A DNA stretch of 64,000 nt, the filler included, from Sanchytrium tribonematis (lineage: Eukaryota), in assembly GCA_018985235.1 (NCBI GenBank). It is 7 parts of 7 records of this genome, joined end to end, with 100 filler letters (N's around TTAATTAATTAA, not from the genome) between each part and the next. Parts side by side here need not be neighbours in the genome. Positions count along the whole stretch, not along the records: positions 1 to 9,325 come from JADGIG010000331.1; positions 9,426 to 18,747 come from JADGIG010000332.1; positions 18,848 to 28,158 come from JADGIG010000333.1; positions 28,259 to 37,556 come from JADGIG010000334.1; positions 37,657 to 46,953 come from JADGIG010000335.1; positions 47,054 to 56,324 come from JADGIG010000336.1; positions 56,425 to 64,000 come from JADGIG010000428.1. One strand, given 5' to 3'. Shown one piece after another: positions 1-64,000 of the stretch (positions are counted from its first letter, which is position 1; the number at the start of each line of letters is the position of its first letter). The notes below the pieces were generated by a model. The model made no database searches and was not told the DNA's origin. It saw only the letters and a program-made list of their open reading frames with translations. The translations under genes and the position numbers were made by a program.

Positions 1-1
1 T

Positions 2-1075
2 ATTGGCATTCCACCTCAGCAAGCACAATATTTGAGCAGCTTAATTAAGGTAACTTGGACAATTAAAATTCTGTTTGGGTACTTCATCGATAAGTTTAAT
101 CACAATTACAGGCTATGGTTGATTTTTAGTTCGCTGGTTGGAATATGCGGCTATTCTGCTTGCTATTATTTTGATGATGTATCTTTGATTATAACCGGAT
201 TAATTTTTGTTAATTTGTCCATGACACTTTCAGATATTGTTGTGGATGCTTGTATGGTGATTTTATACCAAAGGCTGGATTACAAACCAAATGAAGTGCA
301 GCCATTCGCTTGGGTGTCTTTATATTTTGGTGTATTTTTGGGGTATTTAGTCGGTGGATTCACTATTCAACTTTCATACTTTTATTTACTATGGATGATG
401 GCCCCAATTGCTACATTTTTAATTTCATTTTATTTGCCAAAGTATTCTCAAAAAGCTCATACTTACACCTTTAAATACAATAATATAATATTCAATCCGC
501 AAACTGCGTCCTTGATAATGTTTATACTAGCAAGTAGACTAGCACCTTCTTATTCAATTGGACTAGATCTATATCGTAAATCTGTTGGTGTGAAAATTAG
601 TAATATGTCGTTATCTAAGGCCGCTGGTGCTGCTTTAGCAATGTTTAGTTCTGCGATATTTAAGGCAACTTTTTCTAGATCTTCCACGGCAATCCAGCTT
701 GCCCTGATACAAGCAATGCAGATATTGCTCTGCATATTGGACGGTATTTCCATTGATATCCATTCTATTGGGTTACTATTGGGAATAGATAGCTTGGACC
801 AGGTTTGTACAGCAATATATATGCTGATTATTATGATACACGCCATGTCGATATGTCCGAGAGGCTATGAAGCTTTTTATTTATCAATGATTATGACAAC
901 GTATAATTTGGGAAACGAATTGTCAGAAATGCTCGGTGGTTTGGTATTCCAATACCTCCGGATCGACGAAGGGTTTATGCACTTGAGTTATGCAATAATT
1001 CTTAAGGGTGTTTGGACGGTCATGTCTTGTGTTTTTATATTTGGAATCTCTCCTTCAGACATTTTGATCAAATAA
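2..1075 (+). CDS. BT1-family folate/biopterin transporter (MFS), 5'-partial
   Basis: Frame open from window start; many hydrophobic helices; motifs WTIKILFGYFIDKF, SDIVVDACMV and ICPRGYEA..SMIMTTYNLG resemble BT1 signatures. Confidence 0.75.
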   Translation: MGIPPQQAQYLSSLIKVTWTIKILFGYFIDKFNHNYRLWLIFSSLVGICGYSACYYFDDVSLIITGLIFVNLSMTLSDIVVDACMVILYQRLDYKPNEVQPFAWVSLYFGVFLGYLVGGFTIQLSYFYLLWMMAPIATFLISFYLPKYSQKAHTYTFKYNNIIFNPQTASLIMFILASRLAPSYSIGLDLYRKSVGVKISNMSLSKAAGAALAMFSSAIFKATFSRSSTAIQLALIQAMQILLCILDGISIDIHSIGLLLGIDSLDQVCTAIYMLIIMIHAMSICPRGYEAFYLSMIMTTYNLGNELSEMLGGLVFQYLRIDEGFMHLSYAIILKGVWTVMSCVFIFGISPSDILIK

Positions 1076-1208
1076 GGATTTTATGAAGCTGGTGTTAAAT
1101 TGGTGTATAATTTCAAAAATTTGTATTTTCTTGGCTGTATTTTCGGTAATTATTGTTGTAATTGTATTAGTCGCAATAAACTCTTGAGTAATAATATTTT
1201 AATTTTTG

Positions 1209-2318
1209 ATGCTAGGAGAGCTTCAACAATATTATGCAAACGTCTTCCCTGCGCAAATGTTTTATGACTGGTTATCATATGGCTCAAAGACTTATTTTTT
1301 AAATAGAGAGTTCTCTTTCACTCTGCACAATGACGTTTATTTGAGATTTTTAAATTTTAAAGACGCTGAACAATTACGATTAGCTTTAAAAACGCAGTCA
1401 CCTATCAAAATAGATATTGGTGCTGTGTACAACGATCAGCCGAAGCACAAGAAACTGCAGAAATTGTACCCCAAAGAAAAGGAATTAGTGTTTGATTTAG
1501 ATTTATCTGACTATGATGAAATAAGAACTTGCTGTGTAGGCGCTACCTGTTGTGACGTTTGCTGGGAATATATAAGAATAGCTTTGAAAGTCATTAGTAC
1601 TGGCTTAAAGAAAGATTTTGGACTCTCAAAATTGCTATTTGTGTATAGTGGAAGGAGAGGGGTTCACATTTGGGTTTGCGACAGAAGAGCAAGGCAGTTA
1701 TCTGATGCGGTAAGATCTGCTGTTCTCAGTTACTTCTGCGTGGTGAAAGGTGGTTCTGAAATGCATAAAAAGGTTATTTTATCGAAAAATCTTCATCAGT
1801 CAGTAGAAAGATCTGCCAATATCATTAAAAAGTCTTTTTTAAAAATTTTAGCTGCTCAAAAAACGTTAGAAGAAGAGAAACAACTCGATGCAATTCTTTT
1901 GTTGCGAGAAGAAGTGGATCGGCTAAAAATTAAAAGTAAAATTGAGAATTCTATGACACTAGAAGGGAAGTGGCAAAGTCTAGTTGAAGGACTCGAACCG
2001 GTAAAAAGCATGGAAATTATGCTTCAGTATACCTATCCTAGACTAGATGTCCATGTTAGTACTAAGATGAATCATCTTTTAAAATCTCCATTTTGTGTTC
2101 ATCCGAAAACCGGAAGAGTATGTTTGCCGATCTGGGACATTGACGGATTTAACCCTACAAAATGCTTGACAATAGAGCAAGCCAATGAGGATCCTAGTCT
2201 AATGGCTAAAGAGTTGGTCCATTTCGAAGATTTTTTAAAAAATATAGCAGAGGAAAGACATGTTGGAGAAAAGCGAGTCTCAATGACTATGAAAAACGAA
2301 AATGATATGACTTTCTAG
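1209..2318 (+). CDS. PRI1: DNA primase small (catalytic) subunit
   Basis: REFSFTL, KIDIGAVY, KELVFDLDLSDYD, VYSGRRGVHIWV, YPRLD, NHLLKSPFCVHPKTGRVC. Confidence 0.97.
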   Translation: MLGELQQYYANVFPAQMFYDWLSYGSKTYFLNREFSFTLHNDVYLRFLNFKDAEQLRLALKTQSPIKIDIGAVYNDQPKHKKLQKLYPKEKELVFDLDLSDYDEIRTCCVGATCCDVCWEYIRIALKVISTGLKKDFGLSKLLFVYSGRRGVHIWVCDRRARQLSDAVRSAVLSYFCVVKGGSEMHKKVILSKNLHQSVERSANIIKKSFLKILAAQKTLEEEKQLDAILLLREEVDRLKIKSKIENSMTLEGKWQSLVEGLEPVKSMEIMLQYTYPRLDVHVSTKMNHLLKSPFCVHPKTGRVCLPIWDIDGFNPTKCLTIEQANEDPSLMAKELVHFEDFLKNIAEERHVGEKRVSMTMKNENDMTF

Positions 2319-2339
2319 TAAATGTATATGACATGATAT

Positions 2340-3305
2340 TTATTTATTGAGCTTGTCAATAAAATATTTAGCATGGTGAGAGGGAAATTGGTAAAAATCC
2401 ACCCAAATAAAATTAGCATTTGTTCTAACTTTTAATTTGTAATAATCATGTCTCATTTTAAGGTTTTGAAAAGAATTAGCAATAGACGCGTGATAGGGCT
2501 TTCCAGCAATAAGTGGCGTTACAAAATGTTGCAAAATCCACATCTTGCCTTTAATTTCTGTGCGATTTATATAAAGAGAATTGGTTGTATCCAAAAGATT
2601 TAAAATATTTCTATAATCAAAACTTGTAGACCAAAGATATTGCTTTTCTAAGTTGAATGGGTATTTATCAATTGAGTCTCCATCTTCATCCGTTTCTTGA
2701 GTGGAAAATACTACCAATCGCCGATTAGATGAGATTAATGTATTAAGTGAAGGCCATTTTCTGTGTGGTGAATGCTTGTACATATATTTGGCAACACCGC
2801 TTTCCAAAAATGGCACATACAACTGCCTCAATGGGACATAATCTTCTAGAAATAAAGTAAAGATTTCTCTCGGATAAAAATCAAGTAGTCGTACCAGTCT
2901 TAACAGAGCATTTCTCAAGGTTGTTGTCGCCGGATCAAGAAAACAAGGTCTGACAGAATTGAGAAATGTAGTGCATATATTTTTCGCAATATTTTGCTTC
3001 TTTTTGCAAACTTTGTCCCATACAGCAACTTTTTTACCTTTGGAAATTCCATGGCAAACATAAGTGACATTTTTCATCATATGTACTGGGGCTTTTGTGG
3101 CCCTCACCCCATCTAAAAATTGTCGCTCAATGGGGACGTTCTGATTATTAATATTGCTGTATAAAATCGGAAACAAATTTCTGCTTGGCTGGTTTGAGAA
3201 GCCATTGTGAGTAGTCAAAAAGGAGATTTCGTCATAAGATTTTGCGCAGTATTCTCTTTTCCCATTGCACATGACGCAAAATAATGTGTAGAAGTAGAGA
3301 AACAT
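2340..3305 (-). CDS. Secreted PI-PLC-X/PLC-like phosphodiesterase
   Basis: Short hydrophobic N-terminus from ATG 3305; YDEISFLTTHN, NQN..I..Q..DGVR, EIFTLFLED, WPSL..LI..NRRLVVF, NFIWVDFY. Confidence 0.8.
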   Translation of the reverse strand: MFLYFYTLFCVMCNGKREYCAKSYDEISFLTTHNGFSNQPSRNLFPILYSNINNQNVPIERQFLDGVRATKAPVHMMKNVTYVCHGISKGKKVAVWDKVCKKKQNIAKNICTTFLNSVRPCFLDPATTTLRNALLRLVRLLDFYPREIFTLFLEDYVPLRQLYVPFLESGVAKYMYKHSPHRKWPSLNTLISSNRRLVVFSTQETDEDGDSIDKYPFNLEKQYLWSTSFDYRNILNLLDTTNSLYINRTEIKGKMWILQHFVTPLIAGKPYHASIANSFQNLKMRHDYYKLKVRTNANFIWVDFYQFPSHHAKYFIDKLNK

Positions 3306-3340
3306 TTTTAGCCACAATGAAATATTGTATTAGTGTATTT

Positions 3341-4225
3341 TTAGTTTTGCAATGGCAAATTTCCAATGACGTAATTTTTTTGCCTCAGTAGCTTAGAAAA
3401 ATGTACTTTAATTTTGCCATTTACGTTATATCCAAAGAATAAAGTAGGCGTTGTATGGGCATATAGAAATTCATGACTATCGCTTAGATTATCTTTTATC
3501 AAAATAATAACGCCTATAAACTTATTAAGATAAGAATCTAAGGAAGGGGAAGTTAAAAATTCTTTAATCAATGTGTCTAAAATTTCTACGTGATTCTCAC
3601 TCGACATTAACAGCGCAATTGCTTTTCTACAAAAGTCGCTCAAAATAATCTGTTCTCCAGAGCCAGTACTTGTAATGCCTATTGATTTGCTTTCATTTGC
3701 TTCATAATAAGCACCAACTCCATATAATGCACTACTTCCAACTCTTCCAAAGTCCTTTAATTGGATCCCACCAGAAGAGGTGCCAATACACATTTTACCT
3801 TCTATAAAGGCTATGCAGCCAACTGTGTCATTCATATCTCCATTTGGATTTCTAAGTTTAAAATTCCTGGGTATATACAATCCTCTCTTTTTCCAATACG
3901 TATCTCCACAGACCATAAGCGGGCTTATTTTGTTTTGAACAATACTGGGCAATTCAATTAAATACTTAGCAGCCTTAATAGGATTTAAGACAGTTATGTT
4001 AGTGACAGACCCAAATCGATTGTCCATGACAATTAGGGCATCACACTCACGATTGACCGAACCAGAACCACAATTGACTATTCCGCTATTCTCTAGAATT
4101 GTCACACAATTGACAACACTGCTTAATGCATTTGACTCAAATTGTAGCGCATTTTTGATAAGAACCTTGTACTTTTTGTCTTCTTTTTGAAATCCTGCGC
4201 CAAGATGGCACAATATAATTTTCAT
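3341..4225 (-). CDS. TASP1: Threonine aspartase (taspase-1-like Ntn hydrolase)
   Basis: HLGAG, LENS..VNCGSGS, ECDA, D-TVG autocleavage nucleophile, SSGGI.LK..GRVG, STGSGE. Confidence 0.85.
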   Translation of the reverse strand: MKIILCHLGAGFQKEDKKYKVLIKNALQFESNALSSVVNCVTILENSGIVNCGSGSVNRECDALIVMDNRFGSVTNITVLNPIKAAKYLIELPSIVQNKISPLMVCGDTYWKKRGLYIPRNFKLRNPNGDMNDTVGCIAFIEGKMCIGTSSGGIQLKDFGRVGSSALYGVGAYYEANESKSIGITSTGSGEQIILSDFCRKAIALLMSSENHVEILDTLIKEFLTSPSLDSYLNKFIGVIILIKDNLSDSHEFLYAHTTPTLFFGYNVNGKIKVHFSKLLRQKNYVIGNLPLQN

Positions 4226-4255
4226 TGCTCCACAGTTTGAGTTTGCGAGTATTAT

Positions 4256-7200
4256 TTATTGTGTTGATTCTGAGATAGTAGCAGAGGATTTGGCTGCAGG
4301 ATTTAGGGTATCGTCGTCGTAGATCACTAGTCTATTTTCAATGTTATTATTAATGTCTTTCTTCACAGCAGCATCTTGAGTAAATTTAGTGTTTTTCACA
4401 ATAACTTCACATTTCTTTAAAAGATCCTTTTCAGAAACACCTTCTGTCGACTCATTCATAAGAGCAGTAATCTCCACCGGTACCATAAGAAAATCGTCCT
4501 GCCATATCATCAAGGACGTGATGGTCTGAATCGCCCACAAGCTGTCTTCTCTTGCAGGCTCTTTTGATTTGGAGTACAGAATATTTGGAGCTATTACAGT
4601 TGATATGTTATTAGTGTCCATCAAGCTTCCATTGGAACCGTCTTCGCGATATGCAAATTGGGCCAGTTCTTTGAAAAATAGAAGCAAAACCTCCAATAAA
4701 TCTCTGTTTGCTTTTGGCAATAAGCAACAAGCCAAGTGAAGCACTTTCTTTTGAACTGCCAGATCTTGGATTTCTAAATAAGTTCAAACTACTTGTTACA
4801 GATACAAACAACTTGTACAATTTGTACGTCATTAATGGTTCGGGTAATTCTCTCAGAAATTTTTTCATAATTGCAGCTAGTTGAATTTCATTTTCATTTT
4901 CACAAACATCAGGATTGTCTTGCAAAGCGGGATCTTTATCTAAAATGTCGCATGTGTCTTTTACTTTTTTAATATTCCCATTCAATCTAAAAATACCTTC
5001 ACTATACAAATCTAAATTAGAAAAATATACTTTTTTTCTTTATAGCTCGTATGGACTTGTCAACAAAACACGGAACTCTTAATCTTCCCGGTCCAGCCCC
5101 AAGATTTGAGTCTATTCCATATCTTTGCGTCAAAAGTTCCAAAGAAGATCCAAAAAGCTGATCTCTTCCTTTGGGCTTTTTAACGGTCTTTACCAATTTG
5201 ACTAAAAGAGCTTCCTTTCTACTTCCAATTGCTTCTAACAATTCTTGGCGGCTGACGTGTTCCTCGACGTATGGTGATATAATCAAAACTGCAAAATGCT
5301 GTATTATAATGTGCTCGAGCGAACTAAGTTCCGACATGTATCTTTGAGGTACATTTTCGTATTGAAATGCCAATGTATTATCAGTAACGCTTACTCTTTG
5401 AGGTGCTTTAGAGAGACCCAGTCCGCGATTTTTAGTATCATCTTTTGCCTTGCTTCCGTTTCCAATTGATCCTTTTCTTACTAATAAAACAGGCTCATCA
5501 TCTTCCTCAACACCAGTGGGATTGTTCACAGGAGCTATTTGTGCAGCAGGATCATTAAGTTTGTCTCGAGATGCCATATCACTAATTTTATCTTTAGAAG
5601 GACTTATTGAAAGTTTCTTTTTGCTTGGACTCTTCTTTAAAATACCACTCAAATTATTGCTGATACTTGGTGATCTTGGTCGATTAGCCAAGTCTGGATT
5701 ATCTTCCTCAGCAGCTAATTCGTCCTGTGTCTTTGATCTTTTGAACATTTTCTGAGAAACTCTTCTCGCAAGTCCCTTTTCGGCTTTTTGTTCGTCTTCT
5801 ACTTCCCCTTCTTTTTCTGCTGCTTGCTGCTCTTTTCCCTGAAGCAACTGATGCAACCGTCGCAGTGCAACTCTTAACAAAAATACATATTGACCCAACT
5901 TTGTAATTTTTGTATATCCAAATGATTTAACATCATCAAAATTCGAATTTCTGTTCTGACCCTTCCATGTAGATTCTATAATTTCTCTTGATTTCTTATC
6001 TAAAGGGAAACACTTTGAGTGCCAACGAAATCCAATCAAATTATCAACAATTGAATCGTCATCAATGGTTTGTCGACATAGAGTACAGAGATCTGCATGT
6101 AAATCATTGTGTAATCTATCCATAGGAAGTGGTTCCTTTTTTAAAAGACTCATGGTGGTTTGTGGTAATGGTGCAACGTATGAGGGTAAATTTGATTGAA
6201 GTGGTATCTCAGTCACTAAAGAATTCCATATATCTGCCAATTCCATAACGGCTGCTGTGCCTTTGTGTTCAAGCATCAAAGTCATCACCACACAAGTGCG
6301 AATCAAAACTTTAAGATATTGAGCCATGCTTGTCACCAAACTTAACAATTCTTGAGTAGCACCAATCTTCTTGATCATATCTTGTTGAGTATGGCTCAAT
6401 AAAGTAAAAAAGTGTATCATCTTTTTTGCCAAAAATTTACATTCCTTTTGTTCATCAAAGGCAGTTTTTTGCTTATTAAATTTATCAAGACATTCAAACA
6501 AAACTTCGACATGATTCACGAATAATGCAGCTTGTTCTAGTCCCGCAGAGTAATTATTTGCTGTAAAATTTTGAAGGAGTTCTCCAATAGTATTTGTTAA
6601 TGATTCTTCAAAAGCTGTCAATGTGTGCCATAATAAAGATATTGTTTCTTGCACTTTCAAGTACATCTGAAGGACTTGTTGCTTTGGCAATGCAGAATTG
6701 CTTAAATATCCTAAATATGCTGGTAAATCTTCTATTGGTATGCCATCTAATGAGCTATTAAGAATCAAGGGAGTTCCTGGTACTTTCGATTGCCTTGGAT
6801 AAAAAAGAACATTCCAAGTTTTGTATAACATGTAGCATTCCGGATGCCAACATTGGTTAGTAGATGTTTCTACAAATTGATTTAAAATGGGCAAAATGCA
6901 TCCAACACATTTCATAGCAAAGTATATTGAGTAGTGGTATTTGCAAACTACAGACATCCCGTTCGGATTATCTATAGTTGCTGGCTTTTGCAATGCAGTT
7001 TCCAAATCAGAATGCTTAACAGTGAAATAGCTGGCTTGTTTATCAAATGGAGCCTTACAAATCGCGCAAGTAAAGCAATGTAAGTGATATTTTTGTTGAT
7101 TAAAAGTAACATGGGAAGTTTTAATAAGCTGATTGCAGTGTGAGCAAATCAATCCTTTCTCTTTAAAATAATCTTGTTCACAGAATGGTTGTTGGTTCAT

Positions 7201-7329
7201 GTGGAAAAACCTGTCGCTGACGTTCTTCCCGCATTTAACACACGTGAAGCAGTCTATGTGAAAGGCCTGATCAAAAGCCTTGATATACTTGGAATTAATT
7301 GGAAGCCCACACTTCGAACAAACTCTCAT
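4256..7329 (-). CDS. LIM-domain RhoGAP (Lrg1/Rga-type), 3 exons (7329-5031, 5011-4793, 4773-4256), 1011 aa
   Basis: Tandem N-terminal LIM domains; GAP domain rebuilt by removing two 19-nt introns: IKKK-N-LYSEGIFRLNGN and VT-K-IQDLAVQKKVLHLACCLLPKANRD. Confidence 0.93.
4774..4792 (-). other. 19-nt spliceosomal intron (phase 1) GTAGTTTGAACTTATTTAG
   Basis: GT..AG; removal joins ORFs 4611-5009 and 4256-4744 in frame within the RhoGAP domain. Confidence 0.92.
5012..5030 (-). other. 19-nt spliceosomal intron (phase 1) GTATATTTTTCTAATTTAG
   Basis: GT..AG, contains the in-frame TAA; removal restores the EGIFR arginine-finger region. Confidence 0.93.
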
Positions 7330-7471
7330 GTTTCAGATTTGAAAATACAAGTTCAGATTTTAGTACTCGTTTTACGACCAAGGTAAATGGCTTATCTTAC
7401 CACCTTGTAAAAGCACATTTTTTGATTAGGTTCTCTTCTAAAGTGAATTTTTTGAAACGCTGGAATTGTTT

Positions 7472-9325
7472 ATGACAGAGAAAGTTAAACTGTTAACACA
7501 AATGAAAAATGGAAGAAGAAAAGGAATCTTCGATTCAAACGTAGCGCTGAGCCTTTCGGAATTGCTAAATGAATTAGTTCCGGACCATGGTCTGAATGAA
7601 AAAGAGCTTGGACTATTTAATGAATATTGTGTAGAGTGTATTGTGTCAACCAAGGAATGTGAAATTCTACTCGAATTAGTTAATTCGTATACAGAGAAGA
7701 GATTGGTGGCTACAATCGATGACTGCTTGAAAAAGAATCAACTTATAAATAAGGTCATCAATTTATTTTTGACAGTAGATAATCAAAGGAAGAAAATTCT
7801 ACTGGTTTTGTTGGAAACTGTTTTTGAGGAGCTTGCCAACATCGATCATTCTATCATCGAGCAATTATTAAAAAACCACTCTGAATTTACGACTATTTTG
7901 ATAAAGCCAAGGTTCATTCATTTTCTATTTGATTATTTCATGTCGCTCACAAAATCTGTAAATTCAAAATCCATTTCGAAAAAGTTGAATGCAAACATCG
8001 GCCAATTAAGGACTAATTGGAATAAGATTACTTCTAATTTAATTCCAACTGAATCATACGATATTAACCTACACTTTAATCCGAGTCAAATTATGATTGA
8101 TGAAAAGTTGATAAATTTCGCCTCTTTTATGCTGATGCACTCAAATCAAGTGGAGAATTGCTTTGCAAATATTGATAATCAATTGGACAGTGATGCTGAT
8201 CACAGATATACCGCCCTACTTTGGATTTTGCTAATCGTGTATCATTATTATACAATTAATAATATATCAATCAAAACAAATTTTTTAGATAATATTTTGA
8301 GCAAATCTCTGATAATCAAATTAGAAAATAGGGTTATTGATTCGGATAACTCAATTAGGATATTGGCAAGATTTTTACTTCCCTATTATTTTTGGAACAA
8401 TTTGAAATTATTCTGTTCATCCCTTTTAAGTCATTCTGTCGAAGAAAGAGTCATTTCAATCATTTACATTAAGCAATATATAATCCAAGTCATACGCGAC
8501 AACTTAAGTGAAAATGAAAAAAAGATAGAATATTTGATTGGAAAAATTGCCACAAGACTATGTGACAAAGACTTATCTGTAAGATGTACAGCTTTTGATT
8601 GCATCTCAGAAATATATCAAGACTTTAAACTAATGAAATCCTCTGATTTTATTATCGAACATGTAATGGGTTGTTTTAAAATTGACTGCATTATATCAAA
8701 GGCAAAAGCCAATCACTTTTTAGATCAAATTGACCAAAACAACTGGAAGTCCGTTTTGAGCGTTAACGAAAACGCATGGAACTATTTTCTTGGATATCTG
8801 GACCTGAAATCTAAATGCCGCAAATTGCTGCTTTCCATAGCACCGGAATCTGAGAATCAAGATATCTCAAGGTTCTCAGCTTGTTTTGCACAATCCAAAC
8901 AGTTGTTAGAGGATAACTGGAAAAGCGTGTCTCCTTATTTACAAGATTTAGCAAGTGGAGAAAATATAAGATATAATATTGATATGCTCAACCAAATTGA
9001 CATGCTTTTGGCTTCAATTGGTCAATGTTTGACTCCAAGCTTCCCAAGATGGGTTAAATTTATTTGCCTTTCAGATACTGAGAGGGCCCAAGATTTATCT
9101 AAATTTATATTCAGTGACGAGGCTTTAGCACTAGATTCTTTCACAACTGCACATTTCAAAATGCTCAAGACTTATTTTAAAACTCATAAAGTGCTTACTC
9201 TTCCCAAGTTTGTTTTAAATGAGGATGATGCAACTACGAGATGGGCTTGCCTGATTAGTGTGCTTTCAGGAAATTCAAAAATTGATATTTCTGATTCATC
9301 TGCTTCCGCCACTTGGATCCTAAAT
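7472..9325 (+). CDS. HEAT/ARM-repeat protein, possibly divergent Pds5, 3'-partial
   Basis: Long Leu-rich helical ORF; RVIDSDNSIR and RLCDKDLSVR..A HEAT motifs; runs into linker. Confidence 0.5.
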
Positions 9326-9425
9326 NNNNNNNNNNNNNNNNNNNNNNNNNNNNNNNNNNNNNNNNNNNNTTAATTAATTAANNNNNNNNNNNNNNNNNNN
9401 NNNNNNNNNNNNNNNNNNNNNNNNN
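9326..9425. other. Artificial contig linker (44 N, TTAATTAATTAA, 44 N)
   Basis: Identical 100-nt spacer with stops in all six frames, repeated six times in the window. Confidence 0.99.
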
Positions 9426-9643
9426 TTCATGGCCATTTCGGTGATTAAGGAACCAGCTGAGATGATTTTCTCTCTTAGACCTAATTGTTCTAAAATCTTT
9501 AATCCATTGTGAGCTATATTCAAACCACTACCTATGGTCCATGGTTTGTCATTAGACTCGAAAATTTCACACTCTTTTCCAGCCTTCTTTAAAAAAAGAG
9601 CAACCGTTGCTCCGCTTATTCCACCCCCGATTATGACTATCAT
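9426..9643 (-). CDS. FAD-dependent monooxygenase, N-terminal fragment (3'-partial)
   Basis: MIVIIGGGISG Rossmann motif, IFE, GSGLNIAHNGLKILEQLG. Confidence 0.85.
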
Positions 9644-9777
9644 TGTTACAAGGGGAATTAAAATACCAACTTTGAATTTTCGAAACTCAACCATTTTTAA
9701 ATATCAAAAGTGTAAAGGAATTGAACCACTTTATTAGGTTAGCCAAAATTTAGAATTGCATTTATCGATCAATATAA

Positions 9778-10905
9778 TTATTGATAATCACGCGTTTTTC
9801 GCCGCTGGACAGTTTTTATAGTTACATTGTAATCATTTAAATGGTCAAGTGATTGTGCCACAGGACTTGGCTGCATGTCATCATAAAAATCCAGTAGGTG
9901 AGCATCTCCAAGTTCTCTAGGATGTTGCTTATTCTTTACATAAAATATAATACCTCCAAACAGATATAATAATCCGCACAAAATGCAAATCAATCCTAAA
10001 TAAGTATTTCGACCTCCAAATATATTAGTAGTTGTTAAAATGAATGTTTTCGAGCTTCCATAACTAGTCATGGATGGATAATTGTCATTAATGATAAGTC
10101 GATAATATCCTGGTTGCAATGACTGGTCCATTTGGGCCCAAAGTTTTCGGAATTTTGGAAAAGGACTAATTAATGACCATACACGGAATGAATTACTAGT
10201 TGTAATATTTGAAATATTATCTTTAGTATAATTGACGGCCCAATTGACAGGTGGAATCACATCACTTGGATCGTAGTCAGTGTTTTTAAATAAATCATCT
10301 CTGCTTTTCCAGTCTTTAAGCGTAATTTTGTTGTTTTTGTCAAGTAATAAGTTTGCACTGTCTGAAGGATCCGGCTCCGATATTCTCGGAATAGAACTGA
10401 GTCTTATAAGAGTATCGTTGAAAATTGTGTTTGCTATTCTGCCACAGGGATAGACAATTTTTGAATTTGTAACTTCATCGCATTCGGATAATTGAGAAGC
10501 ATCTTTAATCGCTTTTCCTTTAAGCTGATTAAATGATATACTTTTAGCGTAGGACCGAGCTGACTGATAAAAATTATCTAACTGGTAATATAAAAATGGA
10601 TTATTGATAGTTTCTGGGACATAAAAATCAATAATGCATTGTTTTATTCCAGCATTATATCTGGAGGTCCAGCCCAAATTGACATCTTTCAAGGGCGATG
10701 ATCCTATATAGATGTAATCAGTATCTAATGGAGTTGTGTCACAATTGGTATAATCAATTTGAATTTCTGGTAAATTCCATGACATTTTAAGCACTGCAAA
10801 TCCGACAATTAAGAATACCATCGAAATAGTTATGAATATTAATATAATTTGATATATTTTGAGTACGAGTCTTGATCCGGGAATAGTTTGAGCAAAAAAA
10901 GACAT
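9778..10905 (-). CDS. CDC50: CDC50/LEM3 family flippase beta subunit
   Basis: Two TM segments; IDYTNC, YYQLDNFYQ..R.Y..S, YPCGRIANTIFNDT, FRKLW, FGGRNTYLG, HPRELGD. Confidence 0.93.
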   Translation of the reverse strand: MSFFAQTIPGSRLVLKIYQIILIFITISMVFLIVGFAVLKMSWNLPEIQIDYTNCDTTPLDTDYIYIGSSPLKDVNLGWTSRYNAGIKQCIIDFYVPETINNPFLYYQLDNFYQSARSYAKSISFNQLKGKAIKDASQLSECDEVTNSKIVYPCGRIANTIFNDTLIRLSSIPRISEPDPSDSANLLLDKNNKITLKDWKSRDDLFKNTDYDPSDVIPPVNWAVNYTKDNISNITTSNSFRVWSLISPFPKFRKLWAQMDQSLQPGYYRLIINDNYPSMTSYGSSKTFILTTTNIFGGRNTYLGLICILCGLLYLFGGIIFYVKNKQHPRELGDAHLLDFYDDMQPSPVAQSLDHLNDYNVTIKTVQRRKTRDYQ

Positions 10906-11331
10906 AAAAACGTTTCAAAAATATTTTTATTAATTTTGCAAATGAGAAAGTGATTTGAAATAATGATTGAACTTGATTTCATCAAAATCATATCTTGATT
11001 ATCAAATCCGTTTATCACAAAAGTAAGATCAACGCAACAAAATCAATAAATTGGAATTCAAAAAAAATCTATTGCGGAAATTATAATTTTTGGTAGTAAA
11101 TTAATCTCTAAGTAATTAAAATCTTCGGCCTTTTTACCGTTCAGTCGAATCATTTGTTTAAAAATAATGGTTGCACCAAAAGTATTATTGATCCACATAT
11201 TACAATACTTGAAATCTTCACATAAGGGGATATGACTGCTTCAAAATGTGATCCAATAACAAATTTAAATGGCGCTTTTGTGTGCCTAGTGGACTATATC
11301 CCGTGCCTAAAGTTCATTAATAACAGATTCA

Positions 11332-11601
11332 ATGTCCTCCATGTTTCGACGGGCTATGCAAGTTCCTAGATGTGTCTCTTCGTTTATGACATTAAAGGAT
11401 CAAGTAGAAATGCTTTCCTTTCGAATTATGAGTGGTGAGGTGGAGTATACCCCGAAACACAGACAAGATTTGAGTTTGTGGGAAATGCAATGTTTGAGTT
11501 ATCTACAAATAAACGATTTGTATGGCGAATTGGAAATCTTTATTAAGATGATTCAAGCATATCATGCTGAAATTGATTCAATGCAAGCAAAAGCTGAATA
11601 A
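11332..11601 (+). CDS. Hypothetical protein, 89 aa
   Basis: ATG-initiated ORF; stop embedded in AATAAA as in many genes here. Confidence 0.5.
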   Translation: MSSMFRRAMQVPRCVSSFMTLKDQVEMLSFRIMSGEVEYTPKHRQDLSLWEMQCLSYLQINDLYGELEIFIKMIQAYHAEIDSMQAKAE

Positions 11602-11625
11602 ATTATTGGCAAAATTAGATATGGC

Positions 11626-12699
11626 TTATTTAAGGTGTAATTGTTCAATCGCGGATTGCACATCAGAGTTCAAATAATCAAAATGACTCATTTCAACAAG
11701 TCTAGAAGAAGCTCTTTTGAACGCAAAAAGTTCCTCTTCTCCAGTGAATAATGGGGATTCAAGGGCATCAAAATCTATCTCTATATCTTGTAATACCGTG
11801 TTATTAACTAATTTAATTTGAGAAGCTTGAAATAAATGTAATGGTTCTTTCTCAGCTAATAAAATGCATGACTTGTGCTTCTCATACAAAGCATCTATTA
11901 ATGTTATAAATCTTCTAGCTTGAGATTTGCTATCCAAATTCATTTCTGGTATATTCTTTATAAAGAAAATATCGAAATATTTGGTCAAATTAAGATAATC
12001 AGAAGCACCCAAATTTGCATTACAAAGCTCATTGAAATCAAATACAGCAACTCTATCCACACATTTAACACTTAATGTCCGCTTCATAAAGGTAATGTTT
12101 TTGACTTGCAACTCTCGCCCTTTTGTTAAAATGTTGACTAATTTTGTAAATGTAGATTCATTCTTTTCATTGCTGACAAGGTAGCCACAATCTAACTTTT
12201 TTTGTTTTCTATAATCAATTTGATTATCTAGCTGATGCACAATGCTATTCTCCATTATAAGGTCAATACATGGCAAAAAAGATTCACGTTGAATCCCATT
12301 TGAATATAATTCAGTAGGGTGTCTATTACTTGTAAAAAATATAAACTTATTTTGATTCCAGACATTTTTAAGGATATTGTAAAGAATCATCGCATCGCTA
12401 ATATCTGTTACTTGAAATTCGTCAAAACAAAGCACTTGAGGCTGCTGCTGAGTGATATATTCCACTAGTTTACCATCCCTATTATGCTTTGAATTTCTCA
12501 GCTCATGCATACGGCCATGAAAGTCTCGCATAAACTCATGAAAATGTAAATACTGTTTATCCATATTACAATTATCATAAAACTCCCTCATCATCATAGT
12601 TTTTCCAGTACCCACCCCACCGTATACATACAGTGATTTTTGATAGTTTAAATTACGGATGATAGTTTGAAGGTGTCGTTGAGCAATATCAAGTTTCAT
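11626..12699 (-). CDS. AFG1: AFG1/ZapE-family ATPase
   Basis: YGGVGTGKT Walker A, HFHEFM, LCFDEFQVTDISDAMIL, TSNRHP, ARRFITLIDALYE, FAFKRASSRLVEM. Confidence 0.96.
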   Translation of the reverse strand: MKLDIAQRHLQTIIRNLNYQKSLYVYGGVGTGKTMMMREFYDNCNMDKQYLHFHEFMRDFHGRMHELRNSKHNRDGKLVEYITQQQPQVLCFDEFQVTDISDAMILYNILKNVWNQNKFIFFTSNRHPTELYSNGIQRESFLPCIDLIMENSIVHQLDNQIDYRKQKKLDCGYLVSNEKNESTFTKLVNILTKGRELQVKNITFMKRTLSVKCVDRVAVFDFNELCNANLGASDYLNLTKYFDIFFIKNIPEMNLDSKSQARRFITLIDALYEKHKSCILLAEKEPLHLFQASQIKLVNNTVLQDIEIDFDALESPLFTGEEELFAFKRASSRLVEMSHFDYLNSDVQSAIEQLHLK

Positions 12700-12949
12700 C
12701 CGTACCAGTAGTGAATAAGTGCTAATGAAAATGTGGGAAATTTTCTTTGATATTTCATCAGCGCCATTTCAGCTATACTTATCCTGCTATACTTAATTTA
12801 GTGGCAAAAAAGACTCCTATGAAACAATTTATTTGCTAATATTGAATACAATAGAAAGAGCCATTTAATCATCCTTGTTTGCAATTAATGGAATATATAG
12901 GTATTATAAAGTTTGATCTTATATTCTAATTTAAAACTGACAATTTTGA

Positions 12950-14563
12950 ATGTTTGACATTAATTATTCAAATGGTAAAATCAAAGAGCTAAAGCCAGAT
13001 AAATTAAAGCTTATGCAGAAAATAAGACACATCATATTCTTCCCAGACACCAAGGAATACAAAAGATGGTCAAATGTTGTAGTTTTTAGTGTATTTTTCA
13101 CAATTATCACTACACCAGTGATGCTTGCTTTTGGCTTGTCAAATATATTAATGGATGGAGTAACTGCGATCATGGACATTATATTTATTCTTGATTTAGT
13201 CATCTCGTTGAGAACGGCTTATTTAGATAAAACAGGCAAATGGGTTGTTGGTATTTTCGATATTCGACATCATCAATTGACAGATACTGCTTTTTGGATG
13301 GATTTTATAGGAAGCATACCATTTGCTTGGTTTGCTGTATTTGCACCTCCACAATGGCAAGCTTTTTTTAGATTAAACAGACTGACTCGAATATTTAAAA
13401 TTTATTTGTACTTTAATAAAAGAGAGCAAGAACTAAGTGCAGGATTTACAATCAAGCTGGTCAAATTTGCTGTGTTTGTGGGTTTATTTATATTGTATTC
13501 CAGTTGTATTTGGTATATGATGGGTTGTTGGGGCACTTTATGTGAAAAATATGAGGATTTGGATGGTAATTGGACCATTACAGTGGGTCCTAAGTTATTT
13601 CATGAGTATGGCAAACTAGAGCAGTTTATGGTCTGCTTTTACTTTGTGACATATTCAATTGGTACAGTTGGTTTTGGTGATATTTATCCAATGGTGGCTA
13701 CGGAAAGAATATTTTGTTGTGTTTTAATGATGCTTGGTAATCTAGTAGTGGGATATACTACAGCCATTGTGACATCAGACTTGGCCAACGCGAAGCAGAG
13801 ATTTATTGCAATCCATGAAAGATTTTTGTCTCTCATGAATTATTTGCTGGATGGCAAGGTATCCAACTCAATCATTTTCAAGTGCATTGAATTTTACAAT
13901 GAATATTGGAGAAGAAACCGAGGAATTGATTTTGATACTTTGCTAAACGAACTACCGCATGCATACAGGACAGATATACTATTTTGTGCCAATGTGGATG
14001 CTTTGAAGAAAGTGAGCATCTTCGAGGGATTTTCCAACACCTTTTACCGGGCAATTGCCAGTAGAATGAAGCCAAAATTCTTTTTACCTGGTGATATCAT
14101 TTTTTATCAGGGTGACATTGGACACGAAATGTATACAATTGTGCATGGTGAAGTAGAAGTTTGTAATGGAGATTGTAGTAAAGTATTTGATACCATGGGG
14201 CCTGGAAAAGGATTCGGAGAGATAGCTCTGATTGTTGATACGAATCGAACGGCATCTATTCGCGCTAAGTCATATGTGGATGTTTACTATTTGAAAGATG
14301 AGGATTTGACTCATACGATGCAATTTTTTCCTGAACTCATTCCAAGACTAGAACAGGTTGCTGAAGAACGGCTTGCTAAAATTCGCGAAAGGGATAATAC
14401 CACAAAATTTTCTAAACGAAATTTAAAATCAGGCACATCGACGAACGCCAATTCAGGTGCACCCACTCCTTTTTATACTCCATTGCAGAGTGCAAAGCAA
14501 TCAAAAGAAAATTTGGTACAGCTTCAATTTCTTAAGATTGACAAAAAAGAAAGACAAGAATAA
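12950..14563 (+). CDS. Cyclic-nucleotide-gated K+ channel (6TM + CNBD)
   Basis: S4 RLNRLTRIFK, pore TVGFGDI, C-linker, CNBD with FGEIAL..RTASIRA. Confidence 0.93.
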   Translation: MFDINYSNGKIKELKPDKLKLMQKIRHIIFFPDTKEYKRWSNVVVFSVFFTIITTPVMLAFGLSNILMDGVTAIMDIIFILDLVISLRTAYLDKTGKWVVGIFDIRHHQLTDTAFWMDFIGSIPFAWFAVFAPPQWQAFFRLNRLTRIFKIYLYFNKREQELSAGFTIKLVKFAVFVGLFILYSSCIWYMMGCWGTLCEKYEDLDGNWTITVGPKLFHEYGKLEQFMVCFYFVTYSIGTVGFGDIYPMVATERIFCCVLMMLGNLVVGYTTAIVTSDLANAKQRFIAIHERFLSLMNYLLDGKVSNSIIFKCIEFYNEYWRRNRGIDFDTLLNELPHAYRTDILFCANVDALKKVSIFEGFSNTFYRAIASRMKPKFFLPGDIIFYQGDIGHEMYTIVHGEVEVCNGDCSKVFDTMGPGKGFGEIALIVDTNRTASIRAKSYVDVYYLKDEDLTHTMQFFPELIPRLEQVAEERLAKIRERDNTTKFSKRNLKSGTSTNANSGAPTPFYTPLQSAKQSKENLVQLQFLKIDKKERQE

Positions 14564-14709
14564 ACATTTACTAAAATCATTATAAAAGATTTATTGTTTT
14601 GCACATTAAAGCTGCAACATTAGCATAGGTTGAAATTAATTAACGATAACTAAGGCTACTTTAAGGCGAAGCGATTTTAAAATAAATCCCCTCTGTAACA
14701 CCTTAGGGA

Positions 14710-15204
14710 ATGCATGTTTACATTCTCCGATGCGAATCGAGTAAATATTATGTAGGTATTTCAAAAAATGTACATGCAAGAATTCAACAGCATTTTGATG
14801 GAAATGGCTCTTATTTTACCGGAAAGTATCTTCCTACAGAAATCATGGAAATTATCGAAGTTGATGATCCCTTTGATGAGGACAAATTTGTGAAGAAATA
14901 CATGTTGCAATATGGAATAGAAAATGTACGAGGTGGCGCATATTGCAAAATGACACTCTCAAGAAGTGAAGTAGAAGCTATCAAGCAAGAATTGAATCAT
15001 ATTCAGGGAAGATGTTATAAATGTGGAGAAACTGGACACTTCAGAAATACCTGCAAATATATTGATGATCGTAACGAGGATGCCAAAACTGGAGATGATT
15101 TTGCCAGCACATCGTTTCTGAGAAATCCAGAGTCAAAGAAAAGCAGCTTGGTAGAGATCATTATCATATGCTTCGTTATATTTATCATTGGACATTCACA
15201 ATGA
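14710..15204 (+). CDS. GIY-YIG nuclease-fold protein with CCHC zinc knuckle and C-terminal hydrophobic tail
   Basis: VYILRC...KYYVGIS....RIQQH; YGIENVRGG; CYKCGETGHFRNTC; IIIICFVIFII tail. Confidence 0.88.
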   Translation: MHVYILRCESSKYYVGISKNVHARIQQHFDGNGSYFTGKYLPTEIMEIIEVDDPFDEDKFVKKYMLQYGIENVRGGAYCKMTLSRSEVEAIKQELNHIQGRCYKCGETGHFRNTCKYIDDRNEDAKTGDDFASTSFLRNPESKKSSLVEIIIICFVIFIIGHSQ

Positions 15205-15861
15205 TTCGTTGATTATTCGCAACCATTCCTAAAAGAATGAAGGAGTTGTTTTATATCATAAATTGCCAAAATAGTAAATCAAAACATTTTATTTCAAAAC
15301 TCCTTACTCATAAACCAGGATATATGTCTTAAAATCTTATTCTCTACGAGCTGTTCAGAGTCGTATTCAGGATTACTACCACTGGTGTGAGAGTCGGTGG
15401 AACTACACAAAACATGAGCTCGCTTATAAGAAATTGAGTTATCTTGCAAAATATTATTACCGGTTGATTTGCCTTTATACCGTCTGTGCTGAGTTCCATC
15501 AGCTCTTATTGCTAATCTCGTCTTCTCCTGATTTGGTATAGTTTGGTTTGGCCTCATTTTTTCAAGCTGGTGTTTGCCTGTTTTATAAGGGGAAGAAGTC
15601 CGGTGAAGGTGTGAAACGTAAAAGCTAACTCTGACCAATTAACCCCAGTCATATGGCAACTTTTCATTTTCTTCTGTTGTTCAAGCATATATTGGACACT
15701 TTCAGGGTCTATATTTTCAGAGTAAAACTTTTTAGGAAGACTTCACTGAAACTTGGGACGTCCAATCGGCTGTCTTATCTGACACAAGGACCCGTCAATT
15801 GGTTCTGAATGGCACACATCTCTCATATATTTAGTGTCCCTCTGAAACAGATTAGTACTTT

Positions 15862-16125
15862 ATGAGTTTTGCACTAATCGCAATAGTATTTGCTGCTATA
15901 TTCGTCGGTGTTGGTTGTTTGAGGAATGCGAGAAGAAGGCGATATAGGTACGCAAGGGAGAACCATTATGAGAGAAGTTCGTGGTACAACTCACCAGAGG
16001 CGACCTATAATCAATACCGTCCTAATGACATGGTAGAGCACGATGATCCTTTGCCGCTTTATGAGGACGTGGTTAAGAAAGACAACTTTGCTCGAAATCA
16101 AAGATACTCTCATGCGGTCTACTAA
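15862..16125 (+). CDS. Small single-pass membrane protein, 87 aa
   Basis: N-terminal TM followed by basic RRRRYR; LPLYED (PY-like) motif; AATAAA about 25 nt after the stop. Confidence 0.6.
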   Translation: MSFALIAIVFAAIFVGVGCLRNARRRRYRYARENHYERSSWYNSPEATYNQYRPNDMVEHDDPLPLYEDVVKKDNFARNQRYSHAVY

Positions 16126-16258
16126 ATTTATGCCAGATTGACTTCTTACTAATAAAACTATTTTATGCATCGTCTTTTAAGTTCAATTCATGAATTTCAG
16201 CAAATTGCACGTGTTTACATGTTTCACTTTTTAAATTGAAAGATCATTTTTATGTAAA

Positions 16259-16849
16259 ATGGATCCTCTGAGATCACCATTTCAACCCAGAATAGAATCT
16301 CCGGTGTTGACTTATATTCAAAAAGACTACGAAGAAGAGTTTAAACTCCCTCAAGCCTTGCTAGATACGCCACCTTGCTACGAGTATACCACAGTTAAGC
16401 CAGTCGAAAAGAAAAAAAGAGATCCCTATTCTCTTGTGATCAGCAAGCTGGTATATATGATGCTTCAACATTTAAATCAGCAAACTACCCTAGGATTGAC
16501 GACTTATGATGATCTTCAAAATTTGTTTATTCAAAGAAATTCATTGATCCCATTAATGACAAGGCAATTTTGTACTTTTCAGAATTTCACACTAGCTTTG
16601 GAGCATGTTCGTCATTATGAGGATTTATCAGATTTATTGGATGTTAATGGTTTGAATGCAATTAAGGCAATGGAACTGAATCATGTTTTTATTGCGTACT
16701 TAAGAGATGACCAATTCATTTTGAGAAAATTTTACACGCATGTAGATTTGAGTCGCAAAAAAGAAAAGCAACAGCATATTCAAGATTTACAACATGTCTC
16801 GAAGGTATGGAACAATCTATCTAAAAGACGAAAGCACGGAACAAAGTAA
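16259..16849 (+). CDS. Hypothetical protein, 196 aa
   Basis: ATG-initiated ORF, no family recognised. Confidence 0.6.
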   Translation: MDPLRSPFQPRIESPVLTYIQKDYEEEFKLPQALLDTPPCYEYTTVKPVEKKKRDPYSLVISKLVYMMLQHLNQQTTLGLTTYDDLQNLFIQRNSLIPLMTRQFCTFQNFTLALEHVRHYEDLSDLLDVNGLNAIKAMELNHVFIAYLRDDQFILRKFYTHVDLSRKKEKQQHIQDLQHVSKVWNNLSKRRKHGTK

Positions 16850-17303
16850 ATTTTCTTTAATACGAGATTTTAAGTTTGATAATTGATGAATTCTCATTAT
16901 TAAACACAACTAAAAACATCCGATTTGAATTATCCAATATATCAAAAACAGTTTGACTTAATTGCAATCCTCGAAAAGTCCGGAAAGTTCATAATGAACA
17001 AATCCAGATCCAAATTGCTGTTCTCTTTCAATCAATAATTCGTTTTGTAAGCTTGGTTTGTAATTTCCAGATCCAGCAATAATCCATTGCATATTTGAAA
17101 ATGTAGATGTTATCTCCGAGGGCCAGAAATTTTTTGATTTATCAATAATTATGAACTTTTATCAATTTCAAAAGGACACAATTAAGCAATTAACCGTAGG
17201 ACTTGGATAAAACCAAGTGAAGTATATGGTTATTGAAACAAAAAGCCAAAGGAGAAATTTTCACGTGTTATGTCCACTGAAATCTCCCGTGTCAAATCAA
17301 ACA

Positions 17304-17771
17304 ATGGCTACAGAAGTTGCTCAACCTGAAGTTGAATCTGCACCAGCACCAATTGTACAGAGTACAGGACCTAGAGTTAAGGAAGGTGAATTCGTATTCG
17401 GAGTTGCCCACATTTACGCCTCTTTTAATGATACATTTATTCACATAACCGATTTAAGTGGAGCAGAAACTATTGCCAGAGTAACTGGTGGTATGAAAGT
17501 TAAAGCAGATCGTGATGAATCATCTCCATATGCCGCTATGTTGGCTTCTCAAGATGTTGCTGTCCTTTGCAAAGAAAGGGGAATTAATGCATTGCATATC
17601 AAAGTAAGAGCTACTGGAGGTAATAGACCTAAATCCCCAGGACCTGGTGCTCAAAGTGCATTGAGAGCTCTTGCTCGTGCTGGATTAAGAATTGGCCGTA
17701 TAGAAGACGTTACTCCAATTCCTACTGACTCTACCAGAAAGAAGTCTGGAAGACGTGGTAGAAGATTGTAA
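17304..17771 (+). CDS. RPS14: 40S ribosomal protein S14 (uS11), intronless
   Basis: [59 protein letters not shown]. Confidence 0.99.
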
Positions 17772-17904
17772 TAAAAGCATCTTTCAAGACATTTGACTTT
17801 ACGTTTCAATTCCGTTTCAATCATTAAGTATCATGGGACCAATTACGGGTATGCACGATTAGGTACTTTTAAATCAGCCGCTGTTGTTACCCGTTATATA
17901 GCCC

Positions 17905-18511
17905 ATGGTCCTCGTAAATCTTGAAGCAATGAATAAACTGAGTATTGAAAATGTTAGTTATTATGAAAATGGTTGCCCAGCCTTGACATTTAATGAATTA
18001 ATCGCATACTCTATGATTGAAATGCCAGACATGAAAACAACTATTTCACAAATATATGAATGGATATACTCTGTATTTCCTTATTATAGGCTAATTGACA
18101 AAAAGGTATTAGAGTTTTATTTAGTGGAAAGCAAACATTCGTCAAAATTTACAGACACAAAAGTATTTTAAAAGAACAACAAAGAAAGGCAACCTTTGGA
18201 CGTTGGATTTAAGTCAGAAGGATGCAATATGTCGACTGTTGAAGCCAAAACCAAGCTTGTCAATTAATACAAATGTAAATAATCTTGAAAATTTACTCCA
18301 CGAGCCAATATCACCACTAACAGTCTTGATGACTAGTTCTCAGTATCCTCAAATGCAAGAAAATTCTCCACTCACTCCATCCTTACTATACCCCATCAAC
18401 ATTTGTCCTAATTATACCAAAAATGTTTATTTACCAACAAGGTCAATCAGTCCTGATTTGTGTGAGGCTAACCCATTTAATACCGATTCGATACTATTCT
18501 GGGAGCCTTGA
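17905..18511 (+). CDS. Forkhead transcription factor, 2 exons (17905-18105, 18125-18511), 195 aa
   Basis: P.LTFNELIA..., QIYEWI..VFPYY, then after the intron WKANIRQNL..QKYF..KGNLWTLD. Confidence 0.9.
18106..18124 (+). other. 19-nt spliceosomal intron (phase 0) GTATTAGAGTTTTATTTAG
   Basis: Removal restores forkhead helix 3 (IDKK-WKANIRQNL). Confidence 0.92.
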
Positions 18512-18747
18512 TGGCTCAATTAATAAATGCAACGTCATATTATTAATCTTGAAAACTTGTAATTTTTAAATTTGAAGAGAAATCTTCAGTGATGCATCAC
18601 TTAGTGCATCGCTAAGCCAGTCCAATTAGGAGCGTCTTGCACTTGGTAGTAATCGACAGGATATGATTTTTGCGTATAAGAACTTAATTTATTTTCCACA
18701 ATTAGTTTGCAATTGGGATAGGATTTCGTTATAGCGACTTTTTGTCA

Positions 18748-18847
18748 NNNNNNNNNNNNNNNNNNNNNNNNNNNNNNNNNNNNNNNNNNNNTTAATTAAT
18801 TAANNNNNNNNNNNNNNNNNNNNNNNNNNNNNNNNNNNNNNNNNNNN
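18748..18847. other. Artificial contig linker
   Basis: 44 N + TTAATTAATTAA + 44 N. Confidence 0.99.
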
Positions 18848-19297
18848 TCGCATCATACTTGATTAATGGTACGACCGTATAGATGGTCATTGCTGAGATA
18901 TAAAATAATGCCATATTCATCAATGACTTGGATAGAATGCCAATCGTAAGATGGACCAAATTGAAATGCCATAAAACGAGGAGATGATTTTCAAATTTGT
19001 AAATGGCAGCTTACTCTGGGGTCATAATTGCATTGGATAATTTAAATTGTATGTGAAAAGCAATATAAATTCGTTCAATCCACATTTGATTTAAATAAAT
19101 GCAGCAAATATGATACATGGCAAAAGAAACTGTCTTTCTTTGACTATACTAGCTTGAAACTACGGCAACAGTCAACTGTATGAAAAATTCTCTTCTCAAA
19201 TGGAGTCTTGAAAATTTAACAACTCATAACTTGCAGCCAATTAAAGCAATCTAAAAAATTTTTGATCCTCCATAAACAGAACAGGTTTCCATCATCT

Positions 19298-20182
19298 ATG
19301 ATCTACTCACAAATACTTTCAGATGATATCGAGGATAGCGCAATCAAAGGGAATCCTTCAAAGCCTAAAACATCAAGGAAGTATCTAATTATTTTCATAC
19401 TGTTGATTATTTCCATATTTGGCTTCCAAACAATATGTCTTTCTCCACCTTCTAAACCCAGTTACAATATGATTATAGCCGTCGCGACATCTATTCAAGA
19501 TTATCAACGACGCATGGCAGTCAGAAGCACGTGGAAAAAGAATGTTCCAAAAGACTCCATTTTGATTTTCTTTATGGGTCAATCCAATTTCACTCAGCAG
19601 GAAATGCAACAAGCACAAACGGAAATGAAGAATTATCAAGATATCGTCTTATTAGATATGGTAGATACATATAGAAATCTGACCGTCAAAATGACTAAAG
19701 TTTACGAATATGTTGCAGATCATTTTACCGCAAATTGGCTGTTTAAAACAGACACAGACGTTTGGATTAATGTAGACAGATTGATGGAATTACATGGGAA
19801 TTATCAACCCAGAACTGTCATAAGCAAATTAGCAGAAAATTATGAGGTTTTAAAATCTGGGATTTTTAGCAATTTAATTTATGCAAATTCAAGATATCCT
19901 ACATTTCCAAGTGGGTGTGGATATGGTGTATCCTTTGATATTGTGCAATATCTAGCACAACAATCCAAATTAAAATGGCTTAAAATTATGCCAAATGAAG
20001 ATGCGACTTTGGGTATTTGGTTATCTGGATTAGATACCAAATTAATCAATACAAATGACATTGATCGAGACAATCTTAAATGCCAAAATAATTATTTATT
20101 GGTGCATCGCATTAAGCCATACACGATTTATGAGAAACAGGCCAATTTTGAAACTTGTGGAGATCACTGTGGATGCCAATAA
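19298..20182 (+). CDS. GT31 beta-1,3-galactosyltransferase-like type II membrane protein
   Basis: TM anchor; RRMAVRSTW, DTYRNLTVK, KTDTDVW, YPTFPSGCGY, EDATLGIW. Confidence 0.92.
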   Translation: MIYSQILSDDIEDSAIKGNPSKPKTSRKYLIIFILLIISIFGFQTICLSPPSKPSYNMIIAVATSIQDYQRRMAVRSTWKKNVPKDSILIFFMGQSNFTQQEMQQAQTEMKNYQDIVLLDMVDTYRNLTVKMTKVYEYVADHFTANWLFKTDTDVWINVDRLMELHGNYQPRTVISKLAENYEVLKSGIFSNLIYANSRYPTFPSGCGYGVSFDIVQYLAQQSKLKWLKIMPNEDATLGIWLSGLDTKLINTNDIDRDNLKCQNNYLLVHRIKPYTIYEKQANFETCGDHCGCQ

Positions 20183-20276
20183 ATTATTCTATCGCCAAAA
20201 ATTTTGAATCACCAATTGAATCAGTTCAACTTGTGGTTTACTTATTTATTATAGGGACTCAGCTTGTAATTAATTT

Positions 20277-21449
20277 CTAATTAATTGGCATATTTTTGTC
20301 TCCAAAATCAGATTTCCATAATTTCAATTCATTGACAAGTTTTTTATATCTTGTTGCCTGGGACTGCAATTGTCTTTTTAGTAAATCAATCTCATTTGCT
20401 GAATTATCATCAACAAGTTCATTGAATACAAATTTTAATTGAGGAAAATTGGACAAATCTTCAGGTGATTCCATCAAAGAAAACATCTTTTTCAAATATT
20501 TGAAATTTGAATTCTTATTATTGGCTTTTGAAATGCATGCTGCATCTGATTTTGAATCTTGTTTCCCATTTGGTGAAAATAAACTTGAATCTTGTAGACG
20601 ATATGCGGTAATATTTTCCTTTGTAGTCACAAATAACATTGGATCAAAGTCATCATCACTAAATCCTTTTGTATAATGTAATGTAAAATGTGTACAATCC
20701 AACTCAATTGTACCCAAATGAAGCAAATTCAAATCCAAGTGAGTTTTTTGATATACATGAAGTAATTCATGTTCTCCCGATGATCTGAGAACTACCAAAT
20801 CATCTAAATGATATACTTGACTAATTTCAATTCCTTCACAAATCACTTCCAAGTGTTCTTGTTTCAAAATAGGGATTAATTTCACATGGCAAAATACAGT
20901 GCAATTTTGACTTCCATTTTTTACAATGAAAATTAAAAATGGGTAGCAAGTAAACATTTTTTCAATTCCACTTATTCTCATAAAAGATGACAAATTTTTA
21001 GAATGATAATCGTAAATCATCAATAAATGGACTGTGGTTTCGTAACAGTAATAATGGTTTTTATCAACTGCTAATACATTTGTGTATGTATCAAATTGAG
21101 TCAATAAAGGTGTAATTGGTGGAAAATGACCATCAAAATCAACTAGTTCATTTAAAATGGTTGTGATTTTTTTGGTATTTTCTGTCATTGGGGTTAAATT
21201 AATGGTAAATAGCCCATTATTTTGCAGGATATATAAAATATCATAACTTTTATCGTAATAATACTGATCACACTCCGTCAATAAAATTGAATCGTATAAA
21301 TGAACGTCAACTGAGTCCGAGAAAATACTTTTAAATTTAGATAGACAAATGGCGTACAATTGTTGATTTCCCATGCAAAGTAGCATATTGTGCTTGTCAA
21401 TAAATGTCATTGACTCACAATTGAAAGAAATAGATTTTAATTTTTGCAT
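20277..21449 (-). CDS. Hypothetical protein, 390 aa (beta-rich, C-terminal coiled coil)
   Basis: ATG-initiated long ORF; no family recognised. Confidence 0.6.
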   Translation of the reverse strand: MQKLKSISFNCESMTFIDKHNMLLCMGNQQLYAICLSKFKSIFSDSVDVHLYDSILLTECDQYYYDKSYDILYILQNNGLFTINLTPMTENTKKITTILNELVDFDGHFPPITPLLTQFDTYTNVLAVDKNHYYCYETTVHLLMIYDYHSKNLSSFMRISGIEKMFTCYPFLIFIVKNGSQNCTVFCHVKLIPILKQEHLEVICEGIEISQVYHLDDLVVLRSSGEHELLHVYQKTHLDLNLLHLGTIELDCTHFTLHYTKGFSDDDFDPMLFVTTKENITAYRLQDSSLFSPNGKQDSKSDAACISKANNKNSNFKYLKKMFSLMESPEDLSNFPQLKFVFNELVDDNSANEIDLLKRQLQSQATRYKKLVNELKLWKSDFGDKNMPIN

Positions 21450-21494
21450 CGATAGGACGATTTAATTTGTTTCACAAATTGGGTTTTAAAATAT

Positions 21495-22100
21495 TTATTG
21501 ATTGGTTTCATGACGCACAATTTTGTCTACAATAGATTGAATGGCGATGGTATGAGTTTGCAACTCTAATTCTAATCTTTTTAACATTTTGATTCTATCA
21601 GGATCTCTTGGAATCTTGGAAATATCCATTTCTGGATTTTTATAATTTAAAATATCAAATTGATCAACCAACAACTTCCGTTTGACAATTATTTCAACGC
21701 ATATGAATTTCTGTTTTAATACTGGCTCTGTGGTATCTGATTCAAATGTCAAATTGGTCTCACTGCTGAGTAATTCAGAATCAATAGATTCACTTTCTAC
21801 ATCAGACTCAATGACTCGTCCACTTCTTAACCGAATAGGCTGAATTTGTTTCTTAGCTAGTGCTCTAGTCCTGGTAGTTCCCAAAATATCATAAATCTCA
21901 TTTAAATCTATCTCTGCCTCGCTGGAATAGCTCGGCTGTGAAAATTCTGAAGAATGAAAGGACTCTGTCTCACTTTCTGACCGCAAGTGAATTCTTGGTT
22001 TTTTTCCAGTTCTTAAATTAATGACACCCGGATTATCTATCCGTTTAGATGGAAGTGTTATTTTTGATTGACTTCTCAAATTCTCTCGCGTCCCAAACAT
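21495..22100 (-). CDS. Hypothetical protein, 201 aa, with repeated LR[S/T] motifs and acidic tracts
   Basis: NLRSQ, NLRTGKK, HLRSES, RLRSGR; stop within AATAAA. Confidence 0.65.
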   Translation of the reverse strand: MFGTRENLRSQSKITLPSKRIDNPGVINLRTGKKPRIHLRSESETESFHSSEFSQPSYSSEAEIDLNEIYDILGTTRTRALAKKQIQPIRLRSGRVIESDVESESIDSELLSSETNLTFESDTTEPVLKQKFICVEIIVKRKLLVDQFDILNYKNPEMDISKIPRDPDRIKMLKRLELELQTHTIAIQSIVDKIVRHETNQ

Positions 22101-22131
22101 GTTTCAATTTTAAAATAGTCCATTTATTTCT

Positions 22132-23205
22132 TCAAACGCCCTTCAACATTTCTAATTGCTCATTTGTATACAATTTAGGTGCTTGCTTCATAGTTCTTCC
22201 TTCAATTTCTTTATATTGAGGAGGAATCATCTCGATTTTGATTTTCTCTTTTTTAATCATTTTAGAGAAATCTAGACAGTTATAATCAATTCCATCTACA
22301 TCTTCTAGATCCCAAAATGCTCTTTTCTTACTACTTGGGTGATTCATGTCCATCCAATCCTGTGAAAATGACTCAAATAATCCTGAAATATCTGTGTGAT
22401 AGTGCTTGCTTAATGCCTTTAATTCAAAACATTGGCGTGTATTATCACTATTTGGTGAATATTCTCCATTCAAATGTACTGATTCATCATGAATTAAATC
22501 CCATAAAGCAGGTTTATTTTGACGCATTAAATTACATAAAATAACAGCAATTTTAGACTGAATTTTGGGTGGATTTAATAATGAAAGTGTACATAGTAAT
22601 TTATAATAGTTTCTCAAGTGTAAATGTGAGATTTTAGTAGAATTTAACATGGTTTGAATTAAATCAAAAGATGCTTCATTTTGGATTAGAATTGGCAACA
22701 AATGGTAGACACGGTCATAAAATGATTCCACTTGAATGTTTTTCTTAATCATTAGGAACATGAGTGCTTCCAAGGTGCTTGTGATTTGAGAATTATTAGG
22801 GTTGAGTGAATTTAATAAAAATCCATACAGTTTCTCAGGATGGGGAAGCGTATTTAGATATTTCAATCCGATTTCTAATGCGATATCACCTTGTAATTGT
22901 AAGCATATCTTTTCCAAGAGGCTATAATGGTTTTTTTGCAATAAACAGGGATGATTTTGGATTTTGAGCAATGTTTTGGTTTCTACTGACATCATGATGA
23001 ACTTATGGAGTTGTGGGTACTCTTTGATATGTTCGTTGATGATTTTAAGTGTGAAATATCGGATATCCATGATTTTCATGCATTTTTTGAAATATTTTGG
23101 ATCTATTTCCAATAGTAGCTGCAAGTGCTCCCTCATAGGCCATTGATGGACTACAGTCAGAGAAGCTAGAAAGATTTTAATCAATTCTTTGGGATCTTTT
23201 GACAT
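22132..23205 (-). CDS. CBF/Mak21-domain ribosome biogenesis protein (Noc4-like), N-terminally short
   Basis: ALMFLMIKKN, FYDRVYHLL, ELKALSKHYH resemble the Noc4 CBF domain. Confidence 0.65.
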   Translation of the reverse strand: MSKDPKELIKIFLASLTVVHQWPMREHLQLLLEIDPKYFKKCMKIMDIRYFTLKIINEHIKEYPQLHKFIMMSVETKTLLKIQNHPCLLQKNHYSLLEKICLQLQGDIALEIGLKYLNTLPHPEKLYGFLLNSLNPNNSQITSTLEALMFLMIKKNIQVESFYDRVYHLLPILIQNEASFDLIQTMLNSTKISHLHLRNYYKLLCTLSLLNPPKIQSKIAVILCNLMRQNKPALWDLIHDESVHLNGEYSPNSDNTRQCFELKALSKHYHTDISGLFESFSQDWMDMNHPSSKKRAFWDLEDVDGIDYNCLDFSKMIKKEKIKIEMIPPQYKEIEGRTMKQAPKLYTNEQLEMLKGV

Positions 23206-23258
23206 GATCTCCTGATTTGACCCTTTTAAATTGTAAAAAAAACTTGTAATATTTTTTA

Positions 23259-24071
23259 TTAATATGCCAATCTCGCTGTGACATTTGTCGAGACAAAGAC
23301 ATGTGGTTTATCTCCACTATTTGCACCTGCCACGAATCCATTCGTCACACTCACAGATGCCCAGTCTAGAGATCCTTCCCAACTTTCCATCTTTTTATCC
23401 GCGACTGACATGTCTACGCATCTGATAAAGTGTTTGCTCAAGTCAGAGGTAGTGCCGCATAGAAAGCTGCCACTCATGGTCATTTGATCCAATTGAAACT
23501 GGTATTTTTGAGTAAGCTGCATTTTAGCATCAACCGCTTTTCCAATAGCCCCGCAATGGATCCCATCTTCTTTGGAGATGCATACTTGGCCACCATCGAC
23601 AGCAACTGATTTGGCTCCATCGCCGGCGGGTTCGATTCTTACCCACTTTACGTCTTTCGTTGCAAATGGACTGCACCACAACTCAGAGTGTTCATTGACC
23701 AAACACATAAATTGATCGTCCATTTGGACCTGTAGAACTTTTCCACCATCTATCTTAGAAAAATCTACGTCAAATGTCGTGCCGTCTTTGTTTGGTTTCC
23801 CGTCAATGTTGTCAGTGCAGCGAATGTCGTGTTTTCGACCTACGACGCATGCTTTGGCTCCCCGGACAGCTATGAAAACGCCTTCGAATCCATTCTTGAT
23901 TTGGTAATCGGACCAAGTCGTTCCTCCATCACTGGTATATTTGCAATAATATCTCCCGTGATCAAGTCCGACACCGCATAGTCTACCGTTTGTCCCTTCA
24001 ATACTTGCAGACAGTTGTATCAAATTACCAGGTGTTTTTGTCATTTTGAGTGCGTGGACTAGTGAAATCAT
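23259..24071 (-). CDS. Secreted Cys-rich six-repeat (tectonin-like beta-propeller) protein, copy A, 270 aa
   Basis: Six repeats of type Q/S-V-S-x-D-G-x-x-C-G-V...I-x-C; co-linear with the adjacent paralog. Confidence 0.7.
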   Translation of the reverse strand: MISLVHALKMTKTPGNLIQLSASIEGTNGRLCGVGLDHGRYYCKYTSDGGTTWSDYQIKNGFEGVFIAVRGAKACVVGRKHDIRCTDNIDGKPNKDGTTFDVDFSKIDGGKVLQVQMDDQFMCLVNEHSELWCSPFATKDVKWVRIEPAGDGAKSVAVDGGQVCISKEDGIHCGAIGKAVDAKMQLTQKYQFQLDQMTMSGSFLCGTTSDLSKHFIRCVDMSVADKKMESWEGSLDWASVSVTNGFVAGANSGDKPHVFVSTNVTARLAY

Positions 24072-24277
24072 TTTCAATTTGGGAGCAGCAATCAATTTAT
24101 TTGAGTTTCAGACATTTATCTCTGAGAAACGACAAATCAGACTTTTTGATTGGGTTGAATTACTGAGTATAGACGAGAGAAACTTGGGGGAAAAGTCGTT
24201 ACTTTTAGTGTCTGCGTGACGTCTTTTTGATCATGAAGTTGGGGAACAACTTTGAAAATTGAAAATCCTAGAATTTA

Positions 24278-25090
24278 TTAATACGCCAAAATAGTTATGA
24301 CTTTCGAAGAGCCATAGACAACTGGCGTATCTCCAGTAGTGGCAGCATATATAAAACCATTTGTCACACTCACAGATGCCCAATCTTGAGATCCTTCCCA
24401 ACTTTCCATTTTTTTGTCTGTAACTGACATGTCCACACATCTGAGAAAGTGTTTGTTCAGATCTGGTGTCACCCCGCATAAGAAATTGCCATTCATGGAC
24501 ATCTGGTCTAATTGAAAGTCGTATTTTTTTGATAATTCCATATTTGGGTCTACTGATTTTCCCATAGCCCCGCAATAAATGCCATCTTCTTTAGAGACGC
24601 ATAGCAGATTAGCATCAATAGCTACTGATTTGGCACCGTCACCAGCTGGCTCAATTTTGATCCATTCCACATTTTCCGTAGAAAATGGACTGCAAAACGT
24701 TTCGGAGTCATCTGTGACTAAACACATGAAATCGTCATCCATTTGGACTTGTAAGATTGAACCTCCTTCCATTTTTGCAAAATCCACGTCATAAGACTCG
24801 CCATCTTCATTCAGAACCCCGTCGATATTGTGCGTGCATCGAATATCGTGTTCCCTTCCGACTACACAGGCTCTAGATCCTCTAACAGTTATAAAAATGC
24901 CTTCAAATCCATTCTTGAGCTGATAGCCAGACCAAGTCGCCCCACCATCATTGGTATACTTGCAGTAGTATTTCCCGTGATCGGTTCCAACACCGCACAG
25001 TCTACCGTCTTTTTCAATAATGTTTGTAGATAATTGGATTAAACTTCCATCTGTTTTTGCCAAATTTAGTGCATAGACGAGTGAAATCAT
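24278..25090 (-). CDS. Secreted Cys-rich six-repeat protein, copy B, 270 aa
   Basis: Same length and cysteine spacing as copy A; shared RCVDMSV.DKKMESWEGS.DWASVSVTNGF. Confidence 0.7.
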   Translation of the reverse strand: MISLVYALNLAKTDGSLIQLSTNIIEKDGRLCGVGTDHGKYYCKYTNDGGATWSGYQLKNGFEGIFITVRGSRACVVGREHDIRCTHNIDGVLNEDGESYDVDFAKMEGGSILQVQMDDDFMCLVTDDSETFCSPFSTENVEWIKIEPAGDGAKSVAIDANLLCVSKEDGIYCGAMGKSVDPNMELSKKYDFQLDQMSMNGNFLCGVTPDLNKHFLRCVDMSVTDKKMESWEGSQDWASVSVTNGFIYAATTGDTPVVYGSSKVITILAY

Positions 25091-25221
25091 TTTTGGATTG
25101 AGGGTTGCAATCAATTTATTCTAAATTCAAGTATTTAGCGCTGCAAAACAACTCTTTCACTCACTTGATTGGACCGAAATTATGAATAATTTAACAGCAC
25201 AGACTTGGGTGAATAAGAAAG

Positions 25222-25463
25222 TGTTGCAAGAGTAATATTTTAAAATACAGCCATTTAAATTGATTTTAAATTTGATTTTAACTTGCCTTCTGTCCAACGT
25301 GAGTAAGTAGTTGAAGGTATTTATTATATTCTGTGCTCCTTATATAGACAGGGACGTCGCATCGTCCTTATTCTTCATTGGTGGATTCTTAATTGTCGCA
25401 CCATCGCACATCTTGATTGGTGCCGCTTCTGATGCATCCGTGTTATGCATCTGACTCACGACA
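25222..25463 (-). repeat. 3' LTR, 242 bp
   Basis: Follows purine tract GGGGCAGAA (25472-25464); minus strand starts TGTCGTGAG and ends CTTGCAACA (imperfect inverted repeat); contains TATATAA and AATAAA. Confidence 0.75.
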
Positions 25464-28139
25464 TTCTGCCCCACAATGGAATATTCACCTGGGTAATATG
25501 GAATGATTCTTCTGTAATTTACTTTTTCCAAAACTCCAGATTCTCTTCGAATAATCAAATAATTTGCATTAATAGGGACATCAACAATTATAAATGGACC
25601 AAGCCAAGGTGGGTCAAATTTGCTAGCTCTACGAGAGTTTTCTAATAAAATATATCCATTAATTTTATACTTGAAATCAATTCTTTTACGATTTTCTCTG
25701 TCTAGTTCTTTGAATCTTCTTGTATTTAAATTGACATTGTCAATATTACTTGGAATGGAAGGGATAATCATATCTCTCTGAAATACCAAATTTCCTGGGG
25801 AAGTACCAAGACTAGAATGGTAATTAACTCTCATAAACCATGCAATTGCTGACAATTTTGTATGCCAATTATTTTCAACACCACCTGATGTTCTCAAATG
25901 CTCTTTTAAAGTACTATGAGCACGTTCAATAATTGAATTACACTGGGGATTGTACACAGTTGTATACAAGTGCTTGATTCCATAACTCTGAAATAATTCT
26001 TCCATTTCTGTACCAATCAAATTCTTTCCTTGATCCGTTAAAATACACTCAGGTCTAGGGTACCTGTTTAACCAGACATTATCTACTGTATTGGCAATAT
26101 TTAGACCACTGGTATTTGTCAATGCAACCAATTCAATAAATCGTGTTTTAATGTCAATAATTGTTAAAATATGAGTAAATACAATACCATCATCCTCAGA
26201 TACACTACTAAGGGGACCAACCACATCAATTGCAACAACTTGGAATGGATTTATGTCCATATCAATTGTGGTTTTGTGCAATTTGCCATAATTTTTCTTA
26301 TTTTGTTTTCCAGTTTGACAAATGTGGCATTTCTTGACAAATTCTTTGATATCTTGTTGTAACCCCGTCCAATAGATGTAGGATTTTAATGTATTATACA
26401 TTCGTCCTTGTCCTGGGTGACCAAACAAATCATGTGCCCAGACAAGGATATCCTTTCTCAAATTTTGTGGAATAATCATCTGAAATGAATCTTTTTTGCA
26501 CATTACAACATTGTTTTCAATCGAATTGACACAATATTCACTACTTTGATTTTCATTTGATTCAAATTCATTTTTACCTGGATGCTGATCTCTTTCAAGT
26601 TGAAGCAAATGGGATTTAAGAACAGAATCTGCTAGTTGTGCAGTTCGAATATATTGAGTAGCTAATGGAAAGTCCTCCATAGCGAGTGATTCTAAAAATG
26701 ATTGTTGGAAGTTCATGCGAGACAATAAATCTGCCACAACATTTGATTTTCTACTAATATGCTCAACTGTGGGGTTGAAATCCATTATTTCCATAAAGTA
26801 TCGCTGTAATTTTAAACTATTTGATGTTTGCAAATATGACAAGTTCAAACTGTCAGTGTAAATTCGCAAATCACACCCATACAACAACTTTCTGAGATGT
26901 TTAAGAATAGAAATCACTGCCAATGCTTCTTTATGTACAACAGTGTACCGCAATTGAGCAGGATTGAATTACCTCGAATAAAAATAGATCGGATTGGGAA
27001 TATTTCCTCATCGTACTGAAAAATACACACCCCAAGACCATATTCACTTGCATCACAGTAAATGTGAAATGGCTTTTACAACTGTCTAAACGACGTTGAT
27101 GCTCAGTTGTCCATTCAAACTTGACTGATTTCTTGGTTAATTGGGTTAGGGGTGCTAATATATCAGCACATCGTGGTATAAAGCGCCTAAAAAAGTTTAT
27201 CATTCCCAATTGGCTCCTTAATTCTGACACATTTCGGGGCTGGTGAAGTGCCAAAATACAAGACACTTTCTTTGGATTAGGCTTAATTCCTGATTGAGTC
27301 AACTGAAATCCTAAATATTTTAATTCCAATTGAGCAAAATTTGACTTTTTAATATTAATTCTAATATTATTTTCAAGTAAAATGTCAAATATAATTTTTA
27401 AGTGTTTGATATGCTCATTTTCATTAGCACTGAAAATAAGCAAATCATCTAAATATATAAGAACGAATTCCAAATGGCCAAATAAGGAAATCATCACTCC
27501 TTGAAACGCTTCTACGGATGTTTTAAGTCCTTGTGGCATTCGGGTGTACATATAAGTACCCCATGGGAACACAATACAAACATACTTTGCAAATTCAGGG
27601 TCCAGACGTAGTTGATTATATGCGCCAGTTTGATCTAGAGAAGTGAATATCATATTTTTGCCAATTTTGTACAATAATTCATCAATTGAGGGTATATACA
27701 CCGCCCTTCTTGCCAAAAATTGATTTAAATAAGTGGAATTAATTAGCAATCGCAAATCTCCATTTGGCTTCTTTGCAAAGAAACCAGGATGAGTATATGT
27801 GGCGCTAGAAATTTGTTTCAACAATCCTTCTTTAACCATTTTTCTCACCTTTTTCTTTGCCTTTTTAAGTACTTTAAAGGGGACAGGGTAAGGCTTACAT
27901 AATTTGGGTGGAACTGGCTTGACAAGATCGTTTTTAAACAGAAACCCCTTGATATAATTCGGTTTTAACTTTACGGACTCAAAATAAAAATTTAAAATAT
28001 TCATTAATTCATCTTTCCCTTGACTAGATAAATTTGAAACATCAACAACTGCATCAATTCCATTTTCTTCTTCTTTTTCATCAGATTCACTGTCTGATTC
28101 TACTTCCAAAATATCCATTCTGTCATCATCCATTTCCAA
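25340..28139 (-). pseudogene. Disrupted pol (RT-RNase H-integrase)
   Basis: Frameshift with apparent deletion near 27075 (LDSCK / KPFHIYCDAS), a second frameshift near 26995, and in-frame TAA at 26971-26969 in PIYFYSR*FNPAQLRY. Confidence 0.85.
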
Positions 28140-28158
28140 ATAAGGAATATGTGTGTTG

Positions 28159-28258
28159 NNNNNNNNNNNNNNNNNNNNNNNNNNNNNNNNNNNNNNNNNN
28201 NNTTAATTAATTAANNNNNNNNNNNNNNNNNNNNNNNNNNNNNNNNNNNNNNNNNNNN
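28159..28258. other. Artificial contig linker
   Basis: 44 N + TTAATTAATTAA + 44 N. Confidence 0.99.
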
Positions 28259-28915
28259 GATAAGCATAATATAAATAATGCTTTTGCTGTAAAGAGGGCT
28301 CAATAAATCCATTTGATCCCCAAATTTAACTGACAATATGTCCAAATAAGGTTAGTCTTGGTAGCTTGTGGCCCGCAGTAGAAAATGTATATGGTAATGC
28401 GATCTTGGTGCCAAAAATTGCCATTTTCAAGCCCCTAATTACATTTAATATGTGGCTTGTTGCCCTCTTAAGCTCTGCTTTTAACTCCAATTTTTGTTTT
28501 CAATCACTTTTTGATGTTTCTAATTCCATTTTAAGCTCCTTTGAAGATTAAATGCTGTTTATTTCCATGAACCTATTCCAAAAGAGGATCATTTTTCACT
28601 ATAAAGGCTATTTACCTCCTTTCATGACCTAAATTTTTTATGGCAATTTACAATAAATTCTCGATAAAAAGATCGACTCTCACATTTGCTAATGTTGAAA
28701 ATAAGTGTTTGAATCGGCGAACCTATTTTTCATTATCGCAAACTACTTATAGGGATAATATTTTGACCAGTCAATATAAAATATACGATCAGGTAACTAG
28801 AATTTTGGTACCATTGCCACCTTAAGCATATGAAATTCCAGATCTTATGTCACAGAACCTCAAAAGTTTGCCAAAATCAACAATAATTTTTACCAAGGAG
28901 AAAACCTGTTACAAG

Positions 28916-31900
28916 ATGATCCAACTTCAACAAATCTTGAATCTTTCGGGTTTACCACCTGCATCGATTGCTTTTACAACCATTTCCCTTTCTAACCATA
29001 CTGTTTGCGTTCGGGATCAGTCGCAAGTGCATTTACTAGGCTTGAATGGTGCTAAACAATCAAAATCCATAACTGCCCAGTCTGTCTTAATTCATCCGTC
29101 ATCATTGATATTGGCTTTGAGAAGTGATAACACTTGCCAAGTTGTTGATTTAGACAAGAAAGAAAAATTAGCCTCTACCTCTCTTGATGTTTTATATTGG
29201 GAATATTCTGACCAAGATATTGCTTGTATTACAGGCTCGAGTGTTTACTTATGGAATAATACACTTGTAAAATTATTTGACAAACAACCTCAATTGAATA
29301 ATTGTCAATATATTTCATTTAAACGAAATTTATCGAAGAAATGGATGTGTATTGTAGGATTAAACGCAAATGATGGTAATATCAAGGGTGTCATGCAATT
29401 ATACAACACCGAAAAAAACGTTTCTCAAGTGATTGAAGGCTATTGTTGCACATTTACACAATTAGGCCAATGGGATTTATTTGCATTCGTAACTAAAATC
29501 CCAAATGCTTTAAAAATCCATTTAATTGAAATTGATCACACTGATGGACCCGTCTTTGGCAAAAAACAAGTTGATGTGCCTCTGAGTGACGCAAATGATT
29601 TTCCAATTGGGTGCCAAGCACTTAATGGACTTTTATTTGTCTTTTCAAAAATGGGACAATTTTACCTGATTGATATTGAGAGCAATCAGCTAATTTACAT
29701 GAATAGCATGTCCGGCGGTACTGTTTTTGCAACGCATTTATTATCTGATGGTGTTTTGGGTGTTAATCGATCTGGACAAGTTTTAAAGTTAAACCTTGAT
29801 CCACAAAATACCATTTCATATATTTTGGATAAATTTGGTCCAGATTTAGCATTGAGCATAGCTAAAAGGTTTAATTTACCAGGTGCTGAAGACCTTTACA
29901 TGAAAAAATACCAACAGTTGTTAACCACAAATCCTTTAGAAGCTGCAAAACATGCTGCTCTTTCTCCACAAGGATTATTAAGAACTCCTCAAACGATTAA
30001 TCAACTAAAATCTCTGACTAGTCCAAATGGAAATCCATTATTAACATATTTTGGAACTCTTTTAGAATCTCCCATTGTTTTAAACCAAAATGAGTCCATG
30101 GAATTAGTACAAAGAATCTTGGCTCAAAACAAGAAACAGTTATTGGAGAAATGGCTCAAGGATGATAAATTGACATGCACTGAGGGCTTGGGTGATTTGG
30201 TTCGCCAGCAAGATAGTTTATTGGCGTTGAGTATCTATTTGAGATGTCAAGCGCATTCCAAAGCTATTGTTTGTTTTGCAGAGACTGGTCAATTTGACAA
30301 GATCATCCTTTACGTAAAACAAACCAAGATTAAGCCAGATTATCAACAACTTTTGCAATCTGTTGTTCGCAAAGATGCTGAAAAAGCAACTTTATTTGCA
30401 AAACAATTGGCTGCTGATCCAGAAATCCACATGCCTTTGGAACCTATTGTCGATATTTTCATGAATGCGAATTTGACTCAGCAAGCCACTGCCTTTTTGT
30501 TGGAAGCTTTGAAAGAAGATTCTCCAGAATATGGTCATTTGCAGACTAAATTATTAGAAATGAATCTGTTACAAGCCCCTCAGGTTGCGGATGCTATTTT
30601 GGGCAACGATATGTTTCATCATTACGACAAATCTTATATTGCTAGTCTTTGTGAAAAACAAGGGCTTTATCAACGCGCTTTGGAGCATTATGAAGATATT
30701 TATGATATCAAGCGTACATTGGTTCATACAAACTTGCTAAATCCTGAATGGGTGATTCAATATTTTGGAAGACTCTCAGTGGATCAATCTTTAGACTGCT
30801 TAAAAGAAATGTTGCAAAACAATCCTCGCCAAAATCTTCAATTGGTAGTTCAAATTGCCACAAAGTACCAAGAACAATTAGGCAGCACTCAGTTGATCAA
30901 ATTGTTTGAAGATGCGAAAACGTTTGAGGGTTTGTATTACTTTCTAAGTGCTATTGTGAATATTAGTCAGGACCAACTTGTTCACTTTAAATACATTCAA
31001 GCTGCTGTCAAAGTCGGTCAAGTGAAGGAAGTAGAACGTATTTGTAGAGAATCGAATTATTACGATCCTGAAAGAGTCAAAAACTTTTTAAAAGAAGCCA
31101 AATTGACTGATCAGTTGCCATTAGTGATTGTTTGTGATAGATTTGACTTTATTCACGATTTAATTCTTTATTTGTATCAAAATAATTTTATGAAATATAT
31201 TGAAATCTATGTTTTAAAAGTCAATCCAACAAAAACACCTGTCGTAATTGGTGCTTTATTAGATGTGGACGTACCAGAAACTCAAATCAAACAATTATTG
31301 ATGCAATCCAAAGGATTTCCAATTAATTTACTTGTAAATGAATTAGAAAAACGTGGGAAATTAAAACTTGGTTTAAATTATTTAGAAAACAAAGTGAAAG
31401 AGCAATCCACTGATCCAGATGTTCACAATGCACTTGCTAAAATTTACATTGACACCAATAATCAGCCTGAATTATATTTGAAACAAAATCAATGTTATGA
31501 TCCGTTATTAATTGGTCAATATTGTGAAAAGAGAGATCCATACTTGTCATTTATTGCCTATTCAATGGGAAAATGCGACTTGGAATGTATCCACGTCTGT
31601 ATTTCTAACAATATGTTTAAACATTTATCAAAATATTTGATCAGCCGTAAAAATATGGAAACTTGGGGACTTGTTTTGAATCAAAAAGAGCAAACATCTC
31701 CTGAATCTGCTCAAGGTGCTAAATCTCCTTCAAGTTCCTTGTTAAGTTCTGCTCAATTAAAACAATTGGTAGATCAAGTTAAACAATCCCTTTCTGAATC
31801 TCATGAACCAGAGGATGTTTCTACAACTGTTAAAGCATTCATGAATGCTAATTTACAGCACGAATTAGTGGAATTGTTAGACAAGTTGTTGTTAAATGAC

Positions 31901-34126
31901 ACTCCATTCACAGATAACAGAAATTTACAAAATTTGTTGATTTTAACTGCCATTCAATCTGATCCACAACGAGTGAAACAGTACATTAATCAGTTGATGA
32001 ACTACGATGCCCCAGATGTTGCACAATTATGTATCGACCACAATTTGCTACACGAAGCATATTTAATTTACGATAAATACGAGCAACATCCAGATGCGCT
32101 AGAAATTTTAATCAGAATTGCGGAAGACCCACAAAATGAAGCCAACCAAGCCAACAACGGACAATCTCCAATTAACGAATCTTTTATTACCAATTACGTG
32201 AAATCACACTCAAATATCCCCCAATTGTGGTCCATTTTAGGATTGTATCAATTAAATCACATTCAAATTTCAAATGCAATTCAGTCCTTTTTAAAATCAA
32301 ATGATTTTACACACTCTAGCCAATTGATTGAATTGGCATTCACCAGTCACAAATACAATGAATTACTTCCATTTTTACAAGCTGCTAGATCTACGATTAG
32401 AGATGCAAATATGGAATCAGATTATTTGTTTTGCTTGTGTGCATTAAATCAATTGACAAAAGAGCATTTGACCAATTCTATTGCAAATGTGGAATCTGTG
32501 GGTGACAAATGTTTGAAATACGCTCAAGATGCACAAACAGATAATGATCAAACTTCAGCCAACAATTTCTACAAATCTGCTCAATTATTATTCACATCGA
32601 TTAACCAGTACAACAAATTAACCCATGTGTTGCTGCAATTAAATGATTATTCAATGGCTGTTGAATGTGCTAGAAAAGCCAATTCTATTGAAACTTGGAT
32701 GACTGTGTTCCAAATCACATTGGTCAATCATCAATTCAAATTAGCTCATTTAAGTGGATTGCAATTGGTGATTTATCCAGATGAATTAGACGGTGTGATT
32801 GAGTTATATGAAGAAGAAATCAGCAAAGAATTGATCAAGCAATCTGCTACATCTAGTGAATTTCCAGCCAGTGTCAATGAGATTATTCAATCTTTGATTT
32901 CTTTATTGGAATCCTCTTTGTCATTGGAAAGAGCACATATGTCTTTATACACTTCTACAGCACTCGTTTATTGCAAATACCACCCACAATCCTTGTTGAA
33001 TCATTTTAAATTATTCATGAACAAGTGCAATATCCCAAAATGCATTCAAATGACCCAGCAATATGCGTTGTACAGCGAATACATTTACTTGTGCATGCAC
33101 TATGATGAATATTTGAATGTGTTGGAATGCATGATTGATCACGTGGTTTCATTTGAGCATTCTACTTTTAAAGATGCGTTGCAGCAATCCATGTCAAATC
33201 ATTCTCTTTCCCAGATGATGGAAATTAGAATTGTGCAGTACTACATGGATTTCCATGCGCATTTGTTGATGGATATCATGAATATTGTGAATATGGAACA
33301 TGTCTTGGAATTGTTTATTCATAGTGATAATACGCCATTAATTATGAATGAATTATTGGAATTAACGAGCAAACAATTAAGCGCCAACAAAAGTGTTTCC
33401 AATAAGTCACTCAACACGCTATACCAATTATTGGTGGAATGTGAAGAAGTGGGTTCTTTAAAAACACTTTTAAACCAGTTAAGTTCGCAGCAATTGAATA
33501 ATTTAAATTTGCAGCCTTTACAAGACCACGAATTGCACGCAATGAAACATTTGTATATTCGATGCATGGGATTATTGCAACATTACTCAGAATGTATTGA
33601 GTATTCGATTAAATACAATTATTTATCAGAATGTATTCATTGGGGAGTTGCTTCTCACGATGCGAAATTGATGAAAAAATGTGCGCAGTCTTTTTATACT
33701 TTAAAACGAAGAGATTGTTTTATTGCTTTGTTGTATCTCGGATATGATGATTTGGAATTAAACATTGTGAATCAGATGGGATGGAGATATAAATGGATGG
33801 ATTACAGCATGCCATTTGTCGTGAAATACCAAATGGCATTAACCAGTCGAATTGGTGAATTGGAAAAACAAGTGGAATCTCTTGTGAAAGAAAAGGAAAA
33901 GGGAGAAAAGGAATATGTTGTTGGTCAACAGCCATTAATGATTGCGTACCAACAAACAGGAATGACGCAGCAAGGTGGTCAAATGGGAACTCCACAGATG
34001 GGTTCTCAAATGGGAACACCACAAATGGGATATCAACAAACTGGAATGACACAGCAACAAATGACTGGATTTACGCAACAGGGTAATTTTAGTCAACAGC
34101 CCACAGGACAGTATTACGGGTACTAA
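28916..34126 (+). CDS. CHC1: Clathrin heavy chain, intronless (alternative ATG 28847)
   Basis: GVMQLYNTE, NDFPI, LEKWLKDDKLTCTEGLGD, APQVADAILGN, KEVERICRESNYYDPE, CEKRDP, LERAHM; Q/G/T-rich tail ending QPTG. Confidence 0.97.
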   Translation: MIQLQQILNLSGLPPASIAFTTISLSNHTVCVRDQSQVHLLGLNGAKQSKSITAQSVLIHPSSLILALRSDNTCQVVDLDKKEKLASTSLDVLYWEYSDQDIACITGSSVYLWNNTLVKLFDKQPQLNNCQYISFKRNLSKKWMCIVGLNANDGNIKGVMQLYNTEKNVSQVIEGYCCTFTQLGQWDLFAFVTKIPNALKIHLIEIDHTDGPVFGKKQVDVPLSDANDFPIGCQALNGLLFVFSKMGQFYLIDIESNQLIYMNSMSGGTVFATHLLSDGVLGVNRSGQVLKLNLDPQNTISYILDKFGPDLALSIAKRFNLPGAEDLYMKKYQQLLTTNPLEAAKHAALSPQGLLRTPQTINQLKSLTSPNGNPLLTYFGTLLESPIVLNQNESMELVQRILAQNKKQLLEKWLKDDKLTCTEGLGDLVRQQDSLLALSIYLRCQAHSKAIVCFAETGQFDKIILYVKQTKIKPDYQQLLQSVVRKDAEKATLFAKQLAADPEIHMPLEPIVDIFMNANLTQQATAFLLEALKEDSPEYGHLQTKLLEMNLLQAPQVADAILGNDMFHHYDKSYIASLCEKQGLYQRALEHYEDIYDIKRTLVHTNLLNPEWVIQYFGRLSVDQSLDCLKEMLQNNPRQNLQLVVQIATKYQEQLGSTQLIKLFEDAKTFEGLYYFLSAIVNISQDQLVHFKYIQAAVKVGQVKEVERICRESNYYDPERVKNFLKEAKLTDQLPLVIVCDRFDFIHDLILYLYQNNFMKYIEIYVLKVNPTKTPVVIGALLDVDVPETQIKQLLMQSKGFPINLLVNELEKRGKLKLGLNYLENKVKEQSTDPDVHNALAKIYIDTNNQPELYLKQNQCYDPLLIGQYCEKRDPYLSFIAYSMGKCDLECIHVCISNNMFKHLSKYLISRKNMETWGLVLNQKEQTSPESAQGAKSPSSSLLSSAQLKQLVDQVKQSLSESHEPEDVSTTVKAFMNANLQHELVELLDKLLLNDTPFTDNRNLQNLLILTAIQSDPQRVKQYINQLMNYDAPDVAQLCIDHNLLHEAYLIYDKYEQHPDALEILIRIAEDPQNEANQANNGQSPINESFITNYVKSHSNIPQLWSILGLYQLNHIQISNAIQSFLKSNDFTHSSQLIELAFTSHKYNELLPFLQAARSTIRDANMESDYLFCLCALNQLTKEHLTNSIANVESVGDKCLKYAQDAQTDNDQTSANNFYKSAQLLFTSINQYNKLTHVLLQLNDYSMAVECARKANSIETWMTVFQITLVNHQFKLAHLSGLQLVIYPDELDGVIELYEEEISKELIKQSATSSEFPASVNEIIQSLISLLESSLSLERAHMSLYTSTALVYCKYHPQSLLNHFKLFMNKCNIPKCIQMTQQYALYSEYIYLCMHYDEYLNVLECMIDHVVSFEHSTFKDALQQSMSNHSLSQMMEIRIVQYYMDFHAHLLMDIMNIVNMEHVLELFIHSDNTPLIMNELLELTSKQLSANKSVSNKSLNTLYQLLVECEEVGSLKTLLNQLSSQQLNNLNLQPLQDHELHAMKHLYIRCMGLLQHYSECIEYSIKYNYLSECIHWGVASHDAKLMKKCAQSFYTLKRRDCFIALLYLGYDDLELNIVNQMGWRYKWMDYSMPFVVKYQMALTSRIGELEKQVESLVKEKEKGEKEYVVGQQPLMIAYQQTGMTQQGGQMGTPQMGSQMGTPQMGYQQTGMTQQQMTGFTQQGNFSQQPTGQYYGY

Positions 34127-34148
34127 TAAATATATGGAATTTTAAAGT

Positions 34149-35534
34149 TCATCGTCTGAGTTTATTCGCTAGAAGAGAAATAAGTTTAGACTTGGGAAAA
34201 GGTGAAACGGGTTTGCTAGCTAATTCTCGGAAACTAATCATATAAATTTCGAATAAAACATTTTCATTATACTTGGACTCTGCTTCCAGCGCGACTAAAG
34301 GACTGTTATTATCTAGCCACTTCGGTCCAATTTTAGCAAATTGAAGACGAACAAATTCTAAAATGCAAACGAATTGACAAGTGATGCCTCCGAATAAAAA
34401 ATCATCAAGATTGTCATATAAAAAATCGCTTACTCTAGTCACAAACTCTACGTTGGAGCTCTTACTGACGTAACCCATAACAAATTTGACAGATTTCGGA
34501 TGGTTTCTCAATATATCAACAAGATATTTATGATAGTTGGCTTCCTCAATGTAAGGCATTAATCTACCAATGCAAATATCCAACGCATAACCATAATCCA
34601 TGGACTTATTGTTCAATAATAAAATGTCTAAACAGCTTTCAATCGGCTCTTCAGTGATACGGAATAATAAATCATTTGTTTTGTTTTTTCTTGAAATACG
34701 TTCATGCGACCAGTCGCTTTCAAAAGATACATTTAATTCAAATTCCAAAATAACCTCAACACAAATTCTCTCTATTTTAGTGCAAATTGCTCCGCTTACA
34801 GCAATTATTTCATAGTTATCAACTGATCGAATAATTACATACTGTGATTTGTTGATGTTTAAAAGTTCGGCTCTTTCAATAATAATAGCATCTAATAATA
34901 TAAGAAACGACTCAGCCAATTCATCTATAACTTTCGACCCAATAGGGATTCCCCTGGTTTGCTTCCATTGACATAGCTCAATTGCATTGTCTAAATTATC
35001 GGCCCATTTGACATCCGCAAAGGTTTTGGAATCATATGCATTTTTACCAGCTGCCCTTGAACCTGATGCAATCCAGACAAAAGCATGGGTGTAAAATGAA
35101 TGATAAAATCGTATTATATCAAATCTTGAAATATACTCGTTTTCTCGCATTAAAGATCTACGCAAATTTTTAAGCATTTCTGAGTTCGTAGCGCAGTATA
35201 CATATTTGCATTTCCGCCATGGCTTGTCTAATACATTTGGAACATTGTCAAAAATTTTGGACTTGATAGCCTCGCAAAGAGCTAAATATGCTGTAGGATG
35301 TAAAAGTTTCATAGACAAAGAAGTCCGAAAAGATTTAAGGTGCGTCAAATTTAGATAATCGAAGAAGATTGACTCGTTTTTAACAGAATTTAAATCTCTT
35401 TCATTGAATGTGGTAAATATATCTGGCAATTGATTTGGGAAATAGTATTCACACCATCTTGATAGTATGGTATCAATATTTGTATTATTTCCATCTTCCA
35501 TTGATGAGTCATTGCGCAACTCAGTTGTGTACAT
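34149..35534 (-). CDS. Hypothetical protein, 461 aa
   Basis: Long ATG-initiated ORF; no family recognised. Confidence 0.65.
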   Translation of the reverse strand: MYTTELRNDSSMEDGNNTNIDTILSRWCEYYFPNQLPDIFTTFNERDLNSVKNESIFFDYLNLTHLKSFRTSLSMKLLHPTAYLALCEAIKSKIFDNVPNVLDKPWRKCKYVYCATNSEMLKNLRRSLMRENEYISRFDIIRFYHSFYTHAFVWIASGSRAAGKNAYDSKTFADVKWADNLDNAIELCQWKQTRGIPIGSKVIDELAESFLILLDAIIIERAELLNINKSQYVIIRSVDNYEIIAVSGAICTKIERICVEVILEFELNVSFESDWSHERISRKNKTNDLLFRITEEPIESCLDILLLNNKSMDYGYALDICIGRLMPYIEEANYHKYLVDILRNHPKSVKFVMGYVSKSSNVEFVTRVSDFLYDNLDDFLFGGITCQFVCILEFVRLQFAKIGPKWLDNNSPLVALEAESKYNENVLFEIYMISFRELASKPVSPFPKSKLISLLANKLRR

Positions 35535-35608
35535 GACGTTTCAAACAATCAGTAAAAATTCAACAAACTTATGGCAATAAAAAAAGTCAATGTAATTTAT
35601 TATCTCTT

Positions 35609-35770
35609 CATCAAGCACTTCATTATACCACTATATAGGCATTTTTTAGGATATTTTGGAGATACCATAACAGACTTACTACTATTGAAAGATATTTGTG
35701 AAAGAAAGAAATCAAATTTAAAAAGAAATAAATCAATCTCACATGTAAACATTCAATTTTTAATTGAAAG
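35609..35770 (+). repeat. Direct repeat copy 1 (about 162 bp)
   Basis: Aligns with 37363-37524; identical core AGGATATTTTGGAGATACCATAACAGACTTACT. Confidence 0.9.
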
Positions 35771-35887
35771 TTGGAGTTGATCAGTATAAAAATAAATTTG
35801 ATTTATATTCAAGATACAAGCCTTGGACTTTTGTCAATCTGTCAAAATCAAAAGAATTCGTCAATAAGATATTATATATTTATTCAA

Positions 35888-36877
35888 TTAAAATTTCTTT
35901 CCCAAAGTATGAGGTGGGATTGTCTTTTGCACAATCTGTATTTTCTTCTCTGGAATCGTTCGCTCAAATACAGGTGCATTGACAGCCATCGCTCTATCAT
36001 TTCGGATTCTTGGTTTGTAATGTACTTTTCTCTTTGGTTTCTTGACTGGTTTGGAAAACACTCGTTTAATAAATTTGCCCTCAATCGTGTCTGTGATGTA
36101 GGGATAAATGGACTCGTCTTGAAATGTCTCTACAAACCAGTGCTTGATGTCTACAACATACTCATCCCATTCACACGGTTCAATGGCATTAAATAATCGA
36201 GTTAAGCCATCTAGGTGCTCTTCATGCCAATCATAAAAGCATTCAAAATGTCCAAATACCGTGCTCTTGTTCGCATGTGGGTGCCTCGTCTTTTTGTCAG
36301 CCTTGCTCGGCTTCTTTCGATGACTGACAAGCGTCCACTCCTCATTCTTGACCGAGTGTTTCTCGCTAATATCATATTGCGATACAAGGTACATGCTATT
36401 GATGTCCTCCATCGCTTTCTCATTTAAATAGCTTGCCTTGGCAAGCAAGTGACGAATGCATGTAATAATAGCATCCTCGTGCGTTGTGCTGGCTCTTTTC
36501 TCTGTAATTTTGTTGCTCGCAGATTCTAATTTTGCTGTATCTTTATTTCCCTTGCGCTTTAAGGCTGGTAGTTTGACTGGTCTCATTTCTCTTTTGCTAT
36601 TTTCAACTAAAATGTGCTCACTTTGACTGTCATTTACCTTGTCGCTCTGTTTTTTGTTTATCCCTTGAAATTTGAGGTGTTTTGCTTTGCCTTTCTCTCC
36701 TCTTGTTGGTCGACTCTCATTGAATACTAGGGCTAAAACTGGAAGGTCTACAGTCATGTCCTGGTAAAATGCAGAAATTAGTGCAGGTGAAGTGGTAATT
36801 AACATCGGCCGCAAAAAGTGGGTAATTTTTCGACTAAATTTTTTATATAGAATTTTGGGTGGTGCGTCAAAATGCAT
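35888..36877 (-). CDS. Hypothetical Lys-rich protein (start uncertain)
   Basis: 329-codon ORF lying between the two direct repeats; no family recognised. Confidence 0.55.
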   Translation of the reverse strand: MHFDAPPKILYKKFSRKITHFLRPMLITTSPALISAFYQDMTVDLPVLALVFNESRPTRGEKGKAKHLKFQGINKKQSDKVNDSQSEHILVENSKREMRPVKLPALKRKGNKDTAKLESASNKITEKRASTTHEDAIITCIRHLLAKASYLNEKAMEDINSMYLVSQYDISEKHSVKNEEWTLVSHRKKPSKADKKTRHPHANKSTVFGHFECFYDWHEEHLDGLTRLFNAIEPCEWDEYVVDIKHWFVETFQDESIYPYITDTIEGKFIKRVFSKPVKKPKRKVHYKPRIRNDRAMAVNAPVFERTIPEKKIQIVQKTIPPHTLGKKF

Positions 36878-37038
36878 CGACTATGGCACGAATGTGAAGA
36901 GCCAGGAACGATTGATCAAATGGTAGTAGATGTTAGTGAATAGAATTCTGGGTAGAAGATAAAACAATGTAAGTGGACTGAAAATAAGGAAATTGCCAAA
37001 ATATAAGGATTACACATTCTACTCAAAAATGGACAATT

Positions 37039-37077
37039 GGACTGAATCAGTGGATTGAATCAGCGGATTGAATCAGC
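37039..37077 (+). repeat. 13-bp tandem repeat x3 (GGAYTGAATCAGY)
   Basis: ggactgaatcagt ggattgaatcagc ggattgaatcagc. Confidence 0.85.
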
Positions 37078-37362
37078 ATTGTCGTATTTGTGTTCAGTCA
37101 TGTATTGATTAAACTATTTAATATATTACGTAAACTCTTAATTTGCAATAGAATTGAATTTTTCCAAAAGTTTATATAATGTATAAAATATCGCAGACTA
37201 ATCAATTTACTAAATCCATCCTTTCGATCATTTGAAGGGATTATTATTTGAGATTTGAATATGTCAATTCTGGAAGCTCACAGTATACTTAAACATTAAT
37301 TTGATACAAAGAAAACAATTTACGATACAATAATGAGAAATTGCTCAGTCATTTCGAAATGC

Positions 37363-37524
37363 CATCAGAGCTTCCATTATACCGTAACATAGACATTTTT
37401 CAGGATATTTTGGAGATACCATAACAGACTTACTGCTATTGAAAGATATTTATGAAAGAAAGTAATTGAATTTAAAAAGAAATAAATCAATCTCACATGT
37501 AAACACACAACTTTTAAGTGAAAG
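37363..37524 (+). repeat. Direct repeat copy 2 (about 162 bp)
   Basis: Aligns with 35609-35770. Confidence 0.9.
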
Positions 37525-37556
37525 AAAAACAATAACCTAGACTGAAAAGATTATTG

Positions 37557-37656
37557 NNNNNNNNNNNNNNNNNNNNNNNNNNNNNNNNNNNNNNNNNNNN
37601 TTAATTAATTAANNNNNNNNNNNNNNNNNNNNNNNNNNNNNNNNNNNNNNNNNNNN
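37557..37656. other. Artificial contig linker
   Basis: 44 N + TTAATTAATTAA + 44 N. Confidence 0.99.
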
Positions 37657-37831
37657 TTGATAGCTTCAAAATCCTAATTTACACAAGGAAGGATAACTTA
37701 AATACATAACAACCCATATTTTGTCTCATAATTGATTAAAATCGTTTTCTATCAAGTACCTACTATTACGACAAATAAGTCACAAGTTAAGACACTCACG
37801 AAAGAGTTATTGATCAAGACATTGGAATTTA

Positions 37832-38665
37832 TTAAAATGCTTTTAATTTATGATTCTGCTCTTCTAACCAATAGCCATACCAATATTTAGCGACAAATAA
37901 AGTGCTTAAATGCCAGAGTGCATGAGCATCGAGATAACCAATATATGCGAAATCAAGCCACTCAAAAAGTCCTAAACAAAGTAAGGTGAACACCCCACTG
38001 ATGCCACATTTCAGTGCGTGTGAAGTCCTTACATAAAGGCTATTCACAAGCCAAATAAAATTGTGAATGATTCCCAAAATGGAAAATATTAGCATATGAA
38101 GCCCATAATCAAGCCCACTTCTTTCTATCTGATATTTGACGTACATGGAATAAATTATAGTAAATGGAATAATGACAAATTTGCTTAGTTTAAATAAATA
38201 AATGCAAATCAAAAATAATCCATAAACCACTACAAAACCAGCAGAGAAATAATCGAGTCTCTCAGTCAAGTCGTTGGATATAGTGTGTAGTGACATACTG
38301 GCTAACCATGTCACTATATTTAGTATAATGAGGAATTTAATATAATTTGCATATTTCCAATCTGATTTGAAGGAAGTATAGTATTTTGCACTAACAAGTA
38401 GATTCAAAAAACTAAATAACATGCTCATAGGTTCTTGAATAAACCACACCCTATAAAATGGCCATTTGCCGTAGTACTGTTCAATTTTGATGTTTTTTTG
38501 CTGATTCTGATGAACAATTTGCCACATGCAGTCGTAACTGCAAGTTTCTTCGATACTCCATAAAAATACTGTTTCTGTGACTTTTGATATACAGGTGGAT
38601 AAGCATTTCTGAAATTCGGGATCTCTGTCGCCTTTCGAAGCCAAAATCAAGGCTGCAAAAATCAT
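37832..38665 (-). CDS. PER1: Per1/PGAP3 GPI remodelling phospholipase
   Basis: ASKGDR, CSYDCM, QYYGKWPF.RV..IQEP.S..FS.LN, TERLDYFSA, DAHALWH. Confidence 0.95.
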   Translation of the reverse strand: MIFAALILASKGDRDPEFQKCLSTCISKVTETVFLWSIEETCSYDCMWQIVHQNQQKNIKIEQYYGKWPFYRVWFIQEPMSMLFSFLNLLVSAKYYTSFKSDWKYANYIKFLIILNIVTWLASMSLHTISNDLTERLDYFSAGFVVVYGLFLICIYLFKLSKFVIIPFTIIYSMYVKYQIERSGLDYGLHMLIFSILGIIHNFIWLVNSLYVRTSHALKCGISGVFTLLCLGLFEWLDFAYIGYLDAHALWHLSTLFVAKYWYGYWLEEQNHKLKAF

Positions 38666-38793
38666 TTCGCAGTTTCACCCCATTTTGATGCGTGTCTCAT
38701 TCTGACTTAATTTAACAATTAATTGCATTAAATCATTTCCTTCCAAAGTAGTATCTCCATGCTCTTATAAATGTAGAATGATAAAATTTCTCC

Positions 38794-40227
38794 ATGTGTG
38801 GCATACTATTGTGTGTCAATTGTGATATATCAGATCAAAGTCTTATAAAAAATAGAGGACCTGACAACTGGAATTGTGATATATCTGATCAAATAATAAG
38901 ATACTCATCTGTTCTAGCTTTGAGAGAATTTGTGCCTCAACCCTTTCATGAGTTACAATATAATGGCGAATTATATCACAATATTCGTTCTGATACGACT
39001 TATATTTACGATAAGTTAAAATCAGGCAGTATCCAAAACACGATTCAATTGCTTGATGATATGGATGCTGCATTCGCGATAACTTGGACTGATTCAGAAA
39101 ATATATATTTTGGGAGGGATTATTTGGGACGGCGTTCTCTTTTATACAAAACTTTTGACGGTAAACTTATAGTTTCTAGTGTCTCAGTTTCGGATAACAT
39201 GTTAGAATGTGATTGTAAATTTTGGTACAAATATAATATAAAAACACAATCATTGCTTAAAATTGAAAGAAAGTCTAAAATTCCTAAATTTAAATTGCTA
39301 TTGAAACAATCAGATGAAATCACTGATTTTGAAAACTTCAAATTAATTTACGAACACGACATACGCATATTTGAGCATCTATTTCTACAGAACTTAAGAG
39401 ACAGACTTTTAACTACTACTGATTTACATGAGCAATTTGCAGTTTTATTTTCAGGCGGACTGGACTGCTCATTGATTGTTTTGTATCTTAATCAGTGTCT
39501 CCCTTCACATTGTTCCATTGATTTGCTTAACGTTGCATTCGAACATAGAAATTCCAAAGTAAAATATGATGTACCAGATAGAAGAACGGCGATAGAAAGA
39601 AAAAAAGAATTCAATGTGCGGTTTCCGAAGAGGCAATTAAATTTGGTTACTATTGATGTAACAGAAAAAGAATATTATAAAGCTAAACCTCATGTAGTCA
39701 AGCTGATGAAACCGCACAATACTGTCATGGATCTAAGCATCTCTATGGCTTTTTGGTTTGCAGCTAAAGGTGTGGGTACAGTGAATGGTAAGCCCTTTAA
39801 ATCCACAAGTAAAATACTCTTTTCTGGCCTGGGCGCTGATGAATTATTTGGCGGCTATTCCAGACATAGAAGCAGCTTCGAGAGAGATGGATGGCAAGGT
39901 TTACACGATACATTGATCATGGATATTGAGCGTATACCTACAAGGAATCTAGGGCGAGATGACCGGGTATTGTCAGATTTAGGCAAGGAAGTAAGGTATC
40001 CATTTTTACACCCGAAACTGATTGGTCATGCATCTTCAATGCCGATAAACTTAAAATGCGATCCTAGATTGCCCATGGGGAATGGGGACAAGCGAATCCT
40101 TAGAGCTCTTGCTCATAAAAATGGTTTATTAAACTGTGCGGTGGAACCAAAGCGTGCAATTCAATTCGGAAGTAAAACTGCTAAATTAGAGTGTAGTAAA
40201 CAAAAGGGTGACGATATTTTAACCTAA
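38794..40227 (+). CDS. ASNSD1: Asparagine synthetase domain-containing protein
   Basis: MCGI N-terminal nucleophile, RGPD, FGRDYLGRRSLL, VLFSGGLDC, GADELFGGYSRH, RNLGRDDR, KRAIQFG. Confidence 0.93.
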   Translation: MCGILLCVNCDISDQSLIKNRGPDNWNCDISDQIIRYSSVLALREFVPQPFHELQYNGELYHNIRSDTTYIYDKLKSGSIQNTIQLLDDMDAAFAITWTDSENIYFGRDYLGRRSLLYKTFDGKLIVSSVSVSDNMLECDCKFWYKYNIKTQSLLKIERKSKIPKFKLLLKQSDEITDFENFKLIYEHDIRIFEHLFLQNLRDRLLTTTDLHEQFAVLFSGGLDCSLIVLYLNQCLPSHCSIDLLNVAFEHRNSKVKYDVPDRRTAIERKKEFNVRFPKRQLNLVTIDVTEKEYYKAKPHVVKLMKPHNTVMDLSISMAFWFAAKGVGTVNGKPFKSTSKILFSGLGADELFGGYSRHRSSFERDGWQGLHDTLIMDIERIPTRNLGRDDRVLSDLGKEVRYPFLHPKLIGHASSMPINLKCDPRLPMGNGDKRILRALAHKNGLLNCAVEPKRAIQFGSKTAKLECSKQKGDDILT

Positions 40228-40333
40228 CTTCACATTCTGTTTCAATTTTGTTTAGTTATAGAAAAGTAAATAAATCACGTGGGTGTTAATGCGATAAAAA
40301 ATTAAATTTCCTTAAAACCCTAAAAATTTAAAA

Positions 40334-40873
40334 ATGTCTCGGAAAGTCGATTATTCTTTCAAAAACTTGACTTTGCTTCCAAATATTGCAAGAATAGTGA
40401 CACACTTAAATATATGCAGTAATAAACTCACTCAGATTAATATAGAATTGCCAAATTTATTAGTTTTGAACACATCCTTTAACCAATTAGTTGAATGTAA
40501 ATTACTTGGTTGCAAGTCTTTACTAGATATCCATGTAGGTTTTAATCCTAAACTGATTGATTTGGAATTGCCAAAGTCTGTTCGTATCTTGAATATCTGC
40601 GGCTGCCCTTGCAAAATAGATTTTAAAGGATATAAACTGCAGTCATTACAATGCGATAACGACCCCCAAATTGAAGAAATTCCGACATTGCAGGTTCTTA
40701 ATAGAACTATTGTGAGACCATTCTTGGAAAATTTCGAATTTGATAAAATTCAAGAAGTTCAAGATGATACCAACAATTATGAGAATCTAGATGTGAAGGA
40801 ATTACTCAACCTTTATGAAAAATCTGAGATAGACTTTCCAAGAATGATTGAAATACTATCAATAAAGTTATAA
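40334..40873 (+). CDS. Small leucine-rich-repeat protein
   Basis: LNICSNKL, LNTSFNQL, LNICGCP LRR units. Confidence 0.75.
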   Translation: MSRKVDYSFKNLTLLPNIARIVTHLNICSNKLTQINIELPNLLVLNTSFNQLVECKLLGCKSLLDIHVGFNPKLIDLELPKSVRILNICGCPCKIDFKGYKLQSLQCDNDPQIEEIPTLQVLNRTIVRPFLENFEFDKIQEVQDDTNNYENLDVKELLNLYEKSEIDFPRMIEILSIKL

Positions 40874-41341
40874 TAAGATATCTGCAAAAGTCAACCTTTT
40901 CGATTTTTTGTCATATTTAAGGCTGTAGTCATTCTCAAATTTTGGTGGGACATTAACATACGCTTTTTTAATCAATTTTGATAAATAATCATCAACAGAT
41001 TTCGGTTCTTTGATCTGAATAACAATTAAATTGAAATTTTTTGGATCGAGATTACTAATTGTCTTCAGGGCTTCTGGCGAAAAGGGTCTGATACCGATAA
41101 ACAACCCATTTTTGACACTATTTGTAACCATAGCACCCACGAAGTTTCTAATGACCGGCGATCCCATGTTCAAACCTGATTTAATTTCTCCAGCCATGGA
41201 ATGCCCCAGCTTTGTGCACAAAAAGTCAACACCTCCATCATTAACAGCACTCGTCTTTGTTACAGTCATTCCGTAATGCTTACGCTTAACCAAATCACAA
41301 ATCAAGGTCTCGAAAGCTTGAGGATTAAGAATTTTTGCCAT
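40868..41341 (-). CDS. Mrr-like PD-(D/E)xK endonuclease domain protein
   Basis: FETLI..L, DGGVDF, GEIKS, IRNFVGAM, GLFI, FSPEA; first ATG at 41341. Confidence 0.8.
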   Translation of the reverse strand: MAKILNPQAFETLICDLVKRKHYGMTVTKTSAVNDGGVDFLCTKLGHSMAGEIKSGLNMGSPVIRNFVGAMVTNSVKNGLFIGIRPFSPEALKTISNLDPKNFNLIVIQIKEPKSVDDYLSKLIKKAYVNVPPKFENDYSLKYDKKSKRLTFADILL

Positions 41342-41369
41342 TTTTGAAATTCCGAACACAAGGAGTTTA

Positions 41370-41921
41370 ATGAACAAAGAAACAATGACTTATGTCGGCA
41401 ATACAATACCATATGGGCTGGCATACGCTTATTTTACTCAAAATTTGACCAGCAAAGCCAAATTTATACCACAGTTTGCGGGATTTTTTCTTTGCACAAC
41501 AACCTGGTATCTTTCACAACAATATTTAAATCCCAAAAATCCTGCACCGGTATTGCTTCATAGAGTTCCTGAATATTTAATTAATTCGCAATACTACTCT
41601 TTATTTTCTCGGATAGGTAGTGGTGTGGTAACTGGTAGTATTTATGCTTTTACTAGAAAAAATAATATGCTCTTATTCGGCACAGTCGGTGCCTTTTGCG
41701 GAATACTTAATTACTTGACTTGTGATTTGTTTATCGTAAAATTTGCCTCTATGCCGGTCAATGCACTCGTAAATCATCTGATTTGGATAAATCCTTTTGA
41801 AAAAGTTGATCACAAAGAGCTTAAAATTCAATATGAGACTGAGCTTAATTTTGTTCGATCTGAGAAGAACAAGGCTATTCAAAACATTCACGAATTGACA
41901 AAGAAAATAAACGAAAATTAA
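41370..41921 (+). CDS. Hypothetical multi-pass membrane protein with C-terminal coiled coil
   Basis: Gly-rich hydrophobic segments; alternative ATG at 41385. Confidence 0.6.
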   Translation: MNKETMTYVGNTIPYGLAYAYFTQNLTSKAKFIPQFAGFFLCTTTWYLSQQYLNPKNPAPVLLHRVPEYLINSQYYSLFSRIGSGVVTGSIYAFTRKNNMLLFGTVGAFCGILNYLTCDLFIVKFASMPVNALVNHLIWINPFEKVDHKELKIQYETELNFVRSEKNKAIQNIHELTKKINEN

Positions 41922-41971
41922 AAAGCGGCAATAATTTGCTACGCCCCATTTGTTTCAATTTAATATTCTGT

Positions 41972-43319
41972 ATGGATCCTTTCGAAGATTGGAAGCACCA
42001 GCGCATAAGGAATACCTATCGGGTACCTCAAAAATTTGAATCTTTCGTGGGAATGGGTTACCTGGTATGTTTGGATGCTTTCCTAGATACATTTACGACT
42101 TTACCAATTAGACTTTTTCAATCGCCCAAAAGGATTGACTATGCGCTTATTATTACTATTCTTATACTATCCTACTCTGTAAATATCGACATTGCATATT
42201 TGTACCATTTTGTTCGTGGACAAAGTGCCATTAAATTGTACGTAATATTTAACACATTAGAAATTGCCGATAAATTGTGCGCCAGCTTTGGTCTGGACAT
42301 CATTGATATAATTCTGTCTCAAAAGCTAAAGATTCAAAATAGAAAAGAGGTAACTTATTCCATAATATCTTTTTTTGGCGGTGTGCTTATTTTATGTGCT
42401 TACGGGGCGGCTCATACGATGGTGTTACTATTTCAATTAGTTGCTTTGAATGTAGCAGTAAATTCGCATAATAATGCACTGCTAACGTTATTAATATCAA
42501 ATCAATTCGCCGAGTTGAAAACGAGTGTATTTAAAAAGTTTGAAGCAGAAAACTTATTTCAGCTTGGATGCAGCGATGTTGTTGAACGATTGCAACTAAG
42601 TGTCTTTATCTTTTTAACATTTCTAAGGAATCTGACAGACTCTTCGGAGCCACAAGGACAAGACTTGTTGATTTTACCTGATTGGATATTGCCCCACTAC
42701 TTAATATTTGTTGTGGATCCTTTAATAGCGGTCCTTATAAGTGAATTTGTTGTTGACTGGCTTAAACATTCATTTATTACAAAATTTAATGGAATCAAAC
42801 CAGAAGTGTACCACTTATTTTCACAGGTCATTGCAAGAGATGTGCTAAAAAAATCTCATATTCCAGGTGCCACATCGAGACGACTGGGTTTTGTTATTAT
42901 ACCTACTACAGTTCTTGTATTTCGTGCTTATTTAGTTTGTCAAAAATATGCTCGATATTTTGCCTAGCTGGTTTCAGAATTCTGATTTAGATATATTCGT
43001 AAAGTCACCAGGTTTCGACAATTATAGCTATCTTTCATGCTTGATTGTGTTTTATATTTTACTGTGGATTGTTAGAGCTTTGACTAGGCATCAATTACTT
43101 CACAAATCAAAAAAATTAGCTAATCAAAAATCCATCAAAGTTGTGGAGACAATTGGTGGGCCCAGTGATTTTTTATACGCACCTGTGCACGCAATTCCTA
43201 AGCATGAAAACATTCCTAGAAAAGGCAAGTCTAATCAAGACGCTCACATGGAGAAACCGGAATTAAACTTAGAAAATATAGATCGATTTGCAATATGGAA
43301 GTCTAGGGTGCCTCTTTAA
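41972..43319 (+). CDS. TAPT1: TAPT1/Emp65 (DUF747) ER membrane protein, 2 exons (41972-42916, 42936-43319), 442 aa
   Basis: CLDAFL..FT.LP.R, YHFVRGQSAIKLYVIFN.LE..DKLC.SFG.D, SNQFAELK.SVFKKF, VDWLKHSFITKFN. Confidence 0.93.
42917..42935 (+). other. 19-nt spliceosomal intron (phase 0) GTATTTCGTGCTTATTTAG
   Basis: Removal joins TVL to FVKNMLDILP, in frame with ORF 42948-43319. Confidence 0.88.
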
Positions 43320-43328
43320 GTACAACTT

Positions 43329-44415
43329 TTAAATTGCACTCAATTTATTAAAATTCATAAAATACTCTTTCGTCTCTTTACAAATCGATTTCTCGCAATG
43401 AGGACACCTTAAAGATAATTGATTTGACACCCTTTGAGAACTTAGCTTAGATTTAACAAGATTTGAGAGCGCCTTTATAAATGTAGGGTGAACATTGAGA
43501 GCTTCTGTGCGCTGAACATCCACAAATCCCTTATCGTGCGCATCTTTGATGTATTCTTCATCTAATTCAAAAAGAGTTTCAATGTGATCGCTAGTAAAGG
43601 CAATTGGAACTATCAACAGCTTTTTATGTCCCTGTTTAATATAATTCTCAATTGCTTTATCAGTTGCGGGCGCAAGCCATTGCTTAGGTCCTACTTTAGA
43701 TTGCCATATTACTCCTACATTAATTAATTATACGCCATGGATTTTCAAAATTTTTCATTACTAAAGAAGAAGTAGTTGCAACCTCATTCGCATATGTGTC
43801 CCCTCTTAAAATCGAGGAAACTGGTAGAGAATGCGCTGAAAACAAGATTACAACATCCTTATGATCTTTTGGAGCATAATGTTTGGAAAGTGCTTTCTGT
43901 ATTAATTCTTGGAAGGATTGAACCAACAAAGGCTCGTCATACCATCTATCAATTACCGACCATTTGATTGTTTTTTCGGGGTCTACGCGTTTAAGTGTCT
44001 TATACAATTCATTCAAAGAACTTCCTGTGGTGGAGCAGCTGTATTGCGGATATTGACTAAATGCAATGGCTTCTGTAATTCCGTCTTTCTTCATATTTAA
44101 TATCATTTCTTCCGTATAAGGTGGAGCATATCTGAATCCAATATAGGATTTAATCGGAATATTATCTCGCAGTAGCTCCTGTTGCAATAAATCGCCCTGT
44201 TTAGTAGTCCAGTCAAAAATAGGGCTTCCGCCGCCAATTGCTTTGTATTGCTTTTCAATTTTGGGAGAACGTCGTCTTGCGATAAAAGGAGCCGAGAATT
44301 TTTGAAATGGCAGCTTTATGATATCCTCGTCAGAAAACAGATTGAATAAAAATTTATGTACATCTTTTAAAGTACGTGGACCACCCAGGTTGAGAAAACA
44401 TACTGCTTTTGTCAT
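43329..44415 (-). CDS. HEM15: Ferrochelatase, 2 exons (44415-43734, 43714-43329), 355 aa
   Basis: LNLGGP, QYKAIGGGSPI, QYPQYSCSTTGSS, LFSAHSLP, after the intron WQSKVGP, VPIAFTSDHIETLFELD, C-terminal RCPHC...C. Confidence 0.97.
43715..43733 (-). other. 19-nt spliceosomal intron (phase 1) GTATAATTAATTAATGTAG
   Basis: Contains the in-frame stop; removal restores NPW-R-VIWQSKVGPKQWL. Confidence 0.94.
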
Positions 44416-44545
44416 GCCCTCCTTGTGTATGGAAGTGGATATTCAAAAATCGGCAGGGTTTTCTCTTGTAATTGGCTGGTCTAAAGGGTTCCGTTTGGAC
44501 TAAATTTAGAGAACTATATTAAAGTCAGTCTTGCCCTTGAAATTA

Positions 44546-46522
44546 ATGGAAAGTCATACTAAAACAAAGAAAGAATCTACATTTGAGAAAGTCAAACATA
44601 AGCTAACTGGTAAAAAACCTGAGCCTGAACAAGAACAAGTAAACCCAAGAAGTATATCAATGCCTCTCGAAGCAGGTGGTGGACATGGTAACTTGGACTC
44701 TCATAAGCGCAATGTCACTAGTCATGAAGAACCAGTAAAACCTAGTAACAACAATAACGAATTTGGAAATATGGGTCCACATGTTCCCAGCAGCACCATT
44801 GAATCCAAGTCTGAAATTGCGGAGAAGAGTCCCTCTGCTCTTAATCAAGAAAAAACTCCTCAACCATCCGTACCTGATGCCGTAGCCAATCTTGGAAATA
44901 ATGAGACTACAACACCTCAACCATCTGGTGTTGGAGCAGCCACTAAAATCCAGCAAGACAAATTGGAAGAGCCATCTGGTCTTAAAAGTTCAGAAATCAA
45001 TACAGAATTGCCACCGATGTCTGAGAAGCGAGAACAAGCCTTGGACTTGGAAGAGGAAGAGTTTGGTTCGTATCAAAAAATTGATCATGAGAATCTCTTA
45101 GGCGAGTCTAAAAACACTGGAGACTCTCAATATATACCTCTTTCGAAATCCAAAACTGATGATACAGATTCTAATTTATTCGACAACGATACGGGAAATC
45201 AGACCTCTCCACTAGGCAAGTCTCATAATAGTGGAGTAGAGTCATTTCAATTCGGCACCGGAGAAACTGGTTTGGGAGACAATATGGGTCGAACACCTGA
45301 AGGTATACACCATGACGCTCACACAAGCTCCAACTCCTTAGAATCCACTGGGAAAGAAACAGAGTTTGTGTTGCATCCTGATTCACGACTTAACAACGAA
45401 GACAAGGATCCTAAACCTAGCGCCCAAGAGGAAAACAGTCATTCAATTAAATCAGAACCCATTCCAGGCTCTTTTCCAGAAAGTGGTAAAAGAGACTTTG
45501 GTGTAACCGACACTTCTAAAGCTAGTGGGTTTATTCCTTTAAAAGAATTTTCAAAAGATGATATCAGAGATGACAGAATTAGTCGAGAAAGTGGGTCAAA
45601 TAGATCTTTAAAATCATTTGAACTCGCAGATGATAAGAAACATGAAATTGCCGGACTACCAGCAGAGACTCCAGAAAAACATAAAATGGATGAAGTTGTT
45701 GACGAATTGGAACACACTGATCCTGAAAATGTAATACATCATAACAAATCTACTAGCAGTATATCAGGTCTACCCCAGGAAACTCCGGAAAAACATCAAA
45801 TGGATGAAGTTGTAGAAGAACTTCATCATACCAATTTAAATGATGTTATTCATCATGATGAGCAAACCCAGGGCCACGTTACAGGATTACCTAAAGAAAC
45901 TCATGAGAAGCATCAAATGGATGAAGTTGTTGACGAGATTGAGCATAATAATCCTAATGAAGTGATTCACCACAAAGAACAGGCATCAATTATGGGATTA
46001 CCTCAAGAAACCGAAGAGAAACATAAAATGGACAATGTTGTAGAAGAAATTCAGCATGTTGACCCAAAAGAAGTTTTGGAAGGTTCTCATCAACAATCAT
46101 CGGTCGAAAAACTTAACGAACCAACAAGCCAATCGGTTTCTAGTAGTCAAATTCCTAAGTCAGAATCTGAATCTCATATTAAATCTGTAAATGTGAGTGC
46201 TGGATCTTATTTTTCTGGCAAACATCAAGACTTGACTGACCAAGAACGTGAAATGCCTGGCTTAAATGTTGAAGAACAGAGACCTAGAAGATTAAGTGAA
46301 GATAAGTATGACGAACAACGTTTCGCGCCACATACTGGTTTAGAGAACCAAGGATCGCTTGATCATTCTAAAGCTATAGCTAGTGAAACTTTCTCATCCA
46401 TTGGTAAAGGAAGTAGTGAAACCGCACCATTACCTGCTCAATTGGAAAGTAATAAAGGTAAGCCAGGGTTGCCAGATGTCTCCAGAATCTCCATGGTTCC
46501 CCAACAAGAATCTCGCAAATGA
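44546..46522 (+). CDS. Hydrophilic, probably disordered acidic protein with four His/Glu-rich repeats
   Basis: S/E/K/D/H-rich 658-aa ORF with no Cys. Confidence 0.8.
   Translation: MESHTKTKKESTFEKVKHKLTGKKPEPEQEQVNPRSISMPLEAGGGHGNLDSHKRNVTSHEEPVKPSNNNNEFGNMGPHVPSSTIESKSEIAEKSPSALNQEKTPQPSVPDAVANLGNNETTTPQPSGVGAATKIQQDKLEEPSGLKSSEINTELPPMSEKREQALDLEEEEFGSYQKIDHENLLGESKNTGDSQYIPLSKSKTDDTDSNLFDNDTGNQTSPLGKSHNSGVESFQFGTGETGLGDNMGRTPEGIHHDAHTSSNSLESTGKETEFVLHPDSRLNNEDKDPKPSAQEENSHSIKSEPIPGSFPESGKRDFGVTDTSKASGFIPLKEFSKDDIRDDRISRESGSNRSLKSFELADDKKHEIAGLPAETPEKHKMDEVVDELEHTDPENVIHHNKSTSSISGLPQETPEKHQMDEVVEELHHTNLNDVIHHDEQTQGHVTGLPKETHEKHQMDEVVDEIEHNNPNEVIHHKEQASIMGLPQETEEKHKMDNVVEEIQHVDPKEVLEGSHQQSSVEKLNEPTSQSVSSSQIPKSESESHIKSVNVSAGSYFSGKHQDLTDQEREMPGLNVEEQRPRRLSEDKYDEQRFAPHTGLENQGSLDHSKAIASETFSSIGKGSSETAPLPAQLESNKGKPGLPDVSRISMVPQQESRK
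45653..46080 (+). repeat. Four coding repeats of 37-39 aa (GLPxETxEKHxMDxVVxExxH...V(I)HH)
   Basis: Units start at 45653, 45767, 45884 and 45995. Confidence 0.9.
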
Positions 46523-46535
46523 TATTAATAAAAGT

Positions 46536-46953
46536 TTATTTTTCAATTTTGTGAAAATTTTGATGAACGCTCTTCATAAAATTGGGTAGCTCTTTATTGC
46601 AAATGTCACAATAATATTGTTCCAAAGAAATTTGATCTTGAGGTTGTGTATTTAAAACAAACTTGAATGAGGCAGCCTGTGATTTGGTAAAATTTGTGGC
46701 AGCAATATTAATACTTACATAAATTTGGTCTTTAGGAATGGCTGAATTCAGAATATTAGTCACACATCTATTTAATTTTGCGCAAGGGTGTTTGTCAGTC
46801 ATCTTCACCGGCCAAGGAAAGGATTTGGACTTTCTCTTCCAAGTGTTCCTACCAAATAGCAGTCTTAAAGTTTTTGGCCACCTTTTATATACATTGTTTT
46901 CCATTTCCTGGTCTTGAATCAAATTAATTAAATGACTACAGAGTTTATCAATA
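46536..46953 (-). CDS. C-terminal fragment of a probable Y-family DNA polymerase with UBZ-type finger (5'-partial)
   Basis: WPKTLRL, INIAATNF and terminal YCDIC..ELP....VHQNFH; frame open to the linker. Confidence 0.6.
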
Positions 46954-47053
46954 NNNNNNNNNNNNNNNNNNNNNNNNNNNNNNNNNNNNNNNNNNNNTTA
47001 ATTAATTAANNNNNNNNNNNNNNNNNNNNNNNNNNNNNNNNNNNNNNNNNNNN
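46954..47053. other. Artificial contig linker
   Basis: 44 N + TTAATTAATTAA + 44 N. Confidence 0.99.
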
Positions 47054-47403
47054 GAAAAAATTATTGTTTGATTTATTAAAATAGGCTAAAAGTGAGATCA
47101 GTCAATAAAAATGGTATGGTATGGACACACTTAGTAGGCAGTAAGGTTTGTTATTTATGACATGCATTGATGGAATTTTTATGGATCATTATGACTTGAG
47201 GATCATTTTGACCTACATGGCAGATGGGTAGCTTATAAAAAGCATCTAGTGTAAAACATATTAGTCCTCATAAAAACTGATTTACTGCGTATCATGCTAA
47301 AAAATGGGATGTCAAATGCTAAGCTTTAAAAATACAAGCTTTCCTTGGACGTTTTCTGAGAAGCATGACATTCACATGATACTAACGTATGTGGCTTTGT
47401 ATG

Positions 47404-47411
47404 TATAAATA
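47404..47411 (+). promoter_or_regulatory. Putative TATA box (TATAAATA)
   Basis: Consensus TATA 21 nt before ATG 47433. Confidence 0.55.
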
Positions 47412-47432
47412 GCTGAGACTCACTACTTTGAC

Positions 47433-50400
47433 ATGTTCATAGCGCACTTAGCACTGGTGAGCGCGGTTCCAACTCAGAACTTATTCGTTCCAACAACGCT
47501 TATGGATGACGCTGATATCGGTACTGGACAAATCATATTCAGTCAAACACATGCTTACAAAGTGGCAGCTGGTAAAATCCAAGTGGACTTTAATAATAAT
47601 TGGGTAAATTGCATGGATGTACCTGCATCTGGACAATGGTCTGTACAAGACGTGGACGAAACGCATGTAGTAATCGTAAATTACAAAATATCTGACTCTG
47701 CTGATAAGACAATGCTCTTGGACAACAACTCGAAAAGAATGTTGTACGTTCATAGATATGTGAAAAGTGCGACTGGTTGTACATTGGACGTTGGTGATCC
47801 AGTCTATGGAGGTCCTGCTGAATATTTTTGCAGTGTAAATAGTGAGAATATAGTCCATGTCGGTGCTTATGGTGTCGAATTTCCAGATGTAGATGCAAAC
47901 ATTAAGAAAGTCGATATAATTGTTGATGGATCAAATGCGTATGTTTATGCGGATGAAGCTGGCAACTCGGGTAAGCAATTGAGATTGTTTATGATGTTAG
48001 AGTTATTAAATCCAACCTTTCATGGCACTTGTTACGCTCAATATGATGACAACATTGATAAAAAAGTGTTTTTAAGTACTGATGCTTATCAGTGGCGTTT
48101 ATATGACTCTACCAATCAGCGCATTCAAGTAATTAAGTGGTTTGGAGCATTTTGGGACAGATCTTGGCGAGGATTCGGTCTTCAAGCTTTGTCTAAAATA
48201 ACTACTGCAGATGATGTCGGTACCCAGTGTTCTTTCTCGTCTAGCATAGGCAATGTAAATTCGGTGTCTAGCAGTGTTCAAACAGATTGGATTTATGGGG
48301 CTGAGTCATTCTTTGCTACTGATTCTCAAGTACTTTGGGGTGAAGATCTTGGAACCACTGGTTCTTGCGAGGTTACATACAAAGCTACACAACTTGCAAA
48401 TGCAATTTACTTTAGCGGACAGCATGCTGTCACCTATGACCAAGTCAATAAGATTGTTAAAGTTTATTTTGTAGATGGCCCCTTTTCAAATAGTAATTTG
48501 AACTTTCAAGCCTATGTCACTTATGATAATGTTATTTATGCTGACATTTCTGGGTCTCGAAATTCTTTTTCATTGTTCGTTATGCAAAATAATGGGGCTC
48601 TAATCTCAGCTAAAGTACACAAATACGCTCCTATCAAGGCTGCTGATCCTGCTGCATACTGGGCTCAATTTTACCTTCCAAATCAGGATGATGTACAAGT
48701 GGTCAATGGTCAATATGAAATCACATCTTCAAATCCATGGTTGTATAACGTTGTCCCAAACGTTGCCTCAGTTGGTTTGACTTTGACCCCATCTTTGGAT
48801 TCTGGAAGCAACTTGAAGATAACAATAACATCTGGTTCATTCTCATACGTCTTCCAGGTAGGACAGGCGACTCCTTTGACCCAAATTCAGGAATATACAA
48901 ATCTTATGGCATTAAAAGCTGCTGACATTACCACGACATTGGTTCAAGGTGGTGCTCCAACTGTAGAATTTAAATTTAGCACCAAGGCGCAGTATGAATT
49001 GATTACTAAATTCTTCAACAAGCCTTATCAAGTTCAATTTCCAACCTGTCAAGTAACTGACTGTACACCAAGTGATTCTGGCACTAAGTTTATTTGTAAA
49101 TTGCCTCAAGATTACAGCTCTTCAGAATACAATGGTAATTTGACCATCAATATCGGATCAGGAGATATCAAGAAAAACATTTCTTTGACATTGAACAAAG
49201 GAGTGAAGCCTAAATATTTCTATTCCGTTGCTGACTGCTCTGCTGGTAAAACATGTGATGTCACAATCTATGGAGACAACATGGGTGTCTTCGATACTTC
49301 TGTATTTAGCACTGCTAATTTACCTGCAGCTGCTCAAGCTTTATTGGATACTGCTTCTGATCCATTTGCAGGTCTTAGCATTCCTGCAGATGTTTTTGAT
49401 GATTTTTCATTTTATGACCCTACAATGATGGGCACGGACCCTTCAATGTGTGATCCAATGATGGGATGTGGAACAGGCACTGGGTCCGGATCTGATATGG
49501 GTACTGGTATGGGCTCAGGCTCAGGCTATTCCATTAACCCTGTCACTGGACGTCAAATTAATCCATTCACTGGATATGACATCAATCCTTCAACTGGCAA
49601 TGACATCAACCCAACAACAGGAAGAGACATTGACTTCATGACAGGTCGTGATATTAACCCTTCAACTTTGCATGATATCAATCCAATCACTGGTAATGAT
49701 ATTAATCCATTGACTGGATACGATATTGACCCGATCACTGGTCAAGATATCATCCCAAGTGGTGGGAATCCTGATAATACTCCAAGTAATGTAACTGTTC
49801 CTATGAAAATGAAGTGGCAAAAAAGAAGTGTCCCTGAATCTAGAATTCAAAAAAGAGCAGTTACTTTTGACTGGAACTCTCTACCTGACCCTGAATGTCA
49901 CAGACCTAAGCGTTTGGTTTTCACTGCTTTAAATGGTACAACATATGATGCTATGAAAGATAAGAAAGAAATGGCTGCTAATGGACTTTCTTGGGATAAA
50001 ACAGTCATTAAAGTGACTGTTGATGCTGCATTTGTCAATATGCCAGTTTCTATTATAAATGGAGATGATACTGTGAAAGTACCAATTGGAAATCCTGTTA
50101 TCAATGTTAATATTATGGAAGATCAAAATCTTTCTCCAAATGCTTCATACTGGTATTATAATGTTACTCTTGATGGATGGACCGTTGACAGAAACTGCAA
50201 AAAGAACACGACTTACACAACTACAACTAAACTTGTAAATGGTAAAAATGTCACTAAAACATCTCCTACCACAGTTAATCCAAAGAACTGTATGACAGTT
50301 CAATGGTTGACTCAACCAATGTCTGGTGGATTTAAAGTTGCAAATCCAATGAAAAACAACACTGACTATAGATTTGCTGACGATCCAATCGTTTTACAAA

Positions 50401-52656
50401 TTGCAAAAGACTTTATGACTTTGGAACAACCTGCAACCATGAAATTCTCAATTATCTATGTATCTTATGATGAAAATAGAAAACTTGACAAGACTGATAC
50501 AATCGATGCAAATATTAACTTGAATGTCACAAACACATTTGATCCATTTAGATTGACCACCAGTGGATTTTTAAACACAACTGTTAAACACAGTGAATTG
50601 TACAGAAATGATACTGCATCTATCCAATTAACTCAATTTGCATATTTAGGAAATGCCCCAGCTGGTGTTGGAGAAATTGGTATTGATAACCCAGATTCTG
50701 GATTTGGTATTCAGCCTATTGTTAGTGTTAAAGTATTGCAAGGTCCACCTGTTGGATATTTGTTGTTCTCTGGTTCACTTCCAACTGGCCAAATTAATGG
50801 TACCTTGAAAGAAAACCAAACCATCACTACAAATGCTGGTAATGACACAATCCCAACTATTTTGACTTGGAATTACAATAACACTTATGAGAAAGTGTTG
50901 AAAGCTTCTGACTTTCCTTTAAGATATGTATTAAATGTTTCTTTGGCCATTACTAAAAGCCAAAAATTGACTGTTGGAAATTGGCAAAAAGTTATCATTC
51001 AAATGGACTTGAAATGTATTAACAAGAAGTTTGCAAATAACTGGGGTGGTACTTATGATGACGAGAATGGTGTTAAACATATGGACCTGTGCTTGCCATG
51101 TATTGCAAATGGAAGATGTTTTGCAGATCCTAAAGATATGCCTGTTGGTGCTGATGGAACTTATCCGTTCTTTTACGCTAACCAATCTTTTGCTTTTGTA
51201 ACTTGTACTCCAGTTGATGGATGTAATGGAACCCCACAATGTAATGATGGTTACCGTAATTTAAACTTATTTAGAAGGCGTAATGTGCAACAAATGTGTC
51301 ACCAAATCTGCTTTTGGAAACCCTGTTTATTATAGATCTCCTGATCAAAAATGTAACCAATGTGACGAGAAAGCTAAAGTTATTCTATTTGTCCTAGTTT
51401 TCGCTTTTGCAATCTTAATTGCTGCTCGTTTGATGATGTGGGTTGCAAAGAAAGGAAAGAATTTTGGATCCGTGCGTATTTTGATTGATTACTTCCAAAT
51501 CTTGTTTATTTTTGGATCTTTCAAATTACAATGGCCTGCAGCCACTGCTGCTCAGATGCAGTTCTTCTCATTTGCTATGTTTAATCCTGAAATGGCTAAA
51601 CCAGATTGTTTGGACCCAAGCTTTGGTTATTTAGAAAAATTCACAATGATGATGCTTACTCCAATTATCTTTATTGGTGTTTTGGCTTTGTCTTCTATTA
51701 TCATGACTCCCCCATTTAATGCTCCAATTTTATATGTGATTAATATCTTTAGAGGATGGAAAAACAAGGAATTGGTAACCATTCAAACTACATGGAACAT
51801 GGAAATTTACAAGAAAAATGCAAAACAAGCTATTACTGCTTCTAATTTGTTCTTACAATTCGCATTTGCCAGTTTAGTTGGTTGGTCTTTGGGATTCTTT
51901 AATTGCAACAAAATCAATGACAATTTTGTATCTGAAAAAGAACCTTCATTAGTTTGTGGAGGAGATACCCATGCAAAATTAGCTCCGTTGGCTACCTTTG
52001 GTATAATTGCATATATGGGAGGTATTCCTTTATGGTTATGCGGATTGTTTTACTTCCAAAGACAAAAGAGATTCAAAGGCGCTACAATGACCTATTTGAA
52101 AGAAGTTGCTGCCGGAATCTTGAAGAGTGAAAATTGTTCATTTAATTACGAGCATCATTGGTTTATCGTTATCCAAATGTTGACCAAAACTATTTTAATC
52201 TTTGCTCAAATGTACTTCAAGACATTCAACGTACTTCAAGGTTTGTTTGTCCAGATTGCATTGTTGTTGTACACTGGATTTTTGTTATACTTAAAACCAT
52301 ACAAGAGCAAGAATGACAATATTGTGGATATGGCTGCTCAAGTTTCTTCGATTGTGACACTTTGTGCTGGTATTTTGTTTTATAATGCAAAATCTGAAGG
52401 TGTTAGAGGTTTGGAAGCTTTAGGTGGTGTTGTAGTTGCTGTAGTTTGGTGCAGTATCATTGGTATTATAATCATCATTGGTTACGACATCAGAACTAAA
52501 CGAAGAGAAGCTGCTGAGGCTCGAGCTGCTGCAAAATCTGCTGGTGAAGATGGTGGTAAGAAGGGTGGCAAACTAAGTAAATTAAAGGATGCTGCTGCCA
52601 AAAAGATGAAAATTGAGAAGAGCAACAATGTTGAAGCCCAAAAAGACGGCTTTTAA
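47433..52656 (+). CDS. Giant surface protein: signal peptide, about 1300-aa ectodomain, Cys-rich neck, multi-pass TM domain; 2 exons (47433-51255, 51275-52656), 1734 aa
   Basis: MFIAHLALVSA; intron removal gives CNDGY-Q-GVMCNKC; about 8 TM segments with ILIDYFQIL..WP..PDC and LKPYKS..N..D motifs. Confidence 0.85.
49533..49760 (+). repeat. 24-bp coding tandem repeat, I[N/D]PxTGxD, 9 full units plus 1 partial
   Basis: INPVTGRQ INPFTGYD INPSTGND INPTTGRD IDFMTGRD INPSTLHD INPITGND INPLTGYD IDPITGQD IIPS. Confidence 0.92.
51256..51274 (+). other. 19-nt spliceosomal intron (phase 1) GTAATTTAAACTTATTTAG
   Basis: Removal fuses ORFs 47433-51335 and 51283-52656 and restores the C..GY.G..C..C pattern. 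Confidence 0.9.
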
Positions 52657-52743
52657 TTGCAGATGTAAATAAATGTAATATTAATGTGCAAATTAATTTT
52701 TCGCCAATTTTGAAACTTTGGAACAGAAACAATCTTTTAAAAA

Positions 52744-54539
52744 ATGAGTACCAAAGGTGTAATGGTTTATATAAGAAAAAGACCTTTACTTGAAAATGAT
52801 GAAGATATTATTGATTGTCAATCCATAAATAAATTGGTAGTGAGTGACAAAAAAAATAAAGTTGATCTCACGTCATTTGAGGAAAAACACACATTTTACT
52901 TTGATAGAGTAATTGATGAAAAAACTGATTCAATTGGAATATCTGAATATGTCACACATGCAATGGCAGGAAATAGTTCCTTAATTTTTTGTTATGGACA
53001 AACTGGCTCTGGAAAAAGTTATACAATGTTGTCAGAGCATGGATTGGTATATACAGGATTGCAAGACGTTCTGACTTACTGCCCTGTTGCATTAAGTATT
53101 TTTGAAATATACCAAAATAATGTTCATGATTTATTAAATGATCGAGGGAAATGTGATATTCGAGAATATCAAGGCGAAATGATTGTTAAAGGGCTTACGG
53201 AAGTAATTATAGACATAGCGGATATTAAAAAAGCCAGAGAGGTCATTGAAAAAGCCCTGTTGACGAGATCGACTTCAGCCACCAATCAAAATGCTGACTC
53301 GTCAAGGTCTCATGCAATTATACAGTGCAAGTTACAAGCTGCTGTAGATCCTGGCTTAAATAGAAAAAAGCTGGATGTGCAAAAACAAGGTTGTATCACA
53401 TTTATAGATTTGGCAGGTTCTGAAAAAGCTCAGGATAGAGGAGAAACAAGTCAAAAAATTAGGATTGAAGGAGCCGATATCAACAAGTCTCTACTGGCTT
53501 TAAAGGAATGCATCAGAGCAATGGATTTGAAAAAGGGTCATACGCCCTTTAGGCAATCCAAGCTGACAATGGTTTTAAGGGATGGGTTTGTCGGATCTGC
53601 TAGAACCCTTATGATAGCATGCATTGCTCCCAATAGATCGAATTGTGAACACACGTTGAATACTTTAAGATATGCTGATAGGGTTAAAGAGCTAGACGAA
53701 GAAAAAGTCTCTGGAAAAAGTATTTTTGGCTTATATAGTGAATGCCACTTATTCGAATTTTCAAAGCCGACCTATGGAAGAACCAGTTTCTCCAATAGAT
53801 GACATGCTTTTAGATGAACACTCTTTAATGACCGATGTATCGCTATTAGAAAGTCCAGTTAGAAACGATAAGAAAAATTTAAAATCACAACCAAATTTAA
53901 ACTTCAGTAATGAGTCGGGTAGATCAAGGAAAAGATCTTCATCTCAAGATGCTATAAAATATCCCTATATTGATAATACAGCAATACCGCGGAAGACCAT
54001 TGTAAAGTCTACCTCAAGAAATTTTGAAAGCAGAAAATTGGACTCTTCACCGTATATGCAACCTTTGACTACCACCAAGCCATTACAAAGACCGCCTTCA
54101 TCGAGGTCTATTGAGGAGAATCCTAGAGTTAAACGCGAAACATTGATTAAAAATCCTCCAAAAGGAGATAAGACAGCTATTCCTACTAGAGTACTTCCTG
54201 AGATATCTCCGCAAGTTATTACTCCTCCCAATGCACAAAATCCAACGGGATCACCATCTCTTTTGAGTCCAAACATTTCACCTCATGAGGTGCGTGATAA
54301 AATGGATAAATTTATTATCGAACATCGGAAGTATATCCGTAATTTCTCCGATATGTATAAAAAGGTAGATGAATCTTATTTAGGATATGGATGTATTAGC
54401 ACAATTGACTCTTTCCCTGTCGTCGCAAAAAGATACAAGGACGGCATTCGATGAATATTTAAAAAATGTAGATGAACTTGCGGAACGAAAAATACAATAT
54501 GCAAATACTTTGCGTCAGTATATACACAGTCTAAAGTAA
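52744..54539 (+). CDS. Kinesin-13 family motor, 3 exons (52744-53719, 53739-54364, 54384-54539), 585 aa
   Basis: RKRPL, KVDLT loop, GQTGSGKS, SSRSH, DLAGSE, LKECIRA, PFRQSKLT, HTLNTLRYA; helical tail in exon 3. Confidence 0.93.
53720..53738 (+). other. 19-nt spliceosomal intron (phase 1) GTATTTTTGGCTTATATAG
   Basis: Removal joins SGK-M-NATY, in frame with ORF 53726-54454. Confidence 0.88.
54365..54383 (+). other. 19-nt spliceosomal intron (phase 0) GTAGATGAATCTTATTTAG
   Basis: Removal gives MYKK-DMDVLAQLTL...FDEYLKNVDELAERK, open to TAA 54537-54539. Confidence 0.87.
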
Positions 54540-54651
54540 ATTTGTTCATCGCCTGATGTGATTCATTTTAAAATTGCACAAACTGTAAAAAATTCCTGTT
54601 GTGTGACAACTAACTTTACAAGATTGCGTCATCTATTTTGAGGGTACGACA

Positions 54652-56324
54652 ATGGGAAAGTGGAAATGGCGAGGATTCGTCGTTATAATACTCTTAATAT
54701 CACTGCTATCATACTGTATCCTTGTGCCTGCGTATATACAATATAAACTTAATAGTTTTAATCTTAATGATATGACTATCAACAAAATGGAGATTGTTGA
54801 TAACAAAGTAGAATTCCAAGTAGAAATGCCATCGCAATTCTTTGTGCCAGCAACCGTTTTGTTGCCAAAAGTAGACGCAACTGTTTTATACCAAGATCAA
54901 GAATGGATGAAAGTTTCAATGGAAAATATAAAATTTAATTTAAAATACCCTAAACTCGATGGAATAGCCACCATGCATGAAACTGAAAATGAAGATGCAA
55001 TGAATGAGTTAATGGAAAATGGTTTTCGTGATCAATTTAGAATTGAAGCTGTTGTAAAAATACACTACTATATTCCCTGGTACACACTAAGTGTGTATAA
55101 GACTTTGAATATACCAGAAGTAAAAGCAGACGTGCTGAGCATATACAATTCGATGCCAGATTATATATTTACGCCCGAATCCAAATTAGAAATGAATCAT
55201 ATGGAAAATTTGACATCTATCATTGGGGAACTGAGTCATCCTATTCCAGAATTTGAATTTAAGCATTACAAAATCACTCATCAAAACGATAGTCATTTAA
55301 ACTTTGATTTGACAACAGAATTTCAAAATCCGTTGAAGACGCAAATATTTTTATCAAAAGTATCATTTGATTTAACAATAGACAACGAGAGACTAGCTAA
55401 AATGAATTTGCGAAATTTTAAATTGGCAGGAAACCAAATTAGTGTTAATTTTGGAATACATTGGGCAATTACTGATATGAAGAAACTTCAAAATGTTTTT
55501 CAAAAAGTTATATCAAAAACTCTCAGCAAACAATACAGCGATTTCAAGCTGGAGAATCTCTTTATGACTGCAAATATTGTGCGTGGAAATGTTGATTTGT
55601 CGATTCCTATTGGTAAATGGCTCCAATCTTTTAATTTATATGATGTCTTACATCAAAATTTATGGAATTATTTGCAATTTGAGGTTAAAAGTGAAGGTGA
55701 CAAGTTTAGAATGAATTGGAAATTTTCGATCCCGTTTATCTTCAAGATTGTGTCTACTGCTTTCCCATATAATGTTGAATTTGATATCAGCGGAATCAAG
55801 AATCACGATGGATTTATGAATTTGCAGCTGAGCAATATGAATGTTTTGATGGAGAACAGGGCTCTTACGATTTTTGGAACTGGCCTTGTTAAATTTTACG
55901 ACCATACCAAGGCTCTAGATTCTGCAGAACATTTAGGTGACATTTTCCACGACATGAAAACATTTTATATCTCCAAATTCAGCATTAAGAGTCATATCCA
56001 CAAAAGATCAAGTTGGCACAATGGCTTTCAAAATGTGCTGATCCCTGTGACTTTAAGCCCAATTGAATTAGATCAAATTTTCCATCATGTTTTAAGAGAA
56101 TTTAGTGCAAAAAAAGTTCGTGCCCACACTTATGTCAAAGGAAATGAATTTCATGTTCAAATGCAATCCTCATTCTACATACCCGTTGAAATTTCAGTTG
56201 ACAATTTAAACACCTGCTTTGATATAAAATTAAATGATTCGAAAGTCAATGTTTGTTTTGTCAATTTGACAATCAAAAATTCTAAAGTCACCAACGCATC
56301 AATAATATTTAAAGTTCAGGTCCA
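54652..56324 (+). CDS. Type II membrane protein with beta-rich repeats (DUF3712/Tag1-like), 3'-partial
   Basis: N-terminal TM; FQNPLKTQIFLSKVSFDL-type motif; runs into linker. Confidence 0.55.
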
Positions 56325-56424
56325 NNNNNNNNNNNNNNNNNNNNNNNNNNNNNNNNNNNNNNNNNNNNTTAATTAATTAANNNNNNNNNNNNNNNNNNNN
56401 NNNNNNNNNNNNNNNNNNNNNNNN
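56325..56424. other. Artificial contig linker
   Basis: 44 N + TTAATTAATTAA + 44 N. Confidence 0.99.
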
Positions 56425-56525
56425 CATCTAGTAAAAACTCCTTGATCGAATTGTCTGGAAAATAATCCAGATTTGGAGGGATTAAATTTTCTTACCTCCT
56501 CCGTGCTCCACTTTGCAATCCACAA

Positions 56526-57005
56526 ATGTTGCTGCCAGAAATCAATTACAACGATGCCAAATTCAATAATAAAGAATCATGCAAGAAATACATTGAAGCA
56601 TTGATGCTAGAACGATTAAATGGTGAATTATTGCCAGATCCATCGACAACAACCGGATTTCACTATGCAAAACCATTATGGAAAGTAGAGACTGATAGTG
56701 GACATGATTCTACGCAACAATCATCACAGGATGAAATGGTGAATGCGAATACCATGGTGCAACAACAGCGTGAAGCAGAATTGTCATATGATTGGTCAGA
56801 AACACGTGCAAATGTGGCAAATACCAAGCAATGTCAAATCTGTGGTAGAGAATTTTCTACCATATTTGCTTGTAAAAGACATGAAAAGAATGTTCATAGT
56901 CAGCGTGAGCCATGTCATCATTGTGGAATGCTATTAAAGATTAATGGACGTAAAGATGCATTGATGCGTCATATGAAGAGATGTGTTAAAAAACGAGGTC
57001 AATAA
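56526..57005 (+). CDS. C2H2 zinc-finger protein
   Basis: CQICGREFS....CKRHEKNVH and CHHC...RKDALMRHMKRC. Confidence 0.88.
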   Translation: MLLPEINYNDAKFNNKESCKKYIEALMLERLNGELLPDPSTTTGFHYAKPLWKVETDSGHDSTQQSSQDEMVNANTMVQQQREAELSYDWSETRANVANTKQCQICGREFSTIFACKRHEKNVHSQREPCHHCGMLLKINGRKDALMRHMKRCVKKRGQ

Positions 57006-57108
57006 ATTCTTTATCAAATTCAATAATAGCATGATTTGGTTGAAAATTAAAATTTGACCAATCAAATTTAGAGTTGGTGACTAAAAAGAGCATCCTCACT
57101 CTGATATC

Positions 57109-57639
57109 ATGTTGGACGAAGCACCATTACCATCTCTACTAATGCTGCTTACTCCAGAAGACTACCCTAAGCCATTTAGAACCCCAGATAAGATGTACGC
57201 CCATCCAAATGACTATATGGTCACAAATAACATCATTCAACCAAATATATTTTATTATAGACGTAATCAAAGAGCACGATTATTTCTGAGATTATCTATT
57301 AAAATTGAAAATGAGCAATATACCATTGCCACATTTCTATTAGACACTGGCTGTTCCACGCATCTCTATGTGAGTGATAGATTAAATGGTCTATTGAAAC
57401 ATCGCATTATGATGGATGAGTTGGGATTTGAATATATTGAGATGCATATTCATGGTGAAAAGGTCAATTGTCTTGTGAATGGTACTGGAAATCAACACTC
57501 TGCAAATGTAATGGGTTTACCCATGTTGATTCTACTAGGATTCAATTTAAAACAATTGCTTCCATCTCAAATGAAGTTTGATGATGAATTTGTTGCAAAT
57601 GACATTGCAAATTGCCATTTGGAACATGATTACTTGTAA
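57109..57639 (+). CDS. Stand-alone retropepsin-like aspartyl protease domain protein
   Basis: TFLLDTGCST catalytic motif and downstream NVMGLPML. Confidence 0.7.
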   Translation: MLDEAPLPSLLMLLTPEDYPKPFRTPDKMYAHPNDYMVTNNIIQPNIFYYRRNQRARLFLRLSIKIENEQYTIATFLLDTGCSTHLYVSDRLNGLLKHRIMMDELGFEYIEMHIHGEKVNCLVNGTGNQHSANVMGLPMLILLGFNLKQLLPSQMKFDDEFVANDIANCHLEHDYL

Positions 57640-57713
57640 GTCGAATGATTATAATAAAATGCCGATTTATTAGATATCTATAAATCCATTTGTTGGGGTG
57701 ATTCATTATTTTT

Positions 57714-58415
57714 TTAATTTGTTGGAAAACCGGAGAATCCATTTGGTCTCATCGTCAATGGTCCACTTATTTCCATAGATGCAGATGCAGTAGATGGGAA
57801 TCTATTACCCATTGGACTCACTTCTGCACTAGATGGAGCACTATTCGTATTTGTAGAGTGATGAGCAGGCATTTGAGCAGCTACAGGTGTTTCTGATGAT
57901 ACCACTGGTGCTATAGATGGATGATTCTGAGCACGTCTAACTGGATAATGTGGTGGGTATTTCGGATAATAAGGATGTCGATAATAAGGTGATTTTTGTG
58001 AATAATTTGGATATTTCTGATATTTCTGATATTTCTGATATTTTGGCTGTTGGTAATATTTTGAATAATATGGATGCTGGTAATACTTGGATGAAGATTG
58101 GGGATATCTGGATCTTTGTCTATAATACGCATATTTGTTCATTGGGTGTCTATATTGCATTGCATGTAATCCACGATTTGCAAATGTATTTTGACTTGAA
58201 AGACGTATTTGTGAGTGTGGTTGTGTATTCCCTGTCATTGGGACTGTTGTAGTCTCTGCTGTTGTAGATGGCGTGCCTGGTGGAGATTGAAAAGATGTGC
58301 CATGTGTTGTGGATTCTAAAGTACCTGCTGGTGGTTTAAATGTTTCTGCATTTGGGATGGTGGGTTGTTGTTGCTGTTGTAATGGCGTGGCAAATGCCAA
58401 TAATAAAGATATCAT
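57714..58415 (-). CDS. Secreted low-complexity protein with Tyr/Gln/Lys/Pro-rich core
   Basis: MISLLLAFA signal; KYQ x4 and HPYY repeats between S/T/P-rich flanks. Confidence 0.75.
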   Translation of the reverse strand: MISLLLAFATPLQQQQQPTIPNAETFKPPAGTLESTTHGTSFQSPPGTPSTTAETTTVPMTGNTQPHSQIRLSSQNTFANRGLHAMQYRHPMNKYAYYRQRSRYPQSSSKYYQHPYYSKYYQQPKYQKYQKYQKYPNYSQKSPYYRHPYYPKYPPHYPVRRAQNHPSIAPVVSSETPVAAQMPAHHSTNTNSAPSSAEVSPMGNRFPSTASASMEISGPLTMRPNGFSGFPTN

Positions 58416-58802
58416 GATGACCATGGAGATATAGTCCATGTGATATTTTCTACAAGATTTCAAGGAATATTAGGGCTATTTGCCAATCAAATTAATATTT
58501 GGGAATACAATGGTGATACAACTATCTGAGAGGGCTTTGACGTATATTGGGATACAATTGTCGTGAGACACACCCGTGGAATTGTGTGAAAAGGGTGAGT
58601 GAATGATTAGGAATAAAAATTTCAAGACTTTCGCATTGATGAATTGAACCACCGAATTAATTAAGTTTTGCGAGATTTATCTATGGTAATACTTTAACTC
58701 TTTCTGAAAAAATAAATAATTGGATAAATGACATGTTTTTATTAATTTGGAATGTGGAAAGTAGATATGCAACATTATCTTTGACGAAAAATTAATCTTA
58801 AT

Positions 58803-61613
58803 TTATTCAAACGCTCCAGTATAGTGCTGTTGTTTGGCCTTCTTTTTACGCGCATGTAGCCAATAATGACCATAAAATAACCCAATTATCAATACAAAAT
58901 TAAATAAAGCTCTAAAAATCATTTGCAATGTCCAATTAATGATCCATAAAGGCACATAGAATTTCACAAATGACACTTTTGAGATTATAGATGATTCGGT
59001 AGCCATCTGACTCTCATTTTTACTGTAAATACTAATCTTAATTGAATTTGTGATGAAATTTCTATAAATGACACGTGTTACAACTAAATAAAGAAGAAAT
59101 ACTCGGATTGCCTTGATTTTCAGTTGATTGTGAGCCATACATGTCTGAAATCTGACTAGTTGCTTTAACGAGTGATTCACTGTTAGACAGGGTCATTGGA
59201 TCTGTAGTCTTTGAAGAAAAGACATTGCTGCTTTTTAGGCTGCTGCTTTCCGCGCTGCTCAATGACAATTCTGTGGTAATTTGCTACTTCTCTGGCATAC
59301 TTTTTAAATAATACTTCTTACACATTGTATAATTGGCAATATTTGTATTATTTTGCAATGGATTATAGGACAAATCACAATTGGTTAATAAATTAGTGCT
59401 ATTTAATTGTACATCAAAAATATTGGTATTCCCTAGCACCAAGTCGGTTGGATTTTGTAAAATCAACTTGTCATTAAATGAGTTGCCTTCATATGCGTTA
59501 TCTCCAAGCACCACGATTTTCAAAGAAGCAGGAAAAGAAGGCAACGGACCAGTTAAATGATTTCCTTGTAATTGCAATTCTTCTAAATTGGGTGGTAAAT
59601 TTGGAATTGGTCCTATTACATTACAATAAGTCATTCTTAATATCTTCAAGGTACTTGGTAAAGATGGGAAAGATTGATTTAAATTAATATGATTCAGAAG
59701 CAATGTTTCTAATCCCTCTGAAAATACTGGCAATTTCCCACCAATATTTGTATTAGACAGATCAATCGTCTTGACGTATCCAGGAATAACTGGTAATCGA
59801 GCAGTCTGGTTAAATTCGGCGTAAGATATTGTTACTTTTTGCAATGATATTGGAAAATCTAAGACTGACATTGTGAAATTATCAACCGTTGTTAGTGGTA
59901 TGCTAATACCATAAAAATAAATTTCAGTCACATTTTGATTTGCACATGTCACAGCATTAATGGAATCACAACAATTCTTTTCAGCCTTGAAATTTTACCC
60001 CGCTTTTTGCAACAGATTCATAGTATATTTACAAGTCTCGAAATTGATAGGATCTGAATAACTTTGCAATTCATATTTGCAACTTGTCAAGTTTGTTAAA
60101 TCACTTACTGCGATATTATTCATTGTTACATCACAATTATAATTTGTGATTTTATTTAATGTCAATATTTTATCAATGAAATTACTTCTAAAATTAAATA
60201 CATAATAATCAATAGTCACAAAATTTGATAAATCAACAATTCCTGCTATCTTGTTGTAGGAAATCGAGATCGCTTTTAAATTATTTCCTTGTAATTGATT
60301 TTCAACAGAATCAAAATTATTGTTATCTGCGTAAAGTTGTTCCAATTGTCCCAAAAATGGAATAGTGCCATTTAATTGATTGTCAACCACATCAATACTT
60401 TTCAAATTAGTTGGTAATTTGCCAGTAATTGGGCCAGTCAATTGATTGAAATTTAAATCAAGAAATACCAAATTAGACAAACTGGATAAATCTGGAAATG
60501 ATCCACCAATGTTGTTGTTACTTGTGAACCTCAGACTAACTAAAGAGTTTGGTAATAGTGTAGTATTGAGGGTGCCATTGGAGGTTAAGTATTGTATTTT
60601 GATTCCAGTAATTCTATTTCCAGTGCACGAAATACTCCCAGTAATATCATTACAACAGCTATTTAAACTTGACAATTGACTAAATTTGTCTGGCTGTGTC
60701 AAATGCATATTTAGCTGTCTTAAGAATAAAATAAGATTTGGACAATCCGGGGATGGTGGGGATTTGTAGCTGATTTGACATCCTTTAGTCTGCAATCTGT
60801 TCAATTCATTCATATTATCAGGTTCAAAATGAATATTCCGAGTTGAGCATTGAGTTATTTTGTCTATATTTGGTATAAATAACCTATCAAAATAATTGGA
60901 GTTTATATTTAAGCTGGTGATATTTGGAGACGAGATGGTAAGATTCCCAACGAGTGAGTTGTCAGATAGAGCAAGAGATTTCACATTTTTAAAGTCTTGA
61001 TTTACAGACCCATAAAAGTTGCAAAATGATAAATCAAAAGTTTCAATAGTTTCTGCTAAATATGGGAATATTTTAAAGGGAGCATGTGATCCGCAGTAAA
61101 TATAATAGGCTACTTTTAATCCCGTTGCATTTAATGGAAAGATATCCATATCAGAATTTTCAAAATCAATATATTCCAAAGTATCTGGTAAACGAGGTAA
61201 AATTGGTGCTTCAAGATAACTATAGCAAAAATAACTAAAGTACGTAAGATTTGGTAATGTATACAATTCCAATTTGAGATGGAAAGTATACATCAAATCC
61301 ATGACTTTAAGCGTATCGGGTAATTGTTTGATAATCATTGATTTTTGACTAGCATACAAATCTAATACGCGTAATCGAGGTGGTAAATGGATCTCTGGAT
61401 ATGTTAATATGCTGTAATCATACAAAATCCCCAATGTAGCTCCGTAACCCTCTCATTTTCACAAATGACTCCAACGCCCAAACAACAATCTTTTTCATAT
61501 TGAATGAAATAATCTGTATTTGTGTATTTAATATCCAAATCTAATGCCATTCGAATCACAACTGGACAATCTATGGAAATAGCAACCAGAAATTTTAAAA
61601 GTAGCGCGTACAT
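58803..61613 (-). pseudogene. Three-module LRR receptor-like membrane protein, disrupted
   Basis: Signal peptide, three C...CC....C caps each followed by LRRs, Ser/Thr stalk, C-terminal TM plus KKK; 1-nt frameshift near 61430, in-frame TAA 59997-59995 and TAG 59286-59284. Confidence 0.78.
59084..59102 (-). other. 19-nt spliceosomal intron (phase 1) GTATTTCTTCTTTATTTAG
   Basis: Matches consensus; removal joins the stalk (QGNP-I-VTRVIYR) to the TM-encoding frame. Confidence 0.82.
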
Positions 61614-61667
61614 TTGAAAAAGTGGCTTGATTTTTAGAAATTTATTTATTGAAAAGCAATCCATCTA

Positions 61668-61787
61668 CTATTTTGTAGCCATGTTATTTGGATTCATTTG
61701 ATTTGACTTGTTGTCCCCAGCTGCTTTAAATGCGGCATTGTTTGGATTTCCTTGATTGGATTTATGATCTTGCTGTTGCTTATTCAT
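61668..61787 (-). CDS. 39-aa microprotein MNKQQQDHKSNQGNPNNAAFKAAGDNKSNQMNPNNMATK
   Basis: Internal duplication DxKSNQxNPNN; TATAAATA about 21 nt upstream; tandem TAG TAG; AATAAA downstream. Confidence 0.75.
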   Translation of the reverse strand: MNKQQQDHKSNQGNPNNAAFKAAGDNKSNQMNPNNMATK

Positions 61788-62189
61788 ATTCAAAATGGGA
61801 TTCACTGCTATTTATACCCTTCCAAATTGAATATCATTGGTCAATATATAGTTAGCCAAGGGGATCTACTGTTCTAGATTGACTAATATTTGCCTTCTAA
61901 AATAAACGCAAAGATCATAACATTTTCGAGCCAATTCTTTTTGGGTGATTTATTTGTCTACATACCAGTTGTTGCATTTGATTTATGCAATGATCCATCC
62001 TAAATCACCATACCAATATTCTACATTCCAATAATATAGTGACAGATTTATTGAAATAATTCGTAATAACGTATTTGCAAGTCATCTCAAAAACATCTTA
62101 TACAATATGTAAAATCATACATTATGGGCCCAAAATAGCTGATCATTATAATTTCTAGAAAACTAAATTCTTTTTTGGTCATAAGTGAT

Positions 62190-62414
62190 TTATTGAATCA
62201 AAAACACGCTAGTAGCAAAGAATGTAACAGATTGCAAAGTGGAAGCAGATGAATATTGTTCCTTATCATCAGGTGCATCTCCATGCGTATCTGCAGGTGT
62301 ATCAGGTCCTGCTGGAACAGCTGGTACAGTATCAGGCACAGATGGTGCTGCTTGAGAATGATCTTCACCATTGTGTGCAAAAACAGATAAAACAAAGAAA
62401 GCAATTGATTTCAT
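62190..62414 (-). CDS. Small secreted, probably GPI-anchored peptide, 74 aa
   Basis: Signal MKSIAFFVLSVFA, Pro/Ala/Asp-rich core, SSAS omega-like site, hydrophobic C-terminus; stop in AATAAA. Confidence 0.8.
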   Translation of the reverse strand: MKSIAFFVLSVFAHNGEDHSQAAPSVPDTVPAVPAGPDTPADTHGDAPDDKEQYSSASTLQSVTFFATSVFLIQ

Positions 62415-62822
62415 GTAATGTGTGGGGATGCTTCTCTATTTATGTCATTAAAAGGACATTAAATAAATATGATTGGGCCTTGGTAATTTGCAAATGATTG
62501 CACAGAAACGGGGTTACCGCAATTCCCATTTTGCAGCGCATTCAATTCAGTGGAAATGACGGGATTGCTAAAAATAGTATCATATGATAGTACAAGGCTT
62601 ACTGAACTATATTTGATGGGTTTTATAGTATTTTAGAGTCGATTGTGGATGATCCAATGAAATTCAATTTGAAATTTTACAAATTTGAGTGATTTTTGAT
62701 TGGGTGAAATGAAATCAGCGTGATTGTTGCAATTGAATTTGACTTGATTTGAATGAATGTGGCGACTTTACGATAGTTTCACGCGATTTTGCAACTCAAT
62801 TTACATTTTGCAACATTTCCCC

Positions 62823-63110
62823 ATGTCGCAAGAAATTTTACCCGGTGTATTTTTCGAATCAAAATCCAATCTAGCATTACCTGATGAAGCCATTGATGCA
62901 TTTAATGAGTTACCCACAGATGCATTACTATTTGAAGTGGATCATCTCAAGAATTCCCTCAAACATTTGGCAAGAAGCAATGATGAAATGGAGAAATTAG
63001 TAGAACAAGATAAAGAATTAGCACAGTATATTGTGGATAACATACATTACATGGCACAAATACGATTAAAGATTAATACGATGGAGGATATCTTAAAATC
63101 TAGAGCGTAA
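62823..63110 (+). CDS. Small coiled-coil protein, Tma17/Adc17-like
   Basis: EVDHLKNSLKHLARSNDEM...YIVDN...I pattern. Confidence 0.55.
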   Translation: MSQEILPGVFFESKSNLALPDEAIDAFNELPTDALLFEVDHLKNSLKHLARSNDEMEKLVEQDKELAQYIVDNIHYMAQIRLKINTMEDILKSRA

Positions 63111-63342
63111 TAAATTTATTTGAATAGGATGTCTTTATTTCAAAGCAGTTTATAAAAGCTCATTAAATTGCAATGTATTGTAATCCTCTCGCGATCTAGC
63201 TTCATTTCCTTTGTAAATATCCTTTGTTTTTCAGTTGAACAAATCAAAAGGGTGGCAAGTTTTAATTTAACCCTTGCAGAAACAAATGATTGATGCAATC
63301 TCTTAAGATAAATGATTTAAATCCCATCACTCTCACGTGTGC

Positions 63343-63735
63343 ATGATGTTCATTTCATTTGTAAATTCTGCTGAAGTCGCAACTTGTTGGCAATGGGCTT
63401 ACTATTATTACGTTCAAGGATTGTTAAAATCATCTGATTATTATGGTTGGATTTCCAATTGCTGTGTTTATGGTACGCAACCGTCTCATTTGGTAATGGG
63501 CGTGTATCAAAAATCAACTAAAAAGACAAAAACGGTTACAAAAGTGCCACTTGATATTCCTGACTCTAAAATTGATGATGGTGATGTATGGACTACTGTA
63601 AATGAAATTCAGTATAATAAGCATGGTAAACGAGTATTTTACTATATGCGTGCAAATTGTGCCTCAAATATGCCATTTAAACCATCTACAGACAATGCAA
63701 AGAAAATGGCTGCGTGCATCGATTCTTATAAATAA
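63343..63735 (+). CDS. Small secreted Cys/Tyr-rich protein, copy 1
   Basis: MMFISFVNSA signal; CWQWAYYYY, CC; stop in AATAAA. Confidence 0.75.
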   Translation: MMFISFVNSAEVATCWQWAYYYYVQGLLKSSDYYGWISNCCVYGTQPSHLVMGVYQKSTKKTKTVTKVPLDIPDSKIDDGDVWTTVNEIQYNKHGKRVFYYMRANCASNMPFKPSTDNAKKMAACIDSYK

Positions 63736-63896
63736 ATCACCATATGAAAACTATGCTCAATTTCCTTTGTAAATCTTGAATTAATGATCGACCATTCAAA
63801 TTATTGGCAAACTTTAATTTAAAAAACTTGCAAAATAGACTGATTGGTGCAATTTTAAGAATTAACTCTATTTAAACTCAAGGACTCCAATGTATT

Positions 63897-64000
63897 ATGT
63901 TGTTTCTTTCACTTGTGTTATCGACTGAAGTTTCTGTTTGTTGGAGTTGGGCATATTATTATTACACCCATAATCAATTGGCTTATGCTGATTATTATGG
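63897..64000 (+). CDS. Tandem paralog of 63343-63735, 3'-partial
   Basis: MLFLSLVLSTEVSVCWSWAYYYYTHNQLAYADYY aligns with MFISFVNSAEVATCWQWAYYYYVQGLLKSSDYY. Confidence 0.8.
   Translation, partial: MLFLSLVLSTEVSVCWSWAYYYYTHNQLAYADYY

What the first reader, a model, noticed from the sequence alone, without database searches (positions are those of the whole stretch)
4774..59102. Fixed-length 19-nt spliceosomal intron system in a fungus-like nuclear genome
Seen: nine GT-AG introns in seven unrelated genes on five contigs (4774-4792, 5012-5030, 18106-18124, 42917-42935, 43715-43733, 51256-51274, 53720-53738, 54365-54383, 59084-59102) are all exactly 19 nt. Each restores frame, and several restore conserved motifs (RhoGAP EGIFR, forkhead helix 3, ferrochelatase WQSKVGP). 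I found no intron of another length. Established: introns this short are known from few lineages (chlorarachniophyte nucleomorphs about 18-21 nt, heterotrich ciliates 15-16 nt); fungal introns are normally much longer. Inference: an independently evolved, length-measuring minimal spliceosome. I do not know of a description in fungi but cannot search. Gene callers with a 20-nt or larger minimum intron would split all these genes.
Basis: partly seen in the sequence, partly recalled or inferred. Interest (0 to 1): 0.93.

Follow-up and report, generated by a model that had tools for sequence, protein, structure and literature searches.

The report
19-base introns in sanchytrid fungi
Genes of this sanchytrid, an early-branching fungus, are interrupted by inserts of exactly 19 bases that are likely spliceosomal introns, shorter than the typical introns we found reported for any fungus or animal, and database proteins predicted without regard to introns stop short at them.

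Summary
Confirmed. All nine segments are GTA..TAG, exactly 19 nt, and restore the frame. The motif GTA-N7-YTWATNTAG occurs 9 times at 19 nt, 0 at 14-18 and 20-25 nt; shuffles give 0.11. Five of nine junctions are fixed to the residue by homologues, including intron-less orthologues. The organism is a sanchytrid: it groups with Amoeboradix gromovi (SH-aLRT 100). Of 10 relatives' ORFs that end at these sites, 3 decode to a 19-nt intron (one from A. gromovi), 2 more fit, 3 are uninformative and 2 fit poorly. An invariant A at position 14 (-6) is the likely branch point, fused to the 3' site. 'Minimal spliceosome' is not supported: A. gromovi annotations hold 20 of 29 factors sought, U1-70K and U2AF included. 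No RNA or whole genome was available, so splicing and the genome-wide length range are untested. Ultra-short fixed-length introns are known in Stentor, Mikrocytos and nucleomorphs; four searches found no description in sanchytrids. This scan noted 25-32-nt introns in Rozella before, none in sanchytrids. A new, independent case at the short extreme for opisthokonts.

The parts
4774..4792 (-). 19-nt intron 2 of the LIM-RhoGAP gene (phase 1)
   Evidence: Best of 59 open-frame GT/GC-AG options against 7 fungal homologues, no gap at the junction; 3 of 3 sanchytrid relatives' ORFs end at this site; bridged without indel by an X1 contig
5012..5030 (-). 19-nt intron 1 of the LIM-RhoGAP gene (phase 1)
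   Evidence: Best of 10 options; 3 of 3 sanchytrid relatives lack it and read straight across the spliced junction; bridged by an X1 contig
18106..18124 (+). 19-nt intron in the forkhead gene (phase 0)
   Evidence: Exon 1 residue 43 of 48 aligns to FOXP1 (2kiu) residue 42 and exon 2 starts at FOXP1 residue 48: exact abutment
42917..42935 (+). 19-nt intron in the DUF747/TAPT1-like gene (phase 0)
   Evidence: Best of 16 options against intron-less relatives P0395, P0396; spliced protein 442 aa against 442 and 441 aa; A. gromovi tail decodes to a 19-nt intron at the same site
43715..43733 (-). 19-nt intron in ferrochelatase (phase 1)
   Evidence: Best of 6 options against 8 full-length homologues; 4 of 4 close relatives' ORFs end at this site; P0004 and P0121 decode to 19 nt followed by RVVWQS
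51256..51274 (+). 19-nt intron in a 1734-aa membrane protein gene (phase 1)
   Evidence: Frame and motif only; bridged without indel by a divergent X1 contig
53720..53738 (+). 19-nt intron 1 of the kinesin gene (phase 1)
   Evidence: Frame and motif; relative P0242 (79% identical) ends at this site; bridged by X1 contig
54365..54383 (+). 19-nt intron 2 of the kinesin gene (phase 0)
   Evidence: Frame and motif only; a donor 29 nt from the acceptor scores as well (19.3 against 18.8 bits) but would shift the frame; bridged by X1 contig
59084..59102 (-). 19-nt intron in an LRR protein gene that has in-frame stops upstream (phase 1)
   Evidence: Frame and motif only; host gene possibly a pseudogene
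4256..7329 (-). LIM-RhoGAP host gene, 1011 aa when both introns are removed
17905..18511 (+). Forkhead host gene, 195 aa spliced
41972..43319 (+). DUF747/TAPT1-like host gene, 442 aa spliced
43329..44415 (-). Ferrochelatase host gene, 355 aa spliced
47433..52656 (+). Large membrane protein host gene, 1734 aa spliced
52744..54539 (+). Kinesin host gene, 585 aa when both introns are removed
17883..17901 (+). Unconfirmed tenth candidate: 19-nt GTT..TTATATAG segment three bases upstream of the forkhead ATG, possibly a 5'-UTR intron
   Evidence: Relaxed scan, sequence context; no frame or homology test possible

Best explanation
The nine 19-base inserts begin with GTA, end with TAG, carry an invariant A six bases from their end and restore the reading frame when removed, and they are likely introns cut out by the ordinary major spliceosome, which would place both cuts by fixed spacing from that A. 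In detail: (shown) the 3' half is one fused signal, Y-T-W-A-T-N-T-A-G, with the A at position 14, 13 nt from the first G and 5 nt before the last; the 5' signal is only GTA; positions 4-11 are unrelated AT-rich filler. (Inferred) A14 is the branch nucleotide, giving a 14-nt lariat loop; the acceptor is simply the AG at fixed distance behind the branch point, so no scanning and little need for Slu7/Prp18; the donor is the GTA that lies 13 nt upstream of the branch point, because so short a donor signal cannot be told from its neighbours except by position. (Inferred) deletion bias in a compact parasite genome shrank introns to the steric floor of a largely complete spliceosome, after which position replaced sequence as the donor cue and locked the length; mis-spliced or retained messages carry early stops and would go to nonsense-mediated decay. 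The system is shared by other sanchytrids, and introns of this size are still being lost or gained among them.
For: Sequence and chance controls. Homologue-guided choice among all GT/GC-AG options picks the called 19-mer in 4 of 4 introns tested this way; forkhead exons abut exactly on FOXP1. Intron-less orthologues act as natural cDNA: RhoGAP intron 1 in 3 of 3, TAPT1 in 2 of 4 relatives. Independent genomes break at the same sites: 10 relatives' ORFs; 3 decode to 19 nt with an A possible at position 14 (P0004, P0121, A. gromovi P0394), 2 have their stop at positions 12-14 as a Y-TAA branch site predicts (A. gromovi P0123, P0125). X1 contigs, some of a second haplotype, bridge five introns with no indel. 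Branch A at -6 matches Stentor (position 10 of 15; PMC9505925, passages) and Yarrowia lipolytica (2 nt between branch motif and AG; PMC2483917, passages). Slu7 is unnecessary at branch-to-acceptor distances of 9 nt or less (PMC10158995, passage). A. gromovi annotations include Prp8, SF3B1, U1-70K, Dbr1 and Upf1. Competing donors at other distances score as well yet would break the frame: 29 nt at 54355 (19.3 bits against 18.8) and 26 nt at 4799 (17.3 against 18.8).
Against: No RNA evidence of splicing, branch point or efficiency. Only nine introns; 9 of 9 allows up to about 28% of other lengths (one-sided 95%, hand calculation). Two of 10 relatives' tails (P0002, P0242) stop at intron positions 15-17, which the window consensus cannot encode; these may be 17-nt or 20-23-nt introns. 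The A. gromovi decode rests on three exon residues (F-I-N against F-V-K); a longer intron with an internal stop is not excluded. A. gromovi's ferrochelatase tail implies a GTT rather than GTA donor. Four of nine junctions rest on frame and motif alone. Slu7 and Prp18 labels are missing from the A. gromovi table, but so are Prp19 and Prp28, so label absence is weak. The spliceosome inventory is of a relative, not of the window's organism. X1 may be the source of the window and so is not independent.
Confidence: 0.82

Rival explanations
1. The introns are real, but 19 nt is only the peak of a narrow range (about 17-23 nt, perhaps with a few long introns), and the length differs among sanchytrid species; the spacing is a preference, not a rule.
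For: P0002 and P0242 stop at intron positions 15-17, which fits a 17-nt intron or a branch site moved 3 nt downstream. Known cases span two to four lengths: Stentor 15-16, Mikrocytos 16-17, nucleomorph 18-21 (PMC10245619). Microsporidia keep rare long introns beside short ones (PMC6349667). The motif was learned from the nine.
Against: 9 of 9 in the window are 19 nt; 0 strict-motif hits at 14-18 and 20-25 nt, including 18 and 21 nt, which would not break frames; the three decodable tails from two other organisms all give 19 nt.
Confidence: 0.35
2. The fixed length is caused by a strongly reduced spliceosome (no U1 snRNP, few proteins), as in mikrocytids and microsporidia.
For: Nine of 29 labels sought are missing from the A. 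gromovi table: U1C, Slu7, Prp18, Prp16 (by KOG), Smu1, RED, Aquarius, Prp28, Prp19.
Against: Twenty of 29 are present, including three U1 proteins plus Luc7 and Prp40, SF1, both U2AF subunits and the branching factors Cwc25, Yju2, Isy1; cactin, SNRNP40, Sub2 and Snu13 were seen in passing. Only about half the proteins are annotated and ORFs were called without introns (PMC8371127, sections 6 and 18).
Confidence: 0.12
3. The segments are removed by something other than the spliceosome (an endonuclease-ligase route, DNA-level excision) or are footprints of a small mobile element.
For: Patchy presence among relatives (RhoGAP intron 1 in 1 of 4, TAPT1 intron in 3 of 5); uniform length.
Against: GT-AG ends plus a branch-like A at -6; mean identity of positions 4-11 only 39% and no flanking duplication beyond 2 nt; no contig with the joined form in X1; Dbr1 and Prp8 annotated in the relative.
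Confidence: 0.03
4. Assembly errors or decayed genes that happen to be flanked by GT and AG.
For: Single-cell-type assemblies can be error-prone; one host gene has other in-frame stops.
Against: Nine sites share nine invariant positions; relatives from other assemblies break at the same residues; ferrochelatase is intact apart from the insert; X1 contigs agree.
Confidence: 0.02

Closest known systems
Stentor coeruleus 15-16-nt introns (PMC9505925, passages read)
   Same: GUA donor, AT-rich filler, branch A six bases from the end, nearly one length, largely complete spliceosome with U1 proteins.
   Different: Ciliate; 15-16 nt; branch region without strong consensus, whereas here Y11, T12, T15 are fixed; 8,806 introns annotated genome-wide.
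Mikrocytos mackini 16-17-nt introns (PMC10245619, passages read)
   Same: Parasite with reduced genome; very narrow length; conserved intron sequence; low intron density.
   Different: Rhizarian; only 17-19 spliceosomal proteins and no U1 snRNA identified; no introns in metabolic genes, whereas ferrochelatase has one here.
Chlorarachniophyte nucleomorph 18-21-nt introns, Bigelowiella natans (PMC6009652, PMC2483917, passages read)
   Same: Same size (19 nt cited as typical); GT-AG.
   Different: Endosymbiont relic nucleus, about 3 introns per gene, no discernible branch A or other motif; here a main nuclear genome, about 0.2 introns per gene, with a clear fused branch/acceptor signal.
Encephalitozoon cuniculi and other microsporidian short introns (PMC6349667, PMC2483917, passages read)
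   Same: Holomycotan parasites; short GT-AG introns with a CTAAY-type branch site near the end.
   Different: About 25 nt, a few dozen per genome, often at the 5' end, poorly spliced (under 20%); here 19 nt, mid-gene, in essential genes, predicted at over a thousand per genome.
Yarrowia lipolytica fixed branch-to-AG spacing (PMC2483917, passages read)
   Same: Fungus; branch A at -6 fused to the acceptor; no polypyrimidine tract.
   Different: Long introns (median 204 nt) and strong ACTAAC consensus; donor-to-branch distance is free.
Myxobolid myxozoan ultra-short introns (PMC13644364, first third read)
   Same: Opisthokont parasites with introns under 30 nt.
   Different: Animals; medians 22-27 nt; weakened splice signals; not single-length.

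Membership tests
U2-type spliceosomal intron | GT...AG ends whose removal restores the coding frame | tested here: met
   9 of 9; junction fixed by homologues in 5 of 9
U2-type spliceosomal intron | Branch-point adenosine near the 3' end | tested here: inconclusive
   Invariant A14 in a Y-T-W-A-T context, 9 of 9; resembles WCTRAY (PMC2483917) but with T in place of the purine in 7 of 9; no lariat data
U2-type spliceosomal intron | Removed from the mature mRNA | not testable with these tools
   No RNA run was listed
U2-type spliceosomal intron | Major spliceosome encoded by the organism | tested here: inconclusive
   20 of 29 labels found in the relative A. gromovi's table; window's own genome not held; no Rfam match in the window
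U12-type intron | Long conserved 5' site beyond the first three bases (feature recalled, no call) | tested here: not met
   Positions 4-10 vary freely
Ultra-short fixed-length intron systems (Stentor, Mikrocytos type) | Introns under about 21 nt confined to one or two lengths | tested here: met
   9 of 9 at 19 nt in 63.4 kb; 3 of 3 decodable tails in relatives
Ultra-short fixed-length intron systems (Stentor, Mikrocytos type) | The narrow range holds genome-wide | not testable with these tools
   No genome held; no relative's DNA found
Mikrocytid/microsporidian reduced-spliceosome type | Fewer than about 20 spliceosomal proteins, U1 components lost | tested here: not met
   U1-70K, U1A/U2B'', Prp40, Luc7, U2AF, SF1 labelled in A. 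gromovi; tested in the relative only
Chlorarachniophyte nucleomorph introns | No discernible branch A; located in a nucleomorph | tested here: not met
   Invariant A14; host genes group with fungi
Introner-like mobile introns | Near-identical copies with target-site duplication | tested here: not met
   39% mean identity at positions 4-11; flank repeats 0-2 nt
Sanchytriomycota (host lineage) | Groups with a named sanchytrid on a long branch | tested here: met
   68-76% identity to A. gromovi proteins against 30-57% to other fungi; clade SH-aLRT 100 in one quick single-gene tree of 28 rows; species not established

The most novel reading that the evidence does not exclude
Sanchytriomycota run a single-length, 19-nt intron system across their genomes (on the order of 1,500 introns), the shortest and most uniform in any opisthokont, with a spliceosome that keeps U1, U2AF and SF1 but measures exactly 13 nt from donor to branch point and has dropped the second-step factors Slu7 and Prp18. 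It would be a fungal model, close to yeast in protein homology, for how a spliceosome fits on a substrate shorter than its own footprint, and gene-loss claims for this phylum made from intron-blind proteomes would need re-checking.
Probability: 0.45. Interest if true: 0.85.

Novelty: new variant of a known kind. Interest (0 to 1): 0.74.

Why it matters
How a multi-megadalton spliceosome handles introns under about 21 nt is open; the known cases are a ciliate class, a rhizarian parasite group and an endosymbiont nucleus, all far from yeast and human structures. A fungal case lets substitutions in Prp8, SF3b, Cwc25, Yju2, Isy1 and the snRNAs be read directly against yeast cryo-EM models and against close long-intron relatives, and adds an independent origin for testing convergence (branch A at -6 in Stentor, Yarrowia and here). 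It also has a practical effect: the published sanchytrid proteomes were predicted by TransDecoder on genomic contigs (PMC8371127, section 18), and A. gromovi proteins in EukProt are cut at these sites (P0003, P0123, P0394). At 142 introns per Mb (95% interval 65-269) a 10-11 Mb genome would hold roughly 700-3,000, so presence/absence claims for this phylum may be affected.

Tried and rejected
Whole-genome scan: no genome held. RNA test: no RNA holder listed; one DNA run, X1, possibly the window's source. DNA of relatives: a junction-spanning pattern found 0 matches in metagenome contigs; the RhoGAP alignment found no locus in metagenome or genome contigs. Rfam: 0 matches in the window, so no snRNA to inspect. 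TAPT1 tree did not finish and the RhoGAP tree is the quick method only. GT..AG ORF-joining without any motif is too noisy to show the peak (12 at 19 nt, up to 14 at long lengths). Ten other copies of the 3' signal lack a GTA 19 nt upstream; the two nearest look-alikes lie inside open, conserved frames (9996-10013 in CDC50, 40419-40445 in an LRR gene) and were rejected. In-frame stops in the LRR gene could not be explained by consensus introns. Absence of Slu7/Prp18 labels was not counted as evidence because Prp19 and Prp28 are also unlabelled. Literature: searches for sanchytrid + intron, Sanchytrium/Amoeboradix/introns, Sanchytriomycota + intron and Amoeboradix + spliceosom gave no paper describing these introns; in PMC8371127 and PMC10459994 the only 'intron' hit is a reference title. 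Searches for 19-nt introns and for very short fungal introns listed no such fungal case. The main supplementary PDF and one spreadsheet of PMC8371127 were too large to read, bioRxiv supplements are closed, and subscription papers and database annotation pages are not searched; any of these could mention the introns.

Full report
Observation. The window is seven contig pieces of 7.6-9.3 kb joined by spacers, 34.7% G+C, densely coding, with roughly 42 genes by my count from the ORF list and Pfam scan. At each of the nine coordinates there is a 19-nt segment beginning GTA and ending TAG on the coding strand. Removing it gives one stop-free frame on both sides; keeping it gives a stop within 4-60 codons. 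Nine of the 19 positions are invariant (G1 T2 A3 T12 A14 T15 T17 A18 G19) and position 11 is a pyrimidine. Phases are 1 in six and 0 in three.

Chance. GTA-N7-YTWATNTAG has 9 hits at 19 nt, 0 at 14-18 and 20-25 nt, and 1, 1, 2 at 26, 27, 29 nt; 100 dinucleotide shuffles give 0.11 on average, at most 1. Because this motif came from the same nine, I also ran a test with only GTA/YAG ends and ORF joining: 8 at 19 nt, 0-1 at other lengths up to 47 nt, at most 4 up to 120 nt (the ninth has a last exon close to the cut-off). With ends only and no frame condition the excess is modest (27 against a shuffle mean of 16, max 24). Of 19 copies of the 3' signal in the window, 9 have GTA exactly 19 nt upstream.

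Junctions. For the four introns with full-length homologues in hand I enumerated every GT/GC-AG deletion of 10-80 nt starting within 40 nt of the called donor that keeps the frame open, and scored it against homologues. The called 19-mer ranked first of 6 (ferrochelatase), 10 (RhoGAP intron 1), 59 (RhoGAP intron 2) and 16 (TAPT1) options, with no gap at the junction; the margin is smallest for RhoGAP intron 2 (246 against 240 for a 16-nt option with a GTT donor). The forkhead exons abut exactly on FOXP1. The other four (large membrane protein, two kinesin introns, LRR gene) rest on frame and motif. Contigs of run X1, some differing from the window by about 1% as a second haplotype would, bridge 51256, 53720, 54365, 4774 and 5012 with no indel and no joined form; X1 may be the window's source, so this guards only against assembler error.

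Organism. In three searches the best named relative is Amoeboradix gromovi (ferrochelatase 76%, LIM-RhoGAP 68%, TAPT1 71%), with two to three unnamed environmental records at 54-78% and all other fungi at 30-57%. A quick maximum-likelihood tree of LIM-RhoGAP (28 of the 120 listed hits) joins the window, A. gromovi and two environmental rows on a long branch with SH-aLRT 100; it does not resolve where that clade sits among fungi. PMC8371127 (sections 6 and 18 read whole, other passages) places sanchytrids as a phylum sister to Blastocladiomycota, with 10-11 Mb genomes of about 35% G+C, and predicted proteins with TransDecoder on contigs. The window is therefore a sanchytrid other than A. gromovi; the species was not established.

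Relatives. Because relatives' proteins were also called without introns, their C-terminal tails read into any intron. Ferrochelatase: 4 of 4 close relatives end at the site (P0004 and P0121 are one 90% cluster); among the 120 listed hits no other ends there except one partial protein that reads across it. RhoGAP: 3 of 3 lack intron 1 and 3 of 3 end at intron 2. TAPT1: 2 of 4 lack the intron and 2 of 4 end there; the spliced window protein has 442 aa, the intron-less ones 442 and 441. Kinesin intron 1: 1 of 1 ends there. Decoding all 10 tails: P0004 and P0121 give 19 nt followed by RVVWQS (score 32 against 3 or less for other lengths); A. gromovi P0394 gives 19 nt followed by FIN, the only length other than the final stop; P0123 (A. 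gromovi) and P0125 stop at positions 12-14 after a pyrimidine, as a Y-TAA branch site at 11-14 would; P0003, P0124 and P0393 stop too early to inform; P0002 and P0242 stop at 15-17, which the window consensus cannot encode and which may mean 17 nt or 20-23 nt in another species. So the 19-nt length is shared by at least two other sanchytrids, is perhaps not universal, and intron positions are patchy.

Machinery. The A. gromovi sheet of supplementary file 4 of PMC8371127 lies whole within the stored part (the next sheet begins after its last rows). Of 29 spliceosomal factors sought by identifiers that I recalled, 20 have rows: Prp8, SF3B1, U1-70K, SF1, U2AF65, U2AF35, U1A/U2B'', Prp40, Luc7, Prp22, Cwc25, Yju2, Isy1, Dbr1, Prp17, Cef1, Brr2, a Snu114 label, Prp5, Prp2. 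Nine have none: U1C, Slu7, Prp18, Prp16 by its KOG number, Smu1, RED, Aquarius, Prp28, Prp19; for these the identifier itself could not be verified. Upf1 is present. This is not a mikrocytid-type minimal spliceosome. The lack of Slu7 and Prp18 would fit a short branch-to-acceptor distance (PMC10158995, passage), but Prp19 and Prp28 are unlabelled too, so it is a lead only.

Mechanism. Shown: a three-base donor, unrelated filler (39% mean identity at positions 4-11), and a nine-base fused 3' signal with an invariant A at -6. From the literature: branch A at -6 in Stentor (PMC9505925) and Yarrowia (PMC2483917). Inferred: A14 is the branch nucleotide; the acceptor is fixed by distance from it; the donor is fixed 13 nt upstream of it. 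The last step is supported by competing donors that score about as well but would break the frame (29 nt at kinesin intron 2, 26 nt at RhoGAP intron 2). I read the 'ruler' as the product of a steric floor plus weak donor information, as PMC10245619 discusses for mikrocytids, not as a new machine. None of this is tested on RNA.

Comparison and novelty. It works like the Stentor and Mikrocytos systems and has the size of nucleomorph introns, but differs from each (see Closest known systems). Among opisthokonts the shortest typical lengths I saw are about 25 nt in microsporidia (PMC6349667, passages) and medians of 22-27 nt in myxozoans (PMC13644364, first third); unchecked notes of this scan give 25-32 nt for Rozella. 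Searches found no description of sanchytrid introns, and 45, 63 and 69 no 19-nt fungal case; unread supplements and closed journals remain a gap. Papers seen: PMC8371127 (two sections, passages, searches in one supplement), PMC13644364 (part 1 of 3), and passages of PMC10459994, PMC10245619, PMC9505925, PMC10158995, PMC6009652, PMC2483917, PMC6349667; all others as search listings only.

Verdict. Real, lineage-wide in part, probably undescribed; a new variant of the known ultra-short intron systems and apparently the extreme case among fungi. Interest 0.74; what holds it back is that the kind is known from other lineages, that the sample is nine introns, and that no RNA was available.

Noticed in passing
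window:34149-35540 (-): 463-aa ORF tail to tail with the clathrin heavy chain gene on the same contig; no Pfam hit, but matches bacterial defence-type reverse transcriptases (PADLOC Drt6 E 5.5e-26, Drt4, AbiP2, AbiK; NCBIfam Drt4 and Drt3b far below their cut-offs). Possibly a horizontally acquired Abi/DRT-like RT in a fungal nucleus; the usual catalytic motif looks altered.
   Followed up: partly
window:40868-41389 (-): Mrr-type restriction-endonuclease domain (Pfam Mrr_cat E 1e-11; PADLOC type IV E 1e-7) between fungal housekeeping genes.
   Followed up: partly
window:25340-28157 (-): Ty3/gypsy-like pol region (RT, RNase H, integrase) broken by a frame change near 26930; no consensus intron there.
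   Followed up: no
window:58803-61660 (-): LRR protein gene with two in-frame stops and a frame change besides the 19-nt intron; probably a pseudogene.
   Followed up: partly
window:1-9325 and 47054-56324: X1 contigs differ from the window at about 1% of sites in long stretches, with short bubbles, as a diploid or mixed-strain sample would.
   Followed up: no
window:23259-25120 (-): Two tandem paralogues of about 270 aa, cysteine-rich, likely secreted, no Pfam or NCBIfam hit.
   Followed up: no
window:17211-17771, 1203-2318, 28826-34126: RPS14, primase small subunit and the 1.7-kaa clathrin heavy chain are each one open frame: no 5'-biased ribosomal-protein intron as in yeasts and microsporidia.
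   Followed up: no
window:14707-15204 (+): Small GIY-YIG nuclease plus zinc-knuckle gene.
   Followed up: no
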